This document shows positions 1-54,028 of a stretch of 54,028 nucleotides of DNA, piece after piece. The stretch spans positions 1 to 54,028 of the IMG/VR virus record IMGVR_UViG_3300006754_000024; one strand, given 5' to 3'. The position numbers were made by a program, and so were the translations under genes. The notes beneath the pieces were generated by a model. It was not told the origin of the DNA. It saw nothing but the letters and a program-made list of their open reading frames with translations, and did not search any database. Numbering within the stretch: position 1 is the stretch's first letter; each line of letters starts with the position of its first letter. This stretch comes from a virus (Duplodnaviria; Caudoviricetes).

Positions 1-2
1 AC

Positions 3-251
3 GAATGGACTACCAAGCAGTACGGAGACGCTGTACTGGACACTCCTGTTTCCAGCCATCTGTCTCACCTGGTTCTCGATCTCAATGAGGGATCGTGGAG
101 CCTCGAGACGGAGATGAGAGGCGGTAAGCTCGCGGAGATTAAGCTCGTGAACGCGAGCGCTCCGAAGAAGGCCGCTCCGAAGAAGGCTGCTGCTCCGAAG
201 AAGGCCGCTCCGAAGCGAGCTCCAGCAAAGGCAAAGGGAGCAAAGAAATGA
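3..251 (+). CDS. 5'-truncated protein with a histone H1-like Lys/Ala/Pro C-terminal tail
   Basis: Frame open from nt 3 to TGA 249-251 (not in the ORF track), ending APKKAAPKKAAAPKKAAPKRAPAKAKGAKK; stop overlaps the next ATG. Confidence 0.75.
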   Translation, partial: EWTTKQYGDAVLDTPVSSHLSHLVLDLNEGSWSLETEMRGGKLAEIKLVNASAPKKAAPKKAAAPKKAAPKRAPAKAKGAKK

Positions 252-547
252 GTTTTCCAGTAGTCACCACCGAAGGCTTTCGAGCTCTCGCCAAAGACTC
301 GAAAGGCCGGAATCGAGGCCCCACAGACAAGCTCCTCGAGGTAATCGATCCGGAAGGAAATCATGTGGGATCTTTCTCCATGATTCACAACGATTGCGAG
401 CTCCGTTTCCAATGGTTCGTCAAGATCAAGGACCAGTCCGAACCGGTGAAAATCTGGATGGACAATAGCTTCGAGGCGGTTGATCGGTGGGTGCAATACC
501 CGAGTTCATCCGGGACCAGGACCGTATACCGATCCGAAACAGAGTAG
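248..547 (+). CDS. Hypothetical protein
   Basis: 99 aa; ATGA-coupled to the upstream gene. Confidence 0.6.
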   Translation: MSFPVVTTEGFRALAKDSKGRNRGPTDKLLEVIDPEGNHVGSFSMIHNDCELRFQWFVKIKDQSEPVKIWMDNSFEAVDRWVQYPSSSGTRTVYRSETE

Positions 548-615
548 GGAACCCACGACGAGCTCGAATCAGTTATACTGGTGTCGAGTGTGGAACGGAC
601 CCAAAGGAGAGCGCG

Positions 616-1143
616 ATGCGCAGCTCTATGGGCGTAGACCTATTCGGCACACCTCTCGGTGGTCTCGGCATGTTCTCCGCGCTGAAGAATGCCGGAACCG
701 GCACCTATGGACAATTCGGAGAAGTGTTTGCGAAAACACTTCGATTCGGAATGATCGACAACGGGATCGTGGTCCTGTCTGGATTCGCGGGAAACCGTCT
801 CGAAGACAAGATCGCGAAGCTCACCGGAATCAAGGGTATCGGAACCATCCTGGGCGCAGCCGTAGGGAATGCGATTAGCGACGGAGTCGCCGGTCTTCCT
901 GAAGGCAAAGAGGCGGCAAAGGGTTACTTTTTTGGTGCTCTCCTTCCGATTGCTCCGCTCGGAGCGGCGATTATTTACGCCAAAGCAAAGGGACAAAAGG
1001 GAGACCTGAGCAAAGAGACGAAGATGATGGTGGGCGGCTTGACGGCCGCTATGATAGCCTTCGCTGTGTTCCGACGAAGCCGGAACCGTAAGGCTGTAAA
1101 TCCCCAAGCAGCAGCCCCTCCTCCTCCTTCACCTACTACTTAG
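616..1143 (+). CDS. Multi-pass membrane protein, probably virion-associated
   Basis: RBS AAGGAG ~604-609 before ATG 616; several Gly/Ala hydrophobic helices; C-terminal TM followed by RRSRNRK. Confidence 0.7.
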   Translation: MRSSMGVDLFGTPLGGLGMFSALKNAGTGTYGQFGEVFAKTLRFGMIDNGIVVLSGFAGNRLEDKIAKLTGIKGIGTILGAAVGNAISDGVAGLPEGKEAAKGYFFGALLPIAPLGAAIIYAKAKGQKGDLSKETKMMVGGLTAAMIAFAVFRRSRNRKAVNPQAAAPPPPSPTT

Positions 1144-1152
1144 AGGCACCTA

Positions 1153-1446
1153 ATGGGAAAGAAACAAGTAGAAGAGCATATCGGTAACCTTCGAGATGCG
1201 CTGCCTGACTACAGTCGAGCACAAATCGACCAGTACATGGCCATCGTCGGCGGTATCCTTGCCGCCCTGCCTGGTGGAGATAGTTTCGAGGACGTTGGAT
1301 ATGAGCCCTTTGAGCATATCAATTGGCGCGAGATGGACTTGATTGCCAAGGCATTGAACAGTATCGACTCAAGTATGGACGTGGAACACGCCTATGAAAT
1401 CCTCATCGGCCAGGACATGGAAGACGAAGAAGAGGATTGGGACTGA
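1153..1446 (+). CDS. Acidic hypothetical protein
   Basis: GAGG RBS; 97 aa ending EDEEEDWD. Confidence 0.7.
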   Translation: MGKKQVEEHIGNLRDALPDYSRAQIDQYMAIVGGILAALPGGDSFEDVGYEPFEHINWREMDLIAKALNSIDSSMDVEHAYEILIGQDMEDEEEDWD

Positions 1447-2108
1447 TGGGATTCTCAGTAAAAGAGCTCGCTCATGCTATCCACCAGCTGAATCTCGACG
1501 AGGCTCTCGGCCTCGATAACGAGGAAGTCGAGGAGCTCGCGGAAGAAGCTGCGAGCTCCGATATGGGATTCAGGACGGATGCGGTCCAGATTGACCTGGG
1601 ATCCGCCGAATACATTCTCACCAAGGATGGCGCAGGCCTGGCCGAAGAATACGTGAAACAGACTTTAGAGGAGGAGCCCGAGCTCTTCACTCAGAGCTGG
1701 CTCCAGCACTATATGTATATGCGGGACATGGATAAGCGAATTTTGGCCGGAGAGCTCGCGGAATCGGTCCACGACCTGGACGATGAAGACGCTCTCGAGC
1801 GTGCAGAGATGGGAGAGGATGAGGATCCGGAGGAGGCCCGCGAGAAACTCTATGACGAGTACTATGAGGATTATCTTTCGGAGCTCAATAATGACGCCGT
1901 GGGATACCTCATGGGCGAATTCGGCTGGGAGCTCAGCGACCTAATCGAGAAGGGACTTATCGTTCTGGACGAAGAGAAGGCCGCCACCGATGCTGTGGCA
2001 ACCGATGGAGCCGCGCATTTTCTGTCTTCTTATGACGGTAATCAGATCGACCTCGAACGAATCGTCGGAGCTCGAGGCGAGGGGTTCGAGGCCTACCGAA
2101 CGAACTGA
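1446..2108 (+). CDS. Highly acidic protein (DNA-mimic candidate)
   Basis: TGATG coupling; about a quarter D/E by hand count; C-terminal DGAAHFLSSYDG motif. Confidence 0.7.
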   Translation: MGFSVKELAHAIHQLNLDEALGLDNEEVEELAEEAASSDMGFRTDAVQIDLGSAEYILTKDGAGLAEEYVKQTLEEEPELFTQSWLQHYMYMRDMDKRILAGELAESVHDLDDEDALERAEMGEDEDPEEAREKLYDEYYEDYLSELNNDAVGYLMGEFGWELSDLIEKGLIVLDEEKAATDAVATDGAAHFLSSYDGNQIDLERIVGARGEGFEAYRTN

Positions 2109-2112
2109 GTAG

Positions 2113-2799
2113 ATGGCCTCATCTGCCCGGAATATCGTCGCGGCCTACCCCCAGGCCGGGATGGACCTGGCTCGAGAGATCGTGGCAGTCTCCGGACGTT
2201 TGGGAATACCGGACCCCGGATGGCTCGCTAATCTCATCAACTTCGAGACAGCTGGGACGTTCTCCCCCTCCGTTCAGAATCCCCATACCCGTGCGACGGG
2301 ACTGATCCAGTTCGTTCCCCCCACTGCCGAAGGAATGGGAACATCGGTCGAAGAGCTCGCGACAATGTCGAAGCTCGAACAAATGGATTGGGTTGAGGCC
2401 TATCTCGAGAGGAAGATATCTGGTAGCCGAAACCTCTCCCAACCCACTGATCTCTACATGGCTGTGTTTTTTCCCGTTGCCATGGGCCAGGGAGAGGACT
2501 TCGACATCTACGACTGGTACGTGGAGAACCGAGGGCAGAGCCGAGCCGACCAATACCTCAGACAGAACAATGGAATCCGAACGGCCGGCGACTATGCTCG
2601 GAAAGCGAACGAAAGGTCTAAGCTCCCCACAGGACTCAGCGGAGCTCGGCTCGCTGGGCTCGGCGGTTCCGGTACCCCCTGGTGGGCCTGGGGAATCGCG
2701 TTGCTGGCTACGGTGGCGCTCATTCAGCAGGTATACAATCTGAAGCAAAGGCGGAGGCGGGAACACACCAGAGAAACCTGGGACCGCCTCTCTCGATGA
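2113..2799 (+). CDS. Lytic transglycosylase/lysozyme-like muralytic enzyme with a C-terminal membrane anchor
   Basis: INFETAGTFSP (catalytic Glu) and ATGLIQF motifs of the lysozyme superfamily; C-terminal PWWAWGIALLATVALI plus KQRRRR. Confidence 0.8.
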   Translation: MASSARNIVAAYPQAGMDLAREIVAVSGRLGIPDPGWLANLINFETAGTFSPSVQNPHTRATGLIQFVPPTAEGMGTSVEELATMSKLEQMDWVEAYLERKISGSRNLSQPTDLYMAVFFPVAMGQGEDFDIYDWYVENRGQSRADQYLRQNNGIRTAGDYARKANERSKLPTGLSGARLAGLGGSGTPWWAWGIALLATVALIQQVYNLKQRRRREHTRETWDRLSR

Positions 2800-2975
2800 A
2801 GGCGGGTTCCACCTGGTTACGGGAACGGATCCGGTCCCTTAAAGCAGATGCTCCCCCATGGTGGGTTTGGGTAATTGCTCCCGTGGGCCTGGTGGCCGCT
2901 GTGATGATGGTAAGGAGGGCCGCTCGAAAGAGAAAGATACTCTCAGGTATTGACGAGCCAACTCCAAACGTGTAA
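2796..2975 (+). CDS. Small single-TM membrane protein
   Basis: ATGA overlap; PPWWVWVIAPVGLVAAVMMV plus RRAARKRK, similar to the anchor of the upstream gene. Confidence 0.65.
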   Translation: MKAGSTWLRERIRSLKADAPPWWVWVIAPVGLVAAVMMVRRAARKRKILSGIDEPTPNV

Positions 2976-3014
2976 TCCTCTCCTGGTCCTCACAGAAGGA
3001 ACAAAGGAGAAACG

Positions 3015-3269
3015 ATGTCCGATATGAAGCTCAATCATCCCTTACTCGTCCTAAGCCTCACCCATGGAATGGGGAAAATGCGGTCTCTCACCGATCCGTC
3101 GGTATGGGGGAACCCTAAACACGACGCTTTTCTGGGATTCATCGAATGGGACGCGCCCAAGCAGGAGGCGGCCGGATGGTACGAGCTCGGCAAAGGTGCG
3201 GACATCCATATCGTCGATAAGGGCCGACTCCGCTCCGTCCTATTCCAGATGTCAGGGGGCCAGGCATGA
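3015..3269 (+). CDS. Hypothetical protein
   Basis: AAGGAG RBS; coupled to the methyltransferase gene. Confidence 0.65.
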   Translation: MSDMKLNHPLLVLSLTHGMGKMRSLTDPSVWGNPKHDAFLGFIEWDAPKQEAAGWYELGKGADIHIVDKGRLRSVLFQMSGGQA

Positions 3270-3796
3270 GTACGGCCTGGCGCACGTTGTTTCGTTCGGA
3301 GGACCAGGCGTGGAGGACTCCCGCGTGGCTCTTCGACGAGCTCGACTCGGTTTGCGACTTCGAGCTCGACGCCAGTGCCCATCCCGACAACGCGCTATGC
3401 ACTGAGTATCTCACCGAGGAAGATGATGCTCTCGCACGGGACAGCTGGCCAGGCGAGCGGATCTGGCTCAACCCTCCGTATGGGCGTCAAGTAGGCCTCT
3501 TTGTATCCAAAGCATGGGAGCAGTCGGAGCTCTACGGGAAACGAGTCGCGGTGTTGATCTTCGCTCGGACGGATACGGCCTGGTGGCAGGACTTCGCGAT
3601 GCGAGCTCGAGCCATTTTTCTGATACGCGGCCGGCTCCGGTTCCACAAGGCAGACGGAGAGAGGCACGCGGCACCGGCTCCCTCGGCACTTCTGATCTTT
3701 GGTCCGAGCACGGGAGAGCCTACCCAATTCTATGCCTTCGATCGACGCAACCCGGAGGAGTGGAAGAAGAGCCTAAGACAGCACTTTCGAGGTTGA
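3266..3796 (+). CDS. Phage-type DNA N6-adenine methyltransferase (Dam-like)
   Basis: WRTP, FELDASA, WLNPPYG (NPPY catalytic motif), ARTDTAWW, RGRLRF. Confidence 0.9.
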   Translation: MSTAWRTLFRSEDQAWRTPAWLFDELDSVCDFELDASAHPDNALCTEYLTEEDDALARDSWPGERIWLNPPYGRQVGLFVSKAWEQSELYGKRVAVLIFARTDTAWWQDFAMRARAIFLIRGRLRFHKADGERHAAPAPSALLIFGPSTGEPTQFYAFDRRNPEEWKKSLRQHFRG

Positions 3797-3858
3797 TAAC
3801 TTAACCTGATCGTGTAACTATACAGTTAAGCGCCAAAGATGCGCTCAAAGGAGTACCA

Positions 3859-4044
3859 ATGAAAAAGATAGAGCTCCATATCTCGGACGCCGCATTCAAG
3901 CGGATCCGTTCCGAGACCATGGTTCGTTACATGGCTAACTGCGGCGAAGTTCAGGATCTCCTGCACGGGCTGTGTCTCCGGGTTGTCCGGGCCAAAGAAG
4001 GAGAGCCGGTTGTGATTCGGCTGAAGAAGGAGGTCGAAAAATGA
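3859..4044 (+). CDS. Small hypothetical protein (possible DNA-binding)
   Basis: AAGGAG RBS; 61 aa; follows an AT-rich intergenic stretch. Confidence 0.6.
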   Translation: MKKIELHISDAAFKRIRSETMVRYMANCGEVQDLLHGLCLRVVRAKEGEPVVIRLKKEVEK

Positions 4045-4463
4045 TCTCTCTTCTTCAATGCCAGGCCATCCTTCCCGTGGCCGGGAGAGCCACCGAGTCT
4101 CTCTTCCCAAAGGCTGAGCGTTTGCTCCGCAAAGACGAGATTCGTTCCCTGCTATGGGACGGTTACGATCTCCGTTCCTGCGTCGGCGAGTTCGAGTCGG
4201 AAATGGACTGCCTGGTTGTCGAGACTTTCTCTTTCTGGCGCTCCGCATGCCAGGCATTCTACCGCGACGAGGGGCCTCCGCTGAGAGAGCTCGTCTCTCC
4301 CACGGAGGCTCTCGCCTATGACTCGTTTCTGGTTCGCTGTATCGAGCTCGCTCAGATTCTATGCGAGTCCACCTGGCCCGTGGGAGGGAAGCCCGCGAAC
4401 AACTGGCCAGAACTCATCTGCGCAGTCCTCGAGGCCGCGTCTAAACATTCACCGAGCTCGTAG
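4041..4463 (+). CDS. Hypothetical protein
   Basis: AAGGAGG RBS; ATGA overlap at 4041. Confidence 0.6.
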   Translation: MISLLQCQAILPVAGRATESLFPKAERLLRKDEIRSLLWDGYDLRSCVGEFESEMDCLVVETFSFWRSACQAFYRDEGPPLRELVSPTEALAYDSFLVRCIELAQILCESTWPVGGKPANNWPELICAVLEAASKHSPSS

Positions 4464-4504
4464 AGCTCACACCGCACCCAATAGGGTGACAAAGGAAGAG
4501 AAAA

Positions 4505-5281
4505 ATGGGACTTATGCTCCACGCGGGCGGAAAAGCCGTCACACGAGAGGTGGTAGATGCCATCCCTTTACCCGAGAAAACCGACACGTATTGTCCAGTA
4601 CCTCACGGATGGATGCTCGATAAGACGCTCGACGCATGCGAGAAACACCTTCCCGTGAGGCTCCGAAAGGCCGAGTATGGCCTCAACATGGGAGGGAACC
4701 AGCTCTTCGCCGTTCTCTATTTCGAGGCCCTCAAACAAGATGCCGACCTCTCTCTCGTTATCGGTTGCCGAAACAGCTACAACAAGACCCTAACTGGAGC
4801 AGTGTGCGGCGGAGCTGGGGCCTTTGTGTGCGACAATCTGGCATTTAGCGGAGATAGCTTCACCTTTTTCCGGCGGCACACTCCGAACGCGCTCCAGGAC
4901 CTCGAGAAGCTCATCGACGATGGAGTCGGCATCTGTTGGGATCAGTTCTGTAAGACAGAAGCCCAGCTCGAGACATTCAACCAGGTGGAAATGAAAGACG
5001 ATGATGTCTTTGCCGCTCTCGGCGTAATGACGTGTCGGGGTTTGATTGGCTCCACTGAGATGAATCGAGCTCGTCGATATTGGGAGAAGCCCCCCCACGA
5101 GGAACACGAGGGACGGAATCTTTTCAGTTTCTACCAGTCTGTGAACCATGCTCTCAAGGGCGCAGCAGCTAATCGAGTGATGAAGGCACACTCCGATCTC
5201 CATCGGTTCGCCGTCGACCTGCAACAAGTCGATGGTAACGTGTGGGCGATTCCTGGCGAAGCCGTAGCCCTGGCTAAATAG
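4505..5281 (+). CDS. DUF932-like phage/plasmid protein
   Basis: PVPH near the N-terminus, IGCRNSYNKT, FVCDNLAFSG, RRHT: typical DUF932/945 pattern. Confidence 0.75.
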   Translation: MGLMLHAGGKAVTREVVDAIPLPEKTDTYCPVPHGWMLDKTLDACEKHLPVRLRKAEYGLNMGGNQLFAVLYFEALKQDADLSLVIGCRNSYNKTLTGAVCGGAGAFVCDNLAFSGDSFTFFRRHTPNALQDLEKLIDDGVGICWDQFCKTEAQLETFNQVEMKDDDVFAALGVMTCRGLIGSTEMNRARRYWEKPPHEEHEGRNLFSFYQSVNHALKGAAANRVMKAHSDLHRFAVDLQQVDGNVWAIPGEAVALAK

Positions 5282-5288
5282 GCCAGGT

Positions 5289-5318
5289 GGGGAGGGGGCA
5301 TGTTTCCCCCTCCCCTTT
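5289..5318 (+). terminator. Probable intrinsic terminator hairpin
   Basis: Perfect 10-bp stem GGGGAGGGGG/CCCCCTCCCC, 7-nt loop, then TTT, just after the stop at 5281. Confidence 0.6.
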
Positions 5319-5332
5319 ACCTCGAGGAAACC

Positions 5333-5548
5333 ATGGAAAAACGAATTCAAACTCTGAAGCGGCTCCTGAGAGAGCTCGGAAAGATCCACGCGAGCCTGTC
5401 TGCTACCAAAGAAGAATGTAGTGGATGTGGAGCTCAGAGGTATCTCTCCTGGGACGAGGCGCAAGCCAAGAAAGCCGTAGAAGGAGCTATCACCCGTGTC
5501 GACAGAGCGACCGACCATTTGATGTCGCTCGAGAGGAAGACCGAATGA
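5333..5548 (+). CDS. Small CxxC-containing hypothetical protein
   Basis: GAGG RBS before ATG 5333; ECSGCG. Confidence 0.6.
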   Translation: MEKRIQTLKRLLRELGKIHASLSATKEECSGCGAQRYLSWDEAQAKKAVEGAITRVDRATDHLMSLERKTE

Positions 5549-5850
5549 ACAAAGTAGTGCCTTCAGAAGTGATCACCTGGTTCGCCGATCAGGAGTGCGA
5601 AGCGTTGAGGCTGGAGCCAGCCGAATTCTATGATCCCCACATCGTGGGCGTCGCGTACCGATTCGGGGTAGGCCCAGTTATCGCCTACGATATGGATGGG
5701 ATTATCAACTCGATGGTGAAAAAGGACGGCATGTCCTACTCATCGGCCGAAGAGTATTTCCATTTCAACACGCTCGGAGCCTGGGTAGGAGAAGGGACTC
5801 CCATCTTCATTGAGAACCCTTCCTACTTTATGCCAGACGCCGAAGACTGA
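5545..5850 (+). CDS. Conserved phage hypothetical protein
   Basis: AYD...DGMS..SAEEYFHFNTLGAWVGEGTPIF, a pattern I recall from many phage genomes. Confidence 0.7.
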   Translation: MNKVVPSEVITWFADQECEALRLEPAEFYDPHIVGVAYRFGVGPVIAYDMDGIINSMVKKDGMSYSSAEEYFHFNTLGAWVGEGTPIFIENPSYFMPDAED

Positions 5851-6395
5851 ACGAGCTCTACATCATCTGGAGCTCGCTCAAAGTCTACGATCTCCCCCGC
5901 CCTAACCAGGTGGGGGATCACTTTTGGGCAGAGCTCGAGTACGGCCTCGAGGTTTTCGGGCGTGTCATCGTATAGGTGAACCTCCTCCCAATCCTCGCAG
6001 ATCCCGGCCACAAACTCGGCTTTCCTTGCCGCTGTACCCTCTGCCTCCCCTTTCCATTTTCGTCCAGAGGTGCTGACTACGTCGATGAGCCGATCGAGAG
6101 CTCCGTTCACTGCTGGATCGGATGCGTTCTCTTCCAGCCAGGCCAAGACTGCTCCCAAGACTCGGCCAGTCAAGATCCAGTGCTCCCCCTTAGTCGAGCT
6201 CATGGCGGACCAGTTAGAGCTGATGGCGGGAGTCAACAAGGCCGCGTGAGTCGAGACGTTCTCGTCGTGCCACCACTCCTCTCGCTTAATGTCCGGATAG
6301 TCCGCGTACAGCTGCTCAGCCACCTTACGAGACGCCACCAGAGTATCGTCGAAGTCCCACAGGTTGAGCCTGGTCTCCTTCTCACGCCTGGGCAT
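5823..6395 (-). CDS. HAD-superfamily phosphatase (RNA-repair/PNKP-type HAD)
   Basis: WDFDDTL (DxD), LTGR, K and YDD motifs. Confidence 0.8.
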   Translation of the reverse strand: MPRREKETRLNLWDFDDTLVASRKVAEQLYADYPDIKREEWWHDENVSTHAALLTPAISSNWSAMSSTKGEHWILTGRVLGAVLAWLEENASDPAVNGALDRLIDVVSTSGRKWKGEAEGTAARKAEFVAGICEDWEEVHLYDDTPENLEAVLELCPKVIPHLVRAGEIVDFERAPDDVELVQSSASGIK

Positions 6396-7287
6396 CGTCG
6401 ACTCCGAAAGGCCAGTTAAGCAGGGTGAAGCTGAACCGGTCTCCCCATACCTCTTGAGTAGAGTCCAGAAAGTCCAAGAGCTCGTTGTATTCTCCGGCGT
6501 CCCTGATCACAACGCAGCCGGCCGAATAGAAACCCACGTCATCCACGAGGCGATGGGCAGAGGCACGATGCAAATTAATCCCGTAGAAACCTGGGATCGG
6601 ATCGTGGCTCCCCACGTCAATTTTAGAATCCCGCGAATTGTCACGCCATACCGACACCTTATTTCCATGCTGGATCAAAGCTCTGTATTTTCCACGATGA
6701 AAGCCGAAGACCCAGCATCCTCGATGTTGTCCAGTCGCCAACACTGCGCACCCATCCTCTCTCGAGGGATTCTCGAGCCAGGGGATACCCGGATCGGTGG
6801 TCCCACGGTACATATCCATCTGGAGCTCACCGAATTCGTCTTCATAGAGGCATCCGATGAGATCGTTCCATTCGTTCGCATCCTCGAGGATCCGTATTCC
6901 GAAAAGGTTTGGATTGTACTGGCCCCTAAAGAACTCGAATCCCATCCGCTCGATCTCTGCCTTTACCTGGTGAGGAGAGAGCAGGAGGGGGCGCCGAGGC
7001 AGTTCGTAGCTTTCCATGGGGGGATCCTCGAATGGGTTTGGGCCTGGTGTTTCCGGAACGGGGAGGGTGGCACCACAGGAGACGCAGTCGAGCTCTCCAG
7101 AAGAAGGATCGAGACGCTGGTTTTCCGGGTCTTCGCAGCAGCTCCCTTCTTCGATGTCGGGACAGAGCTCGAGAGCCGGTTCTGGGGAGCCAGGCCTTTT
7201 ATCTTCGAGCTGAGACGGAGCTCGGAACTCCCATCCGAAATATCTAACGACAAAGGTCTTGAACCACTTGATAAAGTTCTGCATCAT
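6382..7287 (-). CDS. L,D-transpeptidase-fold (YkuD-like) putative peptidoglycan enzyme
   Basis: TTDPG, GINLHRA...SAGC (His...SxGC catalytic motif); Cys-rich N-terminal extension. Confidence 0.65.
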   Translation of the reverse strand: MMQNFIKWFKTFVVRYFGWEFRAPSQLEDKRPGSPEPALELCPDIEEGSCCEDPENQRLDPSSGELDCVSCGATLPVPETPGPNPFEDPPMESYELPRRPLLLSPHQVKAEIERMGFEFFRGQYNPNLFGIRILEDANEWNDLIGCLYEDEFGELQMDMYRGTTDPGIPWLENPSREDGCAVLATGQHRGCWVFGFHRGKYRALIQHGNKVSVWRDNSRDSKIDVGSHDPIPGFYGINLHRASAHRLVDDVGFYSAGCVVIRDAGEYNELLDFLDSTQEVWGDRFSFTLLNWPFGVDDAQA

Positions 7288-7928
7288 CTACCCGAGATCG
7301 AAAAGTGCTGGTAGTCCTTGGCTCCCTTCCAGTCTCCGCCCCATTTCCAGCCGTTCCGAGCAAATACCTCCGCAATTTCAGGGGTAATGCTCCCCTTCAC
7401 CCGGATAGAGCGATCGGCATACCTCGCGCCTTCGACTGGCTGAACGCTGCCGCCAGCCGAGACGTATGGGTTCACCAAGGGATTGATGTCTATAGCGGTG
7501 CCCTTACTGTGTTCGGACCAGCTGGAGCTACCGGAAACCTTCCGGCAGTTAAACGCCGAAGTGTTGTTCGCTCTCATCGACGCCGCGTCGTTACCTCCGT
7601 ATTTCAGGACCGGATTTACCTTGTCGATACGAAACCCTCTTCCGTGGAGCTCGCGAAATGCGTTCACCAGGCTGTCCGCCGAGTCGGTTGCGACGATCAC
7701 TTTTCCCACCGAGTTCAGCCCGAGATTGTTTCGATAGGTGATCTTAACCATAGAGAGCTCGTCGAGTCCTACAGGACAACCTTCCCGCCAGGTTACCCCA
7801 CGCATGCGTTCTCTTACTGAGTCTGGAATCCGGTCCACGGACGAAACGAACGGACCGAAACGCCGATAGGCCAGGTAGCCACCACCACCAAGGATAGAAA
7901 GACCAAGTAGGAAACGAAATATCCTCAC
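7284..7928 (-). CDS. M15-family zinc peptidase (cell-wall peptidase) with an N-terminal signal anchor
   Basis: FNCR, SEHSKGTAIDINP, WGGDW, DYQHF; GTG start 7928 with GGGGAG RBS; N-terminal FLLGLSILGGGGYLAY. Confidence 0.85.
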   Translation of the reverse strand: MRIFRFLLGLSILGGGGYLAYRRFGPFVSSVDRIPDSVRERMRGVTWREGCPVGLDELSMVKITYRNNLGLNSVGKVIVATDSADSLVNAFRELHGRGFRIDKVNPVLKYGGNDAASMRANNTSAFNCRKVSGSSSWSEHSKGTAIDINPLVNPYVSAGGSVQPVEGARYADRSIRVKGSITPEIAEVFARNGWKWGGDWKGAKDYQHFSISGR

Positions 7929-8476
7929 GGCTCCCCCATGAACTCGGCCATCGAACGACACATAAGCTCTCCGAGCTCCTCGCACAAGAGAGCCCGATTA
8001 TGTGGGTCTTGTGCGTAGAATTCCCAGTATTGTACCTCCTGCGGTCCCATCGAGGCGGAGATTTTCACGGACCCAAACATAGTGTCGGAAATGAAGGGTG
8101 AGATTAGACTTTGAACCAGCGAACGAGCCTGCTCGCGGTTCAGTCTCACCATGGTGGGCCGAATCAGCTTGGCCTGGTGGACTCTCTGTTCCTCGAGCTC
8201 CTGAGCGTATTTGAGAAACATATCGGGAGCGTTCGTCCTGCCGGCCATGAGATCCATCGCGTCTCGAGCAGCGTCCCAGAACCCAAGTCCCTGCCTCGAG
8301 GCCGGAGCCTCGAAGGGCACTCCAGGCTGAGGGGTGTCGGCCTGGTGGCCGATACCGGGCCATTCGTCCTCCATCTTTTGCATTAGTTTCCGTGCGTTTT
8401 TACGCTCCCCTTCTTCTCCTTTCTCGGCGTAGGCTTTGATCTTGAGGTAACGCTCGACAGCGGCCTGGGGAATCAT
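7925..8476 (-). CDS. Hypothetical protein with a DUF2786-like N-terminal helix
   Basis: ATGA-coupled start at 8476; YLKIKAYAEKGEEGERKNARKLM. Confidence 0.55.
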   Translation of the reverse strand: MIPQAAVERYLKIKAYAEKGEEGERKNARKLMQKMEDEWPGIGHQADTPQPGVPFEAPASRQGLGFWDAARDAMDLMAGRTNAPDMFLKYAQELEEQRVHQAKLIRPTMVRLNREQARSLVQSLISPFISDTMFGSVKISASMGPQEVQYWEFYAQDPHNRALLCEELGELMCRSMAEFMGEP

Positions 8477-8736
8477 ATCTGGCTCGAGCTCACGTCCAGG
8501 GGCTCGCCGAACTCTCCGCATTGAGGGCAGATGAGTCCTCCGTGATAGATTTTGGGACAGGCGATACATGCTCGAGCGAGCTTTTCCTGCCTGCGCTTCG
8601 AGATCGCCCTACGGATCGCGGAGCTCACAGAAGATCCTCCCGTCTGTCCAACCGATCGGTCCATGTTTTTGCAGAGTGCTGCCATCCTGTCGATCTCTTC
8701 GGCTACAGCCAAAAGAAGGGATTCAGTTTCGTCCAT
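8473..8736 (-). CDS. Small zinc-ribbon protein
   Basis: C-terminal CIAC...CPQCG; GAGG RBS. Confidence 0.6.
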   Translation of the reverse strand: MDETESLLLAVAEEIDRMAALCKNMDRSVGQTGGSSVSSAIRRAISKRRQEKLARACIACPKIYHGGLICPQCGEFGEPLDVSSSQI

Positions 8737-8808
8737 GTGTCCTCACCTTGGTCGGCGTGGGGGGGAGAGGGCCACCGAGCGTGCCCCCTTTTACCCCCGC
8801 CCACCCCG

Positions 8809-9096
8809 TTAAAGCAGAAAAACAGCCGCAGGAAGTAGGAGCTCGCGCTCGGTGTCGCCACCGACTCCAGCCGAGCGCCGAACCCGCTCTTTGTCGAGCG
8901 TGCCGGTAGCCAGGCGGGGGAGGCACCCTCGGCACACGAGATAGCTCTCGTGGCGCTGGGTCCTCCCGCTCACTACGGGATGGGTATTGATCATCATGGG
9001 AGAATCGTCGCCGCAGAACTCGCATTCGCAAATGTGGACCTGTCCGGGACCGAACACCTCCACGGCTCTTTCGTGATTAGCGTTTTCAATTTCCAC
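8809..9096 (-). CDS. Small zinc-finger protein
   Basis: CEFC...CRGC; overlaps the helicase stop. Confidence 0.55.
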   Translation of the reverse strand: MEIENANHERAVEVFGPGQVHICECEFCGDDSPMMINTHPVVSGRTQRHESYLVCRGCLPRLATGTLDKERVRRSAGVGGDTERELLLPAAVFLL

Positions 9097-10693
9097 GTCT
9101 GATCTTCCTTATGTTTGAGCAAGCGATAGCATAACCCAGTCGGGCCGACGCTTCCCCCATTGTGGCCTGGTCATCCATTGGCACCTTCCAACGCTCGCAC
9201 GCCTCGATGAGCTTCTTGCTGGCCGGGCGGCGCTTCCACGCAGCATCGGCTCGAGAGAGCACGTTATTGCCGAGCTGCTCCACGATCTTTTCTTCGGTAG
9301 AGCGGGCCACGGTAATGAAGGATCCTCTCGATACAGCCAGGTCGTACTTTCGATCACCCTTGTCCTTCAGAACCAAAGCCAGCCACTCTCCGGCAAGAGA
9401 GCTCGGATCAACTGGACGAAGGACGGCGCACACGGATCCCCAGGATGCGAACCATTCATTACCGAACTCGGACCATCCGGCCGACAGCTTCGACTCTCCG
9501 AGAATGTTCACATGGAAAGCCCGCAGCCCTTCTCCCTTCGGCCGGATCTGCACCTGGCGGACCTGGGGGTTTCCCTCTCCTCCAGCTGGAGCGGCGGCCT
9601 GGCGCTCTTGCTCTCTGCTTAGGTCCGCGAACCCGATGAGTCGGTGGGAGGAACTGTTGAATGTGAAGTCGAGCACTTTCCCGCAGGTCTTACCCGGATT
9701 CAGGCGCGTAACGCGCCCCACCTGTTGCACATACACGACTTGGGACATTGTGGGCCGCACGAGAAGAACGGCTCCGAGCTCGGGACAATCCCATCCCTCG
9801 GTGAGAACCATGCAGTTCGTGAGAACGTCGAGCTCCCCCTTTCGGAACCTGGCGAGCGTGGCTTTCCGTGATTCGGTTCCCATCGCTCCCCAGATGGCCG
9901 CAGCTCGAACTCCGTCGGAACGGAACTGCTGCGCCAAGGACTGCGCATGCAGAACGTCGACGCAGAATGCTACCGCTTTGTCTTTCCCGCAGTATTTTCG
10001 ATAGGCCTGAGAGACGAGTCGATTGCAGTCGGCAGTGTTCACGACTGCGCCGAGTTGTCCTTGGTGGAGCTCGCCGCGATTGCGTTCGACATCGTCGAGG
10101 TCGATCCCGGTCTTGATCGCGTAGGCATCGAGCGGGGAAAGGAACCCGTCCTCTACCGCTTTCACAATCGAATAGGAGAAAGCTACCTTCTGAAACACCC
10201 CACCGAGTCCTCTCTGGTCGCCTCTGTACGGTGTGGCCGTCACTCCGAGCACCTTGCAGTCGGTCCTCTGTTCGGCCGCCCACTTGAGCACCTGGCCGTA
10301 AGTGTTCTCGGCCTGGGCGTGGTGGGCTTCGTCGATCACCACAAAGTCAAACGGGACAGGGATCTGCTCCCGTCGTTTTCGGTGGAGGCTCTGGACGCTG
10401 GCCACCACCAGGCGGCTCTGCCATTCGTTTCGAGATCCCTGCACCACCCCAGGCTCGATTCCGGGGTCGATGCTCCTCCACTTTTCGCATGCTTGCTCGA
10501 TGAGTTCGTCTCGATGAGCGAGTACCAGGCCTCGAGCTCGAGGCTCTGTTCTGAGGATCCGGGAAAGCAAAGATCCGAACAATACCGTTTTGCCTGTTCC
10601 GGTGGGCATCGAAACGAGCACCCTGTCGGACTTCTTCCAGCTTTCCAATACGGCCGCTATTCCTTCCTCTTGGTAGGGTCTGAGGTCCATCAT
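9086..10693 (-). CDS. Superfamily 2 DEAH helicase (Irc3/ResIII-like)
   Basis: LRPYQ, MPTGTGKT, DEAHH, TATP, LTEGWD, QQVGRVTR. Confidence 0.95.
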   Translation of the reverse strand: MMDLRPYQEEGIAAVLESWKKSDRVLVSMPTGTGKTVLFGSLLSRILRTEPRARGLVLAHRDELIEQACEKWRSIDPGIEPGVVQGSRNEWQSRLVVASVQSLHRKRREQIPVPFDFVVIDEAHHAQAENTYGQVLKWAAEQRTDCKVLGVTATPYRGDQRGLGGVFQKVAFSYSIVKAVEDGFLSPLDAYAIKTGIDLDDVERNRGELHQGQLGAVVNTADCNRLVSQAYRKYCGKDKAVAFCVDVLHAQSLAQQFRSDGVRAAAIWGAMGTESRKATLARFRKGELDVLTNCMVLTEGWDCPELGAVLLVRPTMSQVVYVQQVGRVTRLNPGKTCGKVLDFTFNSSSHRLIGFADLSREQERQAAAPAGGEGNPQVRQVQIRPKGEGLRAFHVNILGESKLSAGWSEFGNEWFASWGSVCAVLRPVDPSSLAGEWLALVLKDKGDRKYDLAVSRGSFITVARSTEEKIVEQLGNNVLSRADAAWKRRPASKKLIEACERWKVPMDDQATMGEASARLGYAIACSNIRKIRRGN

Positions 10694-10872
10694 TCGCCTT
10701 CCTTCGCGTTGCTGCTCTCTTCGAGGTCTTCCTCGTCCTCGTAGATCACGCCGTCAACTCGCACGCGCCAGTCCCTTCTCTCGTCGGGCTCGTCGATGTC
10801 GTGGTGATAGTGCTGTCGATGCACCGTGTCCGTGATCCACAGCTTGCAGTATGGGCAGAAGAATTCCATCAC
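10690..10872 (-). CDS. Small hypothetical protein (CxxC/His)
   Basis: 60 aa; coupled to both neighbours. Confidence 0.5.
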   Translation of the reverse strand: MMEFFCPYCKLWITDTVHRQHYHHDIDEPDERRDWRVRVDGVIYEDEEDLEESSNAKEGE

Positions 10873-11103
10873 TCACCTTCCTTTGCTTGTCAGTAGCTTG
10901 AGGTATGTCTTCACTTTTCGGGCCTCTTCTCTTTCCCGCTTCTTTCGCTCCAAAGAAGGCGCGGCTCGCTCCGTGAGTTTCCCGGTTTTCTTCGTGCAGG
11001 GGAGACAGTAGCGAACGGCGTCGTTTCGTCGGGGCCGAATGGAGCCGTTAGCTCCCTTGCAGCAAAGAGGGCACACCCACCGGACCCGTTTCTTCTTGGA
11101 CAT
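10873..11103 (-). CDS. Basic zinc-ribbon protein
   Basis: AAGGAG RBS before ATG 11103; CPLC...CLPC. Confidence 0.65.
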   Translation of the reverse strand: MSKKKRVRWVCPLCCKGANGSIRPRRNDAVRYCLPCTKKTGKLTERAAPSLERKKREREEARKVKTYLKLLTSKGR

Positions 11104-11267
11104 ATTTGCTCCTTTGTGCGCACCTTGGCGCTGTCGGGAGCGTAGCACGACCAGCACACGCATTCAACCGAGCTCGAATGCCACAGAGCAGAACAGGGAC
11201 ATTTTCTGTCCTCGCAATAGCGAACTGTCCGTGGTACACCCGTAAGACAACCGGAAAGGAGGACACC
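11104..11267. promoter_or_regulatory. Divergent promoter region
   Basis: Non-coding gap between divergent operons; contains inverted repeat GGACA-N5-TGTCC and CGTGGTACACC (11230-11240). Confidence 0.55.
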
Positions 11268-12272
11268 GTGAAAGTTGTTTTAACCCACACCATGCGGACC
11301 CGAATGTTTACCTGCGAGCGAAAGGCGCTCCTGGGCGGACTGATGGGGTTTCGCGAAACTAAGCGAAAACCCGCGTTTCGGCTCGGAACGAATTTCGATC
11401 GGCTCTCGGGACGTACTGCGTCGCTCCAAGAAGTCGCAGGCGAATACTTCGACCTGGTCGACGCCGCCGTCGAAGAGCAGGATCGCGACGAGCTCCTGCG
11501 AGAATTCCGGGTGGTGGAGGCCTTGGCTCAGCTCTACGACGAGGTTTTCCCACCAGGAAAAGAAGAGCGCAGCAATCTGAAGTTTCGCCATCCGATCCTT
11601 TCCCCGTCGGGGAGAGCGCACCCGCGAATCGAAGCAGGTGGAGAGCTCGACGGCTTCAGCGAGGAAGACGGAGGCACGCTCATCGAGCGGAAGACCACCG
11701 GCCTAACGCTCGATCAGAGAGGACGTTTCCTGGGAACCGACAACCAGCTAAAGGCATACGTTTTCGGAGCCAAGGAGGGCCTCGGCCTGGTGGCTTCGCG
11801 GATCTCTTATCGGATAGCCCGCAAACCTCGTCTGAGGCAGAAAAAGAACGAGAGCTCTTCGGAATTCTCGGAAAGAGTGGTCGAGTCGATCGCGAGCTCT
11901 CCGACGGAATACATGGGGGAAGCGCGGCTCCCTACGGACTGGCGCCAGACCCAAGGGTTTCGGCTGCACCTTTGGGAATCGGCTCGGCGATTCAACGACC
12001 TGCTGATGCGAGCTCGCAAAGTCACCAGGCCATTATCTCTCTCCGGTTCGGATCTGCTCGAGAGCTTTCGCTCGGAGGGGCTGTGGAACGAGGTGCAGGA
12101 AGACAGCGGCACCCGCGACAAGCTCATCGAGCTCTACCCCTGTAACTCTTCCGCTTGCAGCGACTACGGCGGCTGTGAGTTCTTCGATTTCTGTTCCACG
12201 AGCGACACTTCCTTCCTTTCGTCTCGCTTTTCCCGTTCCCGTTTCCTCAATCCGGAGCTCCAAAATGCTTAA
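11268..12272 (+). CDS. PD-(D/E)XK exonuclease (Cas4/AddB-like, probable Fe-S cluster)
   Basis: AAGGAGG RBS with GTG 11268; GELDG...IERKT, QLKAY; one N-terminal Cys plus C-terminal C..C..C. Confidence 0.85.
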   Translation: MKVVLTHTMRTRMFTCERKALLGGLMGFRETKRKPAFRLGTNFDRLSGRTASLQEVAGEYFDLVDAAVEEQDRDELLREFRVVEALAQLYDEVFPPGKEERSNLKFRHPILSPSGRAHPRIEAGGELDGFSEEDGGTLIERKTTGLTLDQRGRFLGTDNQLKAYVFGAKEGLGLVASRISYRIARKPRLRQKKNESSSEFSERVVESIASSPTEYMGEARLPTDWRQTQGFRLHLWESARRFNDLLMRARKVTRPLSLSGSDLLESFRSEGLWNEVQEDSGTRDKLIELYPCNSSACSDYGGCEFFDFCSTSDTSFLSSRFSRSRFLNPELQNA

Positions 12273-13110
12273 ACGTCTCCCACACGCACCCAGTCCCAAC
12301 CTGCGCGACTACATCTACCTCATTTATTCCGAGCCTGGAATCGGGAAAACGACCTTCGCTGTGGAGTCCAGTGCCTTACTCCTCGACTTTGAGGCAGGGT
12401 ATCGGGCTATGGAAGTCTACGTTATCTCTTTTGTGGATTCGGAATATCCGGACAGCGAGGCTCCAGCGAAGCTCAAAAACGCCTGGGCCGGAGCCTGCTC
12501 TTGGTCTCGTTTCCTCATCTTCCTCGAGTGGGCCGCCCAGAACGGAATAGGCGGACACGAGAACCTGGTGGTCGACACTGTCGACGTGGCCTACGAGTCG
12601 TGTGTGGACTTCGTCTGCCGAAAAAACGGATGGAGCTCTCCGTCGGACGGTGGCCAATACGGAAAAGGATGGGGAATCATCAACGATGAATTTCAGGGCG
12701 CGATGCGCCGGCTCCTCGCTCTCGGAGTCGGGATCGGTTTCACGTCCCACGCAAAGGTCCGGACTGTGTCGCCCCTTGGGATGGAACCAGTCGACAAGAT
12801 TTGCCCGTCTCTTCCCCCTTCGTGCGCGAGATGGCTTGTCGGCCTGGCTGATTTCGTCCTTTTCGCTGAGGCTGGAGTAGGCCTCGACGGGGAGCCGGTA
12901 CGGGTGATCCACACTCAGCCCTCGACTCGGTTCGAGGCCAAGTCTCGAGGCAGCAAGTCCGCTCCATTACCCTCCCCGATCGACCTTGATTGGATGGCTT
13001 TTCAAGACGCATGGCACTGCTGCCTGGCGGGAGAGTATTGTGCTCCCATAACCCTTCGTCGAAACGACGAGTACGTCGCAAAAAGCGACAAAAACAACCC
13101 ATGGAAATAG
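12265..13110 (+). CDS. AAA_24/Sak4-like recombination ATPase
   Basis: YSEPGIGKTT Walker A, LLDFEAG, VVDTVD, YGKGW, FTSH; sits between the nuclease and SSB genes. Confidence 0.85.
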   Translation: MLKRLPHAPSPNLRDYIYLIYSEPGIGKTTFAVESSALLLDFEAGYRAMEVYVISFVDSEYPDSEAPAKLKNAWAGACSWSRFLIFLEWAAQNGIGGHENLVVDTVDVAYESCVDFVCRKNGWSSPSDGGQYGKGWGIINDEFQGAMRRLLALGVGIGFTSHAKVRTVSPLGMEPVDKICPSLPPSCARWLVGLADFVLFAEAGVGLDGEPVRVIHTQPSTRFEAKSRGSKSAPLPSPIDLDWMAFQDAWHCCLAGEYCAPITLRRNDEYVAKSDKNNPWK

Positions 13111-13121
13111 GAGAAATAGAC

Positions 13122-13715
13122 ATGGAATTTGACATGAACACTTTTCTCGGAGGCTTCGATAAGCAGTTCTCCGATACCCTCAAGAACGCGGATCTCGATT
13201 CCAGCGCTGGTAGCGCTGAGGTGCCACCAGGGAAGTACGCGGTCCAGATTGTCGGCATGGCCTGGAAGGAGCTCCGAGCGAAAGTACCAGACGGTTTCTC
13301 AGGAATGGGAATCAGTATGCGCCTGCGAATCCTCTCCGGAGCTTCCGGCGAAGACTCTCAGTTCGGCGGCTGGTACGAGACCCCCGTGTATTGGATCTTG
13401 CGGAAATGGCCTGCTCGAGACATCCCGGAGACTCAACTGAATACGGCCACACTCGAGCTCTTCGCTCGAATGATGAGACGCTGTGGATACGACTGTCCTG
13501 CGGAGAGCCTGGCGGAGCTCAAGGATTGGAAGAACCCAGTGGGCGACTCGATCGAGATTCAGATCAAGAAGGAGACGAAGGGAGATCGCGAATATCGAAA
13601 CATCTACCTGAATCGGGCTTCGGTGGTTAGACCTCGTTTTCCTCGCGAAACGTGGAGCCCCAATTCCGAATCGTGGAACATTCCAGCGGCCGAACTTGAA
13701 GACATTCCCTTCTAG
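13122..13715 (+). CDS. Single-stranded DNA-binding protein (DUF669-like)
   Basis: VPPGKYAVQI and acidic C-terminus EDIPF; standard exonuclease-Sak4-SSB gene order. Confidence 0.7.
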   Translation: MEFDMNTFLGGFDKQFSDTLKNADLDSSAGSAEVPPGKYAVQIVGMAWKELRAKVPDGFSGMGISMRLRILSGASGEDSQFGGWYETPVYWILRKWPARDIPETQLNTATLELFARMMRRCGYDCPAESLAELKDWKNPVGDSIEIQIKKETKGDREYRNIYLNRASVVRPRFPRETWSPNSESWNIPAAELEDIPF

Positions 13716-13732
13716 GAGTCCCGTTTCCTTTT

Positions 13733-13766
13733 CCCTCCCCCGGCTCGCGGGGGAGGGCTTTCCTTT
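13733..13766 (+). terminator. Probable intrinsic terminator
   Basis: 10-bp stem CCCTCCCCCG/CGGGGGAGGG, loop GCTCG, then CTTTCCTTT. Confidence 0.6.
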
Positions 13767-13792
13767 GGAGCTCGTTCGAGGGATACTCCCAT

Positions 13793-14074
13793 ATGCTTTT
13801 GATTGACCTCACATCCGGAATCGCCTCGAGCGATCCGGAGACTGTTCATGTGGAATGGGCGAAGGCCTATGTCGCCGCTCGAGCTCTGCATGAAACTACC
13901 GACCTTTCGGTTTGTATCGTCGTAAAGGACGATTACCACATCGAGGGGCTTGCCCTTACTTACGAAGGGAGAATTCTATGGGCGGTACCGATCGGATATC
14001 CGGAATCCGACATCCAGTGCTTGCTCGCTGATTTCTGCGACTGGATCGACTCTCTCTATCCAGCAGAAGCCTGA
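13793..14074 (+). CDS. Hypothetical protein
   Basis: 93 aa; TGATG-coupled to the recombinase gene. Confidence 0.55.
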   Translation: MLLIDLTSGIASSDPETVHVEWAKAYVAARALHETTDLSVCIVVKDDYHIEGLALTYEGRILWAVPIGYPESDIQCLLADFCDWIDSLYPAEA

Positions 14075-14868
14075 TGCAAGACTTCGCGGCCTACCTCCAG
14101 GCGGAAGGTCTTCAGCCTCGTACCGTCGAGACCTATATTCGGGTAGCGAACCGAGTCTGGGAAGGAGACCCTAAAGGCTGGCTCCAGGAACAACTGCGGG
14201 GAGCTCCGGCGGGTACAGCGTGCGTCTACAAGGCAGCTATTCGCCACTGGTGCGACTTCAACGGCCACGAGCCTTTCAAGATGCCGAGAGGAAAACGGCG
14301 GAAACGGAAGCTACGCCATCCACTGAGTGAAGACGAGCTCCGGGTTTTCTATTCGGAGCTCCTGGTCGAGCCAGACCCGGCGCGTGTCGTTCTCGAGTGC
14401 CTCCCAAGAACCGGGCTCCGAATCAGCGAGCTCTGCAACGCCACGGTGGAGAACCTCACCATGGTTCAAGGCAGGTGGGGTATAGAGGTTCACGGGAAAG
14501 GTGGGCACGAGCGCAGGGTGCCCCTGTCTCGCGGAGCTCAGTCCGCTCTCGAGCGCTACCTCGAATGCACCATCGACGAGCTCAAGGATGCAGACGGGAC
14601 CGGATGGCTTTTTCTGGGTCGCTTCGACGGACCTATAAGCACCAATTGGGTGCGCACCGTGTCGAGGCGCGTGGGAAAACGCATGGGAAGTGTTACTAAT
14701 CCCCATGTGCTTCGGCACACATGGGCCTCGAATGCTCATCGAGCTGGGGTATCATCGACGGAGATTCAGGCCGTACTCGGCCATATATCTCCCATGACAA
14801 CAGCGATATACATTCACTCGGACGCCTCCCAGATGGGGAGAGCGGTCGACCTGGCCGATTTTGATTAG
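14074..14868 (+). CDS. Tyrosine recombinase (XerC/D-like integrase or resolvase)
   Basis: TGLRISEL (R), GKGG (K), HVLRH, LGH, TTAIY (Y). Confidence 0.95.
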   Translation: MQDFAAYLQAEGLQPRTVETYIRVANRVWEGDPKGWLQEQLRGAPAGTACVYKAAIRHWCDFNGHEPFKMPRGKRRKRKLRHPLSEDELRVFYSELLVEPDPARVVLECLPRTGLRISELCNATVENLTMVQGRWGIEVHGKGGHERRVPLSRGAQSALERYLECTIDELKDADGTGWLFLGRFDGPISTNWVRTVSRRVGKRMGSVTNPHVLRHTWASNAHRAGVSSTEIQAVLGHISPMTTAIYIHSDASQMGRAVDLADFD

Positions 14869-14879
14869 GAGTAGGGACA

Positions 14880-15209
14880 ATGGCAGTAAGCGGAAATATG
14901 TTCGACGGCACCGTCGCAGTGGTGGCATCATCCGGAACCTCGGTGGAGCCCGTGCTGGAGATTCCCGACAATTGCCATACGGTAGTTATCCTCAATCCGG
15001 ATACGACAAATACTGTCCTCGTGCAGCTCGGCACAGCTGGGGGAGCAATTCCAGCTGCGAACGCGGCTGTCATTCCGCCTTCCGCGACCCTTTCTCTCGT
15101 GGTGGGAACGCTCAGCCAGCGGGCCAGCAGCGGAGCGAACCTCATTTTCGATACCAATGCCGGAGCCGTCACTGCTCAGCTCATCTATGTTAACGGGGTG
15201 AGCTCGTGA
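14880..15209 (+). CDS. Small beta-rich protein, possible virion component
   Basis: AGGAG RBS; alternating beta-strand pattern rich in V/T/A/G. Confidence 0.6.
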   Translation: MAVSGNMFDGTVAVVASSGTSVEPVLEIPDNCHTVVILNPDTTNTVLVQLGTAGGAIPAANAAVIPPSATLSLVVGTLSQRASSGANLIFDTNAGAVTAQLIYVNGVSS

Positions 15210-15916
15210 GCCTGAACCCATGGAAATACGGAAAGTCCGGGTATACGATCAAAACGGCCGGAGGGGGCGGCGGGGGAGATATCACCTGGACCGATGTTGA
15301 TCTAAGCGCGGGCACCGTCGTGCAAGATCCGGCCGCGATTGTCACTGGCGCTTCCTTCGGAACTACGAGCTCGATAACGCTTGGAGCAGGAGATCCTGGA
15401 AATATCGGAGCAGGAGTCCCGGACTGCCCTATCGTGCGTTGGCTGATTGGATCTCCTCCCGACTGGACGGCCAATGCTCAGGTTCTTCTACAAATGAAAT
15501 TTACAGGTACTCCGAACGAAAACTACAACTTCTATTTGGGGGTCTACGACGGAGTAGTGAGCACGAACACCGGGATATGGGGCGCGATGCGCTGCGATAA
15601 TGGTGCCACCCTTGGCGGTACCATGGGAACGACAGGCTCGAGCGGAAATGCTGCCGCCAATGTTTCGGCAAGTGGGGGCAATTTTTGCCTGGCCTTTGAT
15701 CTGGACGGAGATGACGCGGAGGCTCGAGGCCTCCTCAACCGATCGGTGAGTAATACGGGGCCGGCTTACGGGCGCTACGAACAAAACCTCAACGCAAACA
15801 GCTGGACCTCTACCGATATGTACGGTTTCATAGCGATCGGAGCGACCACCAATAGAGGCGGAGGGACCTTCGCTGGGATTCAGATCCGGTATGCCTTCGT
15901 TCCGGCTTTCACCTGA
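15206..15916 (+). CDS. Beta-rich putative spike/receptor-binding protein
   Basis: GTGA coupling; short N-terminus, Gly6 linker, then a G/T/N-rich beta domain. Confidence 0.55.
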   Translation: MSLNPWKYGKSGYTIKTAGGGGGGDITWTDVDLSAGTVVQDPAAIVTGASFGTTSSITLGAGDPGNIGAGVPDCPIVRWLIGSPPDWTANAQVLLQMKFTGTPNENYNFYLGVYDGVVSTNTGIWGAMRCDNGATLGGTMGTTGSSGNAAANVSASGGNFCLAFDLDGDDAEARGLLNRSVSNTGPAYGRYEQNLNANSWTSTDMYGFIAIGATTNRGGGTFAGIQIRYAFVPAFT

Positions 15917-16161
15917 TGCCTATCTTCGAGTATCGCTGTGCGCTCTGCGGCCACCGAAAGGAGCTCCTTCAAAGGTCTTTCGAGAGCTCCGCTCCGGTAT
16001 GCCCTCACTGCACCTCTATGCGAGGCGGCAAGACGCGAGTGACATCGGTAATGGTTCGGGTGATCTCTAAAGCGAGCTTCTCTCTCAAGGGGTCTGGCTG
16101 GTTTCGCGACGGATACGGACTACAGGAGAGCTCGAGCTCGAGCTCAGAGAAAGACCAGTGA
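15916..16161 (+). CDS. FmdB-family zinc-ribbon protein
   Basis: MPIFEYRC..CG...CPHC...FSLKGSGWF. Confidence 0.85.
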   Translation: MPIFEYRCALCGHRKELLQRSFESSAPVCPHCTSMRGGKTRVTSVMVRVISKASFSLKGSGWFRDGYGLQESSSSSSEKDQ

Positions 16162-16694
16162 ACATCCTGGGAATCGATCCGGGAACCAAGTCTATTGGGT
16201 ATGCGCTCGTCTCTCCTTGGGACGCTCGCGAGTTCCGCCCGACCAGGCCGATCCTGATCGGAGCTACCCGTCACACGTCCACCAATGTAGAGCGCAGGCT
16301 CGTCGCAGCCCAAAAAGCGATAGAGGAGATCCTGAAACAATGCGAAGCTCATGGGCCTTTTTCAATAGTTTACGAAGAGCCTCCCGCTCAGTGGCGCTCC
16401 AAAACAGGTGGAAGAGGACGCCAGCTGAACCAACGCGCATCGTTCATGCTGGGGCAGAGCTGCGGCATGATCCGAGCAGTGAACCAATCGAGAGGAAACC
16501 CGATTCCCAAAGCGGTTCCGGTGAGCTCGTGGAGAAAGGTGGCTCGGCAGCTGGGTGTGGTCCACCGTTCCGCGAAAACTGACACGGTGGAATGGATCCG
16601 ATCCAAATTTGAACTCGAAGTAAAACACGACGCGGGAGAGGCCTATGCGCTTGCGCTCGCCTACATCTCTTGCCCTACGATTGCACGGGGGTAG
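16158..16694 (+). CDS. ruvC: RuvC-like Holliday junction resolvase
   Basis: ILGIDPGTKSIGYA, VYEEP, HDAGEAYALA. Confidence 0.85.
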   Translation: MNILGIDPGTKSIGYALVSPWDAREFRPTRPILIGATRHTSTNVERRLVAAQKAIEEILKQCEAHGPFSIVYEEPPAQWRSKTGGRGRQLNQRASFMLGQSCGMIRAVNQSRGNPIPKAVPVSSWRKVARQLGVVHRSAKTDTVEWIRSKFELEVKHDAGEAYALALAYISCPTIARG

Positions 16695-16709
16695 CTGATC
16701 CCATATTAT
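16681..16709 (+). promoter_or_regulatory. Sigma70-like promoter upstream of the primase-helicase gene
   Basis: TTGCAC (16681-16686), 17-nt spacer, TATTAT (16704-16709). Confidence 0.55.
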
Positions 16710-16710
16710 G

Positions 16711-16749
16711 AAAACCCCCCTCCGGCCTGGAAAAGCGGAGGGGGGTTTT
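16711..16749. terminator. Perfect 14-bp hairpin (terminator or attenuator)
   Basis: AAAACCCCCCTCCG-N11-CGGAGGGGGGTTTT. Confidence 0.6.
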
Positions 16750-16788
16750 GGAATACACCACACGGAGGACAACCGACATGGCAAGACT

Positions 16789-19722
16789 ATGGTAAGCCCG
16801 TTGAAAGCTGCCGTCAATACCGGCGAGGACTGGTGGGTTCGCTGCAAGAGCGTCCTTCAGTCGAAAGCTCCGGCCTACCCGATCGAAGTATCTCTCGAGT
16901 TCTGCTACCAGGCCCCAGAGTATCACCTTGGATCTCGGTGGTACTCCTTCGATCCTTCATCGCCGGACTCGAGAGAGGAATACCGGTATTGGCCCGTAAT
17001 CGACTTCGATGACAAGGAAGACCCGAAAAAGGCTCTCAAAGAGGCCTATTCCTTCGTTATTGCTGAACTCGACCCGCTGGGGCTCAAGCCAGGACGCGAC
17101 TATTGCGTGGCCGTGTCCGGAACCAAAGGAGCCAAGGTCTTTTTTCTGTGGTTATCTCCACCAGGTAGCGACGGAGCTCAGGTCTGGGGCTCCTACCTCA
17201 AGAGCCTGTCAGAGTCCTACTCCACCCTCGACGCGCAGACGGCTTGGGCTCAGACCTTTCGAGGTCCCTGGAGCCGCCATCCGAAAGACAAGACCAGGTG
17301 GCAGACGGTACTCCACCGACACCCGAGCGTCTTCGTGGCTGATCCAGACTGGTGTCTGCTCCAGACGCGGGTGGGCGATAGGCCGGCTTTCGATACCTGG
17401 CGCGAGTCCCTTCCGAAAACCGAGCGCCCCACAAACGCATTTTCCTCTCTTTGGGAGCGGGCATCCTCGAAGTGGCTCGAGGCGCAGGTGTCTTCTGCGC
17501 AGAGGCCCCGCAGACACTACGAGGCCCGGAAGATGGACATTGGCGGAGTGCTCGCCGCCAACTCAATCGGGAGTAGAGAGTGCATGTCCTGGTCCGGCGA
17601 CCGGTACTGGAGAGTGTCTTCCTGTATCTTCTGCGGCGCGAAGGGCAAAGCGGCAATTAAAGAGCGGTCCGGGTTTTACGATTGCTATCGAGGCTCCTGC
17701 AAGGCCACGTCCGGACTCCCCCTGTCCTCCTGGACGGACGGCCTGGTGGTACCAGACGGCTTTCGGGCAAAGGCGACAGGGGTATATGTCCGCACGCTTC
17801 CCTTGCGCAAAAGGACCGGGCCTCCCCGCGCCAATCTCCTCGCAGCTCGAACAAAACTGATGGAAGAGATATCTCAGGCCGTCGACAACCCACAGGAGGA
17901 ACCCGTTCTGCTCCGTTGCACTCCGGGGCTCGGTAAATCGCACACGGTCCTATCGGTACTCACCGACAGAATCAGAGACGCCTTCCACAAGGGCGAGAAG
18001 CTCAAGGTAGTGGTTGGCACCCAGACGAGGGAGCTCGCCCGCGAACTCATGGAGCGAACGAACGCCTTTGACTTTCCGATGGTGGTTAAGCGGGTGTTCG
18101 TCGAAGGCAGAAACGAAGAGAACTGTTCTTTTCCCAGGCAGATTAGGACGATCGGAGCCCTGGGATGGAGCCCAGGTAAAGCCTTCTGTCCTTCGTGCCC
18201 CTACATGGGGGAATGCGCGTACTATCGCCGGGTAAAGGACGCCGCCGACAAATTCTCGATGGTGTTTACCACTCACGAGCAGGCCAGTACGATGATCGAC
18301 AACGAGATCGTGAAGCCCGACCTGGTGGTGTTCGACGAGGATCCGCTCCGCTCCATGGAACACCCGCTCTCGCTTGGGATCCGCGACATCCGAAGATCCG
18401 CCGTCGATCGTCCGGAGCCCGTAGAGGCCGCTGGAGCTCTTCTGCTCTCCGTAATGCAGTCTGCCCTCCCCCTGGTCCCTCCTAACGGCTCAATCGAGCT
18501 CAGAGGCCCCGCGTTGGTGGAAAGACTGGACGCTCTATGGGAACAGGTACGCACCAGCGACGATCGAGGGTGGAGAGACGTGTTTATCGAGGCCGTGGCT
18601 CTTGCTCCAATGATGGAGCCCACAGGAGGCGTCCTGGCGGGTGCCACTACCGCCACTATCCGAGCCCTACTGCCCCGAAACTTTTTTCGGCTCCTCGAGC
18701 AGCTGGTACGCGAAGGAAAACGCACTGAGCCCGAATGGAACTCTCCTTGTCGCCTGGTGGTGAAGTCTTCAGGAATCATCTACTGGGAAGCGACCTTCAG
18801 AATCCGTCCCGCCTCTTTTCTTCCAGACCTGGTCCTCGACGCATACGGAGATCGAACCCTTTACGAAAACCTATTCGGAGCTCCGTTCAAGGAAGTCCAT
18901 ATCCGAGCTGAGCTCGAGCGCTCGCGGTTCTGGTATGTTCCCGTCCGCACCAGTAGGGAGGCGCTCTCGGATAAGACCTCAGCTGCCTGGACGGAGCTCG
19001 AGCGGGTAGTCGCGTCGCTGGAGAAGACGGGCAGGGTATTGGTGGGAACCTACCTGGCCTTTGCTGCTGAGGTGAAAAAGCGGTTCCCCGAGGTGGAGCT
19101 CTACCATTTCGGACGTGGAAGAGGGATCGACACCTATGGGGATATCGAGTCGGTGGTGTTGTTTGGAGTGCCTCAGCCTCCGGAGCAGGCCTTGTTTCAA
19201 CGCTCTACCTTCTACTTTCAAGACGATAGCAGCCCTATCTCGATGGCCAAACACCCGGACAACCCGCGCCTATTCGCTGACGTGCGAGTGCAGAGGACGA
19301 TGGACGCTATGCGGGAAAGCGAGGCGGCTCAGGTCGCCCACCGTGTGCGTCCAGTTAACGCGGCGCGGAATATCGTTTCGATGGGCCTGGTGGACTACCC
19401 GACTCTTCCCGAGCCTGCGCCTTTTCCGAAATCCCCCCACGCGCCGCATATCGCAGCGATGGAGCAGTGGGTGTCGAATTGGTTCGAGACCCATGGGTGG
19501 TTTACTCCTGCGCTCATCGGGGAGAAGGTTTGCCCTCTCGAGCCCATTCCGAAACGGGCCGCATCGAAACTGTGGCGGAAGCTCTTTCCGACGGGACGCC
19601 GGTCCTTGTCTCCGGATCGACGGCTTTCGGCTCGGCCAGTGTGGGGCGACAGAGAGGCCGCTCGAGAGTGGGCTCGAGGCGTAGCTCGAGAACAAGGCAT
19701 CGAGGACTGGGAGTCTATCTAA
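16789..19722 (+). CDS. Primase-helicase fusion (AEP-like primase, Zn finger, SF2-like helicase with a Cys cluster)
   Basis: IDFDD, SGTKG, FRGPWSRHPK; CIFC...CYRGSC; TPGLGKS Walker A; C..CPSCPY...C; VVFDE. Start may be 16708 or 16789. Confidence 0.75.
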   Translation: MVSPLKAAVNTGEDWWVRCKSVLQSKAPAYPIEVSLEFCYQAPEYHLGSRWYSFDPSSPDSREEYRYWPVIDFDDKEDPKKALKEAYSFVIAELDPLGLKPGRDYCVAVSGTKGAKVFFLWLSPPGSDGAQVWGSYLKSLSESYSTLDAQTAWAQTFRGPWSRHPKDKTRWQTVLHRHPSVFVADPDWCLLQTRVGDRPAFDTWRESLPKTERPTNAFSSLWERASSKWLEAQVSSAQRPRRHYEARKMDIGGVLAANSIGSRECMSWSGDRYWRVSSCIFCGAKGKAAIKERSGFYDCYRGSCKATSGLPLSSWTDGLVVPDGFRAKATGVYVRTLPLRKRTGPPRANLLAARTKLMEEISQAVDNPQEEPVLLRCTPGLGKSHTVLSVLTDRIRDAFHKGEKLKVVVGTQTRELARELMERTNAFDFPMVVKRVFVEGRNEENCSFPRQIRTIGALGWSPGKAFCPSCPYMGECAYYRRVKDAADKFSMVFTTHEQASTMIDNEIVKPDLVVFDEDPLRSMEHPLSLGIRDIRRSAVDRPEPVEAAGALLLSVMQSALPLVPPNGSIELRGPALVERLDALWEQVRTSDDRGWRDVFIEAVALAPMMEPTGGVLAGATTATIRALLPRNFFRLLEQLVREGKRTEPEWNSPCRLVVKSSGIIYWEATFRIRPASFLPDLVLDAYGDRTLYENLFGAPFKEVHIRAELERSRFWYVPVRTSREALSDKTSAAWTELERVVASLEKTGRVLVGTYLAFAAEVKKRFPEVELYHFGRGRGIDTYGDIESVVLFGVPQPPEQALFQRSTFYFQDDSSPISMAKHPDNPRLFADVRVQRTMDAMRESEAAQVAHRVRPVNAARNIVSMGLVDYPTLPEPAPFPKSPHAPHIAAMEQWVSNWFETHGWFTPALIGEKVCPLEPIPKRAASKLWRKLFPTGRRSLSPDRRLSARPVWGDREAAREWARGVAREQGIEDWESI

Positions 19723-19752
19723 ATTCTGCTGGTCGCCGATTGTCGAGCTCGG

Positions 19753-19814
19753 AAGGAGATAGTACAAGGCTCCTTTATAAAGAGTCTATTAAAAGAGCCC
19801 TGTACTATCTCCTT
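19753..19814. repeat. Long inverted repeat (candidate origin, recombination site or bidirectional terminator)
   Basis: AAGGAGATAGTACAAGGCTC...GAGCCCTGTACTATCTCCTT; 19 of 20 bases pair; AT-rich centre. Confidence 0.8.
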
Positions 19815-19999
19815 TCTTCCTCCTCTTTCGGCGACCACGCTCTGGACTCGTCAACAAAACAAAAACTGCCGGCGATACCCGCGAGGAGGACAAATATTGT
19901 CCCGGTTATGATTCGCCAGTTCGGAATCAAGACAGTGTCCGATGTAAAGAGCTGCACGTAGGCCTCGAGTATGTCTTGGTGGAGGTGGTGTCGTAGCAC
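19805..19999 (-). CDS. Possible small membrane protein
   Basis: GTG start overlaps the upstream TAG; one hydrophobic stretch. Confidence 0.35.
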   Translation of the reverse strand: MLRHHLHQDILEAYVQLFTSDTVLIPNWRIITGTIFVLLAGIAGSFCFVDESRAWSPKEEEERR

Positions 20000-20355
20000 T
20001 ACTCGCCTTCCCTTTCCAGCTGAGCAAGGAAGGCCATCCGGCCCCAGGCGGATTTACCGAAAGACTTTCCGTGTTCTCGGCGCCGTTTTGCGATTGCTCG
20101 CTTGATCCTGTCCTCGGTGGCCTGGTCGATCACGACGTTCACGTATATCCGGCCTCTCGCTGGCGACGGTTTGGGACTCTTCGGAGCTCGCTTTGATGGG
20201 GATGGAGCTCGAGGCGTCGGCGCAGCGGATTGAGGTACCCTCTCAACGGTGTGAGTAGGTGTGTGTTTCGGCTCGACAGTATCCGCCGTCGGCGTTTTCG
20301 CCGTTTTCCACGAGTTGAGACGTTCGATGGTGCTGCGTTTTTTTCTGTGAGACAT
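19999..20355 (-). CDS. Putative ribbon-helix-helix DNA-binding protein
   Basis: Start MSHRKK at 20355; disordered N-half; C-terminal IYVNVVID-helix-helix. Confidence 0.55.
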   Translation of the reverse strand: MSHRKKRSTIERLNSWKTAKTPTADTVEPKHTPTHTVERVPQSAAPTPRAPSPSKRAPKSPKPSPARGRIYVNVVIDQATEDRIKRAIAKRRREHGKSFGKSAWGRMAFLAQLEREGE

Positions 20356-20425
20356 CTTCTCACCATAGCCTGTTGGATTATTCCGAGCTACGTGGTACAC
20401 CTGATCCACAAAAGGGGGTGTCGGT

Positions 20426-22144
20426 TTGGCACGCAGGAAAAAGGCTGAGGTCCAGGAAGAGACAATCGAAGAAGTGCTGGAACACTTCGATCCGCTCGAG
20501 GGTGAGGAGGAGATAGATGCGGAGATGGACATGATGAACGATCCGTCGGTTACCCATCTACCGGACCACCACCATGTGGGCGGTGTCGGTTGGTCTTCTC
20601 AGCACGATGTGTTTTCCGAGAGCTCCGTGAACACGGGAACGTCGGCCGCCTCTCCCCTCTTTTCTCACGCGGCGGCCTTCCCCCAGGCGAAGCAGCTGCG
20701 GGTGTGGCAGGTTGTCGAGGGGGTCGAACACGGCCTCGGAGTCGTAGGGATCCACGCTTCTGAAGAGGAGTTCGTTCGGAAATTCCTGTCCGCGATGCCT
20801 GGCCGCTTCAAACTTCGTCCTATCGACGTAAACGGAAGATATGTGGGCCAGGAGTTCACCTTAGTGATCAGCGAACACCACAGTGCTCTTGCGCGGGTTC
20901 GCGGAGCGGGAGCTCCTGCGTCTACCCAGCCTCACATGGGGGAACATATGTTCGCCTTTATGGAGAAGATGAACCAGGCCCAGGAGACCCGAATCCAACG
21001 CCTCCTCGAGCAGCTCGAGTCTGAACGCAACACGGTAAGCAGCGAGCGGGCCGAGCTCGCGGAAGAGCGGATCGCTCTCGCCAGTAATGCAGCGAGCGGA
21101 GTACAGGCCGTGTCGGAGAGGATGATGCAGTCCGACCAGGCTCGGCAGGATCAAATCACCCAGACACTCACCGGGATCTTCAATCAACAGATTCAAATGA
21201 TGCAGATGACGGGAGAGTCGGAGCGCCAGCGTCACCAGCAGGCCATGGACCGACTCCGGCAGGAACAAACCTTTTCAATCGAGCGGGAGAGGGACCGGGT
21301 AACCCGTGAACGTGAACGCGAACGTGAATGGAATGTCGAGCGCCAGAAAGAAAGGGACCGTAGATCGGATGCAGAACGCGACGAGCTCCGACAGCGAGAG
21401 CGGCTACGCAAAAACGAGATGGATCTCTCTCTGCAACGCGAGCGAGAACACGCGGAACGCATGATGTCTCTTCAAAAGACGGACGGAGCTCTCGGACCAG
21501 TCAAGAAACTACTCGGTGAGTTCGGAATGAAGCCCATGGACGTTATCGAGATGATGCGCGGAAACAACGACGCGGCGGATCCCACCCTGGGAACGACAAT
21601 CGTGAAAGGAATCACAGAAGTCGGAAAATCGTTCGCGGACGCGGCCAAGTCCAACGTAGAGGCTCAAGCTCAGGTAGCCCAAGCTCAGGCCGTAGCGCTC
21701 CAGGCGCAGGCCCAGCTCCCCTACTACGAGGATGAGGAAGGTCCGGCGGAGCCCGAACAGGAACCCCTGGAGGCAGGGGCGCGATACAGCACCCAGAACC
21801 CAGCGGTGGCGCAGGCCTTCTCAGCGGACGCTCCTCCACCTACTCAGGCGGCTCCTGTAGGCCCAGCGCAGACTACTAAGATCAATCTTCCCCTTCCCGT
21901 ACTGCGTCGAGCTCGAAAGGCTGTGAGAGACATGATCGGCCGTTGTATGGCTGCTCCCGAACCTCAATGGGAGGAAATTATCACGACTGGGATTATGTCC
22001 GAAGTCTCTGTCATCGACTACGTGGCTGCGGCCAGTATGAGGCGAGCTCTGATCGAGTGCGGAGCAGATGCCGCGTTCGCTCAACGGATGATTGCCGCTA
22101 TCGACTCTTCCGGCCTGGTTCCGGAAGGTATTCCTCGGGGGTAG
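20426..22144 (+). CDS. Large coiled-coil protein at the start of the structural region
   Basis: TTG start; central E/R/Q-rich coiled coil; Pro/Ala linker; helical C-terminal domain. Confidence 0.75.
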   Translation: MARRKKAEVQEETIEEVLEHFDPLEGEEEIDAEMDMMNDPSVTHLPDHHHVGGVGWSSQHDVFSESSVNTGTSAASPLFSHAAAFPQAKQLRVWQVVEGVEHGLGVVGIHASEEEFVRKFLSAMPGRFKLRPIDVNGRYVGQEFTLVISEHHSALARVRGAGAPASTQPHMGEHMFAFMEKMNQAQETRIQRLLEQLESERNTVSSERAELAEERIALASNAASGVQAVSERMMQSDQARQDQITQTLTGIFNQQIQMMQMTGESERQRHQQAMDRLRQEQTFSIERERDRVTREREREREWNVERQKERDRRSDAERDELRQRERLRKNEMDLSLQREREHAERMMSLQKTDGALGPVKKLLGEFGMKPMDVIEMMRGNNDAADPTLGTTIVKGITEVGKSFADAAKSNVEAQAQVAQAQAVALQAQAQLPYYEDEEGPAEPEQEPLEAGARYSTQNPAVAQAFSADAPPPTQAAPVGPAQTTKINLPLPVLRRARKAVRDMIGRCMAAPEPQWEEIITTGIMSEVSVIDYVAAASMRRALIECGADAAFAQRMIAAIDSSGLVPEGIPRG

Positions 22145-22145
22145 G

Positions 22146-22535
22146 ATGCAAGTTCAAATTACGATGGAAGCAGGCGAACTCACAGAGACCGTCCTACATG
22201 CTTTGAGACTTTTGGGGTCTGGAGCTCAGGACCCATCGGTGTCGCTCTCCCCTCCCGCTATTTCGGACTACGACCTGGCCCAAGGCAAATTGCAGGCGGA
22301 GGGCCTCGTGGAAGCATGGACATCGGGATGGGGCGTGGCGGGGGAAGAGATCGACCGGGTCCGCATTCTCTCCACCTTTCTCAACGGCGTAGGGGGCAAG
22401 GACCTCATGGGGTACCTCCGGCACGAGGGAAAAAGCACACGGAACCTTATTGAAGCCGGAGCCACGGAAGAAATGGCGGGAAACATTATCGCAGTCGGAG
22501 CAGCGTCTCTACTGTGGGAAACACACAGCACCTAA
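22146..22535 (+). CDS. Hypothetical protein
   Basis: ATG directly after the upstream TAG. Confidence 0.6.
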   Translation: MQVQITMEAGELTETVLHALRLLGSGAQDPSVSLSPPAISDYDLAQGKLQAEGLVEAWTSGWGVAGEEIDRVRILSTFLNGVGGKDLMGYLRHEGKSTRNLIEAGATEEMAGNIIAVGAASLLWETHST

Positions 22536-22548
22536 TCAGGAGGGCACG

Positions 22549-23073
22549 ATGCCTATCGAAGAAGGAATTTCTAACTACGTCTGCGACCTTAGCGGTCTCA
22601 GCGCACCCGGCATCGACGCCGACCCGAACGAAAACGATCCTATGGGCGACATGCCGGTGGGCTGGACGCTTGTCCACGTACAGACGCGAGTGATCAATCC
22701 TCGCTACCTAACCATAATGAAGGCGCGGAACGCAGCTGCGGAAACGATGATCGCTCAGTCGGGTATCGACGCGACAGACCTCGACGGAGCCAACATCGTC
22801 GAGGTTATGGTCGACGCCCAGTTTTCTCCGATGCTCGAGCGGGAGCCCCAGTTCCTCACCGATGAGAGCGAGCTCGTAGTTCATCCGGATTATCTTCAGG
22901 AGCTCGTTAGCGGACTGGGACTCGAGGAGGGCACCCTTCCCATTCCCATGACTCCCGACGAATTCGAGGAAGAAGAAGAGGAGGAGGAAGAAGAAGAGGA
23001 AGAAGAGGAAAAGGCGCAAGAAGAGCCCGCAGCTAAGCCGAAGGCAAAGCGGAAGCGGAAGGCAGCCTCCTAA
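22549..23073 (+). CDS. Acidic protein with a poly-Glu tract and basic tail
   Basis: AGGAGG RBS; 15 consecutive Glu (22966-23010), then KPKAKRKRK. Confidence 0.75.
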   Translation: MPIEEGISNYVCDLSGLSAPGIDADPNENDPMGDMPVGWTLVHVQTRVINPRYLTIMKARNAAAETMIAQSGIDATDLDGANIVEVMVDAQFSPMLEREPQFLTDESELVVHPDYLQELVSGLGLEEGTLPIPMTPDEFEEEEEEEEEEEEEEEKAQEEPAAKPKAKRKRKAAS

Positions 23074-23113
23074 GCAGGTGGAAAAATACGGAGCAGTGGG
23101 GTAGGGTTTACGC

Positions 23114-23923
23114 ATGAGACTCCCTCCCCCACCCTCCGGTACCGCTGTGCGCCGCGTTCGTTTCCGCGAAGGCGCACCTATCGCCGGCCATGAAGTGTTC
23201 GAGCTCCCCCAGTGGAACGGGATGTCGGACAAGAAACGAGTGGCCTACATCCGAAAGCTCGTGAAGCAATACGGGAGAGACCCACGTATTCGCGAGCAAG
23301 CCGTCGCCATTATCAAGGAGGCGAATGCGCCTCCTCGCGACTACCAGGCGCAAGCGGCTGCTCTCCTTCACTGGGTGAATCAGAATATCTATTACGTAAA
23401 CGAACCCGCTGAGCTGTTACAAAGCGCCTGGCGGACCCTTCAGGTTCGATCGGGCGACTGCGACGATTGTCACATCGTTCTGAGCTCGCTCGCGGAGTCC
23501 ATTCGTCTCCCGTGGAAGACGGTTCTTAGCGGAAACAGGAACGGCCAGCGCGTTCGCTGGATCGAGGGCACTCCCGAACCGAAGGGAGTGAAATGGGCGC
23601 ACATATATACCCTGCTCGGTTGGCCTCCCTTTCGGCCTCAACAGTGGATGCTGGCTGATCCGTCACTCCGCAACAGCTATCTCGGGTGGGACATCGTGAA
23701 CGCTCCAGGGATGCCTCCGGTCCCAGGAGCTCCCCCAGAAGCGATGCCTGAAATGAGCGGATACGGGGCTACCGAGTTCGGGCCGGTCCAAGACGGAGAG
23801 GTCGAGGCAATCGTACAGGATGCGAAGCGAAAAGCCCGGTGGGAATCCATCGACTGGAAGAGCGTAGCGACGCTCGGTATCCCCGTTTTCGTTTTCCTGA
23901 TGGTATTGGCCCGCCAGAAATGA
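23114..23923 (+). CDS. Transglutaminase-like cysteine protease (candidate maturation protease), membrane-anchored
   Basis: GDCDD (Cys), WAHIY (His), LADP (Asp) triad; MSGYG before the C-terminal TM. Confidence 0.8.
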   Translation: MRLPPPPSGTAVRRVRFREGAPIAGHEVFELPQWNGMSDKKRVAYIRKLVKQYGRDPRIREQAVAIIKEANAPPRDYQAQAAALLHWVNQNIYYVNEPAELLQSAWRTLQVRSGDCDDCHIVLSSLAESIRLPWKTVLSGNRNGQRVRWIEGTPEPKGVKWAHIYTLLGWPPFRPQQWMLADPSLRNSYLGWDIVNAPGMPPVPGAPPEAMPEMSGYGATEFGPVQDGEVEAIVQDAKRKARWESIDWKSVATLGIPVFVFLMVLARQK

Positions 23924-24627
23924 GCTACCACGGATGTCGGGATATCGACTGCGTGAATCAGGACGCGCTCCATAACAAAGGGCCGCGTGTCCTCTCCGAA
24001 TCTGGAGAGCGCATGCAGATCCATGGGCGCAGGGGGTGGTGGTTCCCGGCCCACGCAAACAACTTCAGTACCAGGTCGAGAACTAAGGCTGACATCAATC
24101 GAATCGTCATCCATACCGCCGAAGGCTACACCGGGGGGCTGAAGACGTTTCAAGAGCCGGACCGGGGAGGAAGCGCCCACTACGCCGTGCAGTGGGACGG
24201 CCAGGTGGCGCAGATGGTGGACGATAAGGATATTGCCTGGCACGCGGGAAACTGGTCCTACAACGCCGACAGCATCGGGATTGAACACGTAGGGTTTGCT
24301 CATGCCATGGAGCCCAGGAGATCGGGAAGTCCGATCGCGTGGAGCCAGAAGATGCTCAACTCGAGCGCCTGGTTGACAGCGAAGCTCGCCAAGAAATACA
24401 AGGTCCCGCTCGATCGAGAACATATTATCGGCCATGTCGAGGTGCCGAGCCAAACCCACTCCGACCCAGGAGACAATTGGCCGTGGGCCTGGTATATGGC
24501 TCGGGTGAGATACTATTATTACAGGCCTTGGATCTGGGGCGGTCTCGCTCTCCTCATGTTTGGAGTTTTCGGGAAGCAGGTTCATTCACGCAAGAAACGC
24601 AGAATACAGAGCTGGGAGACGTACTGA
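23920..24627 (+). CDS. N-acetylmuramoyl-L-alanine amidase (Amidase_2) with a C-terminal membrane anchor
   Basis: IVIHTAEG, SAHY, AWHAG, SIGIEH, IIGH, HSDPG; C-terminal TM plus RKKRR. Confidence 0.9.
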   Translation: MSYHGCRDIDCVNQDALHNKGPRVLSESGERMQIHGRRGWWFPAHANNFSTRSRTKADINRIVIHTAEGYTGGLKTFQEPDRGGSAHYAVQWDGQVAQMVDDKDIAWHAGNWSYNADSIGIEHVGFAHAMEPRRSGSPIAWSQKMLNSSAWLTAKLAKKYKVPLDREHIIGHVEVPSQTHSDPGDNWPWAWYMARVRYYYYRPWIWGGLALLMFGVFGKQVHSRKKRRIQSWETY

Positions 24628-24986
24628 TGGGAGCTGGCGGAGTAGAACTACCCAATTTCATTACAAGGGAATCGGTCGAATGGGCACATGGCCAGGCCAT
24701 CCGAGCTCAAGAAGGCGGGAGAGCCGGAATCGCTCAGGCTGGAATGAGAGCGGCTCGAGCTCGAGATCCTCTTTTGCTCAAGACCCTCGATGCCGGAGCT
24801 GAGATTCTTCAAGAGATCAACGCTGAGCAGCAGGGGAACAATGTCCTGAGCTCGGGGGAACGGATCGACGCTACGGAGTTCTCTCTGTGGAGAGAGGCGT
24901 TCAAGAGCGCCGACGAGGGACAACCGATGGAACAGTTCTGCTGGATCTACGGGGCGGCTGCGCTTCTTTCTGGACTGGCCCATTGA
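24627..24986 (+). CDS. Hypothetical protein
   Basis: TGATG coupling at 24627. Confidence 0.55.
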   Translation: MGAGGVELPNFITRESVEWAHGQAIRAQEGGRAGIAQAGMRAARARDPLLLKTLDAGAEILQEINAEQQGNNVLSSGERIDATEFSLWREAFKSADEGQPMEQFCWIYGAAALLSGLAH

Positions 24987-24987
24987 A

Positions 24988-25731
24988 ATGTCCAGAGGAC
25001 TTCCGAGAGGAGAACCAGTCTGTTTAACCGAGGAAGGAGACGGATATTATCTCAACGAAGGAGCTCTGGACTACGAGTGGTGCCTCGAGGAAAACGAGAT
25101 CGAGGCTCTCACTCAAAAAAAAGAGCTCTACAACAGCTTGTTGCGGAACTTCGCGGCCGGAGACATAGACAGGCTTCACTTTGGAAATATGCCCGACTGG
25201 GAAAATTTCCTAAATAACTCCTTCGTACTTGCCGAGCTCGAGCGTGGAAAGGCTGCGACCGACGCGGCCACAGTTGGAGCCTACAACGCGATTCGATCGG
25301 ATCTCATCGACAGGTACCAATATAAAGCGAAGATCCTGGGCAGCGACGGACAGGAGTTCGTTTTTGCCCATCCTGTCGCCATGGGTCCAGCCTTCGGGGA
25401 AATCAGACGCCTACTAATCGGGATGGGCGCGTCGAAGACAGCCGACACGGTACGCGACCTGGCCACCAAATACTGGGAACAAGAAAAGAATTATCACCCC
25501 GGAGGGCGGTTTTTCCAAGAGAGCGAGGTCTGGAAGCGTTTCGGTCCTAAGCCGAAAACGTCCGCGCCCAAGTCCTCGAGCGACTACCAGCCGCCGGCCA
25601 ACCCTGGAGCTCCCCAAAACGCACCCATCTACAGGAAGCCGGTTTTCTGGGCGATAGTGGGCGGAGCTCTGCTTCTGCTTGGAGGCCTGGTGGCAACGTC
25701 TCGCAGGAGTCGAGCCAGAACGGGGTACTGA
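24988..25731 (+). CDS. Tail-anchored membrane protein
   Basis: Pro-rich linker, VFWAIVGGALLLLGGLVA, SRRSRAR. Confidence 0.7.
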   Translation: MSRGLPRGEPVCLTEEGDGYYLNEGALDYEWCLEENEIEALTQKKELYNSLLRNFAAGDIDRLHFGNMPDWENFLNNSFVLAELERGKAATDAATVGAYNAIRSDLIDRYQYKAKILGSDGQEFVFAHPVAMGPAFGEIRRLLIGMGASKTADTVRDLATKYWEQEKNYHPGGRFFQESEVWKRFGPKPKTSAPKSSSDYQPPANPGAPQNAPIYRKPVFWAIVGGALLLLGGLVATSRRSRARTGY

Positions 25732-26135
25732 TGGCGAAGCTATTCGAGCTGGCTCACCAGGTCTACCTCGAGGCGGCCGACGCCTTTCCTGAGATCCCGG
25801 ATATTCGTCTGGTGGTGACAACGGACGCAGGGATGAAGGGCCGGAGCTATGCGTATTTCGAGACTCCCGACTGCGTCCTTGGGGTCAGTCCTCGGCTCCT
25901 TACCGCCGAACCAACACGGCAGCTCGGAGTCCTCCGGCATGAACTGGGACATGCGATCCATTTCGCTTATGGACGAGAAGCCTTGTCGGAGCTGCCTATA
26001 GTTTTGCCCAAGTCCGACGAGCGCCTCGCAGACGTATTGGCAGAACTCGTCTGGGGCACTCCCATCTATTACGATGAGGAGCTCGTGCAGAACGTCGATG
26101 GGGGGGTGGCTCCCCGTCCCTCGGAGCTCGGATAG
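25731..26135 (+). CDS. Zincin-like HExxH metalloprotease
   Basis: VLRHELGHAIH followed by ERLAD (likely third-ligand Glu). Confidence 0.75.
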   Translation: MAKLFELAHQVYLEAADAFPEIPDIRLVVTTDAGMKGRSYAYFETPDCVLGVSPRLLTAEPTRQLGVLRHELGHAIHFAYGREALSELPIVLPKSDERLADVLAELVWGTPIYYDEELVQNVDGGVAPRPSELG

Positions 26136-26215
26136 CGAACCTTGCGTCCAAGCTCGAAATAGAGTAACTTCGTTGCGAGTGTGGACCTTCCCTGGATGCC
26201 CGAAAGGGTTCCGAT

Positions 26216-27451
26216 ATGCCTCGTCGACGAGGACAGCAATACCGTAGGCGCCGTTCGGCATCGAATCCGGTGGCTCGTGCGCGAGCTCTCGTTCGGATTG
26301 CGAAGCGCACCGGACGCCCAGAAGATTCTCAGAAAGCGGTAGCCTTTATAAAGGCGCATCCTCGTCTGATGAGTGTTCCGGACCTGCGGGCCTTCACCAC
26401 CCAGCACACAGGCCAGGCACCAGGACCAGGTTTCAAAGGAATCCGCAGGCGGACACCCAAAGCAGCCTATCGACGCGGTCGATATCGCTGGCTGAACCAG
26501 CCAGGCGGCGGATGGTCTCCACAGACTCCATCCGTCATTCCCCACCAGTTCGAGCCGGCTACCGGATACCCCCAGACTTGGACGGCAGAAGGCGGCGTCG
26601 TTCCAGATCCGCTCGTGTACGAGGACGAGCCGACCAGGGGTCCCATGCTGTGGTCCGAAGACATGGCAACAGCTACACCGCTCGCAGGCTATGGCGCGAA
26701 TGTGGCCGGCAACAGTCCATACGGTGGACGAAAGAGGTGGCTCCGGGACTTCCGGTATAACGACCGGATTCCCTCGGAGTTCGAGGTTCGACAAATGGTG
26801 CGTGATGCCTTGGACCTGTCCTCAGAGATTAACGATCCCTATTCCTGGGGAAGCAAACAAGCCTGGCCGATCGAATGGTTGAGCCTTACTCCACAAGAGC
26901 AAGACGGACTCTTTAGATTCGACAATTACTGGAACCAGACACCGGCTGGTCTGTTGTCTGCCAATGGAGTCATAACCCTTCCTTCACACAGTACATTTAT
27001 GTCGATGATCGGGGGGCCGCATCGGTTAGATGGCTACGGAAAGCTATTCGGAGGAGGGCGACTTCGCGATCGTTTTGGCTACAAACCTCTAGCCCGTAGG
27101 CGATGGCAAAAACAGGTTTTGAAATCCAGAAGGCTAAAGGCTCAACTAGACCGAATGCCTGACAATCATCCGGCCAGAAAGCGGGTTTACCGTCGCTGGT
27201 TGAGAGTGGTAGAAAAACTAAAAACCAATCCCAACACGGTGAACATCACCGAAATAGATGGCACGGAAACAGATGGATTCGGAGCGTTCAACATCTCCTT
27301 CGGAGAGAGTCCTTTCCAGAAGGCTTCTGCTCTCGCCATTCTTGGCGGAACAGCGATGTACTTCCTGTCGAAGAAGAACAAAAGCAAGAAGCAGGGCATG
27401 AACGTCGCGACTCTCGGCGGGGCTGCTTACGCTCTCACCCTGCTCACCTGA
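26216..27451 (+). CDS. Arg-rich modular virion/core protein with a C-terminal membrane hairpin
   Basis: Basic N-terminus; LAGYG, LDGYG and TDGFG motifs; two C-terminal hydrophobic segments. Confidence 0.7.
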   Translation: MPRRRGQQYRRRRSASNPVARARALVRIAKRTGRPEDSQKAVAFIKAHPRLMSVPDLRAFTTQHTGQAPGPGFKGIRRRTPKAAYRRGRYRWLNQPGGGWSPQTPSVIPHQFEPATGYPQTWTAEGGVVPDPLVYEDEPTRGPMLWSEDMATATPLAGYGANVAGNSPYGGRKRWLRDFRYNDRIPSEFEVRQMVRDALDLSSEINDPYSWGSKQAWPIEWLSLTPQEQDGLFRFDNYWNQTPAGLLSANGVITLPSHSTFMSMIGGPHRLDGYGKLFGGGRLRDRFGYKPLARRRWQKQVLKSRRLKAQLDRMPDNHPARKRVYRRWLRVVEKLKTNPNTVNITEIDGTETDGFGAFNISFGESPFQKASALAILGGTAMYFLSKKNKSKKQGMNVATLGGAAYALTLLT

Positions 27452-27469
27452 GCTCAGGAGAAATCAGCT

Positions 27470-28663
27470 ATGGCTTATCGAATGGTTAATTACGGACGGA
27501 CGCCGTCTTACGGTCACTATGCGGGTGCTCCGATGGACCCGCGCGTAAATCTCGCCGGCCGCGTCTATTGGCATCTGGCCTACGATGTCAGTTCCAAGGG
27601 CTACGCACAGTCCTGGCGCAATCTTGACGAAACCTGGAAAACTATCCTGGTTTCCTTTCCCCTCGATGCCCCAGGCTACTATCTTCACCAGGCCATTACG
27701 AACAACCTGCTAACTGACGTGCCCGGTGAGGTCCTCTCTGCGACTACTCCCAACTGGAGCGGCTACGGCGTGGCTCTGGCCACCGCAGCGGCAACGACGG
27801 GCCTGAAACGTGCCTTCGATTCGGCAAAGCTCCCGGTTCTCGCGAGCTCTCGCAATATCCAACGACTGAACGACCAGCTCCGAAAGCTGGTGGCTCGGCG
27901 AAAGAGGGTATCGAACAAGCTCCGACAGAAGAGCCTCGACAAGCGCATCAAGAGCCTGAAGGCACGCATCAAGAAGGCGACAAAGAAGACGAGAGACCTG
28001 GCCAAAAAGAGAAGGTCGAAAGGGAAGGAGCTCAGCAGGTACCGACAGAGGTCGCTGGATACAGCCAAGAAGATCAAACGGGCCAAGGCCAAGCGAGCCA
28101 AGAGAAAGAAGGCACAGAAGCCAGGAATCGATCATCTCAAAGATCAATATCCGTGGGCTTTCCGAAGCACGCCTCCTAAGTGGTTTATGCGCGGGAAACC
28201 CAAGACGCGGCGCACGTCGGCATGGAAGAAGCTGAGCCCTCAGCAGCGGATCGGCAGATTCAGGCAGATGCAGCGGAGAAAGCCTCAAGGTGGCGGACAA
28301 CTACCATATAAGCGTCCTCCCCAGCAGTCGCCCTACGAGCCGAACGGGATGGCCGCAGAACAGGAGTTCGACATGGACTCCGGGATCTACGAGTCCGGTA
28401 CCCCCACGGCCGATATGATGGCTCCATACGCGCAGGAGGAGGCGATGGTCGAGGCCGAGCTCGACTCTGGAGTCGATGTAGACGGCGATCTGCTCGAGAT
28501 GGAGGCGAGCTCGAGACGTAACCTGACACCTTTGTGGATTGGTCTCGGTGCCGTTGGACTCATTGGAATCCTGGCGCTCACTTTCGGAAAGAAGAAAAGG
28601 AAGAAGGGAAAGGGAAAGGGAAAGGGAAAGCCTAAAGCCCCACCAGTGGCGGCGTATCCATGA
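27470..28663 (+). CDS. Highly basic tail-anchored protein
   Basis: AGGAG RBS; WSGYG; K/R-rich helix; acidic linker; TM plus KKKRKK(GK)n. Confidence 0.75.
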   Translation: MAYRMVNYGRTPSYGHYAGAPMDPRVNLAGRVYWHLAYDVSSKGYAQSWRNLDETWKTILVSFPLDAPGYYLHQAITNNLLTDVPGEVLSATTPNWSGYGVALATAAATTGLKRAFDSAKLPVLASSRNIQRLNDQLRKLVARRKRVSNKLRQKSLDKRIKSLKARIKKATKKTRDLAKKRRSKGKELSRYRQRSLDTAKKIKRAKAKRAKRKKAQKPGIDHLKDQYPWAFRSTPPKWFMRGKPKTRRTSAWKKLSPQQRIGRFRQMQRRKPQGGGQLPYKRPPQQSPYEPNGMAAEQEFDMDSGIYESGTPTADMMAPYAQEEAMVEAELDSGVDVDGDLLEMEASSRRNLTPLWIGLGAVGLIGILALTFGKKKRKKGKGKGKGKPKAPPVAAYP

Positions 28664-28935
28664 ACCTCGACGCCCGAACCCTGATGACTCTCGGTAGCAA
28701 GCTCCTCCACATTTTGAAGGACGCGAGCCAGCATGTCTCCCAGCTGAACCAGGCAGGGGAGGAGGTCTCGAGAGAGGCGCTCCAGTTCTATATCATGCTG
28801 AGATTCGAGAACTGGAACCCCAAAATCAAAGGGGTGTCGGTTCTGGATGATCAATCTCGAGTCGACGGTGCGGCTTTCCTTGCCGGGATTGCCTTTACAC
28901 TTGCCGCAGGCATGAAGGGACGGAGTGCTGCGTGA
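28660..28935 (+). CDS. Hypothetical protein
   Basis: ATGA coupling; hydrophobic C-terminus. Confidence 0.6.
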   Translation: MNLDARTLMTLGSKLLHILKDASQHVSQLNQAGEEVSREALQFYIMLRFENWNPKIKGVSVLDDQSRVDGAAFLAGIAFTLAAGMKGRSAA

Positions 28936-29510
28936 AGTTCACTCCCCACGGCCGTTCGACCTACGGGACGAACCCCGCCTGGGGTGAGGTTTCCTATGCG
29001 GGCGTATACGGAAACGAGGCCGAGCTCGAGGCCGCACCTGTAGTCGCTCCGGAGGAGCAGCTTTCGGTCCCTCAGCTCATTGAGGCCGTGGTGTTTTCTT
29101 TCCAGACCGTAGGACAGGACGAAGGCTTGCGCGTAGCGGCCGAAAACTCGAGAGGGCAAAGCCCCGCCTTGGTTTTGGCCGCGACGGAGTATATCCGCAC
29201 GCGGAGCCTGAGCCCAGAAGACCTCGAGGCGAGAATCGCGGAGCTCCGAACAGAAGAGAGCCGAGCTCTTCAATCCGGGAACGCTAACGCTGCGCAGATC
29301 GCGTCTTATAAGATTCAGATGCTCCGCCGTCGCCACACGGGAATCGTCGACGAGGGCGAGCTCCAAGGGGTCCGGGACCTGACGGAGATATCGGGCCAGG
29401 CGAACAAATGGAAAGAGAGGCTCCCGCTTATCGGAATCGGAGTAGGCCTGGTTGGACTGATGATCACGCTCGGGGTGGTGAAGGTCCGCAAACGGGGGAA
29501 GAAGGGATGA
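28932..29510 (+). CDS. Tail-anchored membrane protein
   Basis: GTGA coupling; leader ending AGVYG; C-terminal TM plus KVRKRGKKG. Confidence 0.7.
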   Translation: MKFTPHGRSTYGTNPAWGEVSYAGVYGNEAELEAAPVVAPEEQLSVPQLIEAVVFSFQTVGQDEGLRVAAENSRGQSPALVLAATEYIRTRSLSPEDLEARIAELRTEESRALQSGNANAAQIASYKIQMLRRRHTGIVDEGELQGVRDLTEISGQANKWKERLPLIGIGVGLVGLMITLGVVKVRKRGKKG

Positions 29511-30169
29511 ACTACCTCACCGATGACATGAACACTTGGGACCAGGCCTATGAAGGATGGGGATGCTGTGGGTGCCCCACCACCGGAGCTCCTGCGGCGG
29601 ACTATAAAGGGCTGGCCGGGTATGGCCTGGTAGCGAATCCCTCCGTCGGCCGTCATTATTCGAGCCGCAGCGCCTACGGTGGAGTCTTCGACAACCTACG
29701 AACCTGGTGGCAGAACCGGAGCGCCAGCGACCGGGCCGGTTTGCTCGAACGGATTCGAGAGTGGAGAGCGGCGCGGCAAGCGGGACAAACAACGGAATCT
29801 ATCGACGATTGGATCGTCAGGATGAACCAACCGGGCGCGACCACCGAAGACGCGACGGCTATGGTGCCCAGAACGACCTTTTGGCAACGCCTCCGCTCGG
29901 CTTGGCAAGACCGGGCGCCCGTAGATACTGGTACTAGAGAAGAATGGCTCTCGGCGGGAACGACCGTGGCGGCGTCTCTGATGCCGAGCTCGGGAAGATC
30001 CGGGGTAGGAATGTCGGAACTCGAACAGGACGCTTTTCTGGCGCAATCAATGGCTCTCGCCGAGGCTCAGGAACGCGAGAGGAAAAAGAAGATTGTAATC
30101 GGCGCAGCGGTAGCGGTTGGAGTGATCGGGGTACTCATGTTTGCCACCGGACGGAAGAAAGGGGGATGA
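29507..30169 (+). CDS. Tail-anchored membrane protein
   Basis: ATGA coupling; YEGWG, LAGYG and SAYGG in the leader; C-terminal TM plus RKKGG. Confidence 0.7.
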   Translation: MNYLTDDMNTWDQAYEGWGCCGCPTTGAPAADYKGLAGYGLVANPSVGRHYSSRSAYGGVFDNLRTWWQNRSASDRAGLLERIREWRAARQAGQTTESIDDWIVRMNQPGATTEDATAMVPRTTFWQRLRSAWQDRAPVDTGTREEWLSAGTTVAASLMPSSGRSGVGMSELEQDAFLAQSMALAEAQERERKKKIVIGAAVAVGVIGVLMFATGRKKGG

Positions 30170-30172
30170 GAC

Positions 30173-30484
30173 ATGGTACTCGCAATTCTCGGAGTCGTGT
30201 CCGCAGTGATCTCTGCGACCGTTGCGGGCGTGAAGGGGGTCCAGGCTCGGAACGAGGCGACACGGACCGAGTTTCGGCGCAGGGAAGACTTCCACCGAGC
30301 TCAAGTCGTAGCGATGACGCAGGGATCACGCGAGCAGCTGGCCGCGATTCGTCGGTCCTCCTTGGATGCTCAGGCAGAGCAGGCCCGTCTATTGAACGAG
30401 AGCAAGGAATCGCAGAAGAAAGCCCTCATGTATGGGGCAGGAGCCGTCGTACTCGGAATGTTTATCCTCTCGGCTCGGAAATAG
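30173..30484 (+). CDS. Membrane protein (N- and C-terminal hydrophobic helices, coiled-coil centre)
   Basis: MVLAILGVVSAVISA...ALMYGAGAVVLGMFIL. Confidence 0.7.
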   Translation: MVLAILGVVSAVISATVAGVKGVQARNEATRTEFRRREDFHRAQVVAMTQGSREQLAAIRRSSLDAQAEQARLLNESKESQKKALMYGAGAVVLGMFILSARK

Positions 30485-30487
30485 ACA

Positions 30488-30811
30488 ATGTATGGAGTAG
30501 TCGATCCTGGACTGATAATACAAGGTGCATCGGCCCTCGTGGGGGCTGGCACTGGGGTGGGAACATCCGTGGGCTCCGGAAGGATTCAGAGTGCCATCGC
30601 TCGCGGTGCAGCGACCCAGGCGGAGCGAGAAGCTCTATGGCAGCAGGCCATGTCTTCACGGCAGACTCTCTCAGCTCAACGGGCAGCGGCGCTCTCTTCG
30701 GCGTTGTCTCCGGCTACGGAGGCGTTGATCGCCAGACGCAAACAGCAGACTTTCATCATTCTCGGAGCCTTCGCCCTGTTGGGCGGAATGTTCTGGCTGG
30801 CCTCGAGGTAG
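30488..30811 (+). CDS. Tail-anchored membrane protein
   Basis: Begins MYG; C-terminal FIILGAFALLGGMFWLA. Confidence 0.7.
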   Translation: MYGVVDPGLIIQGASALVGAGTGVGTSVGSGRIQSAIARGAATQAEREALWQQAMSSRQTLSAQRAAALSSALSPATEALIARRKQQTFIILGAFALLGGMFWLASR

Positions 30812-30820
30812 GATAGACGC

Positions 30821-31183
30821 ATGGCTACCAAGAAAGAAAAAAACACCCTGATTCTCCTCGCACTCGTGGGAACAGGTCTGTGCCTGGCCTACCGGAGAAA
30901 GAAGATGTCTTCGACTGTGGGCGGATACGGAGCCACGGCTAACCATGCCGCTCAATGGTATCCGGCCATGCAGAGAATGGGTGGGCCAGGTCCCGTAACT
31001 TGGACTCCCCTCGGACCATTTATAGAGCACGTAGGATGGGAGTGCGCCCATGCTCATCCTGGACTTTCTCACCAGCAGTGGACTCAGCTCTATATGCGGA
31101 AGTATTACGGCGTCGATCCGAGTGTCGGCCCGTCGGTGGTTCCAGCCCTAATCGGAAGCGATCCTGGAGCTGTGAAGATATGA
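30821..31183 (+). CDS. Membrane protein with an N-terminal anchor
   Basis: TM, then RRKK, then VGGYG. Confidence 0.65.
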   Translation: MATKKEKNTLILLALVGTGLCLAYRRKKMSSTVGGYGATANHAAQWYPAMQRMGGPGPVTWTPLGPFIEHVGWECAHAHPGLSHQQWTQLYMRKYYGVDPSVGPSVVPALIGSDPGAVKI

Positions 31184-31548
31184 GCTCCACCTACCCCTCG
31201 AGCGGACAGGTAACTGCCGCCCAGAAGAACCACATGGCTCTCGTCTTGATCGGCCAGATCCAGGAGCGAGTTCGGAGCACTGGTACAGGAGTCCATTGGA
31301 CCCGGATCTATGATGCTACGGGAGCCGATGCTTCTCAGAATCCGATCTACCAGGCCGTACTGAGCCAGGTACCGGCGGGACAGGTGGATACCGCTCCTGG
31401 AGCCTGGCTATTCGCACTCGGAAACGATGGGACCATCCTGGGGATTCCCGGAACCCGGTTCGCGGACACGTCCATGAATTATCACGGACACTGGTCCGAT
31501 TTCTCCTACTGGGGAGACTACGGAGAGGCGACATTATGGATGCGATGA
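31180..31548 (+). CDS. Hypothetical protein
   Basis: ATGA coupling; ends YWGDYGEATLWMR. Confidence 0.6.
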   Translation: MSSTYPSSGQVTAAQKNHMALVLIGQIQERVRSTGTGVHWTRIYDATGADASQNPIYQAVLSQVPAGQVDTAPGAWLFALGNDGTILGIPGTRFADTSMNYHGHWSDFSYWGDYGEATLWMR

Positions 31549-32447
31549 AACTGGTAAACGCGATTAGCGACCGAGCACAAGCCACGAATCGGCCCGTAAT
31601 GTGGGCCTCACTCACCGGAGACCAGAAAAGGCTCTTGAATACCGTCAAGCCAGAACGGGACGAGCTCTTCCGGGTAGGCGAGCTCGCGCTTTTCCGTGGG
31701 TCTTCTGCGGCTGGAGGCGGAGGAGCGGCAGCTGGTCCGGGCGGAATTGCTGGTTACGGCGGAGACGAGATCGGCCCTCAAAGCGGAACCATCCCGTCCT
31801 CGTCACTCCCAGTCACTACCGGGAGCTCCACTACCCTCGGGGGCGTCTGCACCTACACCAGCTATGGCCAGGCTAAGATCGCCTACCGGCAATACCGTGC
31901 GCTTGCGGCTCAGGCGAAGGCCGACGGCAAGATGGCCCTCTACCGCCACTATACTCTTCAATGGAAGTGCGCTCGAAACGAGATGGAGCGCCTCGGAGCT
32001 CCAACATATGAAGGCTATGGGTACTGGGGTGCCTACGGCGATGTCTGCACCCGCACCCAGAAATGGTATAACAAGCGGCTTGCCGCGCTCGAGAAATGGA
32101 GAGAGAACCCTCCCCGCCTCTTCGCCAACCGCCGTATCGCTCGGAAGGAAAGGCTCGTTCAAACCTCGCTGAACAAAGCTATTGCAAAGAACTGCGCATG
32201 GGCCACTGAAGGGGATAGGCAGGTGGAGCTCGCGGTCGCGGCCCAGGAACAGCAGGCCATCGACGCAGTAATGGCCCAGGAGTACCAGCAGGCTCAGCAG
32301 CAGCTCTCCACTTCCTCTAATGTGCTTGCGCGACAAGCGTCTGCTCCACCGATTGAGAAGCCTTGGGTTCTCGTGGCTGCCCTTGGTGGCGCCGGGCTGC
32401 TCTTCGCGATGGTGGCCGTCTGGCGGAAGCGGAGCCAGGCTGGATGA
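31536..32447 (+). CDS. Modular tail-anchored membrane protein
   Basis: IAGYG, YEGYG, WGAYG; C-terminal TM plus WRKR. Confidence 0.7.
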   Translation: MDAMKLVNAISDRAQATNRPVMWASLTGDQKRLLNTVKPERDELFRVGELALFRGSSAAGGGGAAAGPGGIAGYGGDEIGPQSGTIPSSSLPVTTGSSTTLGGVCTYTSYGQAKIAYRQYRALAAQAKADGKMALYRHYTLQWKCARNEMERLGAPTYEGYGYWGAYGDVCTRTQKWYNKRLAALEKWRENPPRLFANRRIARKERLVQTSLNKAIAKNCAWATEGDRQVELAVAAQEQQAIDAVMAQEYQQAQQQLSTSSNVLARQASAPPIEKPWVLVAALGGAGLLFAMVAVWRKRSQAG

Positions 32448-32890
32448 ACTCGTACCTTCCCATAAACTACGCCGGAGGCGGTTGGGCGGGCGACCCTGAG
32501 CAGCAAGAAGCTGCACAGGCGCTCATCGGACACGGCACGGGGATACTCAGCGAGCTCCTGTCTGATGCAGGCAGGGAAGGGCTTGCAGAGGACATCGAGA
32601 CATATGGGCCGGTGGTGGCCTCTACCGTCTCTGTTCTCCAGTCTCCGGAGCGCCAGGTGGGGATTCTGAGGAACCGGCTCGCTACCGCCGAACGCCTGAA
32701 TCTTCCAGAGGCATTTGTTGGGCGCATCCGAGCTCAACTCGCGGCAGCGGAATCGGCGCTCGCTCGCGAAAGGGAATCGGACGAGGCGGCATCTAAATTC
32801 CGCGAACTTGGTACAATTGCCTCATACGTCGGGATTGGCGTCGGGGTTTCTTTAATCATCCTATTTATGAGTCGAGCGTTTCGACGGTGA
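32444..32890 (+). CDS. Tail-anchored membrane protein
   Basis: ATGA coupling; coiled coil, then VGIGVGVSLIILFM plus RAFRR. Confidence 0.7.
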   Translation: MNSYLPINYAGGGWAGDPEQQEAAQALIGHGTGILSELLSDAGREGLAEDIETYGPVVASTVSVLQSPERQVGILRNRLATAERLNLPEAFVGRIRAQLAAAESALARERESDEAASKFRELGTIASYVGIGVGVSLIILFMSRAFRR

Positions 32891-32900
32891 GAGGCAAAAA

Positions 32901-33665
32901 ATGGACATAAGCACACTTTGGGCGAACAAGATGATCGGGCTCGGCGCGATCGGACTGGCAGGCGGTTACATCACAGGCAAGACCAAGAAGAAGAAGCAGA
33001 TGAATGCTCTCCTTGGAGCTGGTATCGGTGCGGGAGTTGGGGCCTTCCTCAACATGCGCCAAGAGGCAGCAGCATCCGAAGCGCTCTCTGGATATGGAGC
33101 TCCAGCGCAGATCACAGCCGGCCACATGGGACCGGGAATGATGTCCGGCGGCACCAGTGGCGGGAGCTCGATCCCTTACGTTGCCGCAGACGCAGGCCCA
33201 ACCGGAGCTCGGCGTCCACGAAAGGGAAGCTATGCGTACCGTCGAATCATGAAGCACCGGGAAGACCTGGCTGGGTATGGAGCCATCCGTCCGGCGCGTG
33301 GAACTCGTGCCTACCGACGGGTAACGAGCCCCATGCCTCCCTATTCTCCCGTTCCGATGCCGGTGGGGTCCTATCGTCCAGTCCACACGCCTCGAGCTCC
33401 GTACCGGAGGGTTCGCTCTCCGATGCCTCGCTATCAGGCCGTTCCGGGAATGCACCGGTCCTCCTATCATCGCCCGCACGCTTCGTATCGGACCAAGCAG
33501 TATTGTGCCCAGATCAAGCAAGCGATGGACGCGATGATGGCGGCTATGGCGAACAATCAGCCTATTCACGCATATCCTGGCGGTCCCGTGCTTTCTCCTG
33601 AACAGGCAAGAGCGAAGCTCCATCGGGTAAAGCAGGTTCACGCTCACTGGTGTTCGATGCTCTGA
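32901..33665 (+). CDS. Membrane/core protein with an N-terminal helical hairpin and Arg/Pro/Tyr repeats
   Basis: GAGG RBS; LSGYG and LAGYG; YRR(I/V) three times and SPMP twice. Confidence 0.7.
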   Translation: MDISTLWANKMIGLGAIGLAGGYITGKTKKKKQMNALLGAGIGAGVGAFLNMRQEAAASEALSGYGAPAQITAGHMGPGMMSGGTSGGSSIPYVAADAGPTGARRPRKGSYAYRRIMKHREDLAGYGAIRPARGTRAYRRVTSPMPPYSPVPMPVGSYRPVHTPRAPYRRVRSPMPRYQAVPGMHRSSYHRPHASYRTKQYCAQIKQAMDAMMAAMANNQPIHAYPGGPVLSPEQARAKLHRVKQVHAHWCSML

Positions 33666-33680
33666 GAGCAGGAGGGAAAT

Positions 33681-33842
33681 ATGATGTCCTACTACGCCGG
33701 CTGCGGCTGTGGCCCGAGCTGCGGCTGCGCTCCTTGTCGAACCGCCTACGGAAACTACGGCCGGTTTGATCCGAAAACGAATCTCATCCGAATCGGATTG
33801 GGAATCGGGCTGCTTGTACTCGTTTTGAAGTGGGGAAAGTAG
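33681..33842 (+). CDS. 53-aa Cys-rich tail-anchored peptide (not in the ORF track)
   Basis: GGAGG RBS at 33671-33675; MMSYYAGCGCGPSCGCAPCRTAYGNYGRFDPKTNLIRIGLGIGLLVLVLKWGK; fills the gap between neighbouring genes. Confidence 0.75.
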   Translation: MMSYYAGCGCGPSCGCAPCRTAYGNYGRFDPKTNLIRIGLGIGLLVLVLKWGK

Positions 33843-33843
33843 A

Positions 33844-34920
33844 ATGGCCCTTCCAGGAACCTTCGCCACCCCGATGACCATCTACGGCATCCTTGGCGCT
33901 GCCATAGGTTTTCCTATTGGCGGCATCAAGGGCTCCGTGAAGGGTGGCATCGGTGGGGTGGGGCTCGGAGCCCTGATAGGTCTCGCCAAGCGAGCCAACC
34001 CGAACGATCCGGATGCAGCCGTTCCTGAGATATGGCAACGGGACACCAGGCGTAGCTCCCTACTCCCGACATCGGAAATACTTCCCCCCGGAATCATGGA
34101 AGGAATGGGAGGAAGAGGAGGGAAGGCGTCGGACTACCAGATCGATCTCTCTCAGTTCGAGGGACTATCCACATTTGGAAAGGCCTGGGGCGCAATCCCT
34201 ATCGGAGACGTTGGAGGGGTTTTCAACCCGAGCTCGAGAACCATTCTCGGCGACGTGACTGTCATGGGATGGGACCCGGATCTCGGTCCTTCCAGTATCG
34301 AAACCAATATGATGAATTTCGTGGGAGTCACTCCGGTTAATCAGGATGACCTGGTGGTTCTCTTCGACTGGATGGCCTACCTCGCCTACAACATGAAAAA
34401 CTCGAGCAGCGATGCGGGAGAACACGGAATTACAACCGTGCGGGCTGATTCAACGGTCGCGGGCTACCGAGCTCGGCTCGAGAGATGTGGAAATACCAGG
34501 TTGACTCAGGACGAATCCATAGGCCAGCCGTCCCAGATGGTGTGTGGGCTTCGCGTCATTCGAGCGATGGTGAAGGCCGTGGAGGGGAGCCCGGCTGCGG
34601 TGGATGTCGTAGCGGCACGGCTCGCACGGAACTATTACGAGAACGTCGAGAAGCCTTTGCTGGGCAAAGAGACGGCCACCAGGTACGTTCCAGCTGCACT
34701 CGTGGGAGCGGTGCGACCTCCGGCCCCCTCCAGTTCGAGCTCGAGCTCGAGCTCGAGCTCGAGTGGCTCGAGCACCTATTCGCGACCGTCGGACACTCAG
34801 GTCGCGTTCTTCGAGAGGCGCGGGGTGAAGATCGGAGCAGGAGTGCTCGGTGGAGCTCTTCTCATCACCATCATCGCTCTCGCGGCGTCCGGACGCAAAA
34901 AGAGAGCGCCTGGTGTATGA
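33844..34920 (+). CDS. Membrane protein (N-terminal glycine zipper, C-terminal anchor)
   Basis: GxxxG-rich N-terminus; poly-Ser linker; TM plus RKKR. Confidence 0.7.
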   Translation: MALPGTFATPMTIYGILGAAIGFPIGGIKGSVKGGIGGVGLGALIGLAKRANPNDPDAAVPEIWQRDTRRSSLLPTSEILPPGIMEGMGGRGGKASDYQIDLSQFEGLSTFGKAWGAIPIGDVGGVFNPSSRTILGDVTVMGWDPDLGPSSIETNMMNFVGVTPVNQDDLVVLFDWMAYLAYNMKNSSSDAGEHGITTVRADSTVAGYRARLERCGNTRLTQDESIGQPSQMVCGLRVIRAMVKAVEGSPAAVDVVAARLARNYYENVEKPLLGKETATRYVPAALVGAVRPPAPSSSSSSSSSSSSGSSTYSRPSDTQVAFFERRGVKIGAGVLGGALLITIIALAASGRKKRAPGV

Positions 34921-35848
34921 CACTCGCCCATACGATTCGTGGAACGAGCTGAGCTCCTGGGGAAACTACGGGGAATGGAACCTTACGGCAGACGAGCTCA
35001 ACCGGGCCACGTCAGAGATATCTACCGTTCTCGACAACCTGGCCCAGTTTATCGACCGAAAGGCCGGCCTAATCACTCAATGTGCGATTCCGCTGGCGAT
35101 TCCCGACCCTGATTATCCCACCCCGGAGGCCGCCGACCATCGAGTGATCCAGCGCACCATTCGCAAGCTCCGAAGCGCAGCCACCCAGCTCCGATCTCGA
35201 GGATTTCGCGCTGGAGTGCATCCGAACCAGCTGCGGAAATTCATTTCGATGTGGATCAATGGCGATGCAGCTCTCGACGGAGGAGACCTCCTTTTTCAGA
35301 CTATCGCTGCCTGTTTGTGCGCTCCCTCCCGCACTGGGAGCGGGGGAATGTATGCGGCAGGACTCCCGGATATGGAAGGGACTCTAGGAAAAGACGCCAG
35401 CGGTTCCTGGTCCTGTAGGCCGAGCGTCATTCGGCGGACCTGGGGATTCGACGATCAGGCCGATGCGTGGGAGCGGAGCTGGATCGTCACACTTCCGACC
35501 GAGAGCAAGCCGGAAGGAGAGGGGGGATGGAGATGGCGGATTACGACGGACGGGATTTGGACCGTTGATAACGAGATCGACGATTTTCTCGGATCTGCGG
35601 TTTCCGCCCTCGTGTCTCGTGTCACGAGTACCCCCGCTCCCAGTACGGCCGCGCCAGGTGGCTCCGCTCCGCCAGGAGCGCCTCCCCCGCCAAGTGCGGA
35701 CACGATTTTAGGCATCAAAAAAAGCCTGTTCTTTGCAATCGTCGGGAGCGTTGGAGGCCTGGTCCTACTCGCCTCCATGATCGGAGTAGCGAAGCGCAGG
35801 CAACGACGAATTCAAGCTCAAAGGAGAGCAAGCTATGAGACGCTCTGA
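34913..35848 (+). CDS. Tail-anchored membrane protein
   Basis: Probable GTG start at 34913; leader ending WGNYG; Pro linker; TM plus KRRQRR. Confidence 0.65.
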   Translation: MYDTRPYDSWNELSSWGNYGEWNLTADELNRATSEISTVLDNLAQFIDRKAGLITQCAIPLAIPDPDYPTPEAADHRVIQRTIRKLRSAATQLRSRGFRAGVHPNQLRKFISMWINGDAALDGGDLLFQTIAACLCAPSRTGSGGMYAAGLPDMEGTLGKDASGSWSCRPSVIRRTWGFDDQADAWERSWIVTLPTESKPEGEGGWRWRITTDGIWTVDNEIDDFLGSAVSALVSRVTSTPAPSTAAPGGSAPPGAPPPPSADTILGIKKSLFFAIVGSVGGLVLLASMIGVAKRRQRRIQAQRRASYETL

Positions 35849-36611
35849 AGACTGGCACCAACAGTGGGGCTCCGCGTGGGGAGACTACGGGGCCAACTGC
35901 TCGAATTGGCAGATCGACCCGAGCTCCCACCACTTCCAAAACCCTCGCACGCTCTCTGAGAAGATTGAGCGAATGCGGTTCGCTGTCGGTGGCAATCGAA
36001 AGACCGGCTATGAGGAGCCTATCCCTACCACCAAGGCCGAGGCCATCGCCGTCTTGGAGCACGCTCGTCGCCAGGCGTCCCTGGATGGGCCTCAAGGTGC
36101 GATGAACTTCTTCAACGATTCGCAGTCCCAGCTCTTTTCCCAGATGGACGAGAACAACATCCTGGACATTCTGGAGCGGTCCCTAACCATCTATGCTCGA
36201 GGCTTCGAGGAGTGTGGAGTGGAGCCGTCGGTATTCGCGGCCGGGTACCTGCAAGGAAAGGTCGAAGCGCTTGGGGGCCAAGGCATTCCGCAGCTGCGGA
36301 TCAACGTGTGGGGAAGAGAAGAAGAGGCCCAGCCCGCCAAGGCTGCGCCTCCGGCCACACCGGGGGCACCAGGCGCGGCCGGAGAGGGTAGGTCTGCGGC
36401 GGAGGTGATCCGACAAGAGGAGCTCGCTCGCCTGAAAGCTCAAAGAGAGGCCGAGAGAGCTCGGTGGTGGGCCGCGAACAAAACCAAGGTGTTTATCGGG
36501 ATCGGTGTGTTCGTCCTTCTCCTCGGAGTCGGTGGGGCAGCTGCGAAGAAACGATCGAAGAGAGCTCGACGCCAATCTCCAGCGGACGAGCTGATGGGGT
36601 ATCTCACATGA
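35835..36611 (+). CDS. Tail-anchored membrane protein
   Basis: AAGGAG RBS; leader ending WGDYG; TM plus KKRSKRARR. Confidence 0.7.
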   Translation: MRRSEDWHQQWGSAWGDYGANCSNWQIDPSSHHFQNPRTLSEKIERMRFAVGGNRKTGYEEPIPTTKAEAIAVLEHARRQASLDGPQGAMNFFNDSQSQLFSQMDENNILDILERSLTIYARGFEECGVEPSVFAAGYLQGKVEALGGQGIPQLRINVWGREEEAQPAKAAPPATPGAPGAAGEGRSAAEVIRQEELARLKAQREAERARWWAANKTKVFIGIGVFVLLLGVGGAAAKKRSKRARRQSPADELMGYLT

Positions 36612-37489
36612 AAGCACCGACACCGAACTCCTGGGAAGGACAATGGTCTTCCCAATACGATGCGGCGAACCCGAACGAATACGGGCTCATTCCGATCCTT
36701 ATCGGGCTGGCAATTATCGGCGGAGGCGGCGGCTACATGGCCTACGAATCCGCACAGACCGCCCTCGAACATACTCAGACCAGCGATATGTGGGCGGCTC
36801 TGCGAGTCGAATATGACAAGCGAAACAGCCCCTTGACAAGCTGGAGAGATGAGCGAGTCCAGACGATGTGGCTCAATGCTCCCGCGAACGATGTCGAGGC
36901 CGATATCATGGCAGCGTTCTGGATGTACCGAGCAGCTCGACAGGCGAAAGAGCAGGTAGGGTTCACCGCCTATCACGAAACCCTTATCGCACAGGGAGAT
37001 ATGTACTGGAGGGCCGGAGAGCAGCGCCAGGCCGTAGCAGGATGGCAGGACCACACGGGCCAGATCATGAACATCCTAAAGGGTGCAGCCGCGAAGGTGG
37101 GGGATATCGACATCGGGATGCGGGTGGCCGTCCAAGACTTGGCCAACCCAAGGGCCATCGAGCAACGCCGACACCTAACTGCTACCTTGGGGAATCCGGA
37201 CTGGATGCGGTGGCAGTGGGCGAAGGAGACGGGAAGCGACATCGCTCAGCTGGCGACGGACCCTATGGCAGCAACCGGAATCGACGATCTGGTGAACGCT
37301 CCTAAAAACCTGTGGGACGAATACAAGTGGTGGATAATCGGGATCGGGGGCGGGTATCTACTCCTGAACATCCTACTGGCTGCACGCGGAGGGAAGAAAA
37401 GCCGAGCCCCAGCTCGAGCTCGAGCTCGACCTCCGGCCCGATCGAGACCTTCGGGACGGAGCCTGAGCGAAATACGAGGCGGATCCTGA
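36608..37489 (+). CDS. Membrane protein with N- and C-terminal TM helices
   Basis: ATGA coupling; leader ending NEYG, then LIPILIGLAII; C-terminal TM plus basic tail. Confidence 0.7.
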   Translation: MKAPTPNSWEGQWSSQYDAANPNEYGLIPILIGLAIIGGGGGYMAYESAQTALEHTQTSDMWAALRVEYDKRNSPLTSWRDERVQTMWLNAPANDVEADIMAAFWMYRAARQAKEQVGFTAYHETLIAQGDMYWRAGEQRQAVAGWQDHTGQIMNILKGAAAKVGDIDIGMRVAVQDLANPRAIEQRRHLTATLGNPDWMRWQWAKETGSDIAQLATDPMAATGIDDLVNAPKNLWDEYKWWIIGIGGGYLLLNILLAARGGKKSRAPARARARPPARSRPSGRSLSEIRGGS

Positions 37490-38064
37490 TGGACGCTCGA
37501 GAGGAATACGTCAAATGGCACAGCTGGGGAGACGTTGGAGAGGGATCCATCCAACCCACTAAGGTACTGGACATCGACGGTCCGGGATTCCCGTCTGAGC
37601 TCGTAGCGATGGGAGAGCTCCACGAGCTCCACGTCGAGCCGACAGACGGAGACCAGATTGAGATCATCGACTACACCGACGAGCCTGGCTGGGCGGCATA
37701 CGATCCGAAACACCCTTTGCAGAGGATCCACCTATGGCTCCCCGAGGAACAAAGGAAGTGGATGGTACAGCACTACGTGGACACTTCGCCGAACGCGGAA
37801 TGGTGGTCTCTACAGGCGGTTGCAAAGGCAGTCGGAGGTCGCCAGGCCTCCTATCCGATCTACGCACAGGAAGAGGTTCAGCCCATTGGACCGCTAACCC
37901 ATATCACGTACTATACGGAGAAGGTGGGAGACGGGCTCAGCCAGTACATTCATGAGTTCGGTGAGGAATCCGATCTCCGACCCTGGCTCGTCGTGGACCG
38001 TCGAGGTAATATATTCGTCGTGGGGGGTAACTATCACAGCCCATACGAGGGGATTACTGATTGA
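37489..38064 (+). CDS. Soluble beta-rich virus protein of unknown function
   Basis: TGATG coupling; YIHEFGEE..RP.L...GGNY....GI pattern. Confidence 0.7.
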   Translation: MDAREEYVKWHSWGDVGEGSIQPTKVLDIDGPGFPSELVAMGELHELHVEPTDGDQIEIIDYTDEPGWAAYDPKHPLQRIHLWLPEEQRKWMVQHYVDTSPNAEWWSLQAVAKAVGGRQASYPIYAQEEVQPIGPLTHITYYTEKVGDGLSQYIHEFGEESDLRPWLVVDRRGNIFVVGGNYHSPYEGITD

Positions 38065-38450
38065 TGGAAGAGAGCTTCTTCGGATACCTGCTGGACTACG
38101 GGAGCCTGGGGCTGCTCGCTGCTTATCTGGCCTGGTGGAACCACAAGGCACAGGCAAGGATGGATCAGGCGGCACGGGCGTTCCAGGAGCAGATCCAGGC
38201 CATGGTGGTTCGAGCCGACACCAAAGAAACCTCGCTAAGAGAGCGCTACGACGAAGTTATATCCAAATATGACGAGTCAAGGACGGCCATGATCTCCGAC
38301 GTAGCGACCAGGCTGGCCCTCCAGGAGCAGAAGCTCGACGAGTGCCTCGGCACCCTGTCGACGGGACTAGCTGAGATGCGAACCCACATCACCGAGCTCG
38401 AGGTAAGATGGAAGGTCCAAGACGCGAGAGCCGAAGCAGCAGTCAGGTAG
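38064..38450 (+). CDS. Holin-like protein (single N-terminal TM plus coiled coil)
   Basis: YGSLGLLAAYLAWW followed by a heptad-like helix, resembling BhlA-type architecture. Confidence 0.5.
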   Translation: MEESFFGYLLDYGSLGLLAAYLAWWNHKAQARMDQAARAFQEQIQAMVVRADTKETSLRERYDEVISKYDESRTAMISDVATRLALQEQKLDECLGTLSTGLAEMRTHITELEVRWKVQDARAEAAVR

Positions 38451-38658
38451 CCTTCCCTTTAGGTAGGAGCTCCCGCTTCACTCTCCTCGTGTTCGCTTTC
38501 CTAATGAACATGCGCATACCGTCTCTAACCGCTTCGCTCGCCTCACTCGCTCCGGCTGTGGCGCAAGCGTCCAGGAATTGATGCCAGAGATAACGGGGCA
38601 CTCGAACCCTAACTGTATGGGATGCGGTACCTTTCGCGAGACGTTTGGGTAGCGGCAT
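38443..38658 (-). CDS. Ribbon-helix-helix transcription regulator
   Basis: TVRVRVP..LW..F...C.....SEAVR..MR.FI; divergent from the core/capsid operon. Confidence 0.7.
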   Translation of the reverse strand: MPLPKRLAKGTASHTVRVRVPRYLWHQFLDACATAGASEASEAVRDGMRMFIRKANTRRVKRELLPKGKAT

Positions 38659-38849
38659 GGGTTGGCTCCTGTAGCTACAGATGGTGCCACAGAGAATAAC
38701 CCTTCTCCCTTGACCGAACCAGGCCGAAGGTGTGAAGGTTATCGCGGGTGACGGTTCACTGGGCAAACAGGTTCGGACCACACTCACCGCACTCAACGCA
38801 CAGTTTTTATCCAAAAACGCCGCACCCACCCTTTTCACAAGGAGCAAAA

Positions 38850-40154
38850 ATGGCAACTCGTCGGTATTCACGGCGACGGCGCAACACAGGCGCTCTGCTC
38901 GTCAACCCACGCCGTCGGCGTCGGACCAGGAAGAAGAGGACTAGCGCGAAATCGCTACTCTCCCGCCTGCGCCGTCGCAAGACCACAAGTAGCAAACGCA
39001 AGCGCAGTGCAGCCGCGAAGAAGGCAGCAGCCACCCGGCGTCGCAACGCGACTCGTCGGAGCAACGCTGCCAAGCGTGCCGCTCGCACTCGTCGCCGCAA
39101 CGGAACCAAAAGGGGCCAGCGTCGCCGTACTGCTCGCCGGGCATACACCCGCCGCCGTAACGGTACAACTCGAGGGATGCGTCGCAAGACCGCTCGCCGA
39201 GCGTATACCCGTAGACGGCGCAATACTGGAGTCATGACAGGGATTCAGCAGAATCTCAAGAAGGTTCCAGTCGTTGGTGGAATGCTGAGCGATATCGTTG
39301 GGCTCGGTGTCCCTGCCGCGTTCGGTGCTATCTCGATCCTTCCGATCGAAATGGGACTGAAGGCCGGTGGACGGTACCTCCCCGAGAAGCTCCAAGCCGT
39401 TTCCTTCACCGTCGGAGGCCTCCTGATGGGTGCCCTGGCGAAGAAGTTCCTTCCCGCCGGGAAGTTCCGGGATCAAATCAGTGTCGCTCTCGCGACTGCT
39501 GGTGGTGCCGTCGACTTCTACCGCTGGCGACAGGGGCAAACCACAGTGGCGGCAATCGAAGTCGCTGAGGCTGCGACGGCCGGGTTCGGTGAGCTCGAAG
39601 TCATGAGCGGCTATGGTGAGCTCGAAGTCATGAGCGGATACGGTGGTGGCTACGGTGAGCTCGAAGTTATGAGCGGATACGGCGATATGGGGTACGATGT
39701 CGTAAATTTTGATGTAGCGGGGGCTGGCACTTCCCTCGGAGCGTATCTTAGTGATGCTTCGATGGCCGATGCCTATTATTCTGGGAGTGATCTGGGCGCC
39801 GCCGAGCGTACAGCAGCACTGGCCGGTCCTCGCCGTTTCATGCGCCGTTTTCCATCTCCGGGACGTAGGCTTCACCGCCTACGTCAAACCGGTTCTTCCC
39901 AATCCCAGCCCTCGGCTAACGCCGGGAAGCCGGGATGTGGGAAGAAGTGGATGATATGTCTCGTTGGGTTTGACAACTTTCAGAAAATTGCAGCTCTCCC
40001 CACCAAGGAGCGCAGACGGGTTATCCGTTCTCTGAAGCGTCAAGCCAAACAATCTCTTCCTGATATGCTCTCGACCGATGATTCGATGGATCCAAATACA
40101 GCGATGGATTCTACCGAAGGGTTCGGAGCCCTCATGTACGCTGGTGGCTACTAG
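38850..40154 (+). CDS. Protamine-like core/membrane precursor protein
   Basis: AAGGAG RBS; ~125-aa Arg-rich N-terminus with RRRN repeats; hydrophobic helices; ELEVMSGYG three times. Confidence 0.8.
   Translation: MATRRYSRRRRNTGALLVNPRRRRRTRKKRTSAKSLLSRLRRRKTTSSKRKRSAAAKKAAATRRRNATRRSNAAKRAARTRRRNGTKRGQRRRTARRAYTRRRNGTTRGMRRKTARRAYTRRRRNTGVMTGIQQNLKKVPVVGGMLSDIVGLGVPAAFGAISILPIEMGLKAGGRYLPEKLQAVSFTVGGLLMGALAKKFLPAGKFRDQISVALATAGGAVDFYRWRQGQTTVAAIEVAEAATAGFGELEVMSGYGELEVMSGYGGGYGELEVMSGYGDMGYDVVNFDVAGAGTSLGAYLSDASMADAYYSGSDLGAAERTAALAGPRRFMRRFPSPGRRLHRLRQTGSSQSQPSANAGKPGCGKKWMICLVGFDNFQKIAALPTKERRRVIRSLKRQAKQSLPDMLSTDDSMDPNTAMDSTEGFGALMYAGGY
39588..39683 (+). repeat. Coding tandem repeat, GELEVMSGY three times
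   Basis: ggtgagctcgaagtYatgagcggMtaY three times, with a 9-nt GGY-coding insert before the third copy. Confidence 0.9.
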
Positions 40155-40211
40155 AGAGCCTTTTCAACTAAATCAACTTAGGCTGTAAAGGTTCAGCCAA
40201 GGAGAAACAAA

Positions 40212-40859
40212 ATGCCTTACGGTATCCCAGGAGTTCCCATGCTCCCCCCCGGTGGCCCCGGAGTTTCCGGCGTTCCACTTGAACTTCCGAAGAATGTTGT
40301 CCGGGTTGGAGAGCAGGCTTTGTGGAGCACTTGCCAGCTCGCTATCGGTGGCGTCGCTTCTACTACTGCTCGAGTTTTCTCGACTCCCATTGGTCAAACT
40401 GGTCAAGGGTATGGTGCTGCTCTAAGCCTTGCAGAGACGAATCTCAAGGAAGGAGGCCGCATACCGGCCGGTCTTGCATACGATACGTTCGGCGTAGCTT
40501 GTGTGATCCAGGGTGCTGCTGCTGTCGTTACTCCTACTGTAGCCGACGCTTCTGTCATCTATAAAGACGGCGTGCTCTCATGGGATTTTTTGCAAACGGT
40601 AATTGATATTGCGCCTTGTTCCTTGATTGGAGCTGGTGGCGGTCTGTTCGCTATCGGGTCCGGTGCAGCCGCAACGGAGTACGTCAATAACTCGAACGGT
40701 GGATTGTGGGTGTACAGGCGCCACCCCGTTGCGTTGCCTGCCAACACAACCTTCAACATTCTGCTTCGTTTCGGCTCGAGCGCTCAGCCTCTCGTTGCTG
40801 TCACGAACGTGAAGATTGTTCTCGTTGGTGCCTATCGTCAGGCGATCGAAATCGCCTGA
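40212..40859 (+). CDS. Putative major capsid protein, single jelly-roll type
   Basis: Strong AAGGAG RBS; own terminator; many T-ending codons; all-beta pattern; FSTPIGQ...LAETNLKEGGRIP segment; follows the core protein gene. Confidence 0.6.
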   Translation: MPYGIPGVPMLPPGGPGVSGVPLELPKNVVRVGEQALWSTCQLAIGGVASTTARVFSTPIGQTGQGYGAALSLAETNLKEGGRIPAGLAYDTFGVACVIQGAAAVVTPTVADASVIYKDGVLSWDFLQTVIDIAPCSLIGAGGGLFAIGSGAAATEYVNNSNGGLWVYRRHPVALPANTTFNILLRFGSSAQPLVAVTNVKIVLVGAYRQAIEIA

Positions 40860-40865
40860 TTCGCA

Positions 40866-40904
40866 CAGAAAGGGAGGGGCAAGCGATTGCCCCTCTCTCT
40901 TCTG
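40866..40904 (+). terminator. Terminator hairpin after the putative capsid gene
   Basis: GAGGGGCAA-GCGA-TTGCCCCTC stem with a GNRA loop, extended by pyrimidines. Confidence 0.7.
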
Positions 40905-40930
40905 GAATTTAACCTCGGACCGGAGCTCAT

Positions 40931-41554
40931 ATGTCCTACGGTGACGGATATTACGGTGGCGGGCCTCCTGTTGCGGCTGGAAGCCCCTTCTCGAACCAGG
41001 TAGTCGGTAGCGGCGGCATGCCTGGAATGCAGGCACAGCTCAATCCTCCGAGCAGAGCGAGCTCAGGCGGGCCAGCCGGCCAGCCTCTTCCTCCCTTCAT
41101 GCGGACCCCTGTCTGGCCTCCTCAGCTCCTTCTGAGTACGAACCGCCAGGTTGCCCACCAGCATCGCGACTATGTCGTTCAGAACCTCAATTCGCCCGTC
41201 AATACGGCCTCGGTTCAGACTATTCGCTTCGACATTCCCTGTCTGGTGTACGCGATCCAGGCATCTGTCGAGAACACGGCAGCTCTGAATACCCAGATCG
41301 GAGCCAATGGGGATCTCAACACCTTCCTTTGTCTGCTCGAGCACTCGAATGGAGATCGTCTCACGACCCAGGCCTGCCTCGGTGGTTCTGTGTTCGGATC
41401 GGCAGAGCTCCCTCGACTGATTGGCGGAAACGGATGGGTCTTCGACCGTGGTGGAGCTCTCGTCTTCACTTTCACCCCGCTCGCCGCCAATATGCGGATC
41501 AATGTCAACGTGTGGGCAATCGAAGAGCGTGGGCCACGAAATCTAACTCGATAG
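40931..41554 (+). CDS. Putative second or minor jelly-roll capsid protein
   Basis: Gly/Pro-rich N-terminal arm (MSYGDGYYGG), then a ~130-aa beta domain. Confidence 0.5.
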   Translation: MSYGDGYYGGGPPVAAGSPFSNQVVGSGGMPGMQAQLNPPSRASSGGPAGQPLPPFMRTPVWPPQLLLSTNRQVAHQHRDYVVQNLNSPVNTASVQTIRFDIPCLVYAIQASVENTAALNTQIGANGDLNTFLCLLEHSNGDRLTTQACLGGSVFGSAELPRLIGGNGWVFDRGGALVFTFTPLAANMRINVNVWAIEERGPRNLTR

Positions 41555-41564
41555 GGGGCCGACG

Positions 41565-42200
41565 ATGTCGACACGCAGGCCCACCCACATAGGGTACTAC
41601 GAGGATATGTCCCAGATCCCCGAGCCGGTTCCGGCTCCGGGGGAATGGAGCGACAAGGGACAGTGGCACAATCCTGCTGGAACCCTTCCTTTTCCCAATC
41701 CCACCAATATGCCCATCGGTGTGTGGAACGGCATTCCGACGATGCTGGTGTGGACTGCGGGAACGGCCCCCAGTGTGCGAACGGCCCAGTGGCGTAGTCC
41801 TGTATTCGATCTCCGGCCGGAGCAGCGTGCGGCCCGTGGTGAAGTACGAAACCAAGGAACCATTCCTATCTGGAAGCCCTCTACCGTGACAGGTGGAGCC
41901 GGCGGCCGTCTTTGGGTTCAGATCGGAGACTTTTCGACGCTCGCCGTTAGCGTGACAAGTATGGAGATGAACTTTCGCGAGCGAGGACATATCCAAGATC
42001 CGAACTCCATGTCTGTCATCTGTCCGAACGAGGACATCACTGACAAATACGTGCCAGGGATGCAGGATTGCATTCTGAGCTTCACTCCACCTGGTGAGGG
42101 CTACCCGGTACGCTACTGGCAGCTGATCCTACAGTTCGACGTGTACGATGCAACCCTGCCTTCAGATCCAGCTTTGCAGGTTGAGGGGAGCTACTACTAA
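41565..42200 (+). CDS. Putative structural beta protein
   Basis: Pro-rich arm and beta-strand pattern; lies in the capsid gene cluster. Confidence 0.5.
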   Translation: MSTRRPTHIGYYEDMSQIPEPVPAPGEWSDKGQWHNPAGTLPFPNPTNMPIGVWNGIPTMLVWTAGTAPSVRTAQWRSPVFDLRPEQRAARGEVRNQGTIPIWKPSTVTGGAGGRLWVQIGDFSTLAVSVTSMEMNFRERGHIQDPNSMSVICPNEDITDKYVPGMQDCILSFTPPGEGYPVRYWQLILQFDVYDATLPSDPALQVEGSYY

Positions 42201-42607
42201 TGCCTATTTTGGCCGATATCTCCCAAGCTGGGCCACCCGCCTCGAGTGGGACTGCCACCTGGTACCAGGAAGTCCTTCTCAACGCAGGCGGAGCTTTCAA
42301 CAGCCAGGCCTTGATGGTGCCCGCGCTCCCCGCGCTCACCTTTTGGGCTGAGGTCTTCAATGCGGGTGGCGTCGCCGTTACGCTTCAACCTCAGTTCGCT
42401 GCTCGAGGAACGACTAATGTGGTCTTGGGACAGCCCAACCCGGTTCCCACCTGGTTAGACCTGGCTCCGCCCGTCCTGATCCCCGCGTTCGGTGGCGGAG
42501 TAACTCTCAACAACTACATCTGCCCGTGCGTCTGGATCCGGATGGTGCTCACTCGAACCGCCGCCGTAAACACCAGTGTCCGCCTCTACATGGCTGGGAG
42601 CGTGTGA
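42200..42607 (+). CDS. Small beta-rich structural protein (penton/vertex candidate)
   Basis: TAATG coupling; 135 aa; hydrophobic beta strands. Confidence 0.5.
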   Translation: MPILADISQAGPPASSGTATWYQEVLLNAGGAFNSQALMVPALPALTFWAEVFNAGGVAVTLQPQFAARGTTNVVLGQPNPVPTWLDLAPPVLIPAFGGGVTLNNYICPCVWIRMVLTRTAAVNTSVRLYMAGSV

Positions 42608-45195
42608 TGCCTGGCTACAAGATCGTCCTTCGCAAAAACGGAGCCAAGCGTGGAGAGCTCACCGGCTACGCCACCAAGAGCTCGGCCGTCGCAGAGGCTC
42701 AGACCCTCGCTGACAGCGCCGGAGGCGGAGTCAAGGTGTACGTGGAGCCGGTGAAGGCCAAAGCCAACAGGAAGGCTCCCAGGCGTCGAAATACGCAGTT
42801 AAAAAGGGACCAGAAGGTAAAACTGAGCGATTCCGCTCTCTCCCGGAGGTACTCTGGCGATCGAGCTAAAGGAAAGCAGTGGCGGGGTACTATATTTGAA
42901 GTGGTCGGACCGCCAGGAAGTGGGGCGGGAGAATGGGGAGCCGAGATGTGGTCCGCCAACGGAGAAAAGGGGTACATCGTCGTAAACCAAACGGATCCTC
43001 ATGGGAGGTGGTACGCATTAGGAGATGTGGTCGCCGCATCCACCGCCACTAAGAAGGCTCCCAGGCGCAAGAAGAATAGCGACAGAGAGCTCGTCGCCTT
43101 CCCCGGAATAAGGAGGCCATCGGACTATCCGGGAGGAAAAAACAGCTACGACGAGGACTTCTTCCAGGGATACCGGGCCGGAGAGAAGGCCTTGGCTCGC
43201 AAACGCAAGACCCCTCTTTCGGGGGTGGACGCCGAGAGGTACTTTCGCAGGTATGGACATGGGCATGGTAGCTGGTGGATCAACGGATTCCGTGCCGCTA
43301 TCGCTGTGGACCGTGGAGAATATGCGACGAAGGACTACAAGATAGCGGTAAAGGTGGGCCTGGTTCATCCTCCGGGACGTTTCAATCCTAAGCGGAAGAA
43401 CAGGAAGACGAAGCACCGTCCAGGAAGCGCGAAGACCCCAGCTGGTTTTCTCTCCACCGAGGGCCAGAAGCTCGTGGTGAGGTCGAATATCACAGGGAAT
43501 ATCCTTCCTAAGAGCTGGACCGGGTTCGCTTTCAGCTTGGACGGAGACTCGGTCATGAAGATCGGGCGTTCGGGGGGCGAGCGTTCCTACGAGGTGGCCA
43601 AGCGGATTCGGAGATCGAACACCAGGAAGAACCCGACAACGGCCGAGGTCGCCAAGCTCGCAAAATGGCAGAACCTAACTGGGCTCTCGAAGTCGAAAAT
43701 CGACAAGCTCGCACAGGAAGCCTATCGCATGGGCGATGTAGGCCACATGAGCACGCTCCAGCTCGGGAAACACTTTTCTCGGTTCCTCCCCGCCAAGTCG
43801 AAGAGCACGCACACCAACCTGAGAGGATGGGGAGACTTTCTCTTCGAGCTCGGATGGTTGGAGCTCCCGCACCTTCCGCGTAAGAACCAGGGCTATGATC
43901 AAACCAAAAAGGTTCTTCAGCAGGCGTCTAAACTCATCGACCAGGGCAAATTCAAACAGGCCGATTCCTTAATCCGTGGTTCGGGTGGAAGCAGGGCAGA
44001 CCTATCGAATATTTTGGGCTCGTCCAGAATGAAGAAGATGGCAACCTGGGCTAGCGGTACCACCAGGCGGAAAAACTATTCGACTGGCGACGCCTGGCTC
44101 CAAGAGGCCGACACGGAAATGGAGGAGGAAGGCACCGTCGGAGCCTTCACCAAGCAGGCCAGGCGAGCCGGGTACAAGGATACAATGGCCTTCGCTCGAG
44201 CCGTCATGAAGGGCTGGCGGAGCGGGAAGAAAAAGGTCTACAACAAGAAGACCAGAAAGCAGCAAGGGATCACCCAAAAAACGATGTACCGGGCCAACTT
44301 CGCGATCAATGCTCAGAAGCGGCGGAATCCCCACGGAGCGCCCCAACGCATGACAATGGACCTGGGCGAATTCAGGTGGATCGCTGGCCCCTACTCGACC
44401 GTCGGGAAGGCAAACAAGGCGAAGGAAGCCTCTCACCATCGATCCTGGGGCGCCAGGTACCCCAAGACCTACACGCGCGTAAGGAAGGAAGGAGGCGCCT
44501 ACCATGTCTATTCTTACGATCCAGAGGTTGCCTCTCGTTACAACCCAGCATGGGGCGAGATGGCCGGCGCGGTAGGAAAGGGGCTCGGAAAGGCCGGCAA
44601 AGCCGCCTGGAAGGGCGCCAAGCGAGGAGCCCAGTACGGCTACGAGTACGGAAAGGAAGGAGCCGCTCGCGGAAAGGAGACGGCACAGGCGGCCGTGATC
44701 GCTGCCAACCTGAAGGACTTTCAGAGATGCGCCAAGAAGCTCCACATCACTCCGGGAGAGCTCCAACAGCTCGAGCCCTATGTCGACGCCATCGACAAGG
44801 CGCAGGCCCATATCGAGTCGACCCAAGAACGGCGCTCCTCGAGGGGAGCTCAGAGACAGACTGCTCTCGCCAAGAAATGGAACGGGAAGCGTCGGAATTC
44901 AACGCCTGGAAAACGTGGGTGGCACCCGGTACTTTTCGGCTCGAATCTGATAATCTCAGGTGTCGGCCGGGATACGAATGGGAACAAGGTCATCAAAGTT
45001 AGTTACCCCAACTCGAGAGCCTGGTCGATCCAGACTCTCGGAACGCCGATGCACGGGCTCTTGCGGGGCGTTACAGCGAGATATGAAATCCTGCCGGACA
45101 TCTCGAGCGCCATCGAGCCCATGCTCATCGACCACATCCGAAAGTACGGATCTGCAAAGCAAAAGAAGGGACTACGAGTCTACTCCGGCGGGTAG
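42607..45195 (+). CDS. Basic modular polyprotein of ~10 small modules separated by [RK][RK]N/NP
   Basis: TGATG start at 42607; delimiters every ~60-120 aa. Confidence 0.75.
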   Translation: MPGYKIVLRKNGAKRGELTGYATKSSAVAEAQTLADSAGGGVKVYVEPVKAKANRKAPRRRNTQLKRDQKVKLSDSALSRRYSGDRAKGKQWRGTIFEVVGPPGSGAGEWGAEMWSANGEKGYIVVNQTDPHGRWYALGDVVAASTATKKAPRRKKNSDRELVAFPGIRRPSDYPGGKNSYDEDFFQGYRAGEKALARKRKTPLSGVDAERYFRRYGHGHGSWWINGFRAAIAVDRGEYATKDYKIAVKVGLVHPPGRFNPKRKNRKTKHRPGSAKTPAGFLSTEGQKLVVRSNITGNILPKSWTGFAFSLDGDSVMKIGRSGGERSYEVAKRIRRSNTRKNPTTAEVAKLAKWQNLTGLSKSKIDKLAQEAYRMGDVGHMSTLQLGKHFSRFLPAKSKSTHTNLRGWGDFLFELGWLELPHLPRKNQGYDQTKKVLQQASKLIDQGKFKQADSLIRGSGGSRADLSNILGSSRMKKMATWASGTTRRKNYSTGDAWLQEADTEMEEEGTVGAFTKQARRAGYKDTMAFARAVMKGWRSGKKKVYNKKTRKQQGITQKTMYRANFAINAQKRRNPHGAPQRMTMDLGEFRWIAGPYSTVGKANKAKEASHHRSWGARYPKTYTRVRKEGGAYHVYSYDPEVASRYNPAWGEMAGAVGKGLGKAGKAAWKGAKRGAQYGYEYGKEGAARGKETAQAAVIAANLKDFQRCAKKLHITPGELQQLEPYVDAIDKAQAHIESTQERRSSRGAQRQTALAKKWNGKRRNSTPGKRGWHPVLFGSNLIISGVGRDTNGNKVIKVSYPNSRAWSIQTLGTPMHGLLRGVTARYEILPDISSAIEPMLIDHIRKYGSAKQKKGLRVYSGG

Positions 45196-45201
45196 TTCGG
45201 A

Positions 45202-48200
45202 ATGATCGAAGAACTCAAAAAGCGGATACGGAACGCTGGCACAGAGAGCTCGGAAAAACGAGAAGTACAGCGCGAGCTCGAGAGCCATGGACACCGGAAA
45301 CATCCAGAGTCCCACCAGGCCACCCTCGAAGACCGCAGGGTGGTACGCATGTACCTATGGAGGGCTACCCCGCTGGGGCACCTCTGCCTGGTTACCGGTC
45401 CCAGCGTGGAGCCCAGTCTCTACGAGCTCTACGAGGCCGCTCCAGGAGAAGAGCCCTCAGAGGTTTACTTCCCTTCAAAGCGAGGCAAGCCGGCTCTCAC
45501 CGTTCGCACGAATCCCCAGGCCCGAGTAGGCAAGGTCCGAGAGGCTAAGGACGGTAGCAAATACGTGCTTTGGAGGCCCGTATTAGCGGACGGCAGCCGA
45601 CCTCGCGTGTATCTGGACGCCGAGGAGCCGGGGATTGACGCCGAGCTCATAGATGTGATGGAAGCTCAGGAACAGCTGGCAGCTGGAAAGAGAGCGGTGG
45701 AGCGTCGCGTAAAGGAAGCCAAAAAGGAAGGGAAGCGGGGTATTTTCAAGGGAGGCTCCGGACGGAAGATCATAACTGGAGCTCCGAAGGCTAAGCCCAT
45801 GGAGCGGGCCGCCTCTCGCACGCCTCTTTTTGACTCTGAGGGAAAGGAATATCTCGCTACATATATGGTAATCCCAGCCCACAGGGACGGGATGGGAGAC
45901 CTTCGATCCTCGAACCTACCTGGTTCCTTCGAGGAGACTCCCCACTACCCCACCGTCTTCCAAGCCCGAAGCCTACAGCGACTCGGAGAGACGCGGAAGA
46001 TCGAGAAGATTGCCGCCAACCTGGACGCGGAAAGAGTTCTCCTCCCGCACAGCGATGCCACCCTGGGCACCCCGGTGGTCTGGGAGGGAGACGATAAAGA
46101 GCACAGAATCGCTGGAGAGCAAGTCTATACCCCGAAAGGCACCTACTATGTGCTGGGTGGGAACGGACGAGCAATCGCGATCCTGATGGCCCCCACGGGG
46201 AAATATCAGTCCTACTCGAGACGGGGAAGGTCTCTCTGGTCCGACGTGTGGCCCGCTGGGAGCTCTCCAGCTGGCACGAGAGACGTTCTGGTCCGCCTGG
46301 CCACCAAGCCCGACGGAACGCCACTGTCCTTCGCTCAGGCCCGTACTCTTGCGGGACGAACCCAGAAGAGCGCTTCTGGAGAAGAGTCTCCCATCGGAAA
46401 GGCTCTCTCGCTCATCCGTTCACTCGGCATCGAGCGCGTGGCCGATCTCCCGCCTTTTGTCTGGAAGGGGATAATCACCCAGGACAATGTGGAAGAGTTC
46501 CAGGAGTTCAATCCAGCCTTTGCGAGAGCGGTGTTTGCTTCGATGGGGGCAGCTCGAGCAGAGAGCTACCAGCAGGACTCGGCGCTTCTCGCTACGCTCT
46601 TCAACGACATTATGGTCGGCTACCTTCCCAGGCGCTTCCAGCTCCAAGGGTTCGTTTCTGAGAAACAGGAGCGAGCTCTACTCGCCGCTCTTCCTATTAT
46701 CGTCGCGATCCACCAGGGAGTTCAGGATCGATCGGTCCAAGACAAATGGGACCTTTTCCCGTTGCTCGATGCGGCTTCTCGTTTCGCCCAGGCAATCAAG
46801 AACAAGTCGGATTCGCAGGCGATTGCCATGGTCGAGGCCGCTGCCTCTCAGATTCAGATGGGCGAAGGCACGGGAATAGCGGAGAAGTTCAAGTCTCTGT
46901 TCGACGAACTCCCTCTCTTGGGTGTTTTGTTCGGCCTGGTCCTCAAGAAAGCAGAGAAGTCTCGCGACCCGGCATTGACGGTAGAGAAATACCTCACCCC
47001 CTACGCTGCCGCAGCATTCGATCCCGGAGAGAGCGCTGCCCAGTCGGGACTGTTTGCGGCTCCAGGCCGTCCCGATGCCGGCAAAGACCCCACCGAGATC
47101 CTTGCTACCGAGCTCGGCGTCCGCCTACCGCGCCGGATGCGCGAGGCGACGGTGGAGCAGGGGCGGTTGATCGCGAATCCCAAATTCCCCATGGGAGGAG
47201 AAAAAAAGCCGTGGGCTCCGGCGATGGTCGAGGCCATCGACCAGTTCCCGGTGGGCGCCATCGTCAAGCTTCGACCAACGCAGGGGTGGAGTCGCACATT
47301 CCCTCATCGGATCCTCTCCGATTCCGTCCTCGATAACCACTACCGGGTCGGAACCCACACCTGGATGGAGAACCTCCAGAGCGTATTCCTGGAGACGGAC
47401 CCCGTACACCCTGAGACTCACGAGCTACTGAGGGATAGTCGTGGTGGCAAGTACAACTACCAGGTGCTCGGTACCGAGGATGTGGAGCTCGTCTGGAGCC
47501 CAGAGCCAGAGCCGGACCCGGAGGAGAGCCAACAACGCCTCTTGAACCGGAAAGGACAGCTCCGCTTGCGGAAGGCCGGGAGCAGGATCCTCGAGGAGCT
47601 CTACCTACGCGGCCCTACCCCCTACGCTGAGACTCCCGAAGGAAAGCTCGCTGATGGACCGCAAGAGCTCCTCGATAAAGGGCTGGCGTCGAAGAAGACG
47701 TGCATCGCAGCTGAACATACCCTTTACGACCGGGAGACCTGTGTTCTGCGCCTGACGAAGAGGGGAAGGGACTACGCGAAGAATCGCCGTAGAGCCGAGC
47801 GCACGCACCAGGCCGCCAGGCAGGGGAAGCTGTGGAACAAAGGCCCCCACTATTTCGATGAACTCGGAGAGCTCGGAGCTCCGTCGATTGGTGAGAAGGG
47901 GTACAAGCCGGCTCCCGATTTCGGCAACGCCTACGGAGGGCAGACACCCTACGAGCTCGCGGACCGCCTGGTGGGGAACGCTGAGGTATTGATGGAAGAG
48001 CCCGAGCTCTACTGGGCCTACTGTGCCGAGCTCCCGGAGGCTTGTGGAGGCCTGGCCGATTCGGATTTCTCCTTAGCGGATATGCTTCAAGTCCCTTTTT
48101 CCGGTCCGGACGGAAAGCGAATGACTGAAGCGGAGCGGGCGGGAATTGCGCTTTCTGCCCTGGCCGTCACTGCGGAAGCGCTGCCTGACAGGTGGAGCGG

Positions 48201-51200
48201 AGAGAAGATCATACTCGGCGAGAGAAAGAGCAGGAAGGGACCCACTACCTTGATCGAGGCTCGAAGAGGCGACTCCGGGGAGGTTCCGATGTGGGCTGCG
48301 ACTGCGGCCCTTACCGACTGGCTGGCCTCGCTGGTTCCCGGCTATTCCCAGGTCTTGCGCCTGGTTAACATCGACAAGAAGACAGCACAGGACTTCATCG
48401 AGAAGCACCACTCGGCGCTCCCCTACCTAAACGCTCGTGGCCTGCTCTTTGCCCTTGGATTGATGAAGGGCTCCCGCCTGGTGGCCGTAGCGACGGTTAA
48501 CTCGAATACGGCCAACCTGAGCAAGACCCGTAGGGTATTGAGCGGCGAGCTCGACGTGAAAGATGTCCTCGAGCTCACCCGTGTGGCATCGGATGGGAGC
48601 GTAAAGGGGGCTGCGTCGAAGCTCGTGGCCCGTGTGATCGATATCATGGAGCAGGGCAAGCGGAGCGGAGGCGACGCACCCGCGCTCCTAATGACTTACC
48701 AGCTCGCTACCGAGTCTGGAACGACCTACAAGGCCTTGAAGGACAAGGGATTGAGGCCCGTGGCAGAGGTAAAGGGCTCAGCTCCGAGCGGAGCTCGTGG
48801 TGGAGACCCGGCCGAAGACCGAGCTCTGGCACAGGTGGACAAAATACGATGGGAGTGCTGCGTCGACCCTCCCGCGATGCGGGCGGACTGGGACATCCTG
48901 GGACGCGAGCAGAAGACTCTCTGGAACCCGAAGGAAGGGGAAACCTCCTGGTTCAAGGGGGATCAGGTTCGATTCACGGGTGCCCAGAGCGAACATGATG
49001 GGTTCTGGCAGGCCGTCTATATTGACGGGCACCGGAAAGGCCAGATCGTCTGGGTCTACCCTGAACATGCAGGCGTTCGGATGCTCCACGGAGAAGAAAA
49101 ACTCCAGCCCCGCGACAATCCGAAGAAGTCTCCGCCTGGCTCCTTCAAGTCCTGGGAAGAATACTATCTGTGGAAGATGAACGGGATCAACAGAGCCATG
49201 CTGATCACGGAAGACGCTATCCGAAGCATGGACCCGGAGCGAGCCAACATGCCCGGTGGCGCGGTGGCCCACTACCGCACCCTCGAGAAGAAACGCCGCG
49301 ATCTCCTCGAGCACATGGAGCTCGCAGGGGTGAAGCTCAGGAACCCCGGAGAGCCAGAGGACCGGTTCGCCCCCTTCCTGAACGCAAAGGTGGGCCAGGT
49401 GTTTCTGGTTAGGGCTACGGACTATCCTGGAGCTCCGAAACGGAAATGGATGAAAGACACGCTGCTGGCCTATCGGGTCTACAAAAAGCCCGATATCTCG
49501 GCGGTCGCGCCCTACCTTATCGACCCGGAGGGCGCTGAGATCGAGGTCGAGCCGGTAGGCGGCACGAAGGGACGCGACGGAACCTTCCTAATCCGACCCA
49601 ATTTTGAGAAAGATAAGCTCCGCACTATGATCCTCCTCCGGGATAAAAACGGCCACCATGTGACGGGGCACCCCATCGAGTTCGTCCGCCATGCTGCCGG
49701 CCACTTGGATCTACCCGCTGAGAGCTCGGGCCAGACGGTGATGTTCAACCCCGAAGAAGCACCCGGCCAGGTAGAGTTCGAGTTCCTGGGAGCGGTGCCC
49801 GTTCTTCACTTTGCCTCTGGGACGAACAGGCCTGGAAGTATCCGGGGATTCGCAGACCTGGGCAAAGCCGTGGGCTCTGCCTTCGCCTCTGTAGACAAAA
49901 AGTCCGGCCGCTGGGTTCGCGAATGTCGCGGACCCTGTCTCGAGGAGCTCGCTCGAGCCGCTTCGTTGGGTATACCGGTGTTTCTGGATTCAGGTGCATT
50001 TAGCGAGGTCGACTTCCCCGAAGACGGTCCGCCAGTTGTAGCGGTGCCCATACCAGAAGAGAGCTGGGCCGAGAGGTTCGATGTCTATCGTTACCTGGCC
50101 GACGCGGGAGGGAAACTGGCCAACGTGGTAGCGCCCGACATGGTAGGCCACCAGGTGGAGAGCTTTCAACGCCTATCCGCCTACAAAGACGAGGTGAACG
50201 AGCTCCTGGATATGGGCGCATCGGTTCTCGTGCCGCTCCAGTTAGGCCCGATTCCGCTTCACGAATATCACGACCAGGTCGACGAGCTCCTGGGCCGGAA
50301 GGACTGGATCCCAGCTCTTCCGTTCCAGAATGCGGCTACCTCCCCTACGCAGCTGGGAGAATACCTGCGCAAAAAGACTCCAGTTCGTCTTCATCTCCTG
50401 GGAATAGGACCCAGGAAGAAAGCAGCTACAGCCGTGGCTCAAGAGATCAGAGAGAACTCTCCGGGTACCCAGGTACAGATGGACAGTGTGGTGATCAAGG
50501 CGCACGTAGGGCGCAAGAGACGGAAGACCGGAGATCCTCGAGGGGAGATAACAGCTGCTCAAGACGAGGCTCGAGAGCAGCTGCTCGAGGAACGCTACAT
50601 CGGCTCCCAGCGAGAGTCCGTTCCTGACTACACGGACCTGGTAGGAATGCCGAGCTCCTGGGCATCCGAGGCGGCACTGAAGCGACTCTCGAGTGCGGCC
50701 CAACTCTCGAGCTCGGAGCGGAAAGAGCTCATCGCCGACCCCGACGAGTTCTTCCAGCGCGAAACCTTCGCTGGCATCGATCACGGGATCCCGTTCTACC
50801 TCGAGCTCGAGCAACCTATTGAGCTCGAGCTCGGTAAGCGTTTCCACTCTCTCGAGACTTTCGAGGCCCAACGCATGGGAATCCGAGAGGGGCTCAAGGG
50901 AATCTACCCAGGGGGCCAGGAATACATTACCAACCCGGAGCAAGAAGAGGGGCACGTTCCGGGAATCGACACTCCGGGACATCCCGGACTTCAGATGGGT
51001 CTTTTCGGTGGTGCATCCTATTCGGACGAGCAAACCGCATCGCCTGGCAGAATAACTATCTTGAACATGGGACTTGGCCGCGACTCGCTCACCATGCTCT
51101 GTCTGCTCGCAGATGGAGAGCTCGTCTGGGACGGTAAGAAACACGGACCCGAAGACGTGGACGCCGTCGTGTTCTCCGATACAGGCGGAGAATGGAAGCA

Positions 51201-52722
51201 CACCATGGACCTAATTCCGAAGGTCGAGAAGTTTGCCAAGAAGCACGGCATCCGATGGCTCAACCTTCAGAAGCCACAGGCAGGCACTAAGAGCGGAGAA
51301 CTACGCGACAGCTGGCTCCAGGCCATGAAAACAGCGAGACAAGATCGAGAGCAAGGATGGGCCGAAGTATATCGGGAAGTGATTGCTCCGATGTACCGCG
51401 AAAAAGATGTCCGGCTCGATGAGATCCGCGCCGAAAAGAAGGCGGAGATCAAAGAGAAAAGAGCCGAGCTCAAGAACCAGGGAATGGACAAGGATCAGAT
51501 GGCACCGGAGCTCGACGCTATCAGAGAGAAATACGCCGTCAGGATGAAGGCTCTCAAAAAGAAGTACAAGGCCAAGGCTGCGGAGATCAAAAAGGAAGGA
51601 GGATTCGCAGGGAAGGCGGAGCGTGCGTGGTGGGCTCCTCAAGACAAGGAGCGGAGGCTCCACTATGGCACCATCGAAGAGCGAGCGGCTGCGGGTGTCT
51701 ATCACTTGCGCCCTGAGATCCTGGTGGACTTCGCCTGGAAAGGAACGATCCCCCTCCGCGACGATAAGAGCTGCACGGGAAACCACAAGGTGGCTCCGAT
51801 TCGGAAGGTGACAGAGGACCTGGCCATCGAAAAGTTCGGCCCATGGGCTACTAATACTAAGTGGGGGAGCGAGGTCCGTGACAAGAAGCGCCTTCCTCAC
51901 TTGAATCTGATCGGTCTCGCCGCCGACGAAACTGACAGGCTCGCGAAAGGGGGAGACGTGGGCTGCTTCGAGGCGAGCTACGTTACCGAGGCCTACCCGT
52001 TGGAGGAGATGGGAATCGCGAAAAACGACGAGCAGCCCTATCTCGATAGCTGCGGATTCGGAGAGACTCGAAAAAGCGGGTGCTGGCTGTGCCCCTACCA
52101 ACCTCTCGGATGGTGGTGGGCGCTCTCTGTCCTTCATCCGGACAAGTTCGAGCGGGCAGCACAGGCGGAGTACCAGGCGACACTCCGGGATCCAAAGCTC
52201 TATTTCATCGGACGCAAGAAGAAGGGGAAGTCTCTGTCGCTGGCCGAGGCGGTAAAGGTATGGAGAGAAGAGAATCCAGACGCCTCTCCGGAAGAAGTGC
52301 TCGACAAGCAATATGCAAAGTGCAAGGTGAAGTTTGGGAAGAAGAAGAACCCAGTAGCACCCGACTCCTGCTGTCCCGACTGCAACCGATTCGTGGACCT
52401 ATGGAACCAGTTCGGAGAACCTGGATGGCTAGAACGCTACGGCTCGAGCTCGAGCACCAGGCCCAACACTCCGGCGTCTGGGGTTCTCGTCAACACGGGA
52501 AGCAAGCTGTCGATTCAAAGCCTTTCCTTCGATCGAGCTCTATTCAACAAGACCGAGGCGACGCGCTGGGCCAGGCAGCACGGGTTTTCGGTTCCGAAAG
52601 TCCACCTGACACCGAACCTGATTAAGATACGCCAGACTCATCCCTCCAAGTTCAAGCGCGGATCGTTCCGAACCAAGTCACTGACAGAAGGAGTAAAGGC
52701 AATTGTAGGAGTTCCACGATGA
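45202..52722 (+). CDS. 2506-aa polyvalent protein with ParB-like, Mom-like GNAT, TGT/DpdA-like and PAPS-reductase-like domains
   Basis: YPTVFQAR/GTPVVW/GGNGR (ddrB-like ParB); AQDFIEKHH/LELTRVASDG/TYQLATESG (Mom/XF1762-like); FLDSGAFS/APD/PLQ/HLLG (TGT fold); MGLGRDS/FSDTGGE/YPL/KSGCWLCPY (PP-loop). Confidence 0.85.
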   Translation: MIEELKKRIRNAGTESSEKREVQRELESHGHRKHPESHQATLEDRRVVRMYLWRATPLGHLCLVTGPSVEPSLYELYEAAPGEEPSEVYFPSKRGKPALTVRTNPQARVGKVREAKDGSKYVLWRPVLADGSRPRVYLDAEEPGIDAELIDVMEAQEQLAAGKRAVERRVKEAKKEGKRGIFKGGSGRKIITGAPKAKPMERAASRTPLFDSEGKEYLATYMVIPAHRDGMGDLRSSNLPGSFEETPHYPTVFQARSLQRLGETRKIEKIAANLDAERVLLPHSDATLGTPVVWEGDDKEHRIAGEQVYTPKGTYYVLGGNGRAIAILMAPTGKYQSYSRRGRSLWSDVWPAGSSPAGTRDVLVRLATKPDGTPLSFAQARTLAGRTQKSASGEESPIGKALSLIRSLGIERVADLPPFVWKGIITQDNVEEFQEFNPAFARAVFASMGAARAESYQQDSALLATLFNDIMVGYLPRRFQLQGFVSEKQERALLAALPIIVAIHQGVQDRSVQDKWDLFPLLDAASRFAQAIKNKSDSQAIAMVEAAASQIQMGEGTGIAEKFKSLFDELPLLGVLFGLVLKKAEKSRDPALTVEKYLTPYAAAAFDPGESAAQSGLFAAPGRPDAGKDPTEILATELGVRLPRRMREATVEQGRLIANPKFPMGGEKKPWAPAMVEAIDQFPVGAIVKLRPTQGWSRTFPHRILSDSVLDNHYRVGTHTWMENLQSVFLETDPVHPETHELLRDSRGGKYNYQVLGTEDVELVWSPEPEPDPEESQQRLLNRKGQLRLRKAGSRILEELYLRGPTPYAETPEGKLADGPQELLDKGLASKKTCIAAEHTLYDRETCVLRLTKRGRDYAKNRRRAERTHQAARQGKLWNKGPHYFDELGELGAPSIGEKGYKPAPDFGNAYGGQTPYELADRLVGNAEVLMEEPELYWAYCAELPEACGGLADSDFSLADMLQVPFSGPDGKRMTEAERAGIALSALAVTAEALPDRWSGEKIILGERKSRKGPTTLIEARRGDSGEVPMWAATAALTDWLASLVPGYSQVLRLVNIDKKTAQDFIEKHHSALPYLNARGLLFALGLMKGSRLVAVATVNSNTANLSKTRRVLSGELDVKDVLELTRVASDGSVKGAASKLVARVIDIMEQGKRSGGDAPALLMTYQLATESGTTYKALKDKGLRPVAEVKGSAPSGARGGDPAEDRALAQVDKIRWECCVDPPAMRADWDILGREQKTLWNPKEGETSWFKGDQVRFTGAQSEHDGFWQAVYIDGHRKGQIVWVYPEHAGVRMLHGEEKLQPRDNPKKSPPGSFKSWEEYYLWKMNGINRAMLITEDAIRSMDPERANMPGGAVAHYRTLEKKRRDLLEHMELAGVKLRNPGEPEDRFAPFLNAKVGQVFLVRATDYPGAPKRKWMKDTLLAYRVYKKPDISAVAPYLIDPEGAEIEVEPVGGTKGRDGTFLIRPNFEKDKLRTMILLRDKNGHHVTGHPIEFVRHAAGHLDLPAESSGQTVMFNPEEAPGQVEFEFLGAVPVLHFASGTNRPGSIRGFADLGKAVGSAFASVDKKSGRWVRECRGPCLEELARAASLGIPVFLDSGAFSEVDFPEDGPPVVAVPIPEESWAERFDVYRYLADAGGKLANVVAPDMVGHQVESFQRLSAYKDEVNELLDMGASVLVPLQLGPIPLHEYHDQVDELLGRKDWIPALPFQNAATSPTQLGEYLRKKTPVRLHLLGIGPRKKAATAVAQEIRENSPGTQVQMDSVVIKAHVGRKRRKTGDPRGEITAAQDEAREQLLEERYIGSQRESVPDYTDLVGMPSSWASEAALKRLSSAAQLSSSERKELIADPDEFFQRETFAGIDHGIPFYLELEQPIELELGKRFHSLETFEAQRMGIREGLKGIYPGGQEYITNPEQEEGHVPGIDTPGHPGLQMGLFGGASYSDEQTASPGRITILNMGLGRDSLTMLCLLADGELVWDGKKHGPEDVDAVVFSDTGGEWKHTMDLIPKVEKFAKKHGIRWLNLQKPQAGTKSGELRDSWLQAMKTARQDREQGWAEVYREVIAPMYREKDVRLDEIRAEKKAEIKEKRAELKNQGMDKDQMAPELDAIREKYAVRMKALKKKYKAKAAEIKKEGGFAGKAERAWWAPQDKERRLHYGTIEERAAAGVYHLRPEILVDFAWKGTIPLRDDKSCTGNHKVAPIRKVTEDLAIEKFGPWATNTKWGSEVRDKKRLPHLNLIGLAADETDRLAKGGDVGCFEASYVTEAYPLEEMGIAKNDEQPYLDSCGFGETRKSGCWLCPYQPLGWWWALSVLHPDKFERAAQAEYQATLRDPKLYFIGRKKKGKSLSLAEAVKVWREENPDASPEEVLDKQYAKCKVKFGKKKNPVAPDSCCPDCNRFVDLWNQFGEPGWLERYGSSSSTRPNTPASGVLVNTGSKLSIQSLSFDRALFNKTEATRWARQHGFSVPKVHLTPNLIKIRQTHPSKFKRGSFRTKSLTEGVKAIVGVPR

Positions 52723-53084
52723 CTAACTTTCCCACGGTATGGATGGATACAATCTGCACGGGCAACCCGGCCCAGGTTCTCCGTCTATACATGCCGAATG
52801 CCGTACTCGTTCCGACCTACGATCCCAAGGTTCTCCGGGGCCATCCCGAGCTCCTGGCATATTTCAATCGCTTTATGGCAAAGGAAGGTCTCTGCGGAAA
52901 GATTCAGAGTACCTTTGTCCAGGATGTCGGGAGGGCGAAAGTCTTGAGCGGACTCTACAAATTCCAGTTTATCGAGGATGGGATACCGAAGAGCGTAAAT
53001 GCGCGATATACCTTCGTTATCGTTCCAACTCGCGCCGGGTGGAGGATTGCCGAACACCATTCATCCGAGGTACCCGACGAATGA
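52719..53084 (+). CDS. NTF2/SnoaL-like protein (SgcJ/EcaC, CaMKII-association-domain-like)
   Basis: LY..NAVLVPT, SGLY.F, ARYTFV, W.I.EHHSS..P. Confidence 0.8.
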   Translation: MTNFPTVWMDTICTGNPAQVLRLYMPNAVLVPTYDPKVLRGHPELLAYFNRFMAKEGLCGKIQSTFVQDVGRAKVLSGLYKFQFIEDGIPKSVNARYTFVIVPTRAGWRIAEHHSSEVPDE

Positions 53085-54028
53085 GTATCCGAAAAGTCAA
53101 GACCGTTAAGGGATTCACCATCTGGAGGAATACCGACTGGGACGAATACATAGTTACTCCGCCAGGCACAACGAAGCCGAAGGAAGACGAGACGGCTCCC
53201 AGCTGGTACCACACGGATGATAAGCAGGACGCATTCGACACTGCGAATGCGATGGCAGGAGATCATCCCGGAGCCTGGCGAGAGAACCCGAAGGTCCATT
53301 CCCAGACCATCGATCACTGGCTGAATATGATTGACCCGAAACACGGAGTAACCCGCAAGTCGTTGAAGTCTATGGCGGATATGTCGCGTAGGCTCCACGA
53401 GGATCCGAAACGTGTAGGGGAATATTTCTCGGATTATCTCCGTGATTTCCCTTATGGAAAGGACAAAAGGGCGGAGGATTTCGGGAAGTTCCTGCACTCA
53501 TGGGGCGACGTTCCGAGACGTAGGAATCACCACCTGGTCAAAGGCGAAGAGGCGAAGCTCTCGAACGAATATATGGCCTGGCTCAAGAAATATGGGTCCG
53601 AGCACTACTCGGCTACGGAGCTCGAGACGCGGATCCAATCCGCTCCTCACGACGTATTCGAGGTGATCGAAGTCCATCCACACGGGTACACCGTTCTTTA
53701 CGAGCACCCTTTGAAGGAGGAATTCTATTCAGACGAAGCCCTTGTTTCGGCCTCGAGCTCGAGTCGGAATTGGCCTGGCGACAACTACAAGGGCCAGACT
53801 CCTTCCGACTTTCTGCTCCAAGGCGCGAAGCGAAACCCGAAAGTGAAGGTTCGAGCTCACGCTCGAGATCGGCCTGGTTCAGTTAAGGTGCGAGCTCACA
53901 AACGAGGGCGCCCCGAGCCCGAGCTCACCGAAGAGGAGGCCCATATCCTTTACAAGCTCGGAGCAGCAATCGAGAATTCGGGAGATCCCGACGCAACCCT
54001 GGTGTTTTATGAAGACGAAGAAGAATGG
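53081..54028 (+). CDS. 3'-truncated modular protein with NP/RRRN delimiters (not in the ORF track)
   Basis: ATGA-coupled start; frame open for 316 codons to the window end; WRENP, PRRRN, AKRNP; VKVRAH.R twice. Confidence 0.75.
   Translation, partial: MSIRKVKTVKGFTIWRNTDWDEYIVTPPGTTKPKEDETAPSWYHTDDKQDAFDTANAMAGDHPGAWRENPKVHSQTIDHWLNMIDPKHGVTRKSLKSMADMSRRLHEDPKRVGEYFSDYLRDFPYGKDKRAEDFGKFLHSWGDVPRRRNHHLVKGEEAKLSNEYMAWLKKYGSEHYSATELETRIQSAPHDVFEVIEVHPHGYTVLYEHPLKEEFYSDEALVSASSSSRNWPGDNYKGQTPSDFLLQGAKRNPKVKVRAHARDRPGSVKVRAHKRGRPEPELTEEEAHILYKLGAAIENSGDPDATLVFYEDEEEW

What the first reader, a model, noticed from the sequence alone, without database searches (positions are those of the whole stretch)
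1..54028. Probable new lineage of tailless, membrane-containing bacterial virus lacking a visible packaging ATPase
Seen: no terminase, portal, HK97 capsid or tail genes. The only Walker A motifs I found are in the helicase, the Sak4-like ATPase and the primase-helicase. There is a small all-beta capsid candidate, a protamine-like protein and many membrane proteins; muralytic enzymes indicate a bacterial host. Known: archaeal Portogloboviridae combine a single-jelly-roll capsid, internal membrane, protein-condensed circular DNA and no packaging ATPase, whereas Halopanivirales and tectiviruses encode an A32/FtsK-like ATPase. Inference: a larger bacterial analogue that assembles around condensed DNA.
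Basis: partly seen in the sequence, partly recalled or inferred. Interest (0 to 1): 0.85.

Follow-up and report, generated by a model that had tools for sequence, protein, structure and literature searches.

The report
Marine tailless-type phage lineage without packaging ATPase
This marine contig belongs to a widespread, apparently undescribed group of large bacterial viruses that carry small jelly-roll-like capsid candidates, many membrane proteins and a protamine-like protein but no recognisable terminase, portal, tail or packaging ATPase.

Summary
Pfam scans of 50 of 69 called proteins and PHROG scans of 20 found no terminase, portal, HK97 capsid, tail, FtsK or A32 family. Real Walker A motifs occur only in the SF2 helicase, the AAA_24 ATPase and a 1004-aa P-loop protein.

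The capsid candidate (40212-40859) models as a jelly-roll-like beta-sandwich. It is the best conserved protein of a large metagenomic family (561 clusters). It sits in a virion module conserved in six related genomes and a seventh, complete one. Two relatives are complete circular maps, 72.9 and 92.6 kb. They also lack these genes and share no P-loop protein in the module.

SSIP-1 is tailless, has an internal membrane, T=49 symmetry and a 44-kb circular genome. It shares a membrane-anchored transglutaminase-like virion protein with the window and has a similar gene layout. SSIP-1 does carry a virion ATPase (gp40), which this lineage lacks.

Virion shape, membrane and assembly around condensed DNA remain inferences. 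The window is probably not a whole genome: its 3' end is an assembly break, and it lacks the polymerase found in five relatives. The host is unknown.

The parts
40212..40859 (+). g62, 215 aa: main capsid-protein candidate with a jelly-roll-like beta-sandwich fold
40931..41554 (+). g63, 207 aa: second small beta protein, with a Gly/Pro-rich N-terminus and a conserved 150-aa C-terminal domain
   Evidence: Conserved next to g62 in 5 of 6 genomes. The Atlas gives only unnamed viral clusters and a weak 0.75 feature lead to the P23-77 VP17 barrel family.
41565..42200 (+). g64, 211 aa: beta-sandwich protein, a possible minor capsid, penton or spike protein
42200..42607 (+). g65, 135 aa: small protein after g64
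   Evidence: Weak homolog in G004 only. No Pfam or PHROG hit.
38850..40154 (+). g61, 434 aa: protamine-like Arg-rich N-terminus followed by hydrophobic segments and GYGELEVMS repeats; proposed DNA-condensing membrane protein
   Evidence: 58 Arg+Lys and no Asp/Glu in the first 130 residues. The same bias (37-66 Arg+Lys, 0 acidic) is seen in all 6 orthologs. It lies directly upstream of g62 in all 6 genomes.
20426..22144 (+). g34, 572 aa: first conserved module protein, with a long Arg/Glu/Gln-rich coiled-coil-like middle
   Evidence: Conserved in 5 of 6 genomes. No Pfam, PHROG or PDB sequence match.
23147..23923 (+). g37, 258 aa: transglutaminase-like domain with a C-terminal TM anchor; homolog of SSIP-1 structural protein gp34
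   Evidence: Pfam Transglut_core 2.3e-7. blastp to gp34 2.5e-9, with hits from 5 genomes. Cluster HMM 1.4e-11. gp34 has the same domain and the same C-terminal TM.
23920..24627 (+). g38: N-acetylmuramoyl-L-alanine amidase
   Evidence: Pfam Amidase_2 1.6e-31.
24627..38450 (+). Middle of the module: core proteins g39, g41 (HELGH motif), g44, g52, g58; basic proteins g42, g43, g53; a run of C-terminally anchored membrane proteins g40, g43, g45, g46, g47, g51, g52, g55, ORF 34850-35848, g56
   Evidence: Core status. TM segments and anchors. Sequences. No family hits.
42607..45195 (+). g66, 862 aa: very basic protein (19% Arg+Lys) with repeated RRKN-type motifs
   Evidence: Only pieces are conserved in relatives. 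No family hit.
45202..52722 (+). g67, 2506 aa: polyvalent DNA-modification-type protein
   Evidence: PHROG PAPS-reductase-like 5.6e-13 (residues 1941-2350) and Mom-like 7.5e-9 (residues 1050-1178). Weak ddrB-ParB. The first 100 aa are conserved in G001 and G002 at the same position. Residues 2189-2321 resemble SSIP-1 ORF25 at 4e-8.
9086..19722 (.). Replication, recombination and integration block: g19 SF2 helicase (minus strand), g23 AAA_24, g26 tyrosine integrase, g31 RuvC-like, g32 1004-aa P-loop protein
   Evidence: Pfam. These proteins hold the only credible Walker A motifs in the window.
7284..7805 (-). g16: Peptidase_M15_4, a cell-wall peptidase
   Evidence: Pfam 1.6e-23.

Best explanation
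The window is most of the genome of an uncultivated marine bacterial virus. It belongs to a widespread lineage that I could not find described, with genomes of 54 to more than 100 kb. Two relatives give complete circular maps of 72.9 and 92.6 kb.

The conserved virion module runs from g34 to g64, followed by g66 and g67. I read it as building a tailless particle, as follows.
- Small jelly-roll-like proteins (g62 as the main one, g63, g64 and g65 as partners or vertex proteins) form the shell.
- About a dozen tail-anchored membrane proteins populate an internal membrane.
- The Arg-rich, membrane-anchored g61 neutralises and condenses the DNA against that membrane. The basic proteins g42, g43 and g66 may help.
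- The transglutaminase-like g37 and the giant polyvalent g67 travel in the virion, for cell-wall entry and for protection of the DNA.
- An amidase and an M15 peptidase lyse the host.

No module protein, and no protein conserved across the lineage, is a P-loop NTPase. Genome encapsidation is therefore most likely not driven by a virus-encoded packaging motor. It more likely proceeds by co-assembly of shell and membrane around protein-condensed circular DNA.

Shown: gene content, conservation, absence of the hallmark families, composition and fold class.

Inferred: capsid role, internal membrane, virion location of g37 and g67, and motor-free assembly.
For: - Hallmark families are absent in the window. 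In six-frame searches they are absent in 0 of 5 records for each of six families, and Terminase_6N in 0 of 5 relatives.
- Walker A motifs occur only in g19, g23 and g32.
- Complete relative G001 is 72,988 bp. It has a 127-bp end repeat and its PolA gene runs in frame across the ends. 16 of its 95 ORFs were scanned. They gave PolA, an SMC-like ATPase, SNF2 and SF2 helicases, DUF3987, AAA_24, NUDIX and an exonuclease.
- Complete relative G008:C152 is 92,743 bp with a 141-bp end repeat. 12 of its 136 ORFs were scanned. Its P-loop proteins are an SNF2-like helicase, an intein-bearing helicase and a VapE primase-helicase, and it has no AAA_24.
- The following are present in at least 5 of 6 genomes: g26, g34, g36, g37, g39, g41, g44, g52, g58, g61, g62, g63. 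None has a P-loop.
- g62 and g64 fold as jelly-roll-like sandwiches.
- g62 is far better conserved (45-84% identity over 561 clusters) than its neighbours.
- The Arg-rich N-terminus of g61 is conserved in 6 of 6 orthologs, and TM anchors are enriched in the module.
- Link to the tailless, membrane-containing SSIP-1: g37 matches structural gp34. SSIP-1 has a similar set of 130-250-aa structural proteins beside a 2319-aa structural protein. The best BFVD match of the g62 model is an unnamed 211-aa viral protein (E 2.1e-4, TM 0.46-0.47).
Against: - No virion has been seen.
- No sequence or profile link was found between g62, g63 or g64 and the SSIP-1 capsid candidates gp45 and gp46, nor to any solved capsid protein.
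- SSIP-1 itself has a virion ATPase, gp40 (AAA_25, 5e-11). A motor-free mechanism would therefore be a departure from the nearest known virus.
- Genomes of 73 to more than 100 kb would be unprecedented for a virus without a packaging motor.
- Only a minority of the relatives' ORFs were scanned against family libraries.
- The window is probably incomplete. Contigs of two runs continue past its 3' end by 10.3 kb and 0.55 kb, and it lacks the PolA found in five relatives. CheckV rates it 35% complete.
- A host-encoded or unrecognisably divergent motor cannot be excluded.
Confidence: 0.5

Rival explanations
1. The virion is of the same tailless, membrane-containing kind, but packaging is motor-driven. 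The motor would be one of three things: a virus protein too divergent to recognise or lacking a classic Walker A, one of the replication ATPases doing double duty (for instance the AAA_24 protein, which belongs to the same RecA/KaiC-like superfamily as SSIP-1 gp40), or a host translocase.
For: SSIP-1 gp40 is a structural protein with a Walker A motif. It matches AAA_25 (5e-11) and weakly KaiC and AAA_24. AAA_24 proteins occur in the window and in G001, G002, G003 and G005. Several conserved module proteins have no assigned fold.
Against: The complete genome G008 has no AAA_24 homolog. The AAA_24 genes sit beside exonuclease genes, as in recombination modules. gp40 has no homolog in 7 genomes at E<=1 by phmmer, and tblastn gives nothing better than E 1.6. 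No P-loop pattern occurs in any module protein.
Confidence: 0.2
2. It is an enveloped or pleomorphic, non-icosahedral virus. Protamine-condensed DNA would be wrapped in a membrane carrying the many anchored proteins, and the beta-sandwich proteins would be spikes or matrix proteins rather than a shell.
For: There is no packaging ATPase. 12 of 28 module genes encode TM proteins, and the DNA-binding protein is itself membrane-anchored. The g64 model resembles carbohydrate-binding and GOLD-type sandwiches as much as capsid proteins.
Against: g62's neighbours in fold space are mostly icosahedral single-jelly-roll capsid proteins. g62 is conserved the way a shell protein is. The lineage is linked to the icosahedral SSIP-1. 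Two cell-wall hydrolases point to lytic release.
Confidence: 0.12
3. It is a highly divergent tailed phage whose terminase, portal, HK97 capsid and tail genes escape profile searches or lie outside the window.
For: The window is probably incomplete. Jelly-roll cement proteins of tailed phages are among the fold matches. Relatives carry proteins with short similarity to PHROG tail and tail-fibre families. The Atlas labels related clusters Uroviricota.
Against: Two complete circular relatives show no TerL, portal or HK97 family. Every P-loop protein I scanned falls into replication or recombination families. G003_8 (562 aa, GPAGTGKT) and the other relatives' P-loop ORFs listed were not scanned, and the window's g32 is unassigned. 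TerL is normally the easiest phage protein to detect. The tail-like similarities cover about 50-100 residues and fit spike domains.
Confidence: 0.08
4. It is a non-viral mobile element, either a plasmid or an integrative element. It would carry an integrase, replication genes and a polyvalent anti-restriction protein, and the beta-sandwich and membrane proteins would serve some other surface function.
For: The element has an integrase, a helicase, a primase-helicase and a polyvalent ParB/Mom/PAPS-reductase-type protein of the kind I recall from conjugative elements.
Against: No conjugation ATPase or any other extra P-loop protein is present. Lysis enzymes are present. tblastn of g62 found nothing in 72,556 plasmid records. 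Only 4 loci were found in 185,579 species genomes, all in MAGs. The source collection holds the records as viral. g37 is homologous to a proven virion protein of SSIP-1.
Confidence: 0.05

Closest known systems
[quoted passage not shown]
   Same: - Bacterial host.
- A transglutaminase-like virion protein with a C-terminal TM anchor: g37 matches gp34 (blastp 2.5e-9, cluster HMM 1.4e-11).
- A giant protein next to a cluster of 130-250-aa proteins. In SSIP-1 these are structural gp43 (2319 aa) and gp44-gp48. In the window they are g67 (2506 aa) and g62-g65.
- Several C-terminally anchored membrane proteins in the module.
- A tyrosine-integrase-like gene.
- A domain of gp43 is 42% identical to a protein of relative G004 (3e-33).
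- The best BFVD match of the g62 model is 211 aa long, the length of SSIP-1 gp46 and ORF35. Its identity is unverified.
   Different: - No sequence or profile similarity between g62, g63 or g64 and gp44-gp48.
- SSIP-1 has a structural P-loop ATPase, gp40 (AAA_25). It has no counterpart in the window, the five relatives or G008.
- Gene order differs: the giant protein comes before the small proteins in SSIP-1 and after them here.
- No protein in SSIP-1 matched g61 or its family (blastp E<=0.05; cluster HMM E<=0.1).
- Genomes of this lineage are 54 to more than 100 kb, against 44 kb.
- The properties of the SSIP-1 virion come from passages in reviews (PMC6260650, PMC4958249, PMC6356626). The original paper was not held.
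Two-capsid-protein single-jelly-roll viruses (P23-77, IN93, SH1, HHIV-2, HCIV-1; the group called Helvetiavirae in the papers listed)
   Different: Those viruses encode a conserved packaging ATPase beside the capsid genes (PMC4958249 introduction; the gene position is recalled). None is present here. Their genomes are 16-31 kb (partly recalled). No sequence match was found.
Portogloboviridae (Sulfolobus polyhedral virus 1)
   Different: SPV1 has an archaeal host and a genome of about 20 kb (recalled). Here peptidoglycan hydrolases indicate a bacterial host. There is no sequence relationship, and the fold match is no stronger than matches to unrelated sandwiches.
Tectiviridae, Corticoviridae and Autolykiviridae (double-jelly-roll, FtsK/A32-type ATPase phages)
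   Same: The inferred body plan is the same: tailless with an internal membrane. There is a weak Atlas feature lead (0.76) from g62 to the PM2 P2 capsid domains.
   Different: No double-jelly-roll-sized capsid protein and no FtsK or A32 ATPase is present. Their genomes are 10-20 kb (review table).
Polyvalent proteins of phages and conjugative elements (recalled from Iyer and colleagues 2017; not read here)
   Same: g67 combines ParB-like, Mom-like and PAPS-reductase-like modules in one 2506-aa chain.
   Different: Whether g67 is packaged and delivered with the DNA is inferred only from its position and from the structural status of the SSIP-1 giant protein gp43.

Membership tests
Caudoviricetes (tailed phages) | Large terminase subunit | tested here: not met
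   Pfam on 50 of 69 and PHROGs on 20 of 69 window proteins gave none. Six-frame TerL_ATPase and Terminase_3 gave 0 of 5 records. Terminase_6N gave 0 of 5 relatives.
Caudoviricetes (tailed phages) | Portal protein and HK97-fold major capsid protein | tested here: not met
   Six-frame Phage_portal and Phage_capsid gave 0 of 5 records. No such family appeared in any protein scan. Other portal and capsid Pfam families were tested only through the protein scans.
SSIP-1-like viruses | Membrane-anchored transglutaminase-like virion protein (gp34) | tested here: met
   g37 versus gp34: blastp 2.5e-9, cluster HMM 1.4e-11. Both carry Transglut_core and a C-terminal TM.
SSIP-1-like viruses | Paralogous capsid-protein pair of about 210 aa (gp45 and gp46) | tested here: inconclusive
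   gp45 finds gp46 at 1.5e-4. hhalign of the g62 family against the gp45/gp46 family gives probability 0.4%, although the alignment is collinear over 150 columns. The top BFVD structural match of g62 is an unnamed 211-aa protein.
SSIP-1-like viruses | Virion-associated RecA/KaiC-superfamily ATPase (gp40) | tested here: not met
   gp40 matches AAA_25 at 5e-11. It has no homolog in the window, the five relatives or G008.
Two-capsid-protein single-jelly-roll viruses (Helvetiavirae) | Two vertical single-jelly-roll capsid proteins | tested here: inconclusive
Two-capsid-protein single-jelly-roll viruses (Helvetiavirae) | FtsK/A32-type packaging ATPase next to the capsid genes | tested here: not met
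   FtsK_SpoIIIE and Pox_A32 gave 0 of 5 records. No P-loop occurs in the module.
Portogloboviridae | Single-jelly-roll capsid proteins VP4 and VP10 | tested here: inconclusive
Portogloboviridae | Archaeal (Sulfolobus) host | tested here: not met
   Amidase_2 and Peptidase_M15_4 act on peptidoglycan. Shine-Dalgarno-like sites precede many genes.
Internal-membrane icosahedral viruses in general | Lipid membrane under a protein shell | not testable with these tools
   Indirect evidence only: 12 of 28 module genes have predicted TM segments, against 3 of 41 elsewhere.

The most novel reading that the evidence does not exclude
These are members of a new, high-rank group of bacterial viruses with genomes of 54 to more than 100 kb. 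If so, they would be the largest non-tailed prokaryotic viruses known. The particle would be a jelly-roll shell and an internal membrane built around circular DNA that is condensed by a membrane-anchored protamine-like protein. No packaging motor would be involved at all. This mode of encapsidation is so far known only from small archaeal and eukaryotic viruses.
Probability: 0.3. Interest if true: 0.9.

Novelty: new variant of a known kind. Interest (0 to 1): 0.78.

Why it matters
All well-studied bacterial dsDNA viruses with genomes this large pump DNA into a preformed shell using a terminase or an FtsK/A32-type ATPase. A common aquatic lineage that lacks any such enzyme and carries a conserved protamine-like membrane protein would raise two questions: how 50-100 kb of DNA gets into a particle, and how large a non-tailed capsid can be.

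It would also give the orphan phage SSIP-1 a large family of relatives. It would show that current virus-detection tools mislabel such genomes: related protein clusters are labelled Uroviricota, and CheckV rates a circularly closed genome as 53% complete.

The conserved capsid-candidate family gives a ready marker for surveying these viruses. It has 561 clusters in the protein collection and 118 confirmed loci in one metagenome scan.

Tried and rejected
- Megablast of 30000-54028 against GenBank phages gave no match.
- tblastn of g62 against phages and plasmids gave no match.
- Single-protein locus scans of viral contigs with g62 and g69 found no relatives.
- Complex prediction with g62 (residues 20-215) and g63 (residues 55-207) returned 'no answer' (score 0.00, mark 0.32). 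It is evidence neither way.
- Profile searches of the g62, g63 and g64 families against PDB sequences found nothing meaningful. phmmer of g32 and g34 against PDB sequences also found nothing.
- Profile-profile comparisons g62-g64, g62-g63, and g62, g63 or g64 against the SSIP-1 gp45/gp46 family all had probability of about 1% or less. hhalign and hmmsearch against all 57 SSIP-1 proteins found only gp34 and the integrase.
- The identity of BFVD entry I1ZBH9 could not be established. The cluster look-up gave only UniParc ids and no paper holds the accession.
- The original SSIP-1 paper (PMC3344969) is not held.
- Host search: the g62 profile hit 1 of 401 genomes of the phylum of MAG G006, and that one was G006 itself. 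The four MAG labels (two Gemmatimonadota, one Alphaproteobacteria, one 'proteobacterium') are binning results, not host evidence.
- Circularity of the window could not be resolved. I asked the metagenome scan for flanks of only 100 bases, and the records could not be extended afterwards. The last 6 bases of the window equal bases 3-8 and keep g69 and g1 in frame. That overlap is too short to count.
- I considered whether the AAA_24 protein could be the packaging ATPase and rated it unlikely (see the rival explanations).
- Supplementary files of papers were not consulted.
Full report
**What the window is.** The window is the whole record held for it: one contig of 54,028 bp, which the source collection holds as a virus record. 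GC content is 0.55-0.60. It has no tRNA gene and no end repeat. My own codon-usage gene caller gives 69 genes, 57 of them on the + strand, covering 94% of the sequence. One more open frame at 34850-35848 was read by eye. Open frames run off both ends.

**Check of the observation: family scans.** Pfam scans of 50 of the 69 proteins gave a family at E<=0.01 for 13 proteins. Nine were above the curated cut-off:
- SF2 helicase (g19)
- AAA_24 (g23)
- tyrosine integrase (g26)
- RuvC-like (g31)
- Dam methylase (g8)
- Peptidase_M15_4 (g16)
- transglutaminase-like (g37)
- Amidase_2 (g38)
- SnoaL-like (g68)

PHROG scans of 20 proteins gave hits for four. The only informative one was the 2506-aa g67, with PAPS-reductase-like and Mom-like hits. 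No terminase, portal, capsid, tail, FtsK or A32 family appeared. The 17 proteins scanned by neither library are all 103 aa or shorter.

**Check of the observation: six-frame searches and motifs.** Six-frame searches of the window and four relatives with TerL_ATPase, Terminase_3, FtsK_SpoIIIE, Pox_A32, Phage_portal and Phage_capsid found 0 of 5 records each, while the control genomes responded. A motif scan shows credible Walker A sites only in g19, g23 and g32. That includes the protamine-like protein: g61 has 58 Arg+Lys and no acidic residue in its first 130 residues. It also includes the many membrane proteins: 12 of 28 genes between 20426 and 40154 have a predicted TM segment, 10 of them as C-terminal anchors, against 3 of 41 genes elsewhere.

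**The capsid candidate and its neighbours.**
- *g62 (40212-40859).* It has 561 homologous clusters at 45-84% identity, on contigs up to 131 kb, all unnamed. With a 39-row alignment AlphaFold2 gives an all-beta model of moderate quality (pLDDT 64.8, pTM 0.61).
  - Foldseek against the PDB finds nothing at E<=1e-3. Its weak list is dominated by single-jelly-roll capsid proteins, and includes PRD1 P5 and SPV1.
- *g63.* It has a conserved 150-aa C-terminal domain and only unnamed viral neighbours in the Atlas.
- The three families are not detectably related to each other or to any solved structure by sequence.

So the fold class fits a capsid role, but it does not prove one.

**Relatives and the conserved module.** Alignment-based scans found 7 loci in viral contigs, 4 in species genomes, all MAGs, and 118 confirmed loci in metagenome contigs, of which 80 were kept. 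I fetched five related viral records whole and one 92.7-kb MAG contig.

Clustering the six genomes shows these genes in at least five of them: g34, g36, g37, g39, g41, g44, g52, g58, g61, g62, g63 and the integrase g26. g64 is in four by blastp and five by tblastn. Their order is kept. None of these proteins has a P-loop.

Two relatives are complete:
- G001 (72,988 bp) has a 127-bp end repeat across which a PolA gene reads in frame.
- G008:C152 (92,743 bp) has a 141-bp end repeat and is homologous to the others along its length, apart from a block of small ORFs at about 6.4-27.6 kb that has no homolog in them.

In G001, 16 of 95 ORFs were scanned against Pfam or PHROGs. In G008, 12 of 136 were scanned. 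They yielded PolA, an SMC-like ATPase, SNF2 and SF2 helicases, DUF3987 and VapE primase-helicases, AAA_24, an exonuclease, NUDIX and an intein-bearing helicase, and no packaging or head-tail family. A P-loop pattern scan over all called ORFs of the relatives lists only these families, plus one unscanned 562-aa ORF in G003 and three non-canonical pattern matches.

The g62 model's best match among predicted viral structures is an unnamed 211-aa entry (E 2.1e-4, probability 1.00, TM 0.46-0.47 over 213 columns). Following that lead I fetched Salisaeta icosahedral phage 1.

Review passages describe SSIP-1 as follows. It is a 100-nm, T=49, tailless phage with an internal membrane and a circular 44-kb genome. 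It has two major capsid protein types, marked 'single jelly roll?', and it is unclassified (PMC6260650 table, PMC4958249 introduction, PMC6356626).

Its annotated structural proteins include gp34, gp40, the 2319-aa gp43, and gp44-gp48 of 241, 210, 211, 256 and 132 aa. Compare g62-g65 of 215, 207, 211 and 135 aa, which lie next to the 2506-aa g67.

Sequence links exist:
- g37 and its orthologs from five genomes match gp34 (2.5e-9; cluster HMM 1.4e-11). Both are transglutaminase-like with a C-terminal anchor.
- A protein of relative G004 is 42% identical to part of gp43 (3e-33).
- Part of g67 resembles ORF25 (4e-8).

The capsid candidates do not match by sequence. gp45 and gp46 are paralogs, but their 61-row profile against the g62 profile gives only 0.4% probability. 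The alignment is collinear over 150 columns and pairs several of the most conserved residues of both families. I count this as a lead, not a result.

**The packaging question.** SSIP-1 gp40, a structural protein, has a clear Walker A motif and matches AAA_25 (5e-11), with weak KaiC and AAA_24 hits. It has no counterpart in the window, the five relatives or G008.

AAA_24 proteins are present in the window and four relatives. They sit in exonuclease-containing recombination blocks and are absent from the complete genome G008.

The lineage therefore lacks any conserved NTPase that could plausibly be a packaging motor, as far as sequence methods can tell.

**Most likely mechanism (inferred).**
- The g61 family combines a strongly basic, acid-free N-terminal region, conserved in 6 of 6 orthologs, with hydrophobic segments. 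It lies directly upstream of g62.
- g42, g43 and g66 are also 15-21% Arg+Lys.
- I propose that these proteins condense the replicated circular genome on a virus-modified membrane patch carrying the tail-anchored proteins.
- The jelly-roll proteins then close a shell around it.
- g37 and the polyvalent g67 are carried in the particle for entry and for protection of the DNA.
- The amidase and the M15 peptidase release the progeny.

The rivals are, in order of my odds: the same virion with an unrecognised, borrowed or host motor; a pleomorphic enveloped particle; a very divergent tailed phage; and a non-viral element.

**Completeness, habitat and host.**
- *Completeness.* The window is probably not a whole genome. 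A contig of run X2 continues 10.3 kb past the 3' end and one of run X3 continues 0.55 kb. The window lacks the PolA present in G001, G002, G003, G005 and G008. CheckV rates it 35% complete, but it also rates the circularly closed G001 at only 53%. A circular 54-kb genome is not excluded.
- *Habitat.* The sequence is held by 15 runs of 12 studies labelled marine or seawater metagenome. Three runs hold at least 93% of the sampled words, and two of those may be the source.
- *Host.* The host is unknown. The MAG labels are only binning results, and the g62 profile hit 1 of 401 genomes of one candidate phylum, the MAG itself.

**Novelty.** Five literature searches found no description of this lineage or of SSIP-1 relatives of this kind. 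The library does not hold most subscription journals, and I did not see supplements.

I place the finding as a new variant of a known kind, namely tailless membrane-containing phages with SSIP-1 as the nearest. The lack of a packaging ATPase, the protamine-like membrane protein and the genome size are the unusual features.

**Caveats.**
- The gene calls are my own heuristic.
- Only a minority of the relatives' ORFs went through family libraries.
- The fold evidence is weak, and one of the two models is of moderate confidence.
- No experiment bears on any of the virion inferences.

Noticed in passing
window 23147-40154 (g37, g42, g43, g46, g49, g51, g53, g61, g62): A short motif G[YF]G, mostly as [AS]GYG[AE], recurs in virion-module proteins. 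The window's proteins hold 22 copies against 8.6 +/- 2.9 in shuffles, and 0 of 200 shuffles reach 22. It is also enriched in G004 (20 vs 5.3), G005 (25 vs 13.1) and G003 (14 vs 7.0), but not in G001 or G002. It could be a processing or docking signal. A transglutaminase-like (papain-fold) protein (g37) and an HELGH-motif protein (g41) are both conserved in the lineage.
   Followed up: partly
window 38850-39250 and 42607-45195; orthologs of g61: Repeated 'NP-RRRR' and 'RRRN(G/A/T)T' type motifs occur in g61 and g66. The NPRRRR element is shared by g61 orthologs of other genomes.
   Followed up: partly
G006:C4:5429-6890 and G007:C8:7789-9199: Two relatives carry two tandem copies of the g62 gene. 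This recalls the paralogous gp45/gp46 pair of SSIP-1.
   Followed up: no
L036:15751-19023 (G008, minus strand): A 1090-aa helicase (PHROG 62) carries an intein splicing domain just after its Walker A motif.
   Followed up: partly
L033:4778-6355 (G008) and L011:308-1633 (G001): These proteins have an N-terminal stretch of about 50 aa like PHROG 4577 ('tail protein'). In G008 the protein also has a middle part like tail-fibre or head-decoration families. They are probably vertex spike or receptor-binding proteins. No counterpart was recognised in the window.
   Followed up: partly
window 54023-54028 and 3-8; 3' end: The last six bases (GAATGG) equal bases 3-8 and would join g69 to g1 in frame. 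Separately, contigs of two runs run on past the 3' end by 10.3 kb and 0.55 kb. The contig end is therefore an assembly break, not a molecular end.
   Followed up: partly
window 52719-53084 (g68): A SnoaL/CaMKII-association-domain-like protein (2.2e-11) sits directly after the giant polyvalent protein. Its role is unknown.
   Followed up: no
window 11178-13715 (g22-g24): g22 ends in a Cys cluster and precedes the AAA_24 protein g23 and the small g24. From memory this layout resembles exonuclease / Sak4 / single-strand-binding recombination modules. g22 and g24 had no family hit.
   Followed up: no
records G000 and G001: CheckV completeness is 53% for a circularly closed 73-kb genome and 35% for the window. 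Atlas clusters of these proteins are labelled Uroviricota. Automatic tools seem to misjudge this lineage.
   Followed up: no

Follow-up and report, generated by a model that had tools for sequence, protein, structure and literature searches.

Several described systems share features with the locus analysed here. In the sections used here of Iyer, Burroughs, Anand, de Souza, Aravind 2017 (PMC5512222), the polyvalent proteins of phages and conjugative elements are depicted as polypeptides with many unrelated domains each, whose combinations shuffle fast and whose genes adjoin virion genes; their repertoire includes ParB-like and anti-restriction domains. The same sections propose processing before or after packaging for some of them and ascribe it to a zincin-like metallopeptidase domain within the protein; they mention no motif conserved at junctions, and the word 'linker' occurs in them 0 times. 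In the head maturation of T4 and giant phages (SPN3US gp245), as covered by the relevant parts of PMC10052503 and PMC5694885, DNA-packaged proteins share a short motif with an invariant P1 residue, one motif recurs in several virion proteins of each phage, the substrates lose propeptides and are not cut into many beads, and the protease comes from known prohead-protease families. Asparagine peptide lyases of families N6 (FlhB/YscU, Asn/Pro-Thr-His; in motifs, a slash before Pro marks the bond after the Asn) and N7 (reovirus mu-1, Asn-42) have a scissile Asn, with Pro next to it in N6, and in the portion of PMC3207474 that deals with them many are virion proteins cut within the particle, each at a single site in a dedicated fold. 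In the open-access literature we found no description of Asn-Pro-delimited phage polyproteins.

Here, we analysed P0001, a polyprotein of 862 aa encoded on the + strand at 42607..45195 by an uncultivated marine phage. The 54-kb virus record (54,028 nucleotides, all of which we call the window) also holds integrase, Dam and M15 peptidase genes; the phage is probably temperate, with a virion that probably contains a membrane and jelly-roll proteins. P0001 consists of about ten unrelated small domains, modules A-J, on basic linkers, each ending in Asn. Its ten dissimilar modules fall within the two to fifteen distinct domains of a polyvalent protein, they occur elsewhere in other orders and contexts, and the gene lies by virion or late genes, flanked by the genes of a jelly-roll protein and of a giant ParB/Mom/PAPS-reductase protein. 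The domains of this 2506-aa neighbour and the partners of module J recall the polyvalent repertoire. P0001 differs from polyvalent proteins in that its modules are small (60-120 aa), with families nearly all without assignment, and in the embedded zincin-like metallopeptidase, which is frequent but not universal in that class: no peptidase domain, zincin-like ones included, was detected in P0001 or the 2506-aa protein at E <=0.1.

The ATG of P0001 at 42607 overlaps the upstream stop codon by one base (TGATG), GGGAG sits 7-11 nt 5' of it, and P0001 homologues begin with the same first module. An earlier note on this DNA had described the protein as beads set apart by basic-basic-Asn delimiters, and the nine Asn coordinates that it gave are all right: N62 (42790), N157 (43075), N260 (43384), N342 (43630), N427 (43885), N490 (44074), N574 (44326), N646 (44542) and N764 (44896). 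The gaps between junction Asn measure 63-118 aa, in agreement with its estimate. The strict pattern [KR][KR]N occurs 9 times in P0001 versus 1.17 expected (sd 1.06; at least 9 in 0 of 2000 shuffles), and since the control pattern [KR][KR][DQSTHG] shows no excess (11 versus 10.4 expected), the basic-basic excess is Asn-specific. Among the nine strict matches, N11 is no junction and lies inside a conserved RKNG of module A, while RFN260/P and RYN646/P are Asn-Pro sites without two basic residues. P1' is Pro at four of the ten junction Asn and another residue at the remaining six. The fold index is low at the junctions, which is partly circular because the sites were defined by charge.

Module A (aa 1-62, 42607..42792, on the + strand like the other nine) ends APRRRN62 and is the usual N-terminal leader, found in 15 of the 154 phmmer matches and N-terminal in 13 of these 15. 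Module B (aa 63-157, 42793..43077) ends APRRKKN157 and has few homologues. The conserved domain of module C (aa 158-265, 43078..43401; ~39 HSPs) carries a double junction, RFN260/PKRKN265, and has stand-alone homologues of 86-126 aa. Module D (aa 266-342, 43402..43632) ends TRKN342/P; for module E (aa 343-427, 43633..43887), which ends PRKN427, the homologue search found none. A predicted three-helix domain makes up module F (aa 428-490, 43888..44076; 6 HSPs), ending TRRKN490, and is followed by the most conserved module of the lineage, G (aa 491-574, 44077..44328; ~68 HSPs), ending QKRRN574/P. Module H (aa 575-646, 44329..44544) ends SRYN646/P and is poorly predicted in structure, module I (aa 647-764, 44545..44898) ends GKRRN764, and module J (aa 765-862, 44899..45192; ~46 HSPs) is a widespread domain that elsewhere shares a protein with ArdA or GNAT domains. 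Module J is also present in polyvalent proteins without NP junctions, and the use of NP around it is lineage-specific.

Are these modules independent units? Homology to P0001 comes in discrete blocks, with HSP starts and ends clustering at the delimiters, and the homologues cover just 9-31% of the query. Searched one by one, the modules have stand-alone matches, and in other proteins they are reordered or lie inside unrelated polyvalent proteins; among themselves they show no significant similarity. Alignments that cross a delimiter keep NP or basic-Asn in 59 of 70 cases, versus 21 of 1485 control windows. The AF2 model, which spans aa 428-646 of P0001, i.e. two of the ten junctions, has a pTM of 0.43 and does not fold as one unit but as two confident domains: module F reaches a pLDDT of ~90 (aa 428-486) and falls below 50 at 487-493, around N490, and module G reaches 78-97 (aa 496-570), with confidence dropping after 570, in the N574 region. 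The delimiters of this stretch are thus modelled as low-confidence linkers between confident domains. Together, these results support the concatemer that the earlier note had supposed, made up of small modules that are unrelated and move independently. Neither Pfam nor PHROGs gave a match for P0001 or the stand-alone modules, modules G, J and C had no credible match in PDB sequence/profile searches, Foldseek with the model of aa 428-646 gave no match (best E >2), so that module G has no fold match, and tblastn of P0001 against cultured phages and plasmids found nothing. Module G gave no locus in GTDB genome contigs, and hence no prophage or host was identified.

The polyprotein gene is part of a conserved block, on the + strand, that encodes an Arg-rich membrane protein, the jelly-roll protein, P0001 and the giant DNA-modification protein. 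The Arg-rich protamine-like protein (38850..40154) has hydrophobic, putatively membrane-spanning segments and five RRRN sites in aa 1-125. That the delimiter recurs here had been claimed before and holds in the strict form, with 5 [KR][KR]N versus 0.5 expected (0 of 2000 shuffles); relatives of this protein carry RRRN every 5-25 aa, with up to 13 such sites. The jelly-roll protein (40212..40859; AF2 pLDDT 69), encoded between the Arg-rich protein and P0001, has 561 homologues and structural matches to jelly-rolls, all with VIA Z <=7.6, and is a probable capsid or cement protein. The 2506-aa polyvalent protein (45202..52722), with ParB-, Mom- and PAPS-reductase-like domains, had likewise been said to share the motif. 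This is not so for basic-basic-Asn (1 versus 1.1 expected, no excess) and is so for Asn-Pro (10 versus 3.5 expected, p=0.0015), most of these sites lying between recognised domains; in a relative, ~760 aa of other modules are inserted exactly at TN104/P. A TGT/DpdA-like identity for its 395-aa module found no support, the PDB sequence/profile search giving nothing credible. The 397-aa, 1004-aa and jelly-roll proteins had no match in cultured phages.

We propose, at a likelihood just short of even, that P0001 is a polyvalent-type cargo polyprotein whose junctions are cut by a virus enzyme, which frees the modules. A virus-encoded enzyme would cut after the junction Asn during or after particle assembly and set the modules free as small individual proteins; it would also cut up the N-terminal half of the Arg-rich protein into short oligo-arginine peptides, which would neutralise the packaged DNA, and the freed pieces would accompany the genome into the host. 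Here, we infer the packaging of P0001, the cleavage at its sites, the exact bond broken and the identity of the enzyme. The junction may also act as a core-targeting tag, which was part of the reading in the earlier note. Indirectly, the ArdA and GNAT company of module J and the ParB-, Mom- and PAPS-reductase-like domains of the neighbour point to an anti-defence cargo. Alternatively, the junctions could stay uncut and serve as flexible, positive tethers that bind the packaged DNA and leave the beads free to work next to one another, with Asn-Pro in a structural role, e.g. as a helix N-cap or turn that shields adjacent folds from each other; we consider this possible but doubtful.

Is the junction signal common to the relatives, and which of the two readings does it fit? 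Of all 400 dipeptides, NP exceeds its expected count most strongly across the 154 homologues (426 versus 128, z 26.3), with RR in second place (z 12.3). At the level of sequence, the invariant core of the junction in the family is Asn, usually Asn-Pro, and is kept across hundreds of related viral proteins. The basic-basic-Asn delimiter of the earlier note therefore stands for P0001 itself, where it is in clear excess, and not for the family, where the signal is Asn-Pro. The relatives consist almost entirely of 60-120 aa modules ending ..KKRN/P (L002, L004, L005, P0144), and L004 (826 aa) has 11 NP versus 1.5 expected. In a logo of 332 distinct NP sites from 60 NP-rich proteins, K+R, with a background share of 17%, rise to 57% at P3, 39% at P2 and 30% at P4, a position-specific preference that, like the invariant Asn, a mere linker would not need. 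K+R also make up ~30% at P2'-P4', and such basic flanks on both sides suit a positive tether, as does the helix with which several modules begin right behind the NP. Against the tether reading stands P0144, which keeps N/P at 19 junctions without basic flanks, so that charge is not the conserved feature.

The spacing of NP sites is bimodal (<=10 aa and 60-120 aa), and relatives contain spacers of 4-8 aa between two flanking sites, which uncut tethers leave unexplained. Logo and spacing are closer to what recognition sites of an enzyme, set apart by spacer peptides, would show than to a linker of a generic kind. Where module G comes last in a protein, the basic tail ends the protein and NP is absent; in L005, module G closes one ORF and an A-type module opens the next, which follows directly. 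Tethers do not account for this loss of NP behind a terminal module either. Nor does a helix-cap or linker role explain the RRRN that Arg-rich relatives carry at short intervals within a pure Arg tract. In favour of uncut junctions, NP near protein termini shows no significant excess (19 versus 15.4, sd 3.4, and 7 versus 9.7, sd 2.8), classical polyvalent proteins, some of them with module J, work without NP junctions, and some polyvalent proteins are delivered uncut according to the sections used of Iyer et al. 2017 (PMC5512222). The lack of a known maturation protease among the scanned ORFs also speaks for uncut junctions: the prohead-protease families S78, S77/U9, S14 and S49, of the kind that serves T4 and giant phages, were not found in the 47 window ORFs scanned by Pfam, 19 of which were also scanned by PHROGs.

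Cleavage could also proceed without a protease, by the chemistry of asparagine peptide lyases: each junction Asn would turn its side chain on the carbonyl of the same residue, leaving a succinimide and a free Pro N-terminus, and the packed capsid or DNA might act as accelerator. We regard such self-cleavage as quite unlikely. It would profit from the Pro after the Asn, which blocks the competing deamidation route, but without a catalyst Asn-Pro cleavage takes weeks. The N-P of P0144, conserved amid variable flanks, and the fact that no dedicated protease was found are consistent with it. According to the portion used of Rawlings et al. 2011 (PMC3207474), Asn/Pro is the scissile bond of FlhB/YscU (N6), Asn-42 has this role in reovirus mu-1 (N7), and five lyase families are viral coat proteins. 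However, known lyases need a specific fold round their single Asn, whereas the dozens of sites here lie in predicted flexible linkers; the two modelled junctions are low-confidence linkers and not an Asn/Pro-Thr-His loop in the four-strand, four-helix fold of N6. No Thr-His follows the Pro, Thr and His are outside the five commonest residues at P2' or P3', and the logo shows no conserved His, Thr or acidic residue in the flanks. Furthermore, the non-Pro P1' at six of the ten P0001 junctions and the basic P2/P3 preference look like recognition by an enzyme.

It is very improbable, and largely refuted already by codon and logo data, that the motif does its work in translation or in the DNA rather than in the protein, as a 2A-like skip (NPG/P) or as a DNA joint for module recombination: NPG is present at some junctions of relatives and the modules are clearly shuffled, but Gly is not enriched at P2' (where R, A, K, S and E are commonest), the upstream 2A consensus, D(V/I)ExNPG/P, is absent, we know of no 2A skipping on bacterial ribosomes, and the junction sites show mixed AAT/AAC codons with variable flanking codons and no nucleotide-level motif.

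If the junctions are cut by a virus enzyme, as we propose, the best candidate is a transglutaminase-like (papain-fold) Cys-His protein with a C-terminal hydrophobic anchor, encoded at 23114..23923 on the + strand; the link is weak, and we make this assignment tentatively. The protein scores 31.4 bits against PF01841 (Transglut_core; cutoff 23). Cys116, His163 and Asp193 are invariant in 5 transglutaminase-like sequences and form a putative Cys-His-Asp triad as in Transglut_core; position 182 is Asp or Glu. Of 5 related virus records, 4 carry the gene, and the reciprocal search returned the same 4 contigs and L034, where an NP-rich protein (7 NP versus 1.2 expected) is encoded 3 kb further downstream. 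It was not found in two NP-bearing records, G001 (52% complete) and G004 (64% complete). A predicted complex of the transglutaminase-like domain with P0001 aa 545-610 reached a score of 0.30, against a mark of 0.34, which weighs neither for nor against the pairing.

Among cultured phages, a homologue of the transglutaminase-like protein was detectable in SSIP-1 alone (gp34, E 3e-4, with 31% identity across 52% of the query). The SSIP-1 virion is membrane-containing and tailless, with two major capsid protein types. The annotation lists gp34 and a protein of 2319 aa as structural, and several structural proteins of this phage have ~210 aa. In contrast to the proteins here, its giant protein gp43 has no NP excess (3 versus 2.5), and thus the enzyme need not be tied to NP sites. 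Papain-fold enzymes include cell-wall hydrolases, and the transglutaminase-like protein could alternatively be a virion cell-wall hydrolase. Beyond gp34, the sole credible gene found to be shared by SSIP-1 and the window is a PAPS-reductase domain; in a third match, the ORF runs antisense to the Dam gene. The jelly-roll profile showed no similarity to SSIP-1 gp45 and gp46.

On a wider scale, and again with considerable reservation, we speculate that a marine phage lineage, whose virions probably contain a membrane and consist of jelly-roll proteins, has an Asn-specific maturation system, in which dozens of Asn-Pro and basic-basic-Asn junctions in tandem polyproteins are cut. The agent would be a papain-fold enzyme with a new Asn/Pro specificity or enzyme-free succinimide chemistry, and the products would comprise a whole set of cargo proteins, 60-120 aa each, together with DNA-condensing oligo-arginine peptides; the junctions would also let modules swap freely between genomes. 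Such a system would be the bacterial-virus counterpart of adenovirus or asfarvirus core maturation. In adenovirus, the Arg-rich DNA-condensing proteins pVII and pX/mu are cut in the particle by the packaged papain-like protease AVP, and capsids of this lineage use jelly-roll proteins. Adenovirus differs in its motif, (M/I/L)XGX-G, its protease clan and its eukaryotic host, and has no multi-module cargo polyprotein. In T4 and giant-phage head maturation P1 is Glu, in contrast to the Asn here.

Most proteases avoid an Asn-Pro-type bond and most endopeptidases disfavour Pro at P1', and an Asn/Pro-cutting enzyme would therefore be unusual. If the junctions are cut, they would represent a proteolytic specificity of a new kind, for Asn in P1 followed by Pro in P1', with possible use as a tool, and a new phage route to packaging many small effectors from one gene; cutting would also explain how a phage makes a protamine-like counter-ion. 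The locus links an abundant group of uncultivated marine viruses, represented by the jelly-roll protein and its 561 homologues, to the little-studied virion type of SSIP-1. Finally, the motif can be used as a parsing rule that divides hundreds of 'dark' viral proteins into domains. Indeed, splitting at N/P gave module-sized pieces in the relatives examined.

The 862-aa protein P0001 is encoded on the plus strand at 42607-45195, where its ATG overlaps the stop codon of the upstream gene (TGATG) and is preceded by GGGAG; its homologues open with the same first module. The nine Asn positions that an earlier note had listed in this protein all proved to be correctly placed. We found the motif [KR][KR]N nine times against 1.17 expected, a count reached in 0/2000 composition-preserving shuffles. 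The same basic pair followed by D, Q, S, T, H or G was not enriched (11 vs 10.4), and the excess is therefore specific to Asn. As their appearance had suggested, the ten modules (A-J) between the delimiters show no significant mutual similarity. The motif was also thought to be common to neighbouring proteins, which held for the Arg-rich protein at 38850-40154 (+; 5 vs 0.5 expected) but, in its basic form, not for the 2506-aa protein at 45202-52722 (+; 1 vs 1.1). Asn-Pro (NP) occurs in the latter ten times, where 3.5 would be expected (p=0.0015).

When 1.84 billion representatives were scanned in full with HMMER, 311 proteins were returned at E <=1e-3, and the best 150 of these plus eight proteins from a word-indexed search gave a set of 154 homologues. 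The 161 BLASTP HSPs between P0001 and this set are grouped in discrete blocks, corresponding to modules C (aa 158-260, ~39 HSPs), F (aa 428-485, 6), G (aa 491-574, ~68) and J (aa 765-862, ~46), with 2-3 HSPs for module A and almost none for D, E and I; HSP starts and ends accumulate at the delimiters. For C, F, G and J there are also homologues that stand alone, 69-126 aa long, some of which may be fragments from short contigs. Where HSPs run over a delimiter, the homologue carries NP or basic-Asn <=6 columns away in 59/70 cases (NP itself in 47/70), as against 21/1485 control positions within modules (NP itself in 12/1485). Homologues thus mostly keep the motif where alignments cross, rather than crossing without it.

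Predicted structure agrees with the proposal of independent domains for the segment folded (aa 428-646, 59 sequences). Module F (428-486) is predicted as a three-helix domain with pLDDT ~90 and module G (496-570) reaches pLDDT 78-97, while pLDDT falls below 50 at 487-493, around N490, and confidence drops past 570, around N574. The pTM of this model, 0.43, is what would be expected if the domains have no fixed orientation relative to each other; no matching fold was found for it. At the junctions a charge-hydropathy index takes lower values (-0.47 vs -0.16, p=0.0005), a result that is partly circular because charge defines the sites.

Is the Asn junction a common motif of the family? Among all 400 dipeptides, NP is the most enriched in the 154 homologues (426 vs 128.2 expected, or 119.9 by a per-protein expectation; z 26.3), followed by RR (z 12.3). 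In a logo of 332 distinct sites from 60 NP-rich proteins, K+R reach 57% at P3, 39% at P2 (plus Ser 13%), 30% at P4 and ~30% at P2'-P4', over a background of 17%. The gaps between NP sites are bimodal, 49 being of <=10 aa and the main mode lying at 60-120 aa (median 80). Tandem genes at related metagenome loci consist almost entirely of 60-120 aa pieces, each ending in KKRN-P; NP-rich genes lie at 9260-11740 of L004 (11 NP vs 1.5 expected), 1547-2848 of L002 and 5111-6757 of L005. The 2176-aa homologue P0144, which carries module J together with a GNAT domain, has 19 N-P junctions lacking basic flanks; therefore, the core that never varies is Asn-Pro, and a preference for basic residues is a matter of lineage. 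P0001 is a variant of the family motif, in which Asn is kept and P2/P3 are basic, with Pro at P1' of only 4/10 junction Asn. Module J also occurs within large proteins without NP excess, one of which has ArdA, so NP junctions belong to some lineages and not to all polyvalent proteins. The 29 other plus-strand ORFs of the window show a mild NP enrichment (30 vs 17.5, z 3.0), and NP falls in the first 25 residues of several ORFs (e.g. 26216, 28932, 487), whose start codons are uncertain.

The junctions also coincide with unit boundaries. Module A is N-terminal in 13/15 hits carrying it, and proteins with module G last end in a basic tail from which NP is absent; in L005, one gene ends in module G and the next opens with an A-type module. 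An ORF of locus L003 aligns with the 2506-aa protein over residues 1-102 and then, at ORF position 865, again from residue 91 onward; thus, other modules bounded by NP, ~760 aa in all, are inserted at TN104-P of that protein. A series of proteins encoded in the distant relative L001 (IMG/VR contig, 6000-19000) start alike, with a Gly-rich N-terminus of MSY.G.G type, contain Pro-rich spacers and carry a membrane anchor at the C-terminus; in one of these proteins the last module is G, with SNP and an Arg tract before it.

We propose, at somewhat less than even confidence, that a virus-encoded enzyme would cut P0001 at the junction Asn. A possible but doubtful candidate is the transglutaminase-like protein at 23114-23923 (+), which matches Transglut_core (31.4 bits, cutoff 23) and ends in a hydrophobic anchor. 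Its homologues, present in 4/5 related records at 46-50% identity, have invariant Cys116, His163 and Asp193. The reciprocal search returned the same four contigs plus L034, where a 534-aa protein 3 kb downstream carries (K/R)RKN-P at 40-100 aa spacing. The sole cultured homologue is gp34 of phage SSIP-1 (31% identity, E 3e-4), annotated as structural like a 2319-aa protein of that phage, which is tailless, with a membrane and two capsid protein types. Against a link between this protein and NP sites, no NP excess was seen in SSIP-1, and beyond gp34 the only credible gene content common to SSIP-1 and the window is a PAPS-reductase domain.

Cleavage itself meets objections: no known maturation protease family was found (Pfam, 47 window ORFs; PHROGs, 19), Pro at P1' is disfavoured by most endopeptidases, and NP shows no enrichment towards the ends of proteins. 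It is a serious if unlikely possibility that the junctions stay uncut and act as basic tethers. Decidedly less probable is cutting by Asn-Pro lyase chemistry without an enzyme; the asparagine peptide lyase families are those described in PMC3207474. A translational or DNA-level explanation is barely credible, since junction codons are variable, which places the signal at the protein level rather than in the DNA, and the NP logo likewise argues against it.

In the proposed working by enzymatic cleavage, P0001 can be likened to the head-internal proteins that undergo processing in T4 and giant phages, and to adenovirus core precursors, from which it differs in motif, enzyme family and bead architecture. 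It fits the polyvalent proteins, as defined in PMC5512222, in architecture, mosaicism and genomic setting, but has no embedded metallopeptidase and does have a conserved junction dipeptide; the Asn-Pro junction is an addition to that type. No description of Asn-Pro-delimited phage polyproteins was found in the open-access literature searched.

The window, which comprises an entire 54,028-bp virus record, encodes a tyrosine integrase (14074-14868), a Dam methylase (3266-3796), an M15 peptidase of D-Ala-D-Ala carboxypeptidase type (7284-7985, minus strand; an endolysin candidate) and a RuvC-like resolvase (16158-16694), and this gene content therefore points to a temperate virus whose host is a bacterium with peptidoglycan; an AAA_24 protein and a helicase are also encoded. 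Five IMG/VR relatives show the same gene order, namely Arg-rich protein, jelly-roll, A-led polyprotein and giant protein. The four small genes separating the Arg-rich protein from P0001 (40212-42607; 215, 207, 211 and 135 aa) may code for the capsid proteins of this virus, whose capsid would then not be of HK97 type; portal, terminase and HK97 capsid families were not detected among the window ORFs scanned. The 215-aa protein has 561 homologues and no significant sequence similarity to the 207-aa one, and was modelled (pLDDT 69) as a jelly-roll similar to small capsid proteins of viruses and cement proteins of phages, though with every Z <=7.6. Its best viral structural match is BFVD I1ZBH9 (211 aa, E 2e-4, TM 0.52); we suspected an SSIP-1 protein, and the jelly-roll profile was negative against SSIP-1 gp45 and gp46. 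Some jelly-roll homologues are labelled Gemmatimonadetes or Pacearchaeota in binned assemblies, labels that are not evidence of host.

The 2506-aa protein may be a packaged DNA-modification polyprotein. NP sites divide it into 9-10 pieces, and between them fall ParB-like (aa 252-340), Mom-like (1050-1178) and PAPS-reductase-like (1941-2350) matches, all weak or sub-threshold; no support was found for reading aa 1517-1911 as TGT/DpdA-like. The Arg-rich protein, encoded upstream of P0001, has hydrophobic segments, and in the Arg-rich proteins of relatives as many as 13 RRRN-type sites follow one another at intervals of 5-25 aa. An RR(K/R)TARRAY-type motif lies directly ahead of the hydrophobic segment in 4/4 Arg-rich proteins read (window 38850-39240; L004 3311-4018; L006 4335-5996; L013 1976-4006). 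A 27-nt tandem repeat at 39587-39645 (2.2 copies, 90% matches) codes for GELEVMSGY units at aa ~246-265 of the window's Arg-rich protein, and the transglutaminase-like protein has a similar MSGYG close to its C-terminus; the L001 and L013 counterparts of the Arg-rich protein carry YYEFSP and FYEVAP repeats.

Follow-up and report, generated by a model that had tools for sequence, protein, structure and literature searches.

Short Q-x-x-[LM]-[FWL] motifs at module ends of a phage polyvalent DNA-modification protein resemble beta-clamp-binding peptides

The window analysed here, a 54,028-nt stretch constituting a 54-kb viral contig, contains an open frame whose 2506-aa translation is a polyvalent multi-enzyme protein, with ParB-like, Mom-like, TGT-like TIM-barrel and PAPS-reductase-like modules and seven others (Table 1). 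The protein is a chain of ∼11 modules that fold independently, most of them for DNA binding or modification. Many have, at one end or close to it, a separate short linear motif of the form Q-x-x-[LM]-[FWL]. This motif most likely serves as a peptide that binds the beta sliding clamp, or as something functionally close to one; we rank clamp tagging as the best single explanation, with a confidence that falls a little short of even.

Table 1. Modules and motif sites of the giant open frame (positions in the window; residues in the 2506-aa translation; a slash marks the junction after Asn).
Feature	Residues	Positions	Strand	Basis and remarks
Giant ORF, polyvalent multi-module DNA-modification protein		45202-52722	+	Open frame, 11 homologues, domain matches
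M1, constant N-terminal module	1-104	45202-45513	+	BLAST map; ends VRT-N104/P, without Q motif
M2, ParB/DdrB-like	105-659	45514-47178	+	PF18763, 21 bits (under the 27.6 cut-off)
QSGLF, M2 tail, 41 residues ahead of junction Asn	614-618	47041-47055	+	Regex scan
QGRLIA-N659-P660, M2/M3 junction		47158-47181	+	Regex scan, alignments A1 and A3
M3	660-782	47179-47547	+	Regex scan, BLAST map; ends QQRLL-N782 (47530-47547)
M4, small helix-strand module	783-879	47548-47838	+	AF2 model; ends QGKLW-N879 (47821-47838)
M5, Mom-like	880-1242	47839-48927	+	PF25680, phrog_1384, NF045478; ends QKTLW-N1242-P (48910-48930)
M6 and M7	1243-1306; 1307-1381	48928-49344	+	Junctions without Q motif; end PRD-N/P and KLR-N/P
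M8	1382-1516	49345-49752	+	Regex scan; ends QTVMF-N1516-P (49732-49752)
M9, TIM-barrel	1517-1911	49750-50934	+	AF2 pLDDT 90.4; begins with QVEFEF (49768-49785, residue 1523 onward), ends QEYIT-N1911-P (50917-50937)
M10, PAPS-reductase-like	1912-2437	50935-52512	+	phrog_424, 1.7e-12; leader QMGLF-GG (50992-51006)
M11, constant C-terminal module	2438-2506	52513-52719	+	Found in 8/11 homologues

Eleven giant homologues (1637-3424 aa) contain the shared modules in differing order, with an invariant Asn(-Pro) at the joints, and comparison of the proteins indicates that the modules are swapped as cassettes among relatives. In most homologues M1 and M11 are constant, and lie on either side of the variable cassette array. 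The arrangement is that of the polyvalent proteins of phages and conjugative elements, in which one phage or plasmid polypeptide has 2 to 15 biochemically disparate domains (Iyer et al. 2017, PMC5512222); shared with this class is the union of many unrelated enzymatic domains, a DdrB-like ParB domain among them. Proteolytic liberation of the domains has been proposed for polyvalent proteins, about 36% of which have an embedded peptidase (PMC5512222), whereas Pfam, PHROG and NCBIfam scans found no peptidase family in the window ORF or its modules, seven of which have no assigned family, and the precomputed Pfam annotation of the 11 homologues shows none. In addition, regular Asn(-Pro) delimiters and a Q-x-x-L-F linker motif are not seen in the available text of that paper, and the words “clamp”, “DnaN” and “replisome” do not occur in its main text.

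A regex scan of the translation recovers, within this one frame, all nine motifs listed by the first-pass annotation at the bases given there. Their placement directly before the Asn delimiters holds for five, which adjoin the Asn, and for a sixth if an intervening Ala is allowed (QGRLI-A-NP); QSGLF, QVEFEF and QMGLF have no Asn after them, as that annotation had itself listed. The pattern Q..[LMI][FWLIT]A?N occurs six times, compared with a mean of 0.08 in shuffled sequences, and six was reached in none of 1000 residue shuffles; Q..[LM]F occurs three times (0.30 in shuffles; 2/1000 shuffles get there), and six sites match the looser Q..[LM][FWL]. The control patterns E..[LM]F, F[LM]..Q and Q..[LM]A are unenriched in the ORF, and Q..[LM]F is not enriched in 18 further window ORFs (7864 aa; 1 vs 0.91). 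The regex was built post hoc, from sites already seen, so that independent support comes from conservation in homologues.

This conservation, which the first-pass annotation had proposed as a check, is found. In 10 family homologues, Q..[LM]F occurs 45 times (3.5 expected) and the strict clamp-binding pentamer 26 times (3.5 expected), counts that contain inherited copies, while the controls are flat. At the start of M9, the window ORF and seven homologues have QVEFEF, QLRLGL, QLELL, QLSLDL, QLQLV, QLPMF, QTKLF and QVALF, and the M10 leader site reads QLGLF, QTGLY, QIGLF or QMGLF in homologues P0003, P0004, P0009 and P0010. The Mom-like module has its Q motif 18 residues past an IRWE motif in 9/9 family members that carry the module. 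Of 12 metagenome loci with a placeable anchor, 8 have Q-x-G-[LM]-F-G-[GAS] at the M2 tail site, and three more have the variants QMGFL, AMSMF and QTGLDF; the form Q-x-G-[LM]-F-G-G persists at 33-45% identity. Thus, the type of motif is retained at module ends while the sequence drifts, over 33-65% identity, in the manner of a short linear motif.

Such retention bears on the possibility that the motif has no specific function, being a hydrophobic helix or strand cap, or a recombination footprint at short conserved linkers. The modules are clearly shuffled, and in the AF2 models the M4 motif continues a long C-terminal helix, at the end of which it sits (block pLDDT 74), while QVEFEF of M9 lies partly in the first, short strand (pLDDT ∼90), where the block pLDDT climbs from 61 to 91. 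However, codons differ between junctions (AAT/AAC, CCC/CCG/CCA, CTC/CTG/TTG), so that any shared DNA linker is at most ∼6 bases and selection is on the peptide. The Gln is moreover coupled to the hydrophobic pair, being at −5 in 19 of 20 NP contexts with such a pair directly before NP, and neither E..[LM]F nor the reversed pattern is enriched. We regard a functionless motif as highly improbable.

Each cassette boundary has an invariant Asn, usually with Pro after it. The ORF contains 10 NP dipeptides (3.5 expected), and the Asn and Pro of QGRLIA-N659-P660 are invariant both in A1 (8 sequences) and in A3 (N555, 10 sequences). In the models, most motifs fall in linkers of low confidence that separate confidently predicted domains, or at the end of a helix, which would leave them accessible: QGRLIA-NP, QQRLL-N and QTVMF-NP are in stretches with pLDDT <62 (<50 around QGRLIA-NP; 40-61 in model 2 for QTVMF-NP), where model 1 was built from an 8-sequence alignment. 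An Asn(-Pro) boundary within a flexible linker is probably a processing site, at which cleavage would come after the Asn.

The Gln and hydrophobic pair could be positions P6-P2 of a recognition site that is cut after Asn, either by a processing protease or through Asn-Pro self-cleavage, and that has no clamp function. The motif adjoins the invariant Asn at five window sites (six with the Ala-spaced one) and at 27 of 62 distinct family sites, 22 of which have Pro next; neither Q874 nor N879 varies in A1; and the junctions are predicted to be flexible. Asn-Pro self-cleavage also has precedents in the NPTH loop of FlhB/YscU and in reovirus mu1 (N42-P43), and in the asparagine peptide lyases. As in these proteins, a conserved boundary Asn followed by Pro forms the candidate scissile bond. 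Theirs is a single conserved fold that catalyses cleavage, whereas here ∼100 junctions have unrelated upstream classes and lie in low-confidence linkers, and the flanking sequence changes from one junction to the next; self-cleavage normally requires a conserved fold around the Asn.

Also against a cleavage signal, which we consider unlikely, are the scans that found no peptidase family and the distribution of the motif. Six of 10 window junctions have the Q motif and four do not, and in the family only about a quarter of distinct NP contexts have it (26 of 103, against 77 without), so that a junction can be defined in its absence. The upstream contexts fall into distinct types (19 Q-motif, 7 Q-motif plus Ala, 31 basic, 45 other), which argues that the Q-coupled pair is a separate element and not a subsite preference of a protease. 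Further, in 16 distant large polyproteins, which have only the PAPS-like module in common with the family, Q..[LM]F is enriched ∼14-fold (26 vs 1.8 expected; controls flat), and the residue after it is G, A, D or K, with N after the motif in 2 (0.45 expected). The alternative that the pattern is merely a protease recognition sequence, which the first-pass annotation had itself raised, does not account for these Asn-free copies.

Stand-alone relatives of two modules have canonical clamp-binding sequences at their extreme N- or C-termini. C-terminal examples are VQLGLFA, VQLALL, VQLALGL and VQLELF in M9-like proteins and GQLEMF, AQLALFS and EQLQLFA in PAPS-like proteins; other stand-alone N-termini read MSQSLLFE, MTTQPTLFD, MTNQLSLLD, MTQLNLFS and MTQQLSLSL. 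For M9-like proteins, Q..[LM]F is present in 11 of 114 first-25-residue stretches, 5 of 114 last-25 stretches and 1 of 1377 interior windows, where many N-terminal cases come from one subfamily and independent gains are thus fewer than the raw counts. For PAPS-like proteins, the figures are 6 of 82 last-25 stretches and 4 of 1046 interior windows. A leader Q motif is present in 17 of 88 M9 relatives (alignment A2), while the terminal motif is absent in 62 of 88 stand-alone relatives. Where the motif closes a protein there is nothing to cleave off, and the cleavage-site explanation does not account for such cases. The Mom-like module behaves differently, in favour of that explanation: its motif is present in 13 of 21 proteins in which a module follows and at 2 of 26 stand-alone ends, one of these two falling within the domain, which suggests that here the motif follows the polyprotein context.

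The same stand-alone enzymes bear on a third alternative, in which the motif docks a partner other than the clamp, such as the constant M1 or M11, a component of the virion or the packaging machinery, or a chaperone of the host. M1 and M11, which bracket the cassettes in most homologues, could hold processed modules together; the window motifs depart from the strict clamp consensus; and polyvalent proteins have been proposed to be packaged and injected (available text of PMC5512222). On the other hand, stand-alone bacterial relatives without M1 or M11 have the same terminal motif, and the best-conserved forms are textbook clamp motifs (QLGLF, QLALGL, QLSLDL). We consider docking to a non-clamp partner distinctly unlikely.

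In the clamp, DnaN, such peptides occupy a pocket between domains II and III. Clamp-binding peptides have the consensus Q-aliphatic-x-[L/M]-[F/L] or Q-aliphatic-x-[L/M]-x-[F/L] and are placed N-terminally, C-terminally or in a loop, as in Pol II, Pol IV, Pol III alpha and Hda, where the 5-6-residue peptide lies in a disordered terminus or loop (available text of PMC11139829). Of the nine window motifs, one fits the strict pentamer (QMGLF) and none the hexamer, although QVEFEF is off at position 4 alone (F for L/M), and homologues show QLGLF, QLSLDL and QLALGL. Unlike in known clients, position 2 of most window copies is Gly or polar (G, Q, K, T, E or S), Arg or Lys is frequent at position 3, several copies end in W, I or T at position 5, an invariant Asn-Pro follows, and QEYIT and QGRLI-A are poor matches. 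Moreover, there are up to nine motifs in one polypeptide, and the carriers are DNA-modification modules; our literature search found no such modules described as clamp clients.

In favour of clamp binding, then, are the enrichment of the motif, its independence of Asn, its terminal placement, its linear-motif-like conservation, its predicted accessibility and its resemblance to the consensus and placement given in the available text of PMC11139829. Against it, one window motif in nine fits the strict consensus; the Arg found at position 3 in 22 of 62 distinct family sites and the Asn-Pro that follows are peculiar to the family and suggest an extended site of a different type; the Mom-like motif depends on context, QVEFEF is partly in a strand, and most stand-alone relatives have no terminal motif. 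The likeness to beta-clamp-binding motifs noted in the first-pass annotation is borne out for real, conserved short peptides at module ends. Its statement that each released enzyme would carry its own clamp tag is too strong, given the junctions without a motif and the poor matches QEYIT and QGRLI-A. Stand-alone Mom-like relatives do not have the motif either. It had also pointed to the lack of a viral DNA polymerase; polymerase and clamp genes were not found in the record, but this is only ∼35% complete, and their absence from it does not show that the virus has neither.

If the clamp reading is correct, the modules, whether cleaved or not, would be tethered by the motif to host clamps on replicating phage DNA, and new phage DNA would be modified at once. 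How every new copy of a phage genome receives bulky modifications ahead of host nucleases is poorly understood, and modules riding on the host clamp would couple modification to replication, add a large and unexpected class of clamp clients, and give a reason for stringing such unrelated enzymes into one polyprotein. More tentatively, we propose as a possibility that phage polyvalent DNA-modification proteins, and related stand-alone TGT-like, PAPS-reductase-like and ParB-like enzymes, are unrecognised beta-clamp clients, with cassettes ending in Q-x-R-[LM]-F-Asn, ahead of Pro, being released with a C-terminal clamp tag. Cutting after the Asn would then yield a virus-encoded “tool-belt” of enzymes coupling DNA hypermodification to host replication forks, and the delimiting Asn(-Pro) would amount to a new and simple processing code for polyproteins of bacterial viruses. 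DNMT1-PCNA is a parallel in eukaryotes. Phage Mu provides a viral precedent, in that MuC uses a clamp-binding motif to recruit the beta clamp of the host (available text of PMC12867686). Clamp use by the present protein is putative, and MuC differs in being a single transcription activator, neither a DNA-modifying enzyme nor a polyprotein.

The modules vary in how they match known families. No Pfam or PHROG match was found for M1, M3 (pLDDT 30-49) or M11, for which an Atlas search gave viral hypothetical proteins only, and with M1 such a search yielded no usable match; M8 has no clear homologue in the family, and no structural families are recognisable in the ORFs neighbouring the giant ORF. 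For M6 and M7 the sole domain match is a weak SH3_2. The M4 core (pLDDT 88-95) is read as winged-helix-like from its model. M9 has no sequence match in Pfam, PHROG, NCBIfam or PDB, and its best solved-structure matches in Foldseek are tRNA-guanine transglycosylases (4hqv, E 5.5e-7, TM 0.34-0.37). The PF18763 family of M2 is also precomputed on homologues P0005-P0008 and P0011, and M2 relatives are encoded at 27 metagenome loci. M10 matches PF01507 weakly and has 477 relatives at E values up to 0.001.

The Q motifs and their Asn delimiters all lie within a single open frame (45202-52722, + strand, 2506 aa), here called the giant ORF, which BLAST breakpoints divide into 11 modules (M1 to M11). 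The delimiters named in the first-pass annotation match these breakpoints and are real module boundaries: an Asn stands at all ten boundaries, with Pro as the next residue in eight cases and Arg or Lys in two. The final one, N2383, is an uncertain boundary, as the sequence after it occurs in every PAPS-reductase-like module. In alignments of 8 and 10 sequences N659-P660 and N879 show no variation, and the ORF contains 10 NP dipeptides versus 3.5 expected, a count reached in 0 of 1000 shuffles. Codons vary among the junctions, so that the constraint acts on the peptide and not on a DNA linker. In the family (the giant ORF and its giant homologues with shuffled modules), the Asn(-Pro) boundary is probably a processing site. 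Two other explanations were discarded: a conserved DNA linker as recombination driver, as the junction codons are unlike each other, and 2A-like NPGP ribosome skipping, as NPGP is absent and NP is followed by Q, A, K, K, K, G, E, E, D and V.

Each of the listed Q motifs (Q-x-x-[LM]-[FWL]-type peptides near module ends) is present at the base assigned to it. The pattern Q..[LMI][FWLIT]A?N occurs six times in the giant ORF versus 0.08 in shuffles (0/1000 reach six), three control patterns are flat in the same type of test, and 18 other window ORFs have no Q-motif enrichment. The motif is found at 6/10 junctions and near a terminus in 7/11 modules, so the earlier proposal that each released enzyme would carry a tag is too strong. 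Accessibility in AF2 models is mixed. The pLDDT stays below 62 around three junction motifs, QGKLW-N sits at the tip of a long helix (block pLDDT 74), and QVEFEF continues into a short strand, with the block pLDDT climbing from 61 to 91.

The most economical reading, to which we give slightly less than even weight, is that the Q motif is a putative tether of the clamp-binding type at module ends, which in the family would be joined with the Asn(-Pro) boundary as a probable processing site. The clamp-binding consensus, as given in PMC11139829, is Q-aliphatic-x-[L/M]-[F/L] or a six-residue form, and it is matched by only one of the nine window motifs, QMGLF. At the junctions the second residue is G, Q, K, T or E and the last is W, L, I or T, and QEYIT and QGRLI-A are poor matches. 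A complex prediction of E. coli DnaN (the beta sliding clamp, DPO3B_ECOLI) with M4 (residues 782-879), run without controls, gave ipSAE values of 0.00 and 0.01, the mark being 0.34, and speaks neither for binding nor against it. That the Q motif binds a partner other than the clamp is, in our estimate, quite improbable. The leader motif is missing in 62 of 88 relatives of the TIM-barrel module M9 (alignment A2), and most N-terminal cases belong to one subfamily, which counts against the clamp reading. We regard a Q motif devoid of specific function as very improbable.

A pure processing signal is an unlikely explanation, although the Mom-like module behaves as it would predict: the Q motif is present in 13/21 proteins where another module follows and at 2/26 stand-alone ends (one of these inside the domain), which fits a junction signal. 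Against this, the motif also occurs at the very end of stand-alone proteins, where there is nothing to cut and it is therefore not a cleavage site, and junctions without it exist. Among 103 distinct non-domain NP contexts in the 12 family proteins, 19 have Q-x-x-hydrophobic-hydrophobic-N, seven have the same with an Ala inserted before N, one has a hydrophobic pair without Q, 31 are basic (KKNP, RRNP and similar), and 45 are other; the Q motif is therefore dispensable for making a junction. Where a hydrophobic pair immediately precedes NP, Gln is at position -5 in 19/20 contexts, and this coupling fits a separate element at some module ends better than a protease subsite preference. The residue following the 62 distinct Q..[LM][FWL] sites of the family is Asn in 27, Gly in 12 and Ala in eight, and position 3 is Arg in 22. 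At the start of M9, the window ORF and seven homologues have QVEFEF, QLRLGL, QLELL, QLSLDL, QLQLV, QLPMF, QTKLF or QVALF.

The original motif observation is borne out and is more general than first supposed. When the PAPS-like module was used as query, a full HMMER search gave 16 non-family proteins of at least 800 aa, in which Q..[LM]F occurs 26 times versus 1.8 expected (0/200 shuffles). For the strict clamp pentamer, 21 occurrences compare with 2.6 expected; Asn follows Q..[LM]F only twice (0.45 expected). Their sites, which include QLELF, QLALF, QLDLF, QLSMF, QLGLF and QAELF, are spaced by about 50 to 800 residues, mostly several hundred, and one protein ends in ..RQGLLF. Three distant polyproteins (P0062, P0088 and P0078) have an L-x-K-A-[ED]-Q-L-x-L-F linker in up to three copies per protein, several hundred residues apart, which may be the counterpart of the family's Q-x-R-L-F-N-P.

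Stand-alone M9-like proteins end in ..VQLGLFA, ..VQLALL, ..VQLALGL and ..VQLELF, and PAPS-like ones in ..GQLEMF, ..AQLALFS and ..EQLQLFA; other stand-alone relatives start with MSQSLLFE, MTTQPTLFD, MTNQLSLLD, MTQLNLFS or MTQQLSLSL. Q..[LM]F is found in 11/114 first-25 and 5/114 last-25 stretches of M9-like proteins versus 1/1377 interior windows, and in 6/82 last-25 stretches of PAPS-like proteins versus 4/1046. Counts over homologues include inherited copies, and ORF starts of metagenome proteins may be miscalled. ParB-like relatives are encoded at 27 metagenome loci, and the anchor of the QSGLF site can be placed in 12 ORFs; the equivalent site is Q-x-G-[LM]-F-G-[GAS] in eight, with the variants QMGFL, AMSMF and QTGLDF in three more. 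Motifs that drift but are retained at termini behave as short linear binding motifs do. A Q motif followed by Asn is kept only in the two closest loci (L002 and L003, 65% identity) of L002-L028, whereas relatives with at most 45% identity have ORFs of 550-2479 aa, few NP and zero such junctions, so that only a narrow lineage has the Asn-delimiter system.

Four modules of the giant ORF are recognisable, three by family scans and M9 by fold (Table). M9 has zero matches among sequence families and PDB sequences, and the top solved-structure matches of its model are tRNA-guanine transglycosylases (TGT), which are weak (E 5.5e-7, TM 0.34-0.37), plus old-yellow-enzyme barrels. The label "DpdA-like" was dropped for want of sequence-family support, leaving the weak TGT fold match. 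Together, the ParB-like, TGT-like barrel and PP-loop/PAPS-reductase-like modules resemble what we take to be DpdB/DpdA/QueC-type parts of 7-deazaguanine DNA modification. Among 5.8 billion protein clusters searched, just 11 homologues (1637-3424 aa) are similar to the giant ORF in length; SAM methyltransferase (PF13489) and C5-cytosine methylase (PF00145) domains also occur among them. They share its modules in varying order and number, with N-terminal (~100 aa) and C-terminal (~70 aa) modules as fixed ends. Pfam and PHROG identify neither M1 nor M11, and ESM Atlas searches with M1 and the C-terminal 100 residues returned nothing usable or viral hypothetical proteins only; the two might have roles in targeting, packaging or processing of the giant protein.

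Features of the giant ORF and other identified genes of the window
Feature	Position	Strand	Evidence
Constant N-terminal module M1, ~104 aa	45202-45513	+	frames shuffled cassettes in most homologues
ParB, DdrB-like (M2)	45514-47178	+	weak PF18763, 20-21 bits vs cut-off 27.6
Mom-like module (M5)	within 45202-52722	+	PF25680, phrog_1384; NCBIfam XF1762 family 6.9e-10
TIM-barrel module M9, residues 1517-1911	49750-50934	+	predicted fold, pLDDT 90.4
PAPS-reductase-like module (M10)	50935-52512	+	phrog_424, 1.7e-12
Constant C-terminal module M11, ~69 aa	52513-52719	+	frames shuffled cassettes in most homologues
DNA methyltransferase	3266-3796	+	phrog_111, 2.2e-47
Helicase	9086-10693	-	phrog_16, 4.5e-85
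Integrase	14074-14868	+	phrog_1, 6.4e-39

The giant ORF fits the polyvalent proteins described in the main text of Iyer et al. 2017 (PMC5512222), where domain release via embedded peptidases is proposed. It differs from these in that no peptidase domain was found in it, nor in the precomputed Pfam annotation of the 11 homologues. The words clamp, DnaN and replisome have zero occurrences in that main text. Phage-clamp precedents in the literature are T4 and Mu MuC, the latter a phage protein with a clamp-binding motif (PMC12867686). Our literature search found neither clamp-binding motifs linked to polyvalent proteins or DNA-modification enzymes nor phage polyproteins delimited by Asn-Pro. Under the tether reading, the motif system would be a novel variation on clamp-binding motifs as well as on polyvalent proteins, each of which is already known. 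Peptide-binding and expression experiments could test the reading as tether and processing site.

The record is linear (54,028 bases) with an estimated completeness of ~35%, and the element is probably temperate. The lack of a viral DNA polymerase, to which the first-pass annotation had appealed, is not claimable for this reason: no PolA, PolB, PolIII-alpha or DnaN family was found, but the record lacks about two thirds of the genome. The majority of the remaining window ORFs have no match in family scans. Searches of 50,697 phage records (tblastn with the giant ORF, megablast with 24 kb of the window) gave zero matches, as did a peptide-pattern scan over viral contigs; over genome contigs the scan gave 36 pattern matches, none of them relatives.

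The NP dipeptide is about twofold in excess in 16 other window ORFs of at least 258 aa (19 vs 9.9 expected; 8/1000 shuffles). Several window ORFs have basic-x-NP near the N-terminus, examples being 26216-27451 (RRRRSASNP, residue 17) and 28932-29510 (NP, residue 14). These observations hint at a signal for Asn-directed processing across the whole virus. Immediately upstream of the giant ORF, an 889-aa ORF (42526-45195, +) without match in family searches has about ten basic-basic-Asn sites (RRRN, RKKN, RKN, RRKN, KRRN). Four of these continue as NP (4 vs 1.4 expected; 57/1000 shuffles), and the ORF may be a second Asn-delimited polyprotein.

What the first reader, a model, noticed from the sequence alone, without database searches (positions are those of the whole stretch)
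45202..52722. Giant protein stringing several DNA-modification-type enzyme domains together, separated by NP motifs
Seen: one 2506-aa ORF with a ParB-like domain (~45850-46400), a Mom-like GNAT (~48355-48900), a TGT fold (~49790-50500) and a PAPS-reductase-like domain (~51050-52330). NP dipeptides (45511, 47176, 48925, 49117, 49342, 49747, 50932, 52348) and LLN/LWN (47545, 47836) fall at apparent domain boundaries. Known: Mom acylates DNA adenine, DpdA inserts 7-deazaguanines, DndC/SspD-type PAPS reductases act in phosphorothioation, and ddrB-like ParB domains occur in phage polyvalent proteins. Inference: a virion-packaged polyprotein cut at Asn into a toolkit that modifies or protects the incoming genome.
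Basis: partly seen in the sequence, partly recalled or inferred. Interest (0 to 1): 0.92.

Follow-up and report, generated by a model that had tools for sequence, protein, structure and literature searches.

The report
Giant modular viral protein, Asn-Pro joints
An uncultivated bacterial virus encodes a 2506-residue protein made of about a dozen self-contained, mostly DNA-acting modules that are swapped between relatives exactly at short Asn-Pro joints, which look like cutting or docking signals and are worth testing at the bench.

Summary
ORF 45202-52722 (+) is intact (2506 aa). It has 11 long relatives (1637-3424 aa) carrying the same modules in different orders. NP is about 3-fold enriched (134 observed, 46 expected over 12 proteins). 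Homology breaks fall on it: 100 of 557 alignment ends stop exactly on the Pro. Codons vary, so selection is on the protein. In an AlphaFold model, joints NP104 and NP659 lie in low-confidence linkers and NP437 lies inside a helical domain.

Modules:
- ParB/Srx fold: supported.
- Mom-like and PP-loop/PAPS-reductase-like: supported only by sub-threshold HMM hits.
- The "TGT" module: a TIM barrel nearest to TGT, but without the Zn site or any family HMM hit.

New findings:
- Asn is more constant than Pro at joints.
- Upstream ORFs carry [RK][RK]N repeats.
- A Qxx[LM]F motif resembling the bacterial sliding-clamp-binding motif is about 14-fold enriched, often directly before NP.

Cleavage at Asn is plausible but untested. 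No protease was found, and sister lineages use Pro/Ala linkers instead. Virion packaging is unsupported beyond gene position. Verdict: a real, new variant of phage polyvalent proteins with conserved joint punctuation. Interest 0.75.

The parts
45202..52722 (+). Giant ORF, 2506 aa (P0001)
   Evidence: 11 long homologs
45202..45513 (+). M0, aa 1-104: N-terminal module, first in 11 of 12 family proteins; two helices plus a four-stranded sheet; ends ...RTN
   Evidence: no clear fold match (best Z 4.7)
45511..45516 (+). Joint N104-P105, invariant in the 11-sequence alignment; model residues 104-108 have pLDDT below 50
45514..47178 (+). M1, aa 105-659: hallmark module (poorly modelled head, ParB/Srx core, helical tail)
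45814..46386 (+). ParB/Srx-fold core, aa 205-395 (FQAR and GGNGR motifs invariant)
46510..46515 (+). N437-P438: in-domain NP at a helix start, not a joint (blocks 431-450 have pLDDT 93-95; 10 homologs span it)
47041..47055 (+). QSGLF (aa 614-618): clamp-binding-like motif in the tail of M1, recurrent at this place in the M1 family
47176..47181 (+). Joint N659-P660, invariant in the alignment; model residues 648-665 have pLDDT below 50
47179..47547 (+). M2, aa 660-782: variable small module of unknown fold; ends QQRLL-N|R
47548..47838 (+). M3, aa 783-879: small module, duplicated in P0005 and P0006; ends QGKLW-N|K
47839..48927 (+). M4, aa 880-1242: Mom-like acyltransferase module (core aa 1050-1180); ends QKTLW-N|P
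48928..49119 (+). M5, aa 1243-1306: small module, unknown; ends ...PRDN|P
49120..49344 (+). M6, aa 1307-1381: small module found at other positions in P0003, P0005, P0006 and P0007; ends ...KLRN|P
49345..49749 (+). M7, aa 1382-1516: unknown; ends QTVMF-N|P (QTVMF = nt 49732-49746)
49750..50934 (+). M8, aa 1517-1911: TIM-barrel module, TGT-like; invariant D80, D130, D245 (module numbering); no Zn site; ends ...YITN|P
50935..52350 (+). M9, aa 1912-2383: PP-loop / PAPS-reductase-like module with a long helical insert; QMGLF at nt 50992-51006 near its head
52351..52494 (+). M10, aa 2384-2431: Cys-rich tail that always follows M9 in the homologs
52495..52719 (+). M11, aa 2432-2506: C-terminal module, last in 9 of 12 family proteins
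42526..45195 (+). Upstream 889-aa ORF cut into pieces of about 60-110 aa by [RK][RK]N or NP sites; probably under the same Asn rule
38748..40154 (+). 468-aa ORF with five RRRN sites and one VNP in an Arg-rich repeat region

Best explanation
The ORF is a polyvalent protein of an uncultivated virus of bacteria. It is a chain of about twelve autonomous modules, at least four of them built to act on DNA or nucleotides:
- a ParB/Srx-fold NTP-binding module;
- a Mom-like acyltransferase;
- a TGT-like TIM barrel with three invariant Asp;
- a PP-loop / PAPS-reductase-like module.

The modules are joined by short disordered joints that carry a conserved punctuation: [hydrophobic or basic]-x-Asn, usually followed by Pro.

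Most likely mechanism. The chain is a precursor cut after the Asn. The cut would come either from Asn-succinimide (peptide-lyase) chemistry, which Asn-Pro favours, or from a lineage-specific Asn-directed protease encoded outside the window. The released enzymes would then work on replicating viral DNA. Several would be held there by Qxx[LM]F motifs that resemble the bacterial beta-clamp-binding motif and sit next to the cut sites.

Shown: the modularity, the exchange of modules at NP, protein-level selection on Asn-Pro, the linker location of two joints, the enrichment of the motifs, and the folds of two modules.

Inferred: cleavage, clamp binding, the chemistry of each enzyme, and the time and place of action.
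For: 1. Module order differs among the 12 proteins, and homology ends on NP.

2. Three modules show the rule directly.
- The methyltransferase module has NP 6-11 aa before its GGTA motif in 7 of 7 copies, and NP 145-149 aa after it in 6 of 7.
- The TIM module's tail keeps Asn in 10 of 10 copies, while the next residue is P in 5, R in 2, K in 2 and E in 1. Asn is therefore the constant residue.
- Among Mom-like shorter homologs, 29 of 48 simply stop 18-40 aa after the K-x-x-W-E motif, where P0001 has NP at +28. Of the 19 that continue, 9 have NP there.

3. Seven different Asn-Pro hexamers are used at 55 sites of six giant ORFs, following background codon usage.

4. In the AlphaFold model of aa 1-665, NP104 and NP659 lie in stretches with pLDDT below 50, and NP437 lies inside a helical domain.

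5. The same Asn rule appears in neighbouring genes. [RK][RK]N occurs 9 times against 1.2 in shuffles in the 889-aa ORF, and 5 against 0.5 in the 468-aa ORF; 0 of 500 shuffles reach either count. Stand-alone ParB-module genes in L020, L021 and L022 begin MRRR(KR)NP.

6. Cleavage at Asn-Pro has precedent. [quoted passage not shown] 7. Q..[LM]F occurs 52 times against 3.8 +/- 1.9 in shuffles in the 12 proteins, and 22 of the 52 are followed by NP. In 145 family representatives it occurs 126 times against 19.4. Four of the 145 end in the motif. The other 41 window ORFs hold 3 in 12,757 aa. The bacterial clamp-binding consensus is QL(S/D)LF (passage of PMC9690074).

8. Complex prediction with E. 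coli DnaN and aa 1488-1528 gave weak support: score 0.48, best of 3 controls 0.00.
- The mark was reached by 51 of 78 solved complexes and 2 of 108 mismatched pairs.
- At 0.60 or under, only 5 of those 78 solved complexes passed, as did all 4 mismatches that passed (of 180).
- The three runs agree in at least 54% of contacts, and the partner's pLDDT is at least 38.
- Clamp-peptide complexes have been solved, so this pass may reflect likeness rather than binding.
Against: - There are no protein-level data of any kind.
- No peptidase domain was found in the giant protein at E <= 1. The invariant residues of M0 are Pro, Gly, Leu, Tyr and Ala, not a catalytic set. No protease-like fold turned up in aa 1-665, and there is no Peptidase_C5 match in the window.
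- Known Asn-lyase sites sit in a folded catalytic environment. These joints sit in linkers behind unrelated modules.
- The residue after Asn is not always Pro (R, K, E, T, S, G, A). That weakens the purely chemical Asn-Pro reading.
- Sister lineages of the same family show no NP excess and use Pro/Ala-rich linkers: P0130 has 0 NP against 3.0 expected, and P0131 has 1 against 4.3. The modules can therefore work without NP joints.
- None of the 48 Mom-like shorter homologs ends in Q..[LM][FWLY], so that motif belongs to the joint, not to the enzyme.
- The clamp used in the prediction is a stand-in from E. coli; the host is unknown.
Confidence: 0.45

Rival explanations
1. The protein is never cut. 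It works as one multi-enzyme chain. The joints are flexible linkers that carry short docking motifs (Qxx[LM]F for the sliding clamp, or for some viral partner). Asn-Pro is a lineage-inherited linker element that ends one module and starts the next without being a cleavage site.
For: - Polyvalent proteins include cases transferred or packaged unprocessed: N4 virion RNAP, ArdC and TraC1 (passages of PMC5512222).
- No protease was found.
- Sister lineages join the same modules with Pro/Ala-rich linkers.
- Q..[LM]F also occurs away from Asn: QSGLFAA, QMGLFGG, and at the C-termini of 4 of 145 representatives.
Against: - An invariant Asn at joints behind unrelated modules, kept while flanking residues change, is more constraint than a passive linker needs.
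- The motif survives at the very N-terminus of stand-alone genes (MRRR(KR)NP), where nothing needs linking.
- [RK][RK]N repeats divide the neighbouring 889-aa and 468-aa ORFs into small units.
Confidence: 0.33
2. The polyprotein is packaged into the virion, cut at Asn inside it, and injected with the DNA. The enzymes then modify or protect the incoming genome.
For: - DdrB-like ParB domains are typical of phage polyvalent proteins predicted to be packaged, and P1 DdrB is processed and incorporated into heads (passages of PMC5512222).
- The gene ends a conserved block: a 468-aa basic protein, then three beta-rich proteins of 215, 207 and 211 aa, then a variable 'string' protein. This block is syntenic in 9 related loci. 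It follows about ten tail-anchored membrane proteins, which looks like a structural region.
- M0 at the N-terminus and M11 at the C-terminus are constant and could be targeting parts.
Against: - No portal, MuF, capsid or terminase was recognised among the neighbours scanned.
- Clamp-binding-like motifs fit enzymes that work at replication forks, not on a just-injected genome.
- Mom-, TGT- and PP-loop-type reactions need cofactors and time. This point rests on general knowledge, not on a test here.
- Packaging is wholly untested.
Confidence: 0.2
3. The NP pattern is not functional at the protein level. It is either a chance or compositional effect, or the footprint of a DNA-level recombination signal that promotes module shuffling.
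For: Short conserved boundary sequences are known to mediate mosaicism in phage genes (recalled, not checked here). Related sequences inflate the counts, since P0005/P0006, P0002/P0004 and P0009/P0010 are close pairs.
Against: - 10 of 5000 shuffles reach the NP count, and 0 of 5000 reach the count of Q..[LM][FWL]N.
- NP is the most over-represented of the frequent dipeptides in 64 family representatives of 1000 aa or more: ratio 1.83, 341 observed.
- Seven different hexamers encode the 55 NP sites, with background codon usage, so no DNA motif is conserved.
Confidence: 0.02

Closest known systems
Polyvalent proteins of phages and conjugative elements (Iyer, Burroughs, Anand, de Souza, Aravind 2017, PMC5512222), including phage P1 DdrB and DarB
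   Same: Many unrelated effector domains in one viral polypeptide. A DdrB-like ParB domain. DNA-methylase modules in relatives (PF13489, PF00145). Mosaic, fast-changing architectures. Processing is proposed for some members.
   Different: No MPTase or other peptidase domain, and no MuF or portal link. The words 'PAPS', 'TGT', 'PP-loop', 'linker' and 'sliding clamp' each occur 0 times in that paper's main text; I could not see its supplementary architecture lists. A conserved Asn-Pro joint and Qxx[LM]F joint motifs are not described there.
Asparagine peptide lyases and Asn-Pro autocleavage: MEROPS N families (reovirus mu1 Asn-42, YscU), and RsgI anti-sigma factors
   Same: Cleavage at an Asn, in several cases at Asn-Pro. 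Some occur inside virus particles.
   Different: There the Asn sits in a dedicated fold with helper residues, and each protein has one site. Here there are 8-10 sites per protein, in disordered joints behind unrelated modules, and Pro is sometimes replaced. Cleavage here is not shown.
tRNA-guanine transglycosylase (TGT) and DpdA DNA transglycosylases
   Same: TIM barrel. TGT gives the best structural matches: Z 12.6, rmsd 4.0 A, 231 aligned; Foldseek E 4e-6. Three invariant Asp occur in a comparable order (against passages of PMC10164549).
   Different: No Pfam or NCBIfam hit at E <= 1. No profile hit to any PDB sequence. No CXCX2CX22H zinc site, since the module has only two Cys. Other TIM barrels score within 1 Z unit. 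It belongs to a separate family with 116 shorter homologs, some in Acidobacteria genomes.
Phage Mu Mom (adenine carbamoylmethyl-transferase, GNAT-like) and the XF1762 family
   Same: HMM similarity over the core: phrog_1384 E 7.5e-9, NF045478 E 6.9e-10 over 143 of 143 profile positions, PF25680 E 2.6e-4.
   Different: The Pfam and NCBIfam scores are below their curated cut-offs. The module has a 170-aa N-terminal extension. Its activity is unknown.
PAPS reductase / DndC-type PP-loop enzymes
   Same: phrog_424 E 5.6e-13. A PP-loop-like NMGLGRDS motif and a CxxC near the C-terminus, visible in the sequence. Relatives carry an additional canonical copy with SGGKDS (PF01507 in 3 of 11 homologs).
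   Different: Pfam PF01507 reaches only E 0.028. A helical insert of about 120 aa is present. No partner genes of the Dnd or Ssp type were seen.
Bacterial beta-clamp-binding motif proteins (consensus QL(S/D)LF)
   Same: A Qxx[LM]F pentapeptide in disordered termini and linkers, sometimes as the last five residues. Weak support from complex prediction.
   Different: Position 3 is usually Arg or Gly. The motif is repeated several times per protein and is often fused to Asn-Pro. No binding has been measured, and the host's clamp is unknown.

Membership tests
Phage polyvalent proteins (Iyer et al. 2017) | Two or more unrelated effector or catalytic domains in one polypeptide of a virus or mobile element | tested here: met
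   ParB/Srx, Mom-like, TIM-barrel and PP-loop modules in one ORF of an IMG/VR viral contig
Phage polyvalent proteins (Iyer et al. 2017) | Association with virion packaging (MuF or portal fusion or neighbourhood, late structural context) | tested here: inconclusive
   No MuF or portal hit. The gene follows a conserved block of beta-rich and basic proteins of unknown role.
DdrB-like ParB (PF18763) / ParB-Srx fold | HMM match above the gathering score | tested here: not met
   20-21 bits against a cut-off of 27.6. PF18763 is, however, precomputed for 5 of 11 homologs.
DdrB-like ParB (PF18763) / ParB-Srx fold | ParB/Srx fold with the Gly-x-x-Arg nucleotide-binding motif | tested here: met
   Eight of the nine best matches in the wide VIA search are ParB/Srx-fold proteins over aa 205-395; the other is a MATE-type transporter aligned to the helical tail. 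PadC Z 8.0, KorB 7.5, pNOB8 ParB 7.0, sulfiredoxins 5.7 and 4.9, SbnI 5.5, SerK 5.3, Spo0J 4.9. GGNGR is invariant. The motif's role is recalled, not tested.
TGT / DpdA transglycosylases | (beta/alpha)8 TIM barrel | tested here: met
   AlphaFold model with pLDDT 90.1 and pTM 0.87. TGT is the top match.
TGT / DpdA transglycosylases | Family HMM membership (PF01702 or NCBIfam models) | tested here: not met
   0 families at E <= 1 in Pfam and NCBIfam. 0 PDB sequences at E <= 10 with a 45-sequence profile.
TGT / DpdA transglycosylases | Three invariant active-site Asp (general acid, base recognition, nucleophile) | tested here: inconclusive
   D80, D130 and D245 of the module are invariant in 45 sequences. 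The order resembles Asp95, Asp130, Asp256 of DpdA. No residue-level superposition was available.
TGT / DpdA transglycosylases | Structural Zn site CXCX2CX22H | tested here: not met
   The module has only two Cys (aa 1575 and 1579), both before the first invariant Asp.
Mom family (PF25680) / XF1762 (NF045478) | HMM match above the curated cut-off | tested here: not met
   21.1 bits against 27.1, and 38.9 against 50. phrog_1384 gives E 7.5e-9. A working resemblance remains likely.
PAPS reductase / DndC-type PP-loop enzymes | HMM match and PP-loop motif | tested here: inconclusive
   phrog_424 E 5.6e-13. PF01507 scores 14.9 bits against a cut-off of 22.5. A variant motif NMGLGRDS stands in place of SGGxDS (the canonical motif is recalled).
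Asparagine peptide lyases | Self-cleavage of the peptide bond after a conserved Asn | not testable with these tools
   Needs protein chemistry. Only the invariance of Asn at joints is shown.
Asparagine peptide lyases | Asn held in a dedicated fold with helper residues | tested here: not met
   Joints 104 and 659 lie in segments with pLDDT below 50 between domains. The upstream modules are unrelated to one another.
Beta-clamp-binding proteins | Qxx[LM]F-type pentapeptide in a disordered terminus or linker | tested here: met
   52 observed against 3.8 expected. All 6 Q..[LM][FWL] sites of P0001 lie at or near module ends. 4 of 145 representatives end in the motif.
Beta-clamp-binding proteins | Binding to the hydrophobic cleft of DnaN | tested here: inconclusive
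   Complex prediction gave weak support only: 0.48 against a best control of 0.00. At 0.60 or under, 5 of 78 solved complexes passed, as did all 4 passing mismatches. Run agreement at least 54%, partner pLDDT at least 38. The E. coli clamp is a stand-in, and similar complexes have been solved.

The most novel reading that the evidence does not exclude
A lineage of double-stranded-DNA viruses of bacteria makes true polyproteins. A conserved [hydrophobic or basic]-x-Asn|Pro punctuation is cut after Asn, by linker-borne Asn-lyase chemistry or by a new Asn-specific viral protease. The cut releases a changeable kit of DNA-modifying enzymes, each left with a terminal sliding-clamp-binding motif that parks it on replicating DNA. 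The same Asn rule chops the neighbouring 889-aa protein into small units. It also chops the Arg-rich 468-aa protein into short basic peptides, much as adenovirus core proteins are processed (that comparison is recalled).
Probability: 0.25. Interest if true: 0.9.

Novelty: new variant of a known kind. Interest (0 to 1): 0.75.

Why it matters
Polyvalent phage proteins are known, but how their many domains are kept independent, exchanged and deployed is not. This family offers three things.

- A precise rule that can be tested at the bench. Modules are exchanged at an Asn(-Pro) joint that is under protein-level selection.
- If the joints are cut, this would be a polyprotein strategy, with an Asn-directed cleavage mechanism, in a prokaryotic dsDNA virus. 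It would also give a compact self-releasing linker for protein engineering.
- If the Qxx[LM]F motifs bind the sliding clamp, viral DNA-modification enzymes would be coupled to the replication fork. I found no report of this in my searches.

The family also contains a large uncharacterised TIM-barrel family related in fold to TGT/DpdA. It has 116 shorter homologs, some in bacterial genomes, and may catalyse an unknown base exchange or modification.

Tried and rejected
Searches that found nothing
- No match in 50,697 deposited phage records (tblastn) for the whole protein, its ParB part, the TIM module or the 215-aa neighbour. No cultured relative with proteomics could therefore be used.
- A single-protein scan of viral contigs found nothing. 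The alignment scan found one IMG/VR locus and 27 metagenome loci.
- phmmer of the Mom-like and PP-loop modules against PDB sequences gave only chance-level rows. The TIM profile gave none.
- Foldseek on the aa 1-665 model had a best E of 0.72. Only the wide VIA search recovered the ParB/Srx fold.
- PHROGs and Pfam on 30 neighbouring ORFs named only a helicase, a Sak4-like protein, an integrase and cell-wall hydrolase-like proteins. No capsid, portal, terminase or protease was named.
- Peptidase_C5 (adenain) had 0 matches in the window. The four metagenome loci were not held and so were not searched.

Tests that were not informative
- Family proteins end in Asn in 8 of 145 cases, against an overall Asn frequency of 2.6%. 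Many of these sequences are fragments, so this says little.
- I tested whether stand-alone Mom-like enzymes carry a C-terminal clamp motif. None of 48 does, so the motif belongs to the joints.

Readings considered and rejected
- 2A-type ribosome skipping: the residue after NP is not conserved, and that mechanism is eukaryotic (recalled).
- N-glycosylation sequons: Pro at +1 excludes them (recalled).
- A helix N-cap: true for NP437 but not for the joints.
- A DNA-level recombination signal.

Tools and files not available
- The look-up of encoding contigs is marked closed and was not called.
- Supplementary files of papers were not consulted. The architecture lists of PMC5512222 and the family alignments of PMC10164549 could bear on whether these modules or joints were seen before.

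Literature searches for phage polyproteins cut at Asn, or for clamp-tethered phage DNA-modification enzymes, listed nothing relevant.


Full report
THE OBJECT

The window is a 54,028-bp linear IMG/VR viral contig that CheckV rates about 35% complete. ORF 45202-52722 on the + strand starts with ATG and is open for 2506 codons. A whole-length search of the 5.8-billion-protein collection returned 11 relatives of 1637-3424 aa from metagenomes. There is no tblastn match in 50,697 deposited phage genomes for the whole protein, its ParB part, its TIM module or the conserved 215-aa neighbour. This is an uncultivated lineage.

MODULARITY

BLASTP of the protein against its relatives gives blocks of 33-67% identity that occur in different orders in different proteins. 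In the query the blocks end near residues 104, 660, 782, 879, 1243, 1306-1311, 1372-1389, 1516-1523, 1902-1918 and 2421-2438.

A signature-motif map of the 12 proteins shows the reordering:
- P0001: N-terminal module, ParB, small modules, Mom-like, small modules, TIM barrel, PP-loop, Cys-rich tail, C-terminal module.
- P0009: N-terminal module, TIM barrel, methyltransferase, ParB, PP-loop, second PP-loop.

Relatives also carry modules that P0001 lacks: a SAM methyltransferase (PF13489, 7 of 11), a C5 DNA methylase (PF00145, 1 of 11) and a canonical PAPS reductase (PF01507, 3 of 11).

THE ASN-PRO JOINTS

Frequency:
- NP occurs 10 times against 3.45 +/- 1.74 in shuffles; 10 of 5000 shuffles reach 10.
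- It occurs 134 times against 46.3 expected over the 12 proteins.

Position relative to homology breaks:
- I took the 1028 alignment ends at which both proteins continue by more than 30 aa. Of these, 29% lie within 3 aa of an NP, against 3% of random positions. The median distance is 12 aa against 72.
- The peak is sharp. 100 of 557 right ends stop exactly on the Pro and 28 on the Asn. Left ends peak 2 to 0 residues before the Asn.
- About half of the ends (277 of 557 and 299 of 471) lie more than 8 aa from any NP. These include joints where Pro is replaced, indels inside modules and ordinary fraying of BLAST alignments.
- The 12 proteins include three close pairs, so the counts are not independent events.

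Three modules make the rule concrete:
- The methyltransferase module has NP 6-11 aa before its GGTA motif in 7 of 7 copies. NP follows 145-149 aa after the motif in 6 of 7. The exception, P0011, has RRN-G.
- The tail of the TIM module keeps the Asn in 10 of 10 copies, while the next residue is P (5), R (2), K (2) or E (1).
- Among 59 shorter Mom-like homologs, 48 have the K-x-x-W-E tail motif. Of those, 29 simply end 18-40 aa after it, which is where P0001 has its NP at +28. Of the 19 that continue, 9 have NP at that place. The other 10 come from other lineages and use other linkers.

So the joint stands where stand-alone genes have their stop codon. Asn is the most constant residue of the joint.

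WHERE SELECTION ACTS, AND WHERE THE JOINTS LIE

The 55 NP sites of six giant ORFs use seven different hexamers, with background codon usage. No DNA signal is conserved.

An AlphaFold2 model of aa 1-665 was built from 24 aligned sequences and has a mean pLDDT of 78.
- It folds the N-terminal module (aa 1-95), a ParB-like core (aa 207-410) and a helical tail (aa 430-640).
- The stretches with pLDDT below 50 include 104-108 and 648-665, which are the two joints.
- NP437 lies at the start of a helix in blocks with pLDDT 93-95. It is invariant, and all homologs span it.

All three were tested and none was met. The other seven joints of P0001 were not modelled.

WHAT THE MODULES ARE

ParB:
- The Pfam ddrB-ParB hit is below the cut-off (E 4e-4).
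- The family is precomputed for 5 of 11 homologs.
- Eight of the nine best rows of the Foldseek-independent structure search are ParB/Srx-fold proteins aligned to aa 205-395; the other is a MATE-type transporter aligned to the helical tail: PadC Z 8.0, KorB 7.5, pNOB8 ParB 7.0, sulfiredoxins 5.7 and 4.9, SbnI 5.5, SerK 5.3, Spo0J 4.9.
- Foldseek itself found nothing.

Mom-like:
- phrog_1384 E 7.5e-9, NF045478 (XF1762) E 6.9e-10 over the whole profile, PF25680 E 2.6e-4.
- The Pfam and NCBIfam hits are below their curated cut-offs.

PP-loop / PAPS-reductase-like:
- phrog_424 E 5.6e-13 and PF01507 E 0.028.
- It has a variant PP-loop and a long helical insert.

The 'TGT' module (aa 1517-1911):
- It has 116 shorter homologs, many of 356-400 aa and some from Acidobacteria genomes.
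- A 45-sequence alignment gives a model with pLDDT 90. It is a TIM barrel.
- The best matches are TGTs: Foldseek E 4e-6 with TM only 0.33-0.36, and VIA Z 12.6 with rmsd 4.0 A over 231 residues. Other TIM barrels are tied, for example a mannanase at Z 12.0.
- Three Asp are invariant, as in TGT and DpdA (passages of PMC10164549).
- The Zn site CXCX2CX22H, conserved in those families, is absent, because the module has only two Cys.
- No family HMM or PDB profile matches.

It works like a TGT-type enzyme at most. It is not a member of that family.

Five modules remain unknown: aa 660-782, 783-879, 1243-1306, 1307-1381 and 1382-1516. The two terminal modules are also unknown. For aa 2432-2506 the Atlas's nearest clusters are 70-77-aa viral hypothetical proteins at score 0.91, which is a lead only.

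A SECOND JOINT MOTIF

Many joints read Q-x-(R/x)-[LM]-[FWL]-N-P.

Enrichment:
- Q..[LM]F occurs 52 times in the 12 proteins, against 3.8 +/- 1.9 in shuffles (maximum 9 in 200 shuffles). 22 of the 52 are followed by NP.
- In P0001, Q..[LM][FWL]N occurs 4 times against 0.03; 0 of 5000 shuffles reach it.
- The other 41 ORFs of the window hold 3 Q..[LM]F in 12,757 aa.

Occurrence without Asn:
- QSGLFAA sits in the tail of the ParB module and QMGLFGG before the PP-loop module.
- In 145 representatives of the ParB-module family the motif occurs 126 times against 19.4, mostly followed by G.
- Four of those proteins end in it: QVGLF, QGLLF, QTSLF and QVGMF.
- Stand-alone TIM-family proteins often begin MLFDL... 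or M..Q..LF. By the looser pattern Q..[LM].?[FLWY], 18 of 80 have such a motif in the 35 aa before the F[AS]SG motif.

This matches the bacterial sliding-clamp-binding motif QL(S/D)LF in form and in placement (passage of PMC9690074). That Pol II ends in QLGLF and that Hda carries the motif N-terminally is recalled, not checked.

I ran one complex prediction, E. coli DnaN with aa 1488-1528. The verdict was weak support.
- Score 0.48, best of 3 controls 0.00.
- The mark was reached by 51 of 78 solved complexes and 2 of 108 mismatched pairs.
- At 0.60 or under, only 5 of those 78 solved complexes passed, as did all 4 mismatches that passed.
- The runs agree in at least 54% of contacts, and the partner's pLDDT is at least 38.
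- Clamp-peptide complexes have been solved, so the pass may come from likeness. The clamp is also a stand-in for an unknown host's.

Against a module-inherent clamp motif: none of the 48 Mom-like shorter homologs ends in the motif. It is a property of the joints.

THE SAME ASN RULE IN THE NEIGHBOURS

- The 889-aa ORF just upstream (42526-45195) has [RK][RK]N 9 times against 1.2 in shuffles, plus FNP, KNP, RNP and YNP sites. Together these cut it into pieces of about 60-110 aa.
- The 468-aa ORF (38748-40154) has RRRN five times in an Arg-rich repeat. For both ORFs, 0 of 500 shuffles reach the observed count. The shuffles ignore the local clustering of basic residues.
- Stand-alone ParB-module genes in L020, L021 and L022 begin MRRR(KR)NP, and window ORF 26216 begins with a basic leader ending in NP.

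A joint motif kept at the start of a stand-alone gene is hard to explain as a passive linker. It fits a processing or targeting signal.

HOW IT MOST LIKELY WORKS

I put 0.45 on the precursor reading. In it, the chain is cut after the joint Asn and the released enzymes act on replicating viral DNA, several tethered by clamp-binding-like motifs.

- The chemistry has precedent. Asn peptide lyases include viral coat proteins cut inside particles, and RsgI autocleaves at Asn-Pro.
- Those sites sit in dedicated folds. These joints are linkers, and Pro is not obligatory. A lineage-specific Asn-directed protease is therefore at least as likely as self-cleavage.
- No protease was found in the protein or in the 35% of the genome at hand.
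- The main rival (0.33) is an uncut multi-enzyme chain whose joints are docking linkers. It is favoured by sister lineages that join the same modules with Pro/Ala-rich linkers and show no NP excess: P0130 has 0 against 3.0, and P0131 has 1 against 4.3.
- Chance or a DNA-level signal is practically excluded.

COMPARISON AND NOVELTY

The protein belongs with the polyvalent proteins of Iyer et al. 2017. I read passages of that paper. In its main text the words PAPS, TGT, PP-loop, linker and sliding clamp do not occur. Its supplements were not visible to me.

What appears to be new:
- the conserved Asn(-Pro) punctuation at which modules are exchanged;
- its extension to neighbouring genes;
- the clamp-binding-like joint motif;
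- the module set.

My literature searches listed no phage polyprotein cut at Asn and no clamp-tethered phage DNA-modification enzyme.

The ParB-module family is sizeable: 1609 cluster representatives at E <= 1e-3, 212 at <= 1e-10 and 115 at <= 1e-30. The 150 listed are 99 to 5032 aa long. NP is enriched 1.83-fold in the 64 representatives of 1000 aa or more (341 observed against 185.9), but unevenly.

I rate this a new variant of a known kind, with interest 0.75.

Noticed in passing
window 42526-45195 (+): The 889-aa ORF directly upstream is a string of pieces of about 60-110 aa separated by [RK][RK]N or NP sites (N89, 184, 287, 369, 454, 517, 601, 673, 791). [RK][RK]N occurs 9 times against 1.2 in shuffles. 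Its middle part (aa 514-649) recurs in L003 and L010, while the rest is variable.
   Followed up: partly
window 38748-40154 (+): The 468-aa ORF has an Arg-rich repeat region with five RRRN sites and one VNP. Hydrophobic segments and three GELEVMSGYG repeats follow. Its homologs lie upstream of the giant gene in 8 related loci. If cut after Asn, it would yield short basic peptides.
   Followed up: partly
window 23114-36611 (+): Ten of the 13 ORFs examined here end in a single hydrophobic helix followed by a basic tail (tail-anchored membrane proteins). [LMIV]-x-G-Y-G occurs 11 times in 7 ORFs between 23114 and 40154. That resembles the adenovirus protease consensus (M/L/I)XGX-G, which I recall rather than checked. 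No Peptidase_C5 match was found in the window.
   Followed up: partly
window 40212-42607 (+): Four beta-rich ORFs of 215, 207, 211 and 135 aa. The first three are syntenic upstream of the giant gene in 9 or 10 related loci. The Atlas gives only beta-sandwich neighbours for the 215-aa protein, with no named family above chance. Together with the membrane-protein block, this hints at a membrane-containing virus, perhaps not a tailed one. The capsid type is unresolved.
   Followed up: partly
L020:2709, L021:9821, L022:6639; window 26216: Stand-alone ParB-module genes start MRRR(KR)NP, and window ORF 26216-27451 starts with a basic leader ending in NP. The joint motif is thus kept at the very N-terminus of separate genes.
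   Followed up: partly
L022, minus strand, about 15.9-16.2 kb: A 104-aa ORF opposite to the main coding strand begins with four repeats of an Arg run followed by NP. I did not check whether it is a real gene.
   Followed up: no
P0130, P0131, P0134, P0137 (relatives; loci L008-L013): A sister lineage of giant proteins shares the same N-terminal and ParB modules but has no NP excess. It uses Pro/Ala-rich low-complexity linkers (EPPP, APAP) and still keeps G-L-F-G motifs.
   Followed up: partly
window 49750-50934 and P0013-P0128: The TIM-barrel module belongs to an uncharacterised family with 116 shorter homologs. Some are in Acidobacteria genomes, one source names one of them 'T4 beta protein', and some carry PF26345. 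Many stand-alone members begin MLFDL or M..Q..LF.
   Followed up: partly
window 2113-2799, 6382-8569 (-), 9086-10693 (-), 12175-13110, 14074-14868: The recognisable genes elsewhere in the window are a peptidase or baseplate-hub-like cell-wall hydrolase domain, endolysin-like proteins, a DNA helicase (phrog_16, E 4.5e-85), a Sak4-like protein and a tyrosine integrase. The integrase suggests the virus may be temperate.
   Followed up: no
L028:3-18973: In this distant relative the N-terminal module, a 2405-aa ORF, a PP-loop ORF, a TIM ORF and a ParB ORF lie in a row in different frames. They are either separate genes or one gene broken by frameshifts. NP is enriched in them as well: 12 against 3.4 in the 2405-aa ORF and 7 against 1.6 in the ParB ORF.
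   Followed up: no
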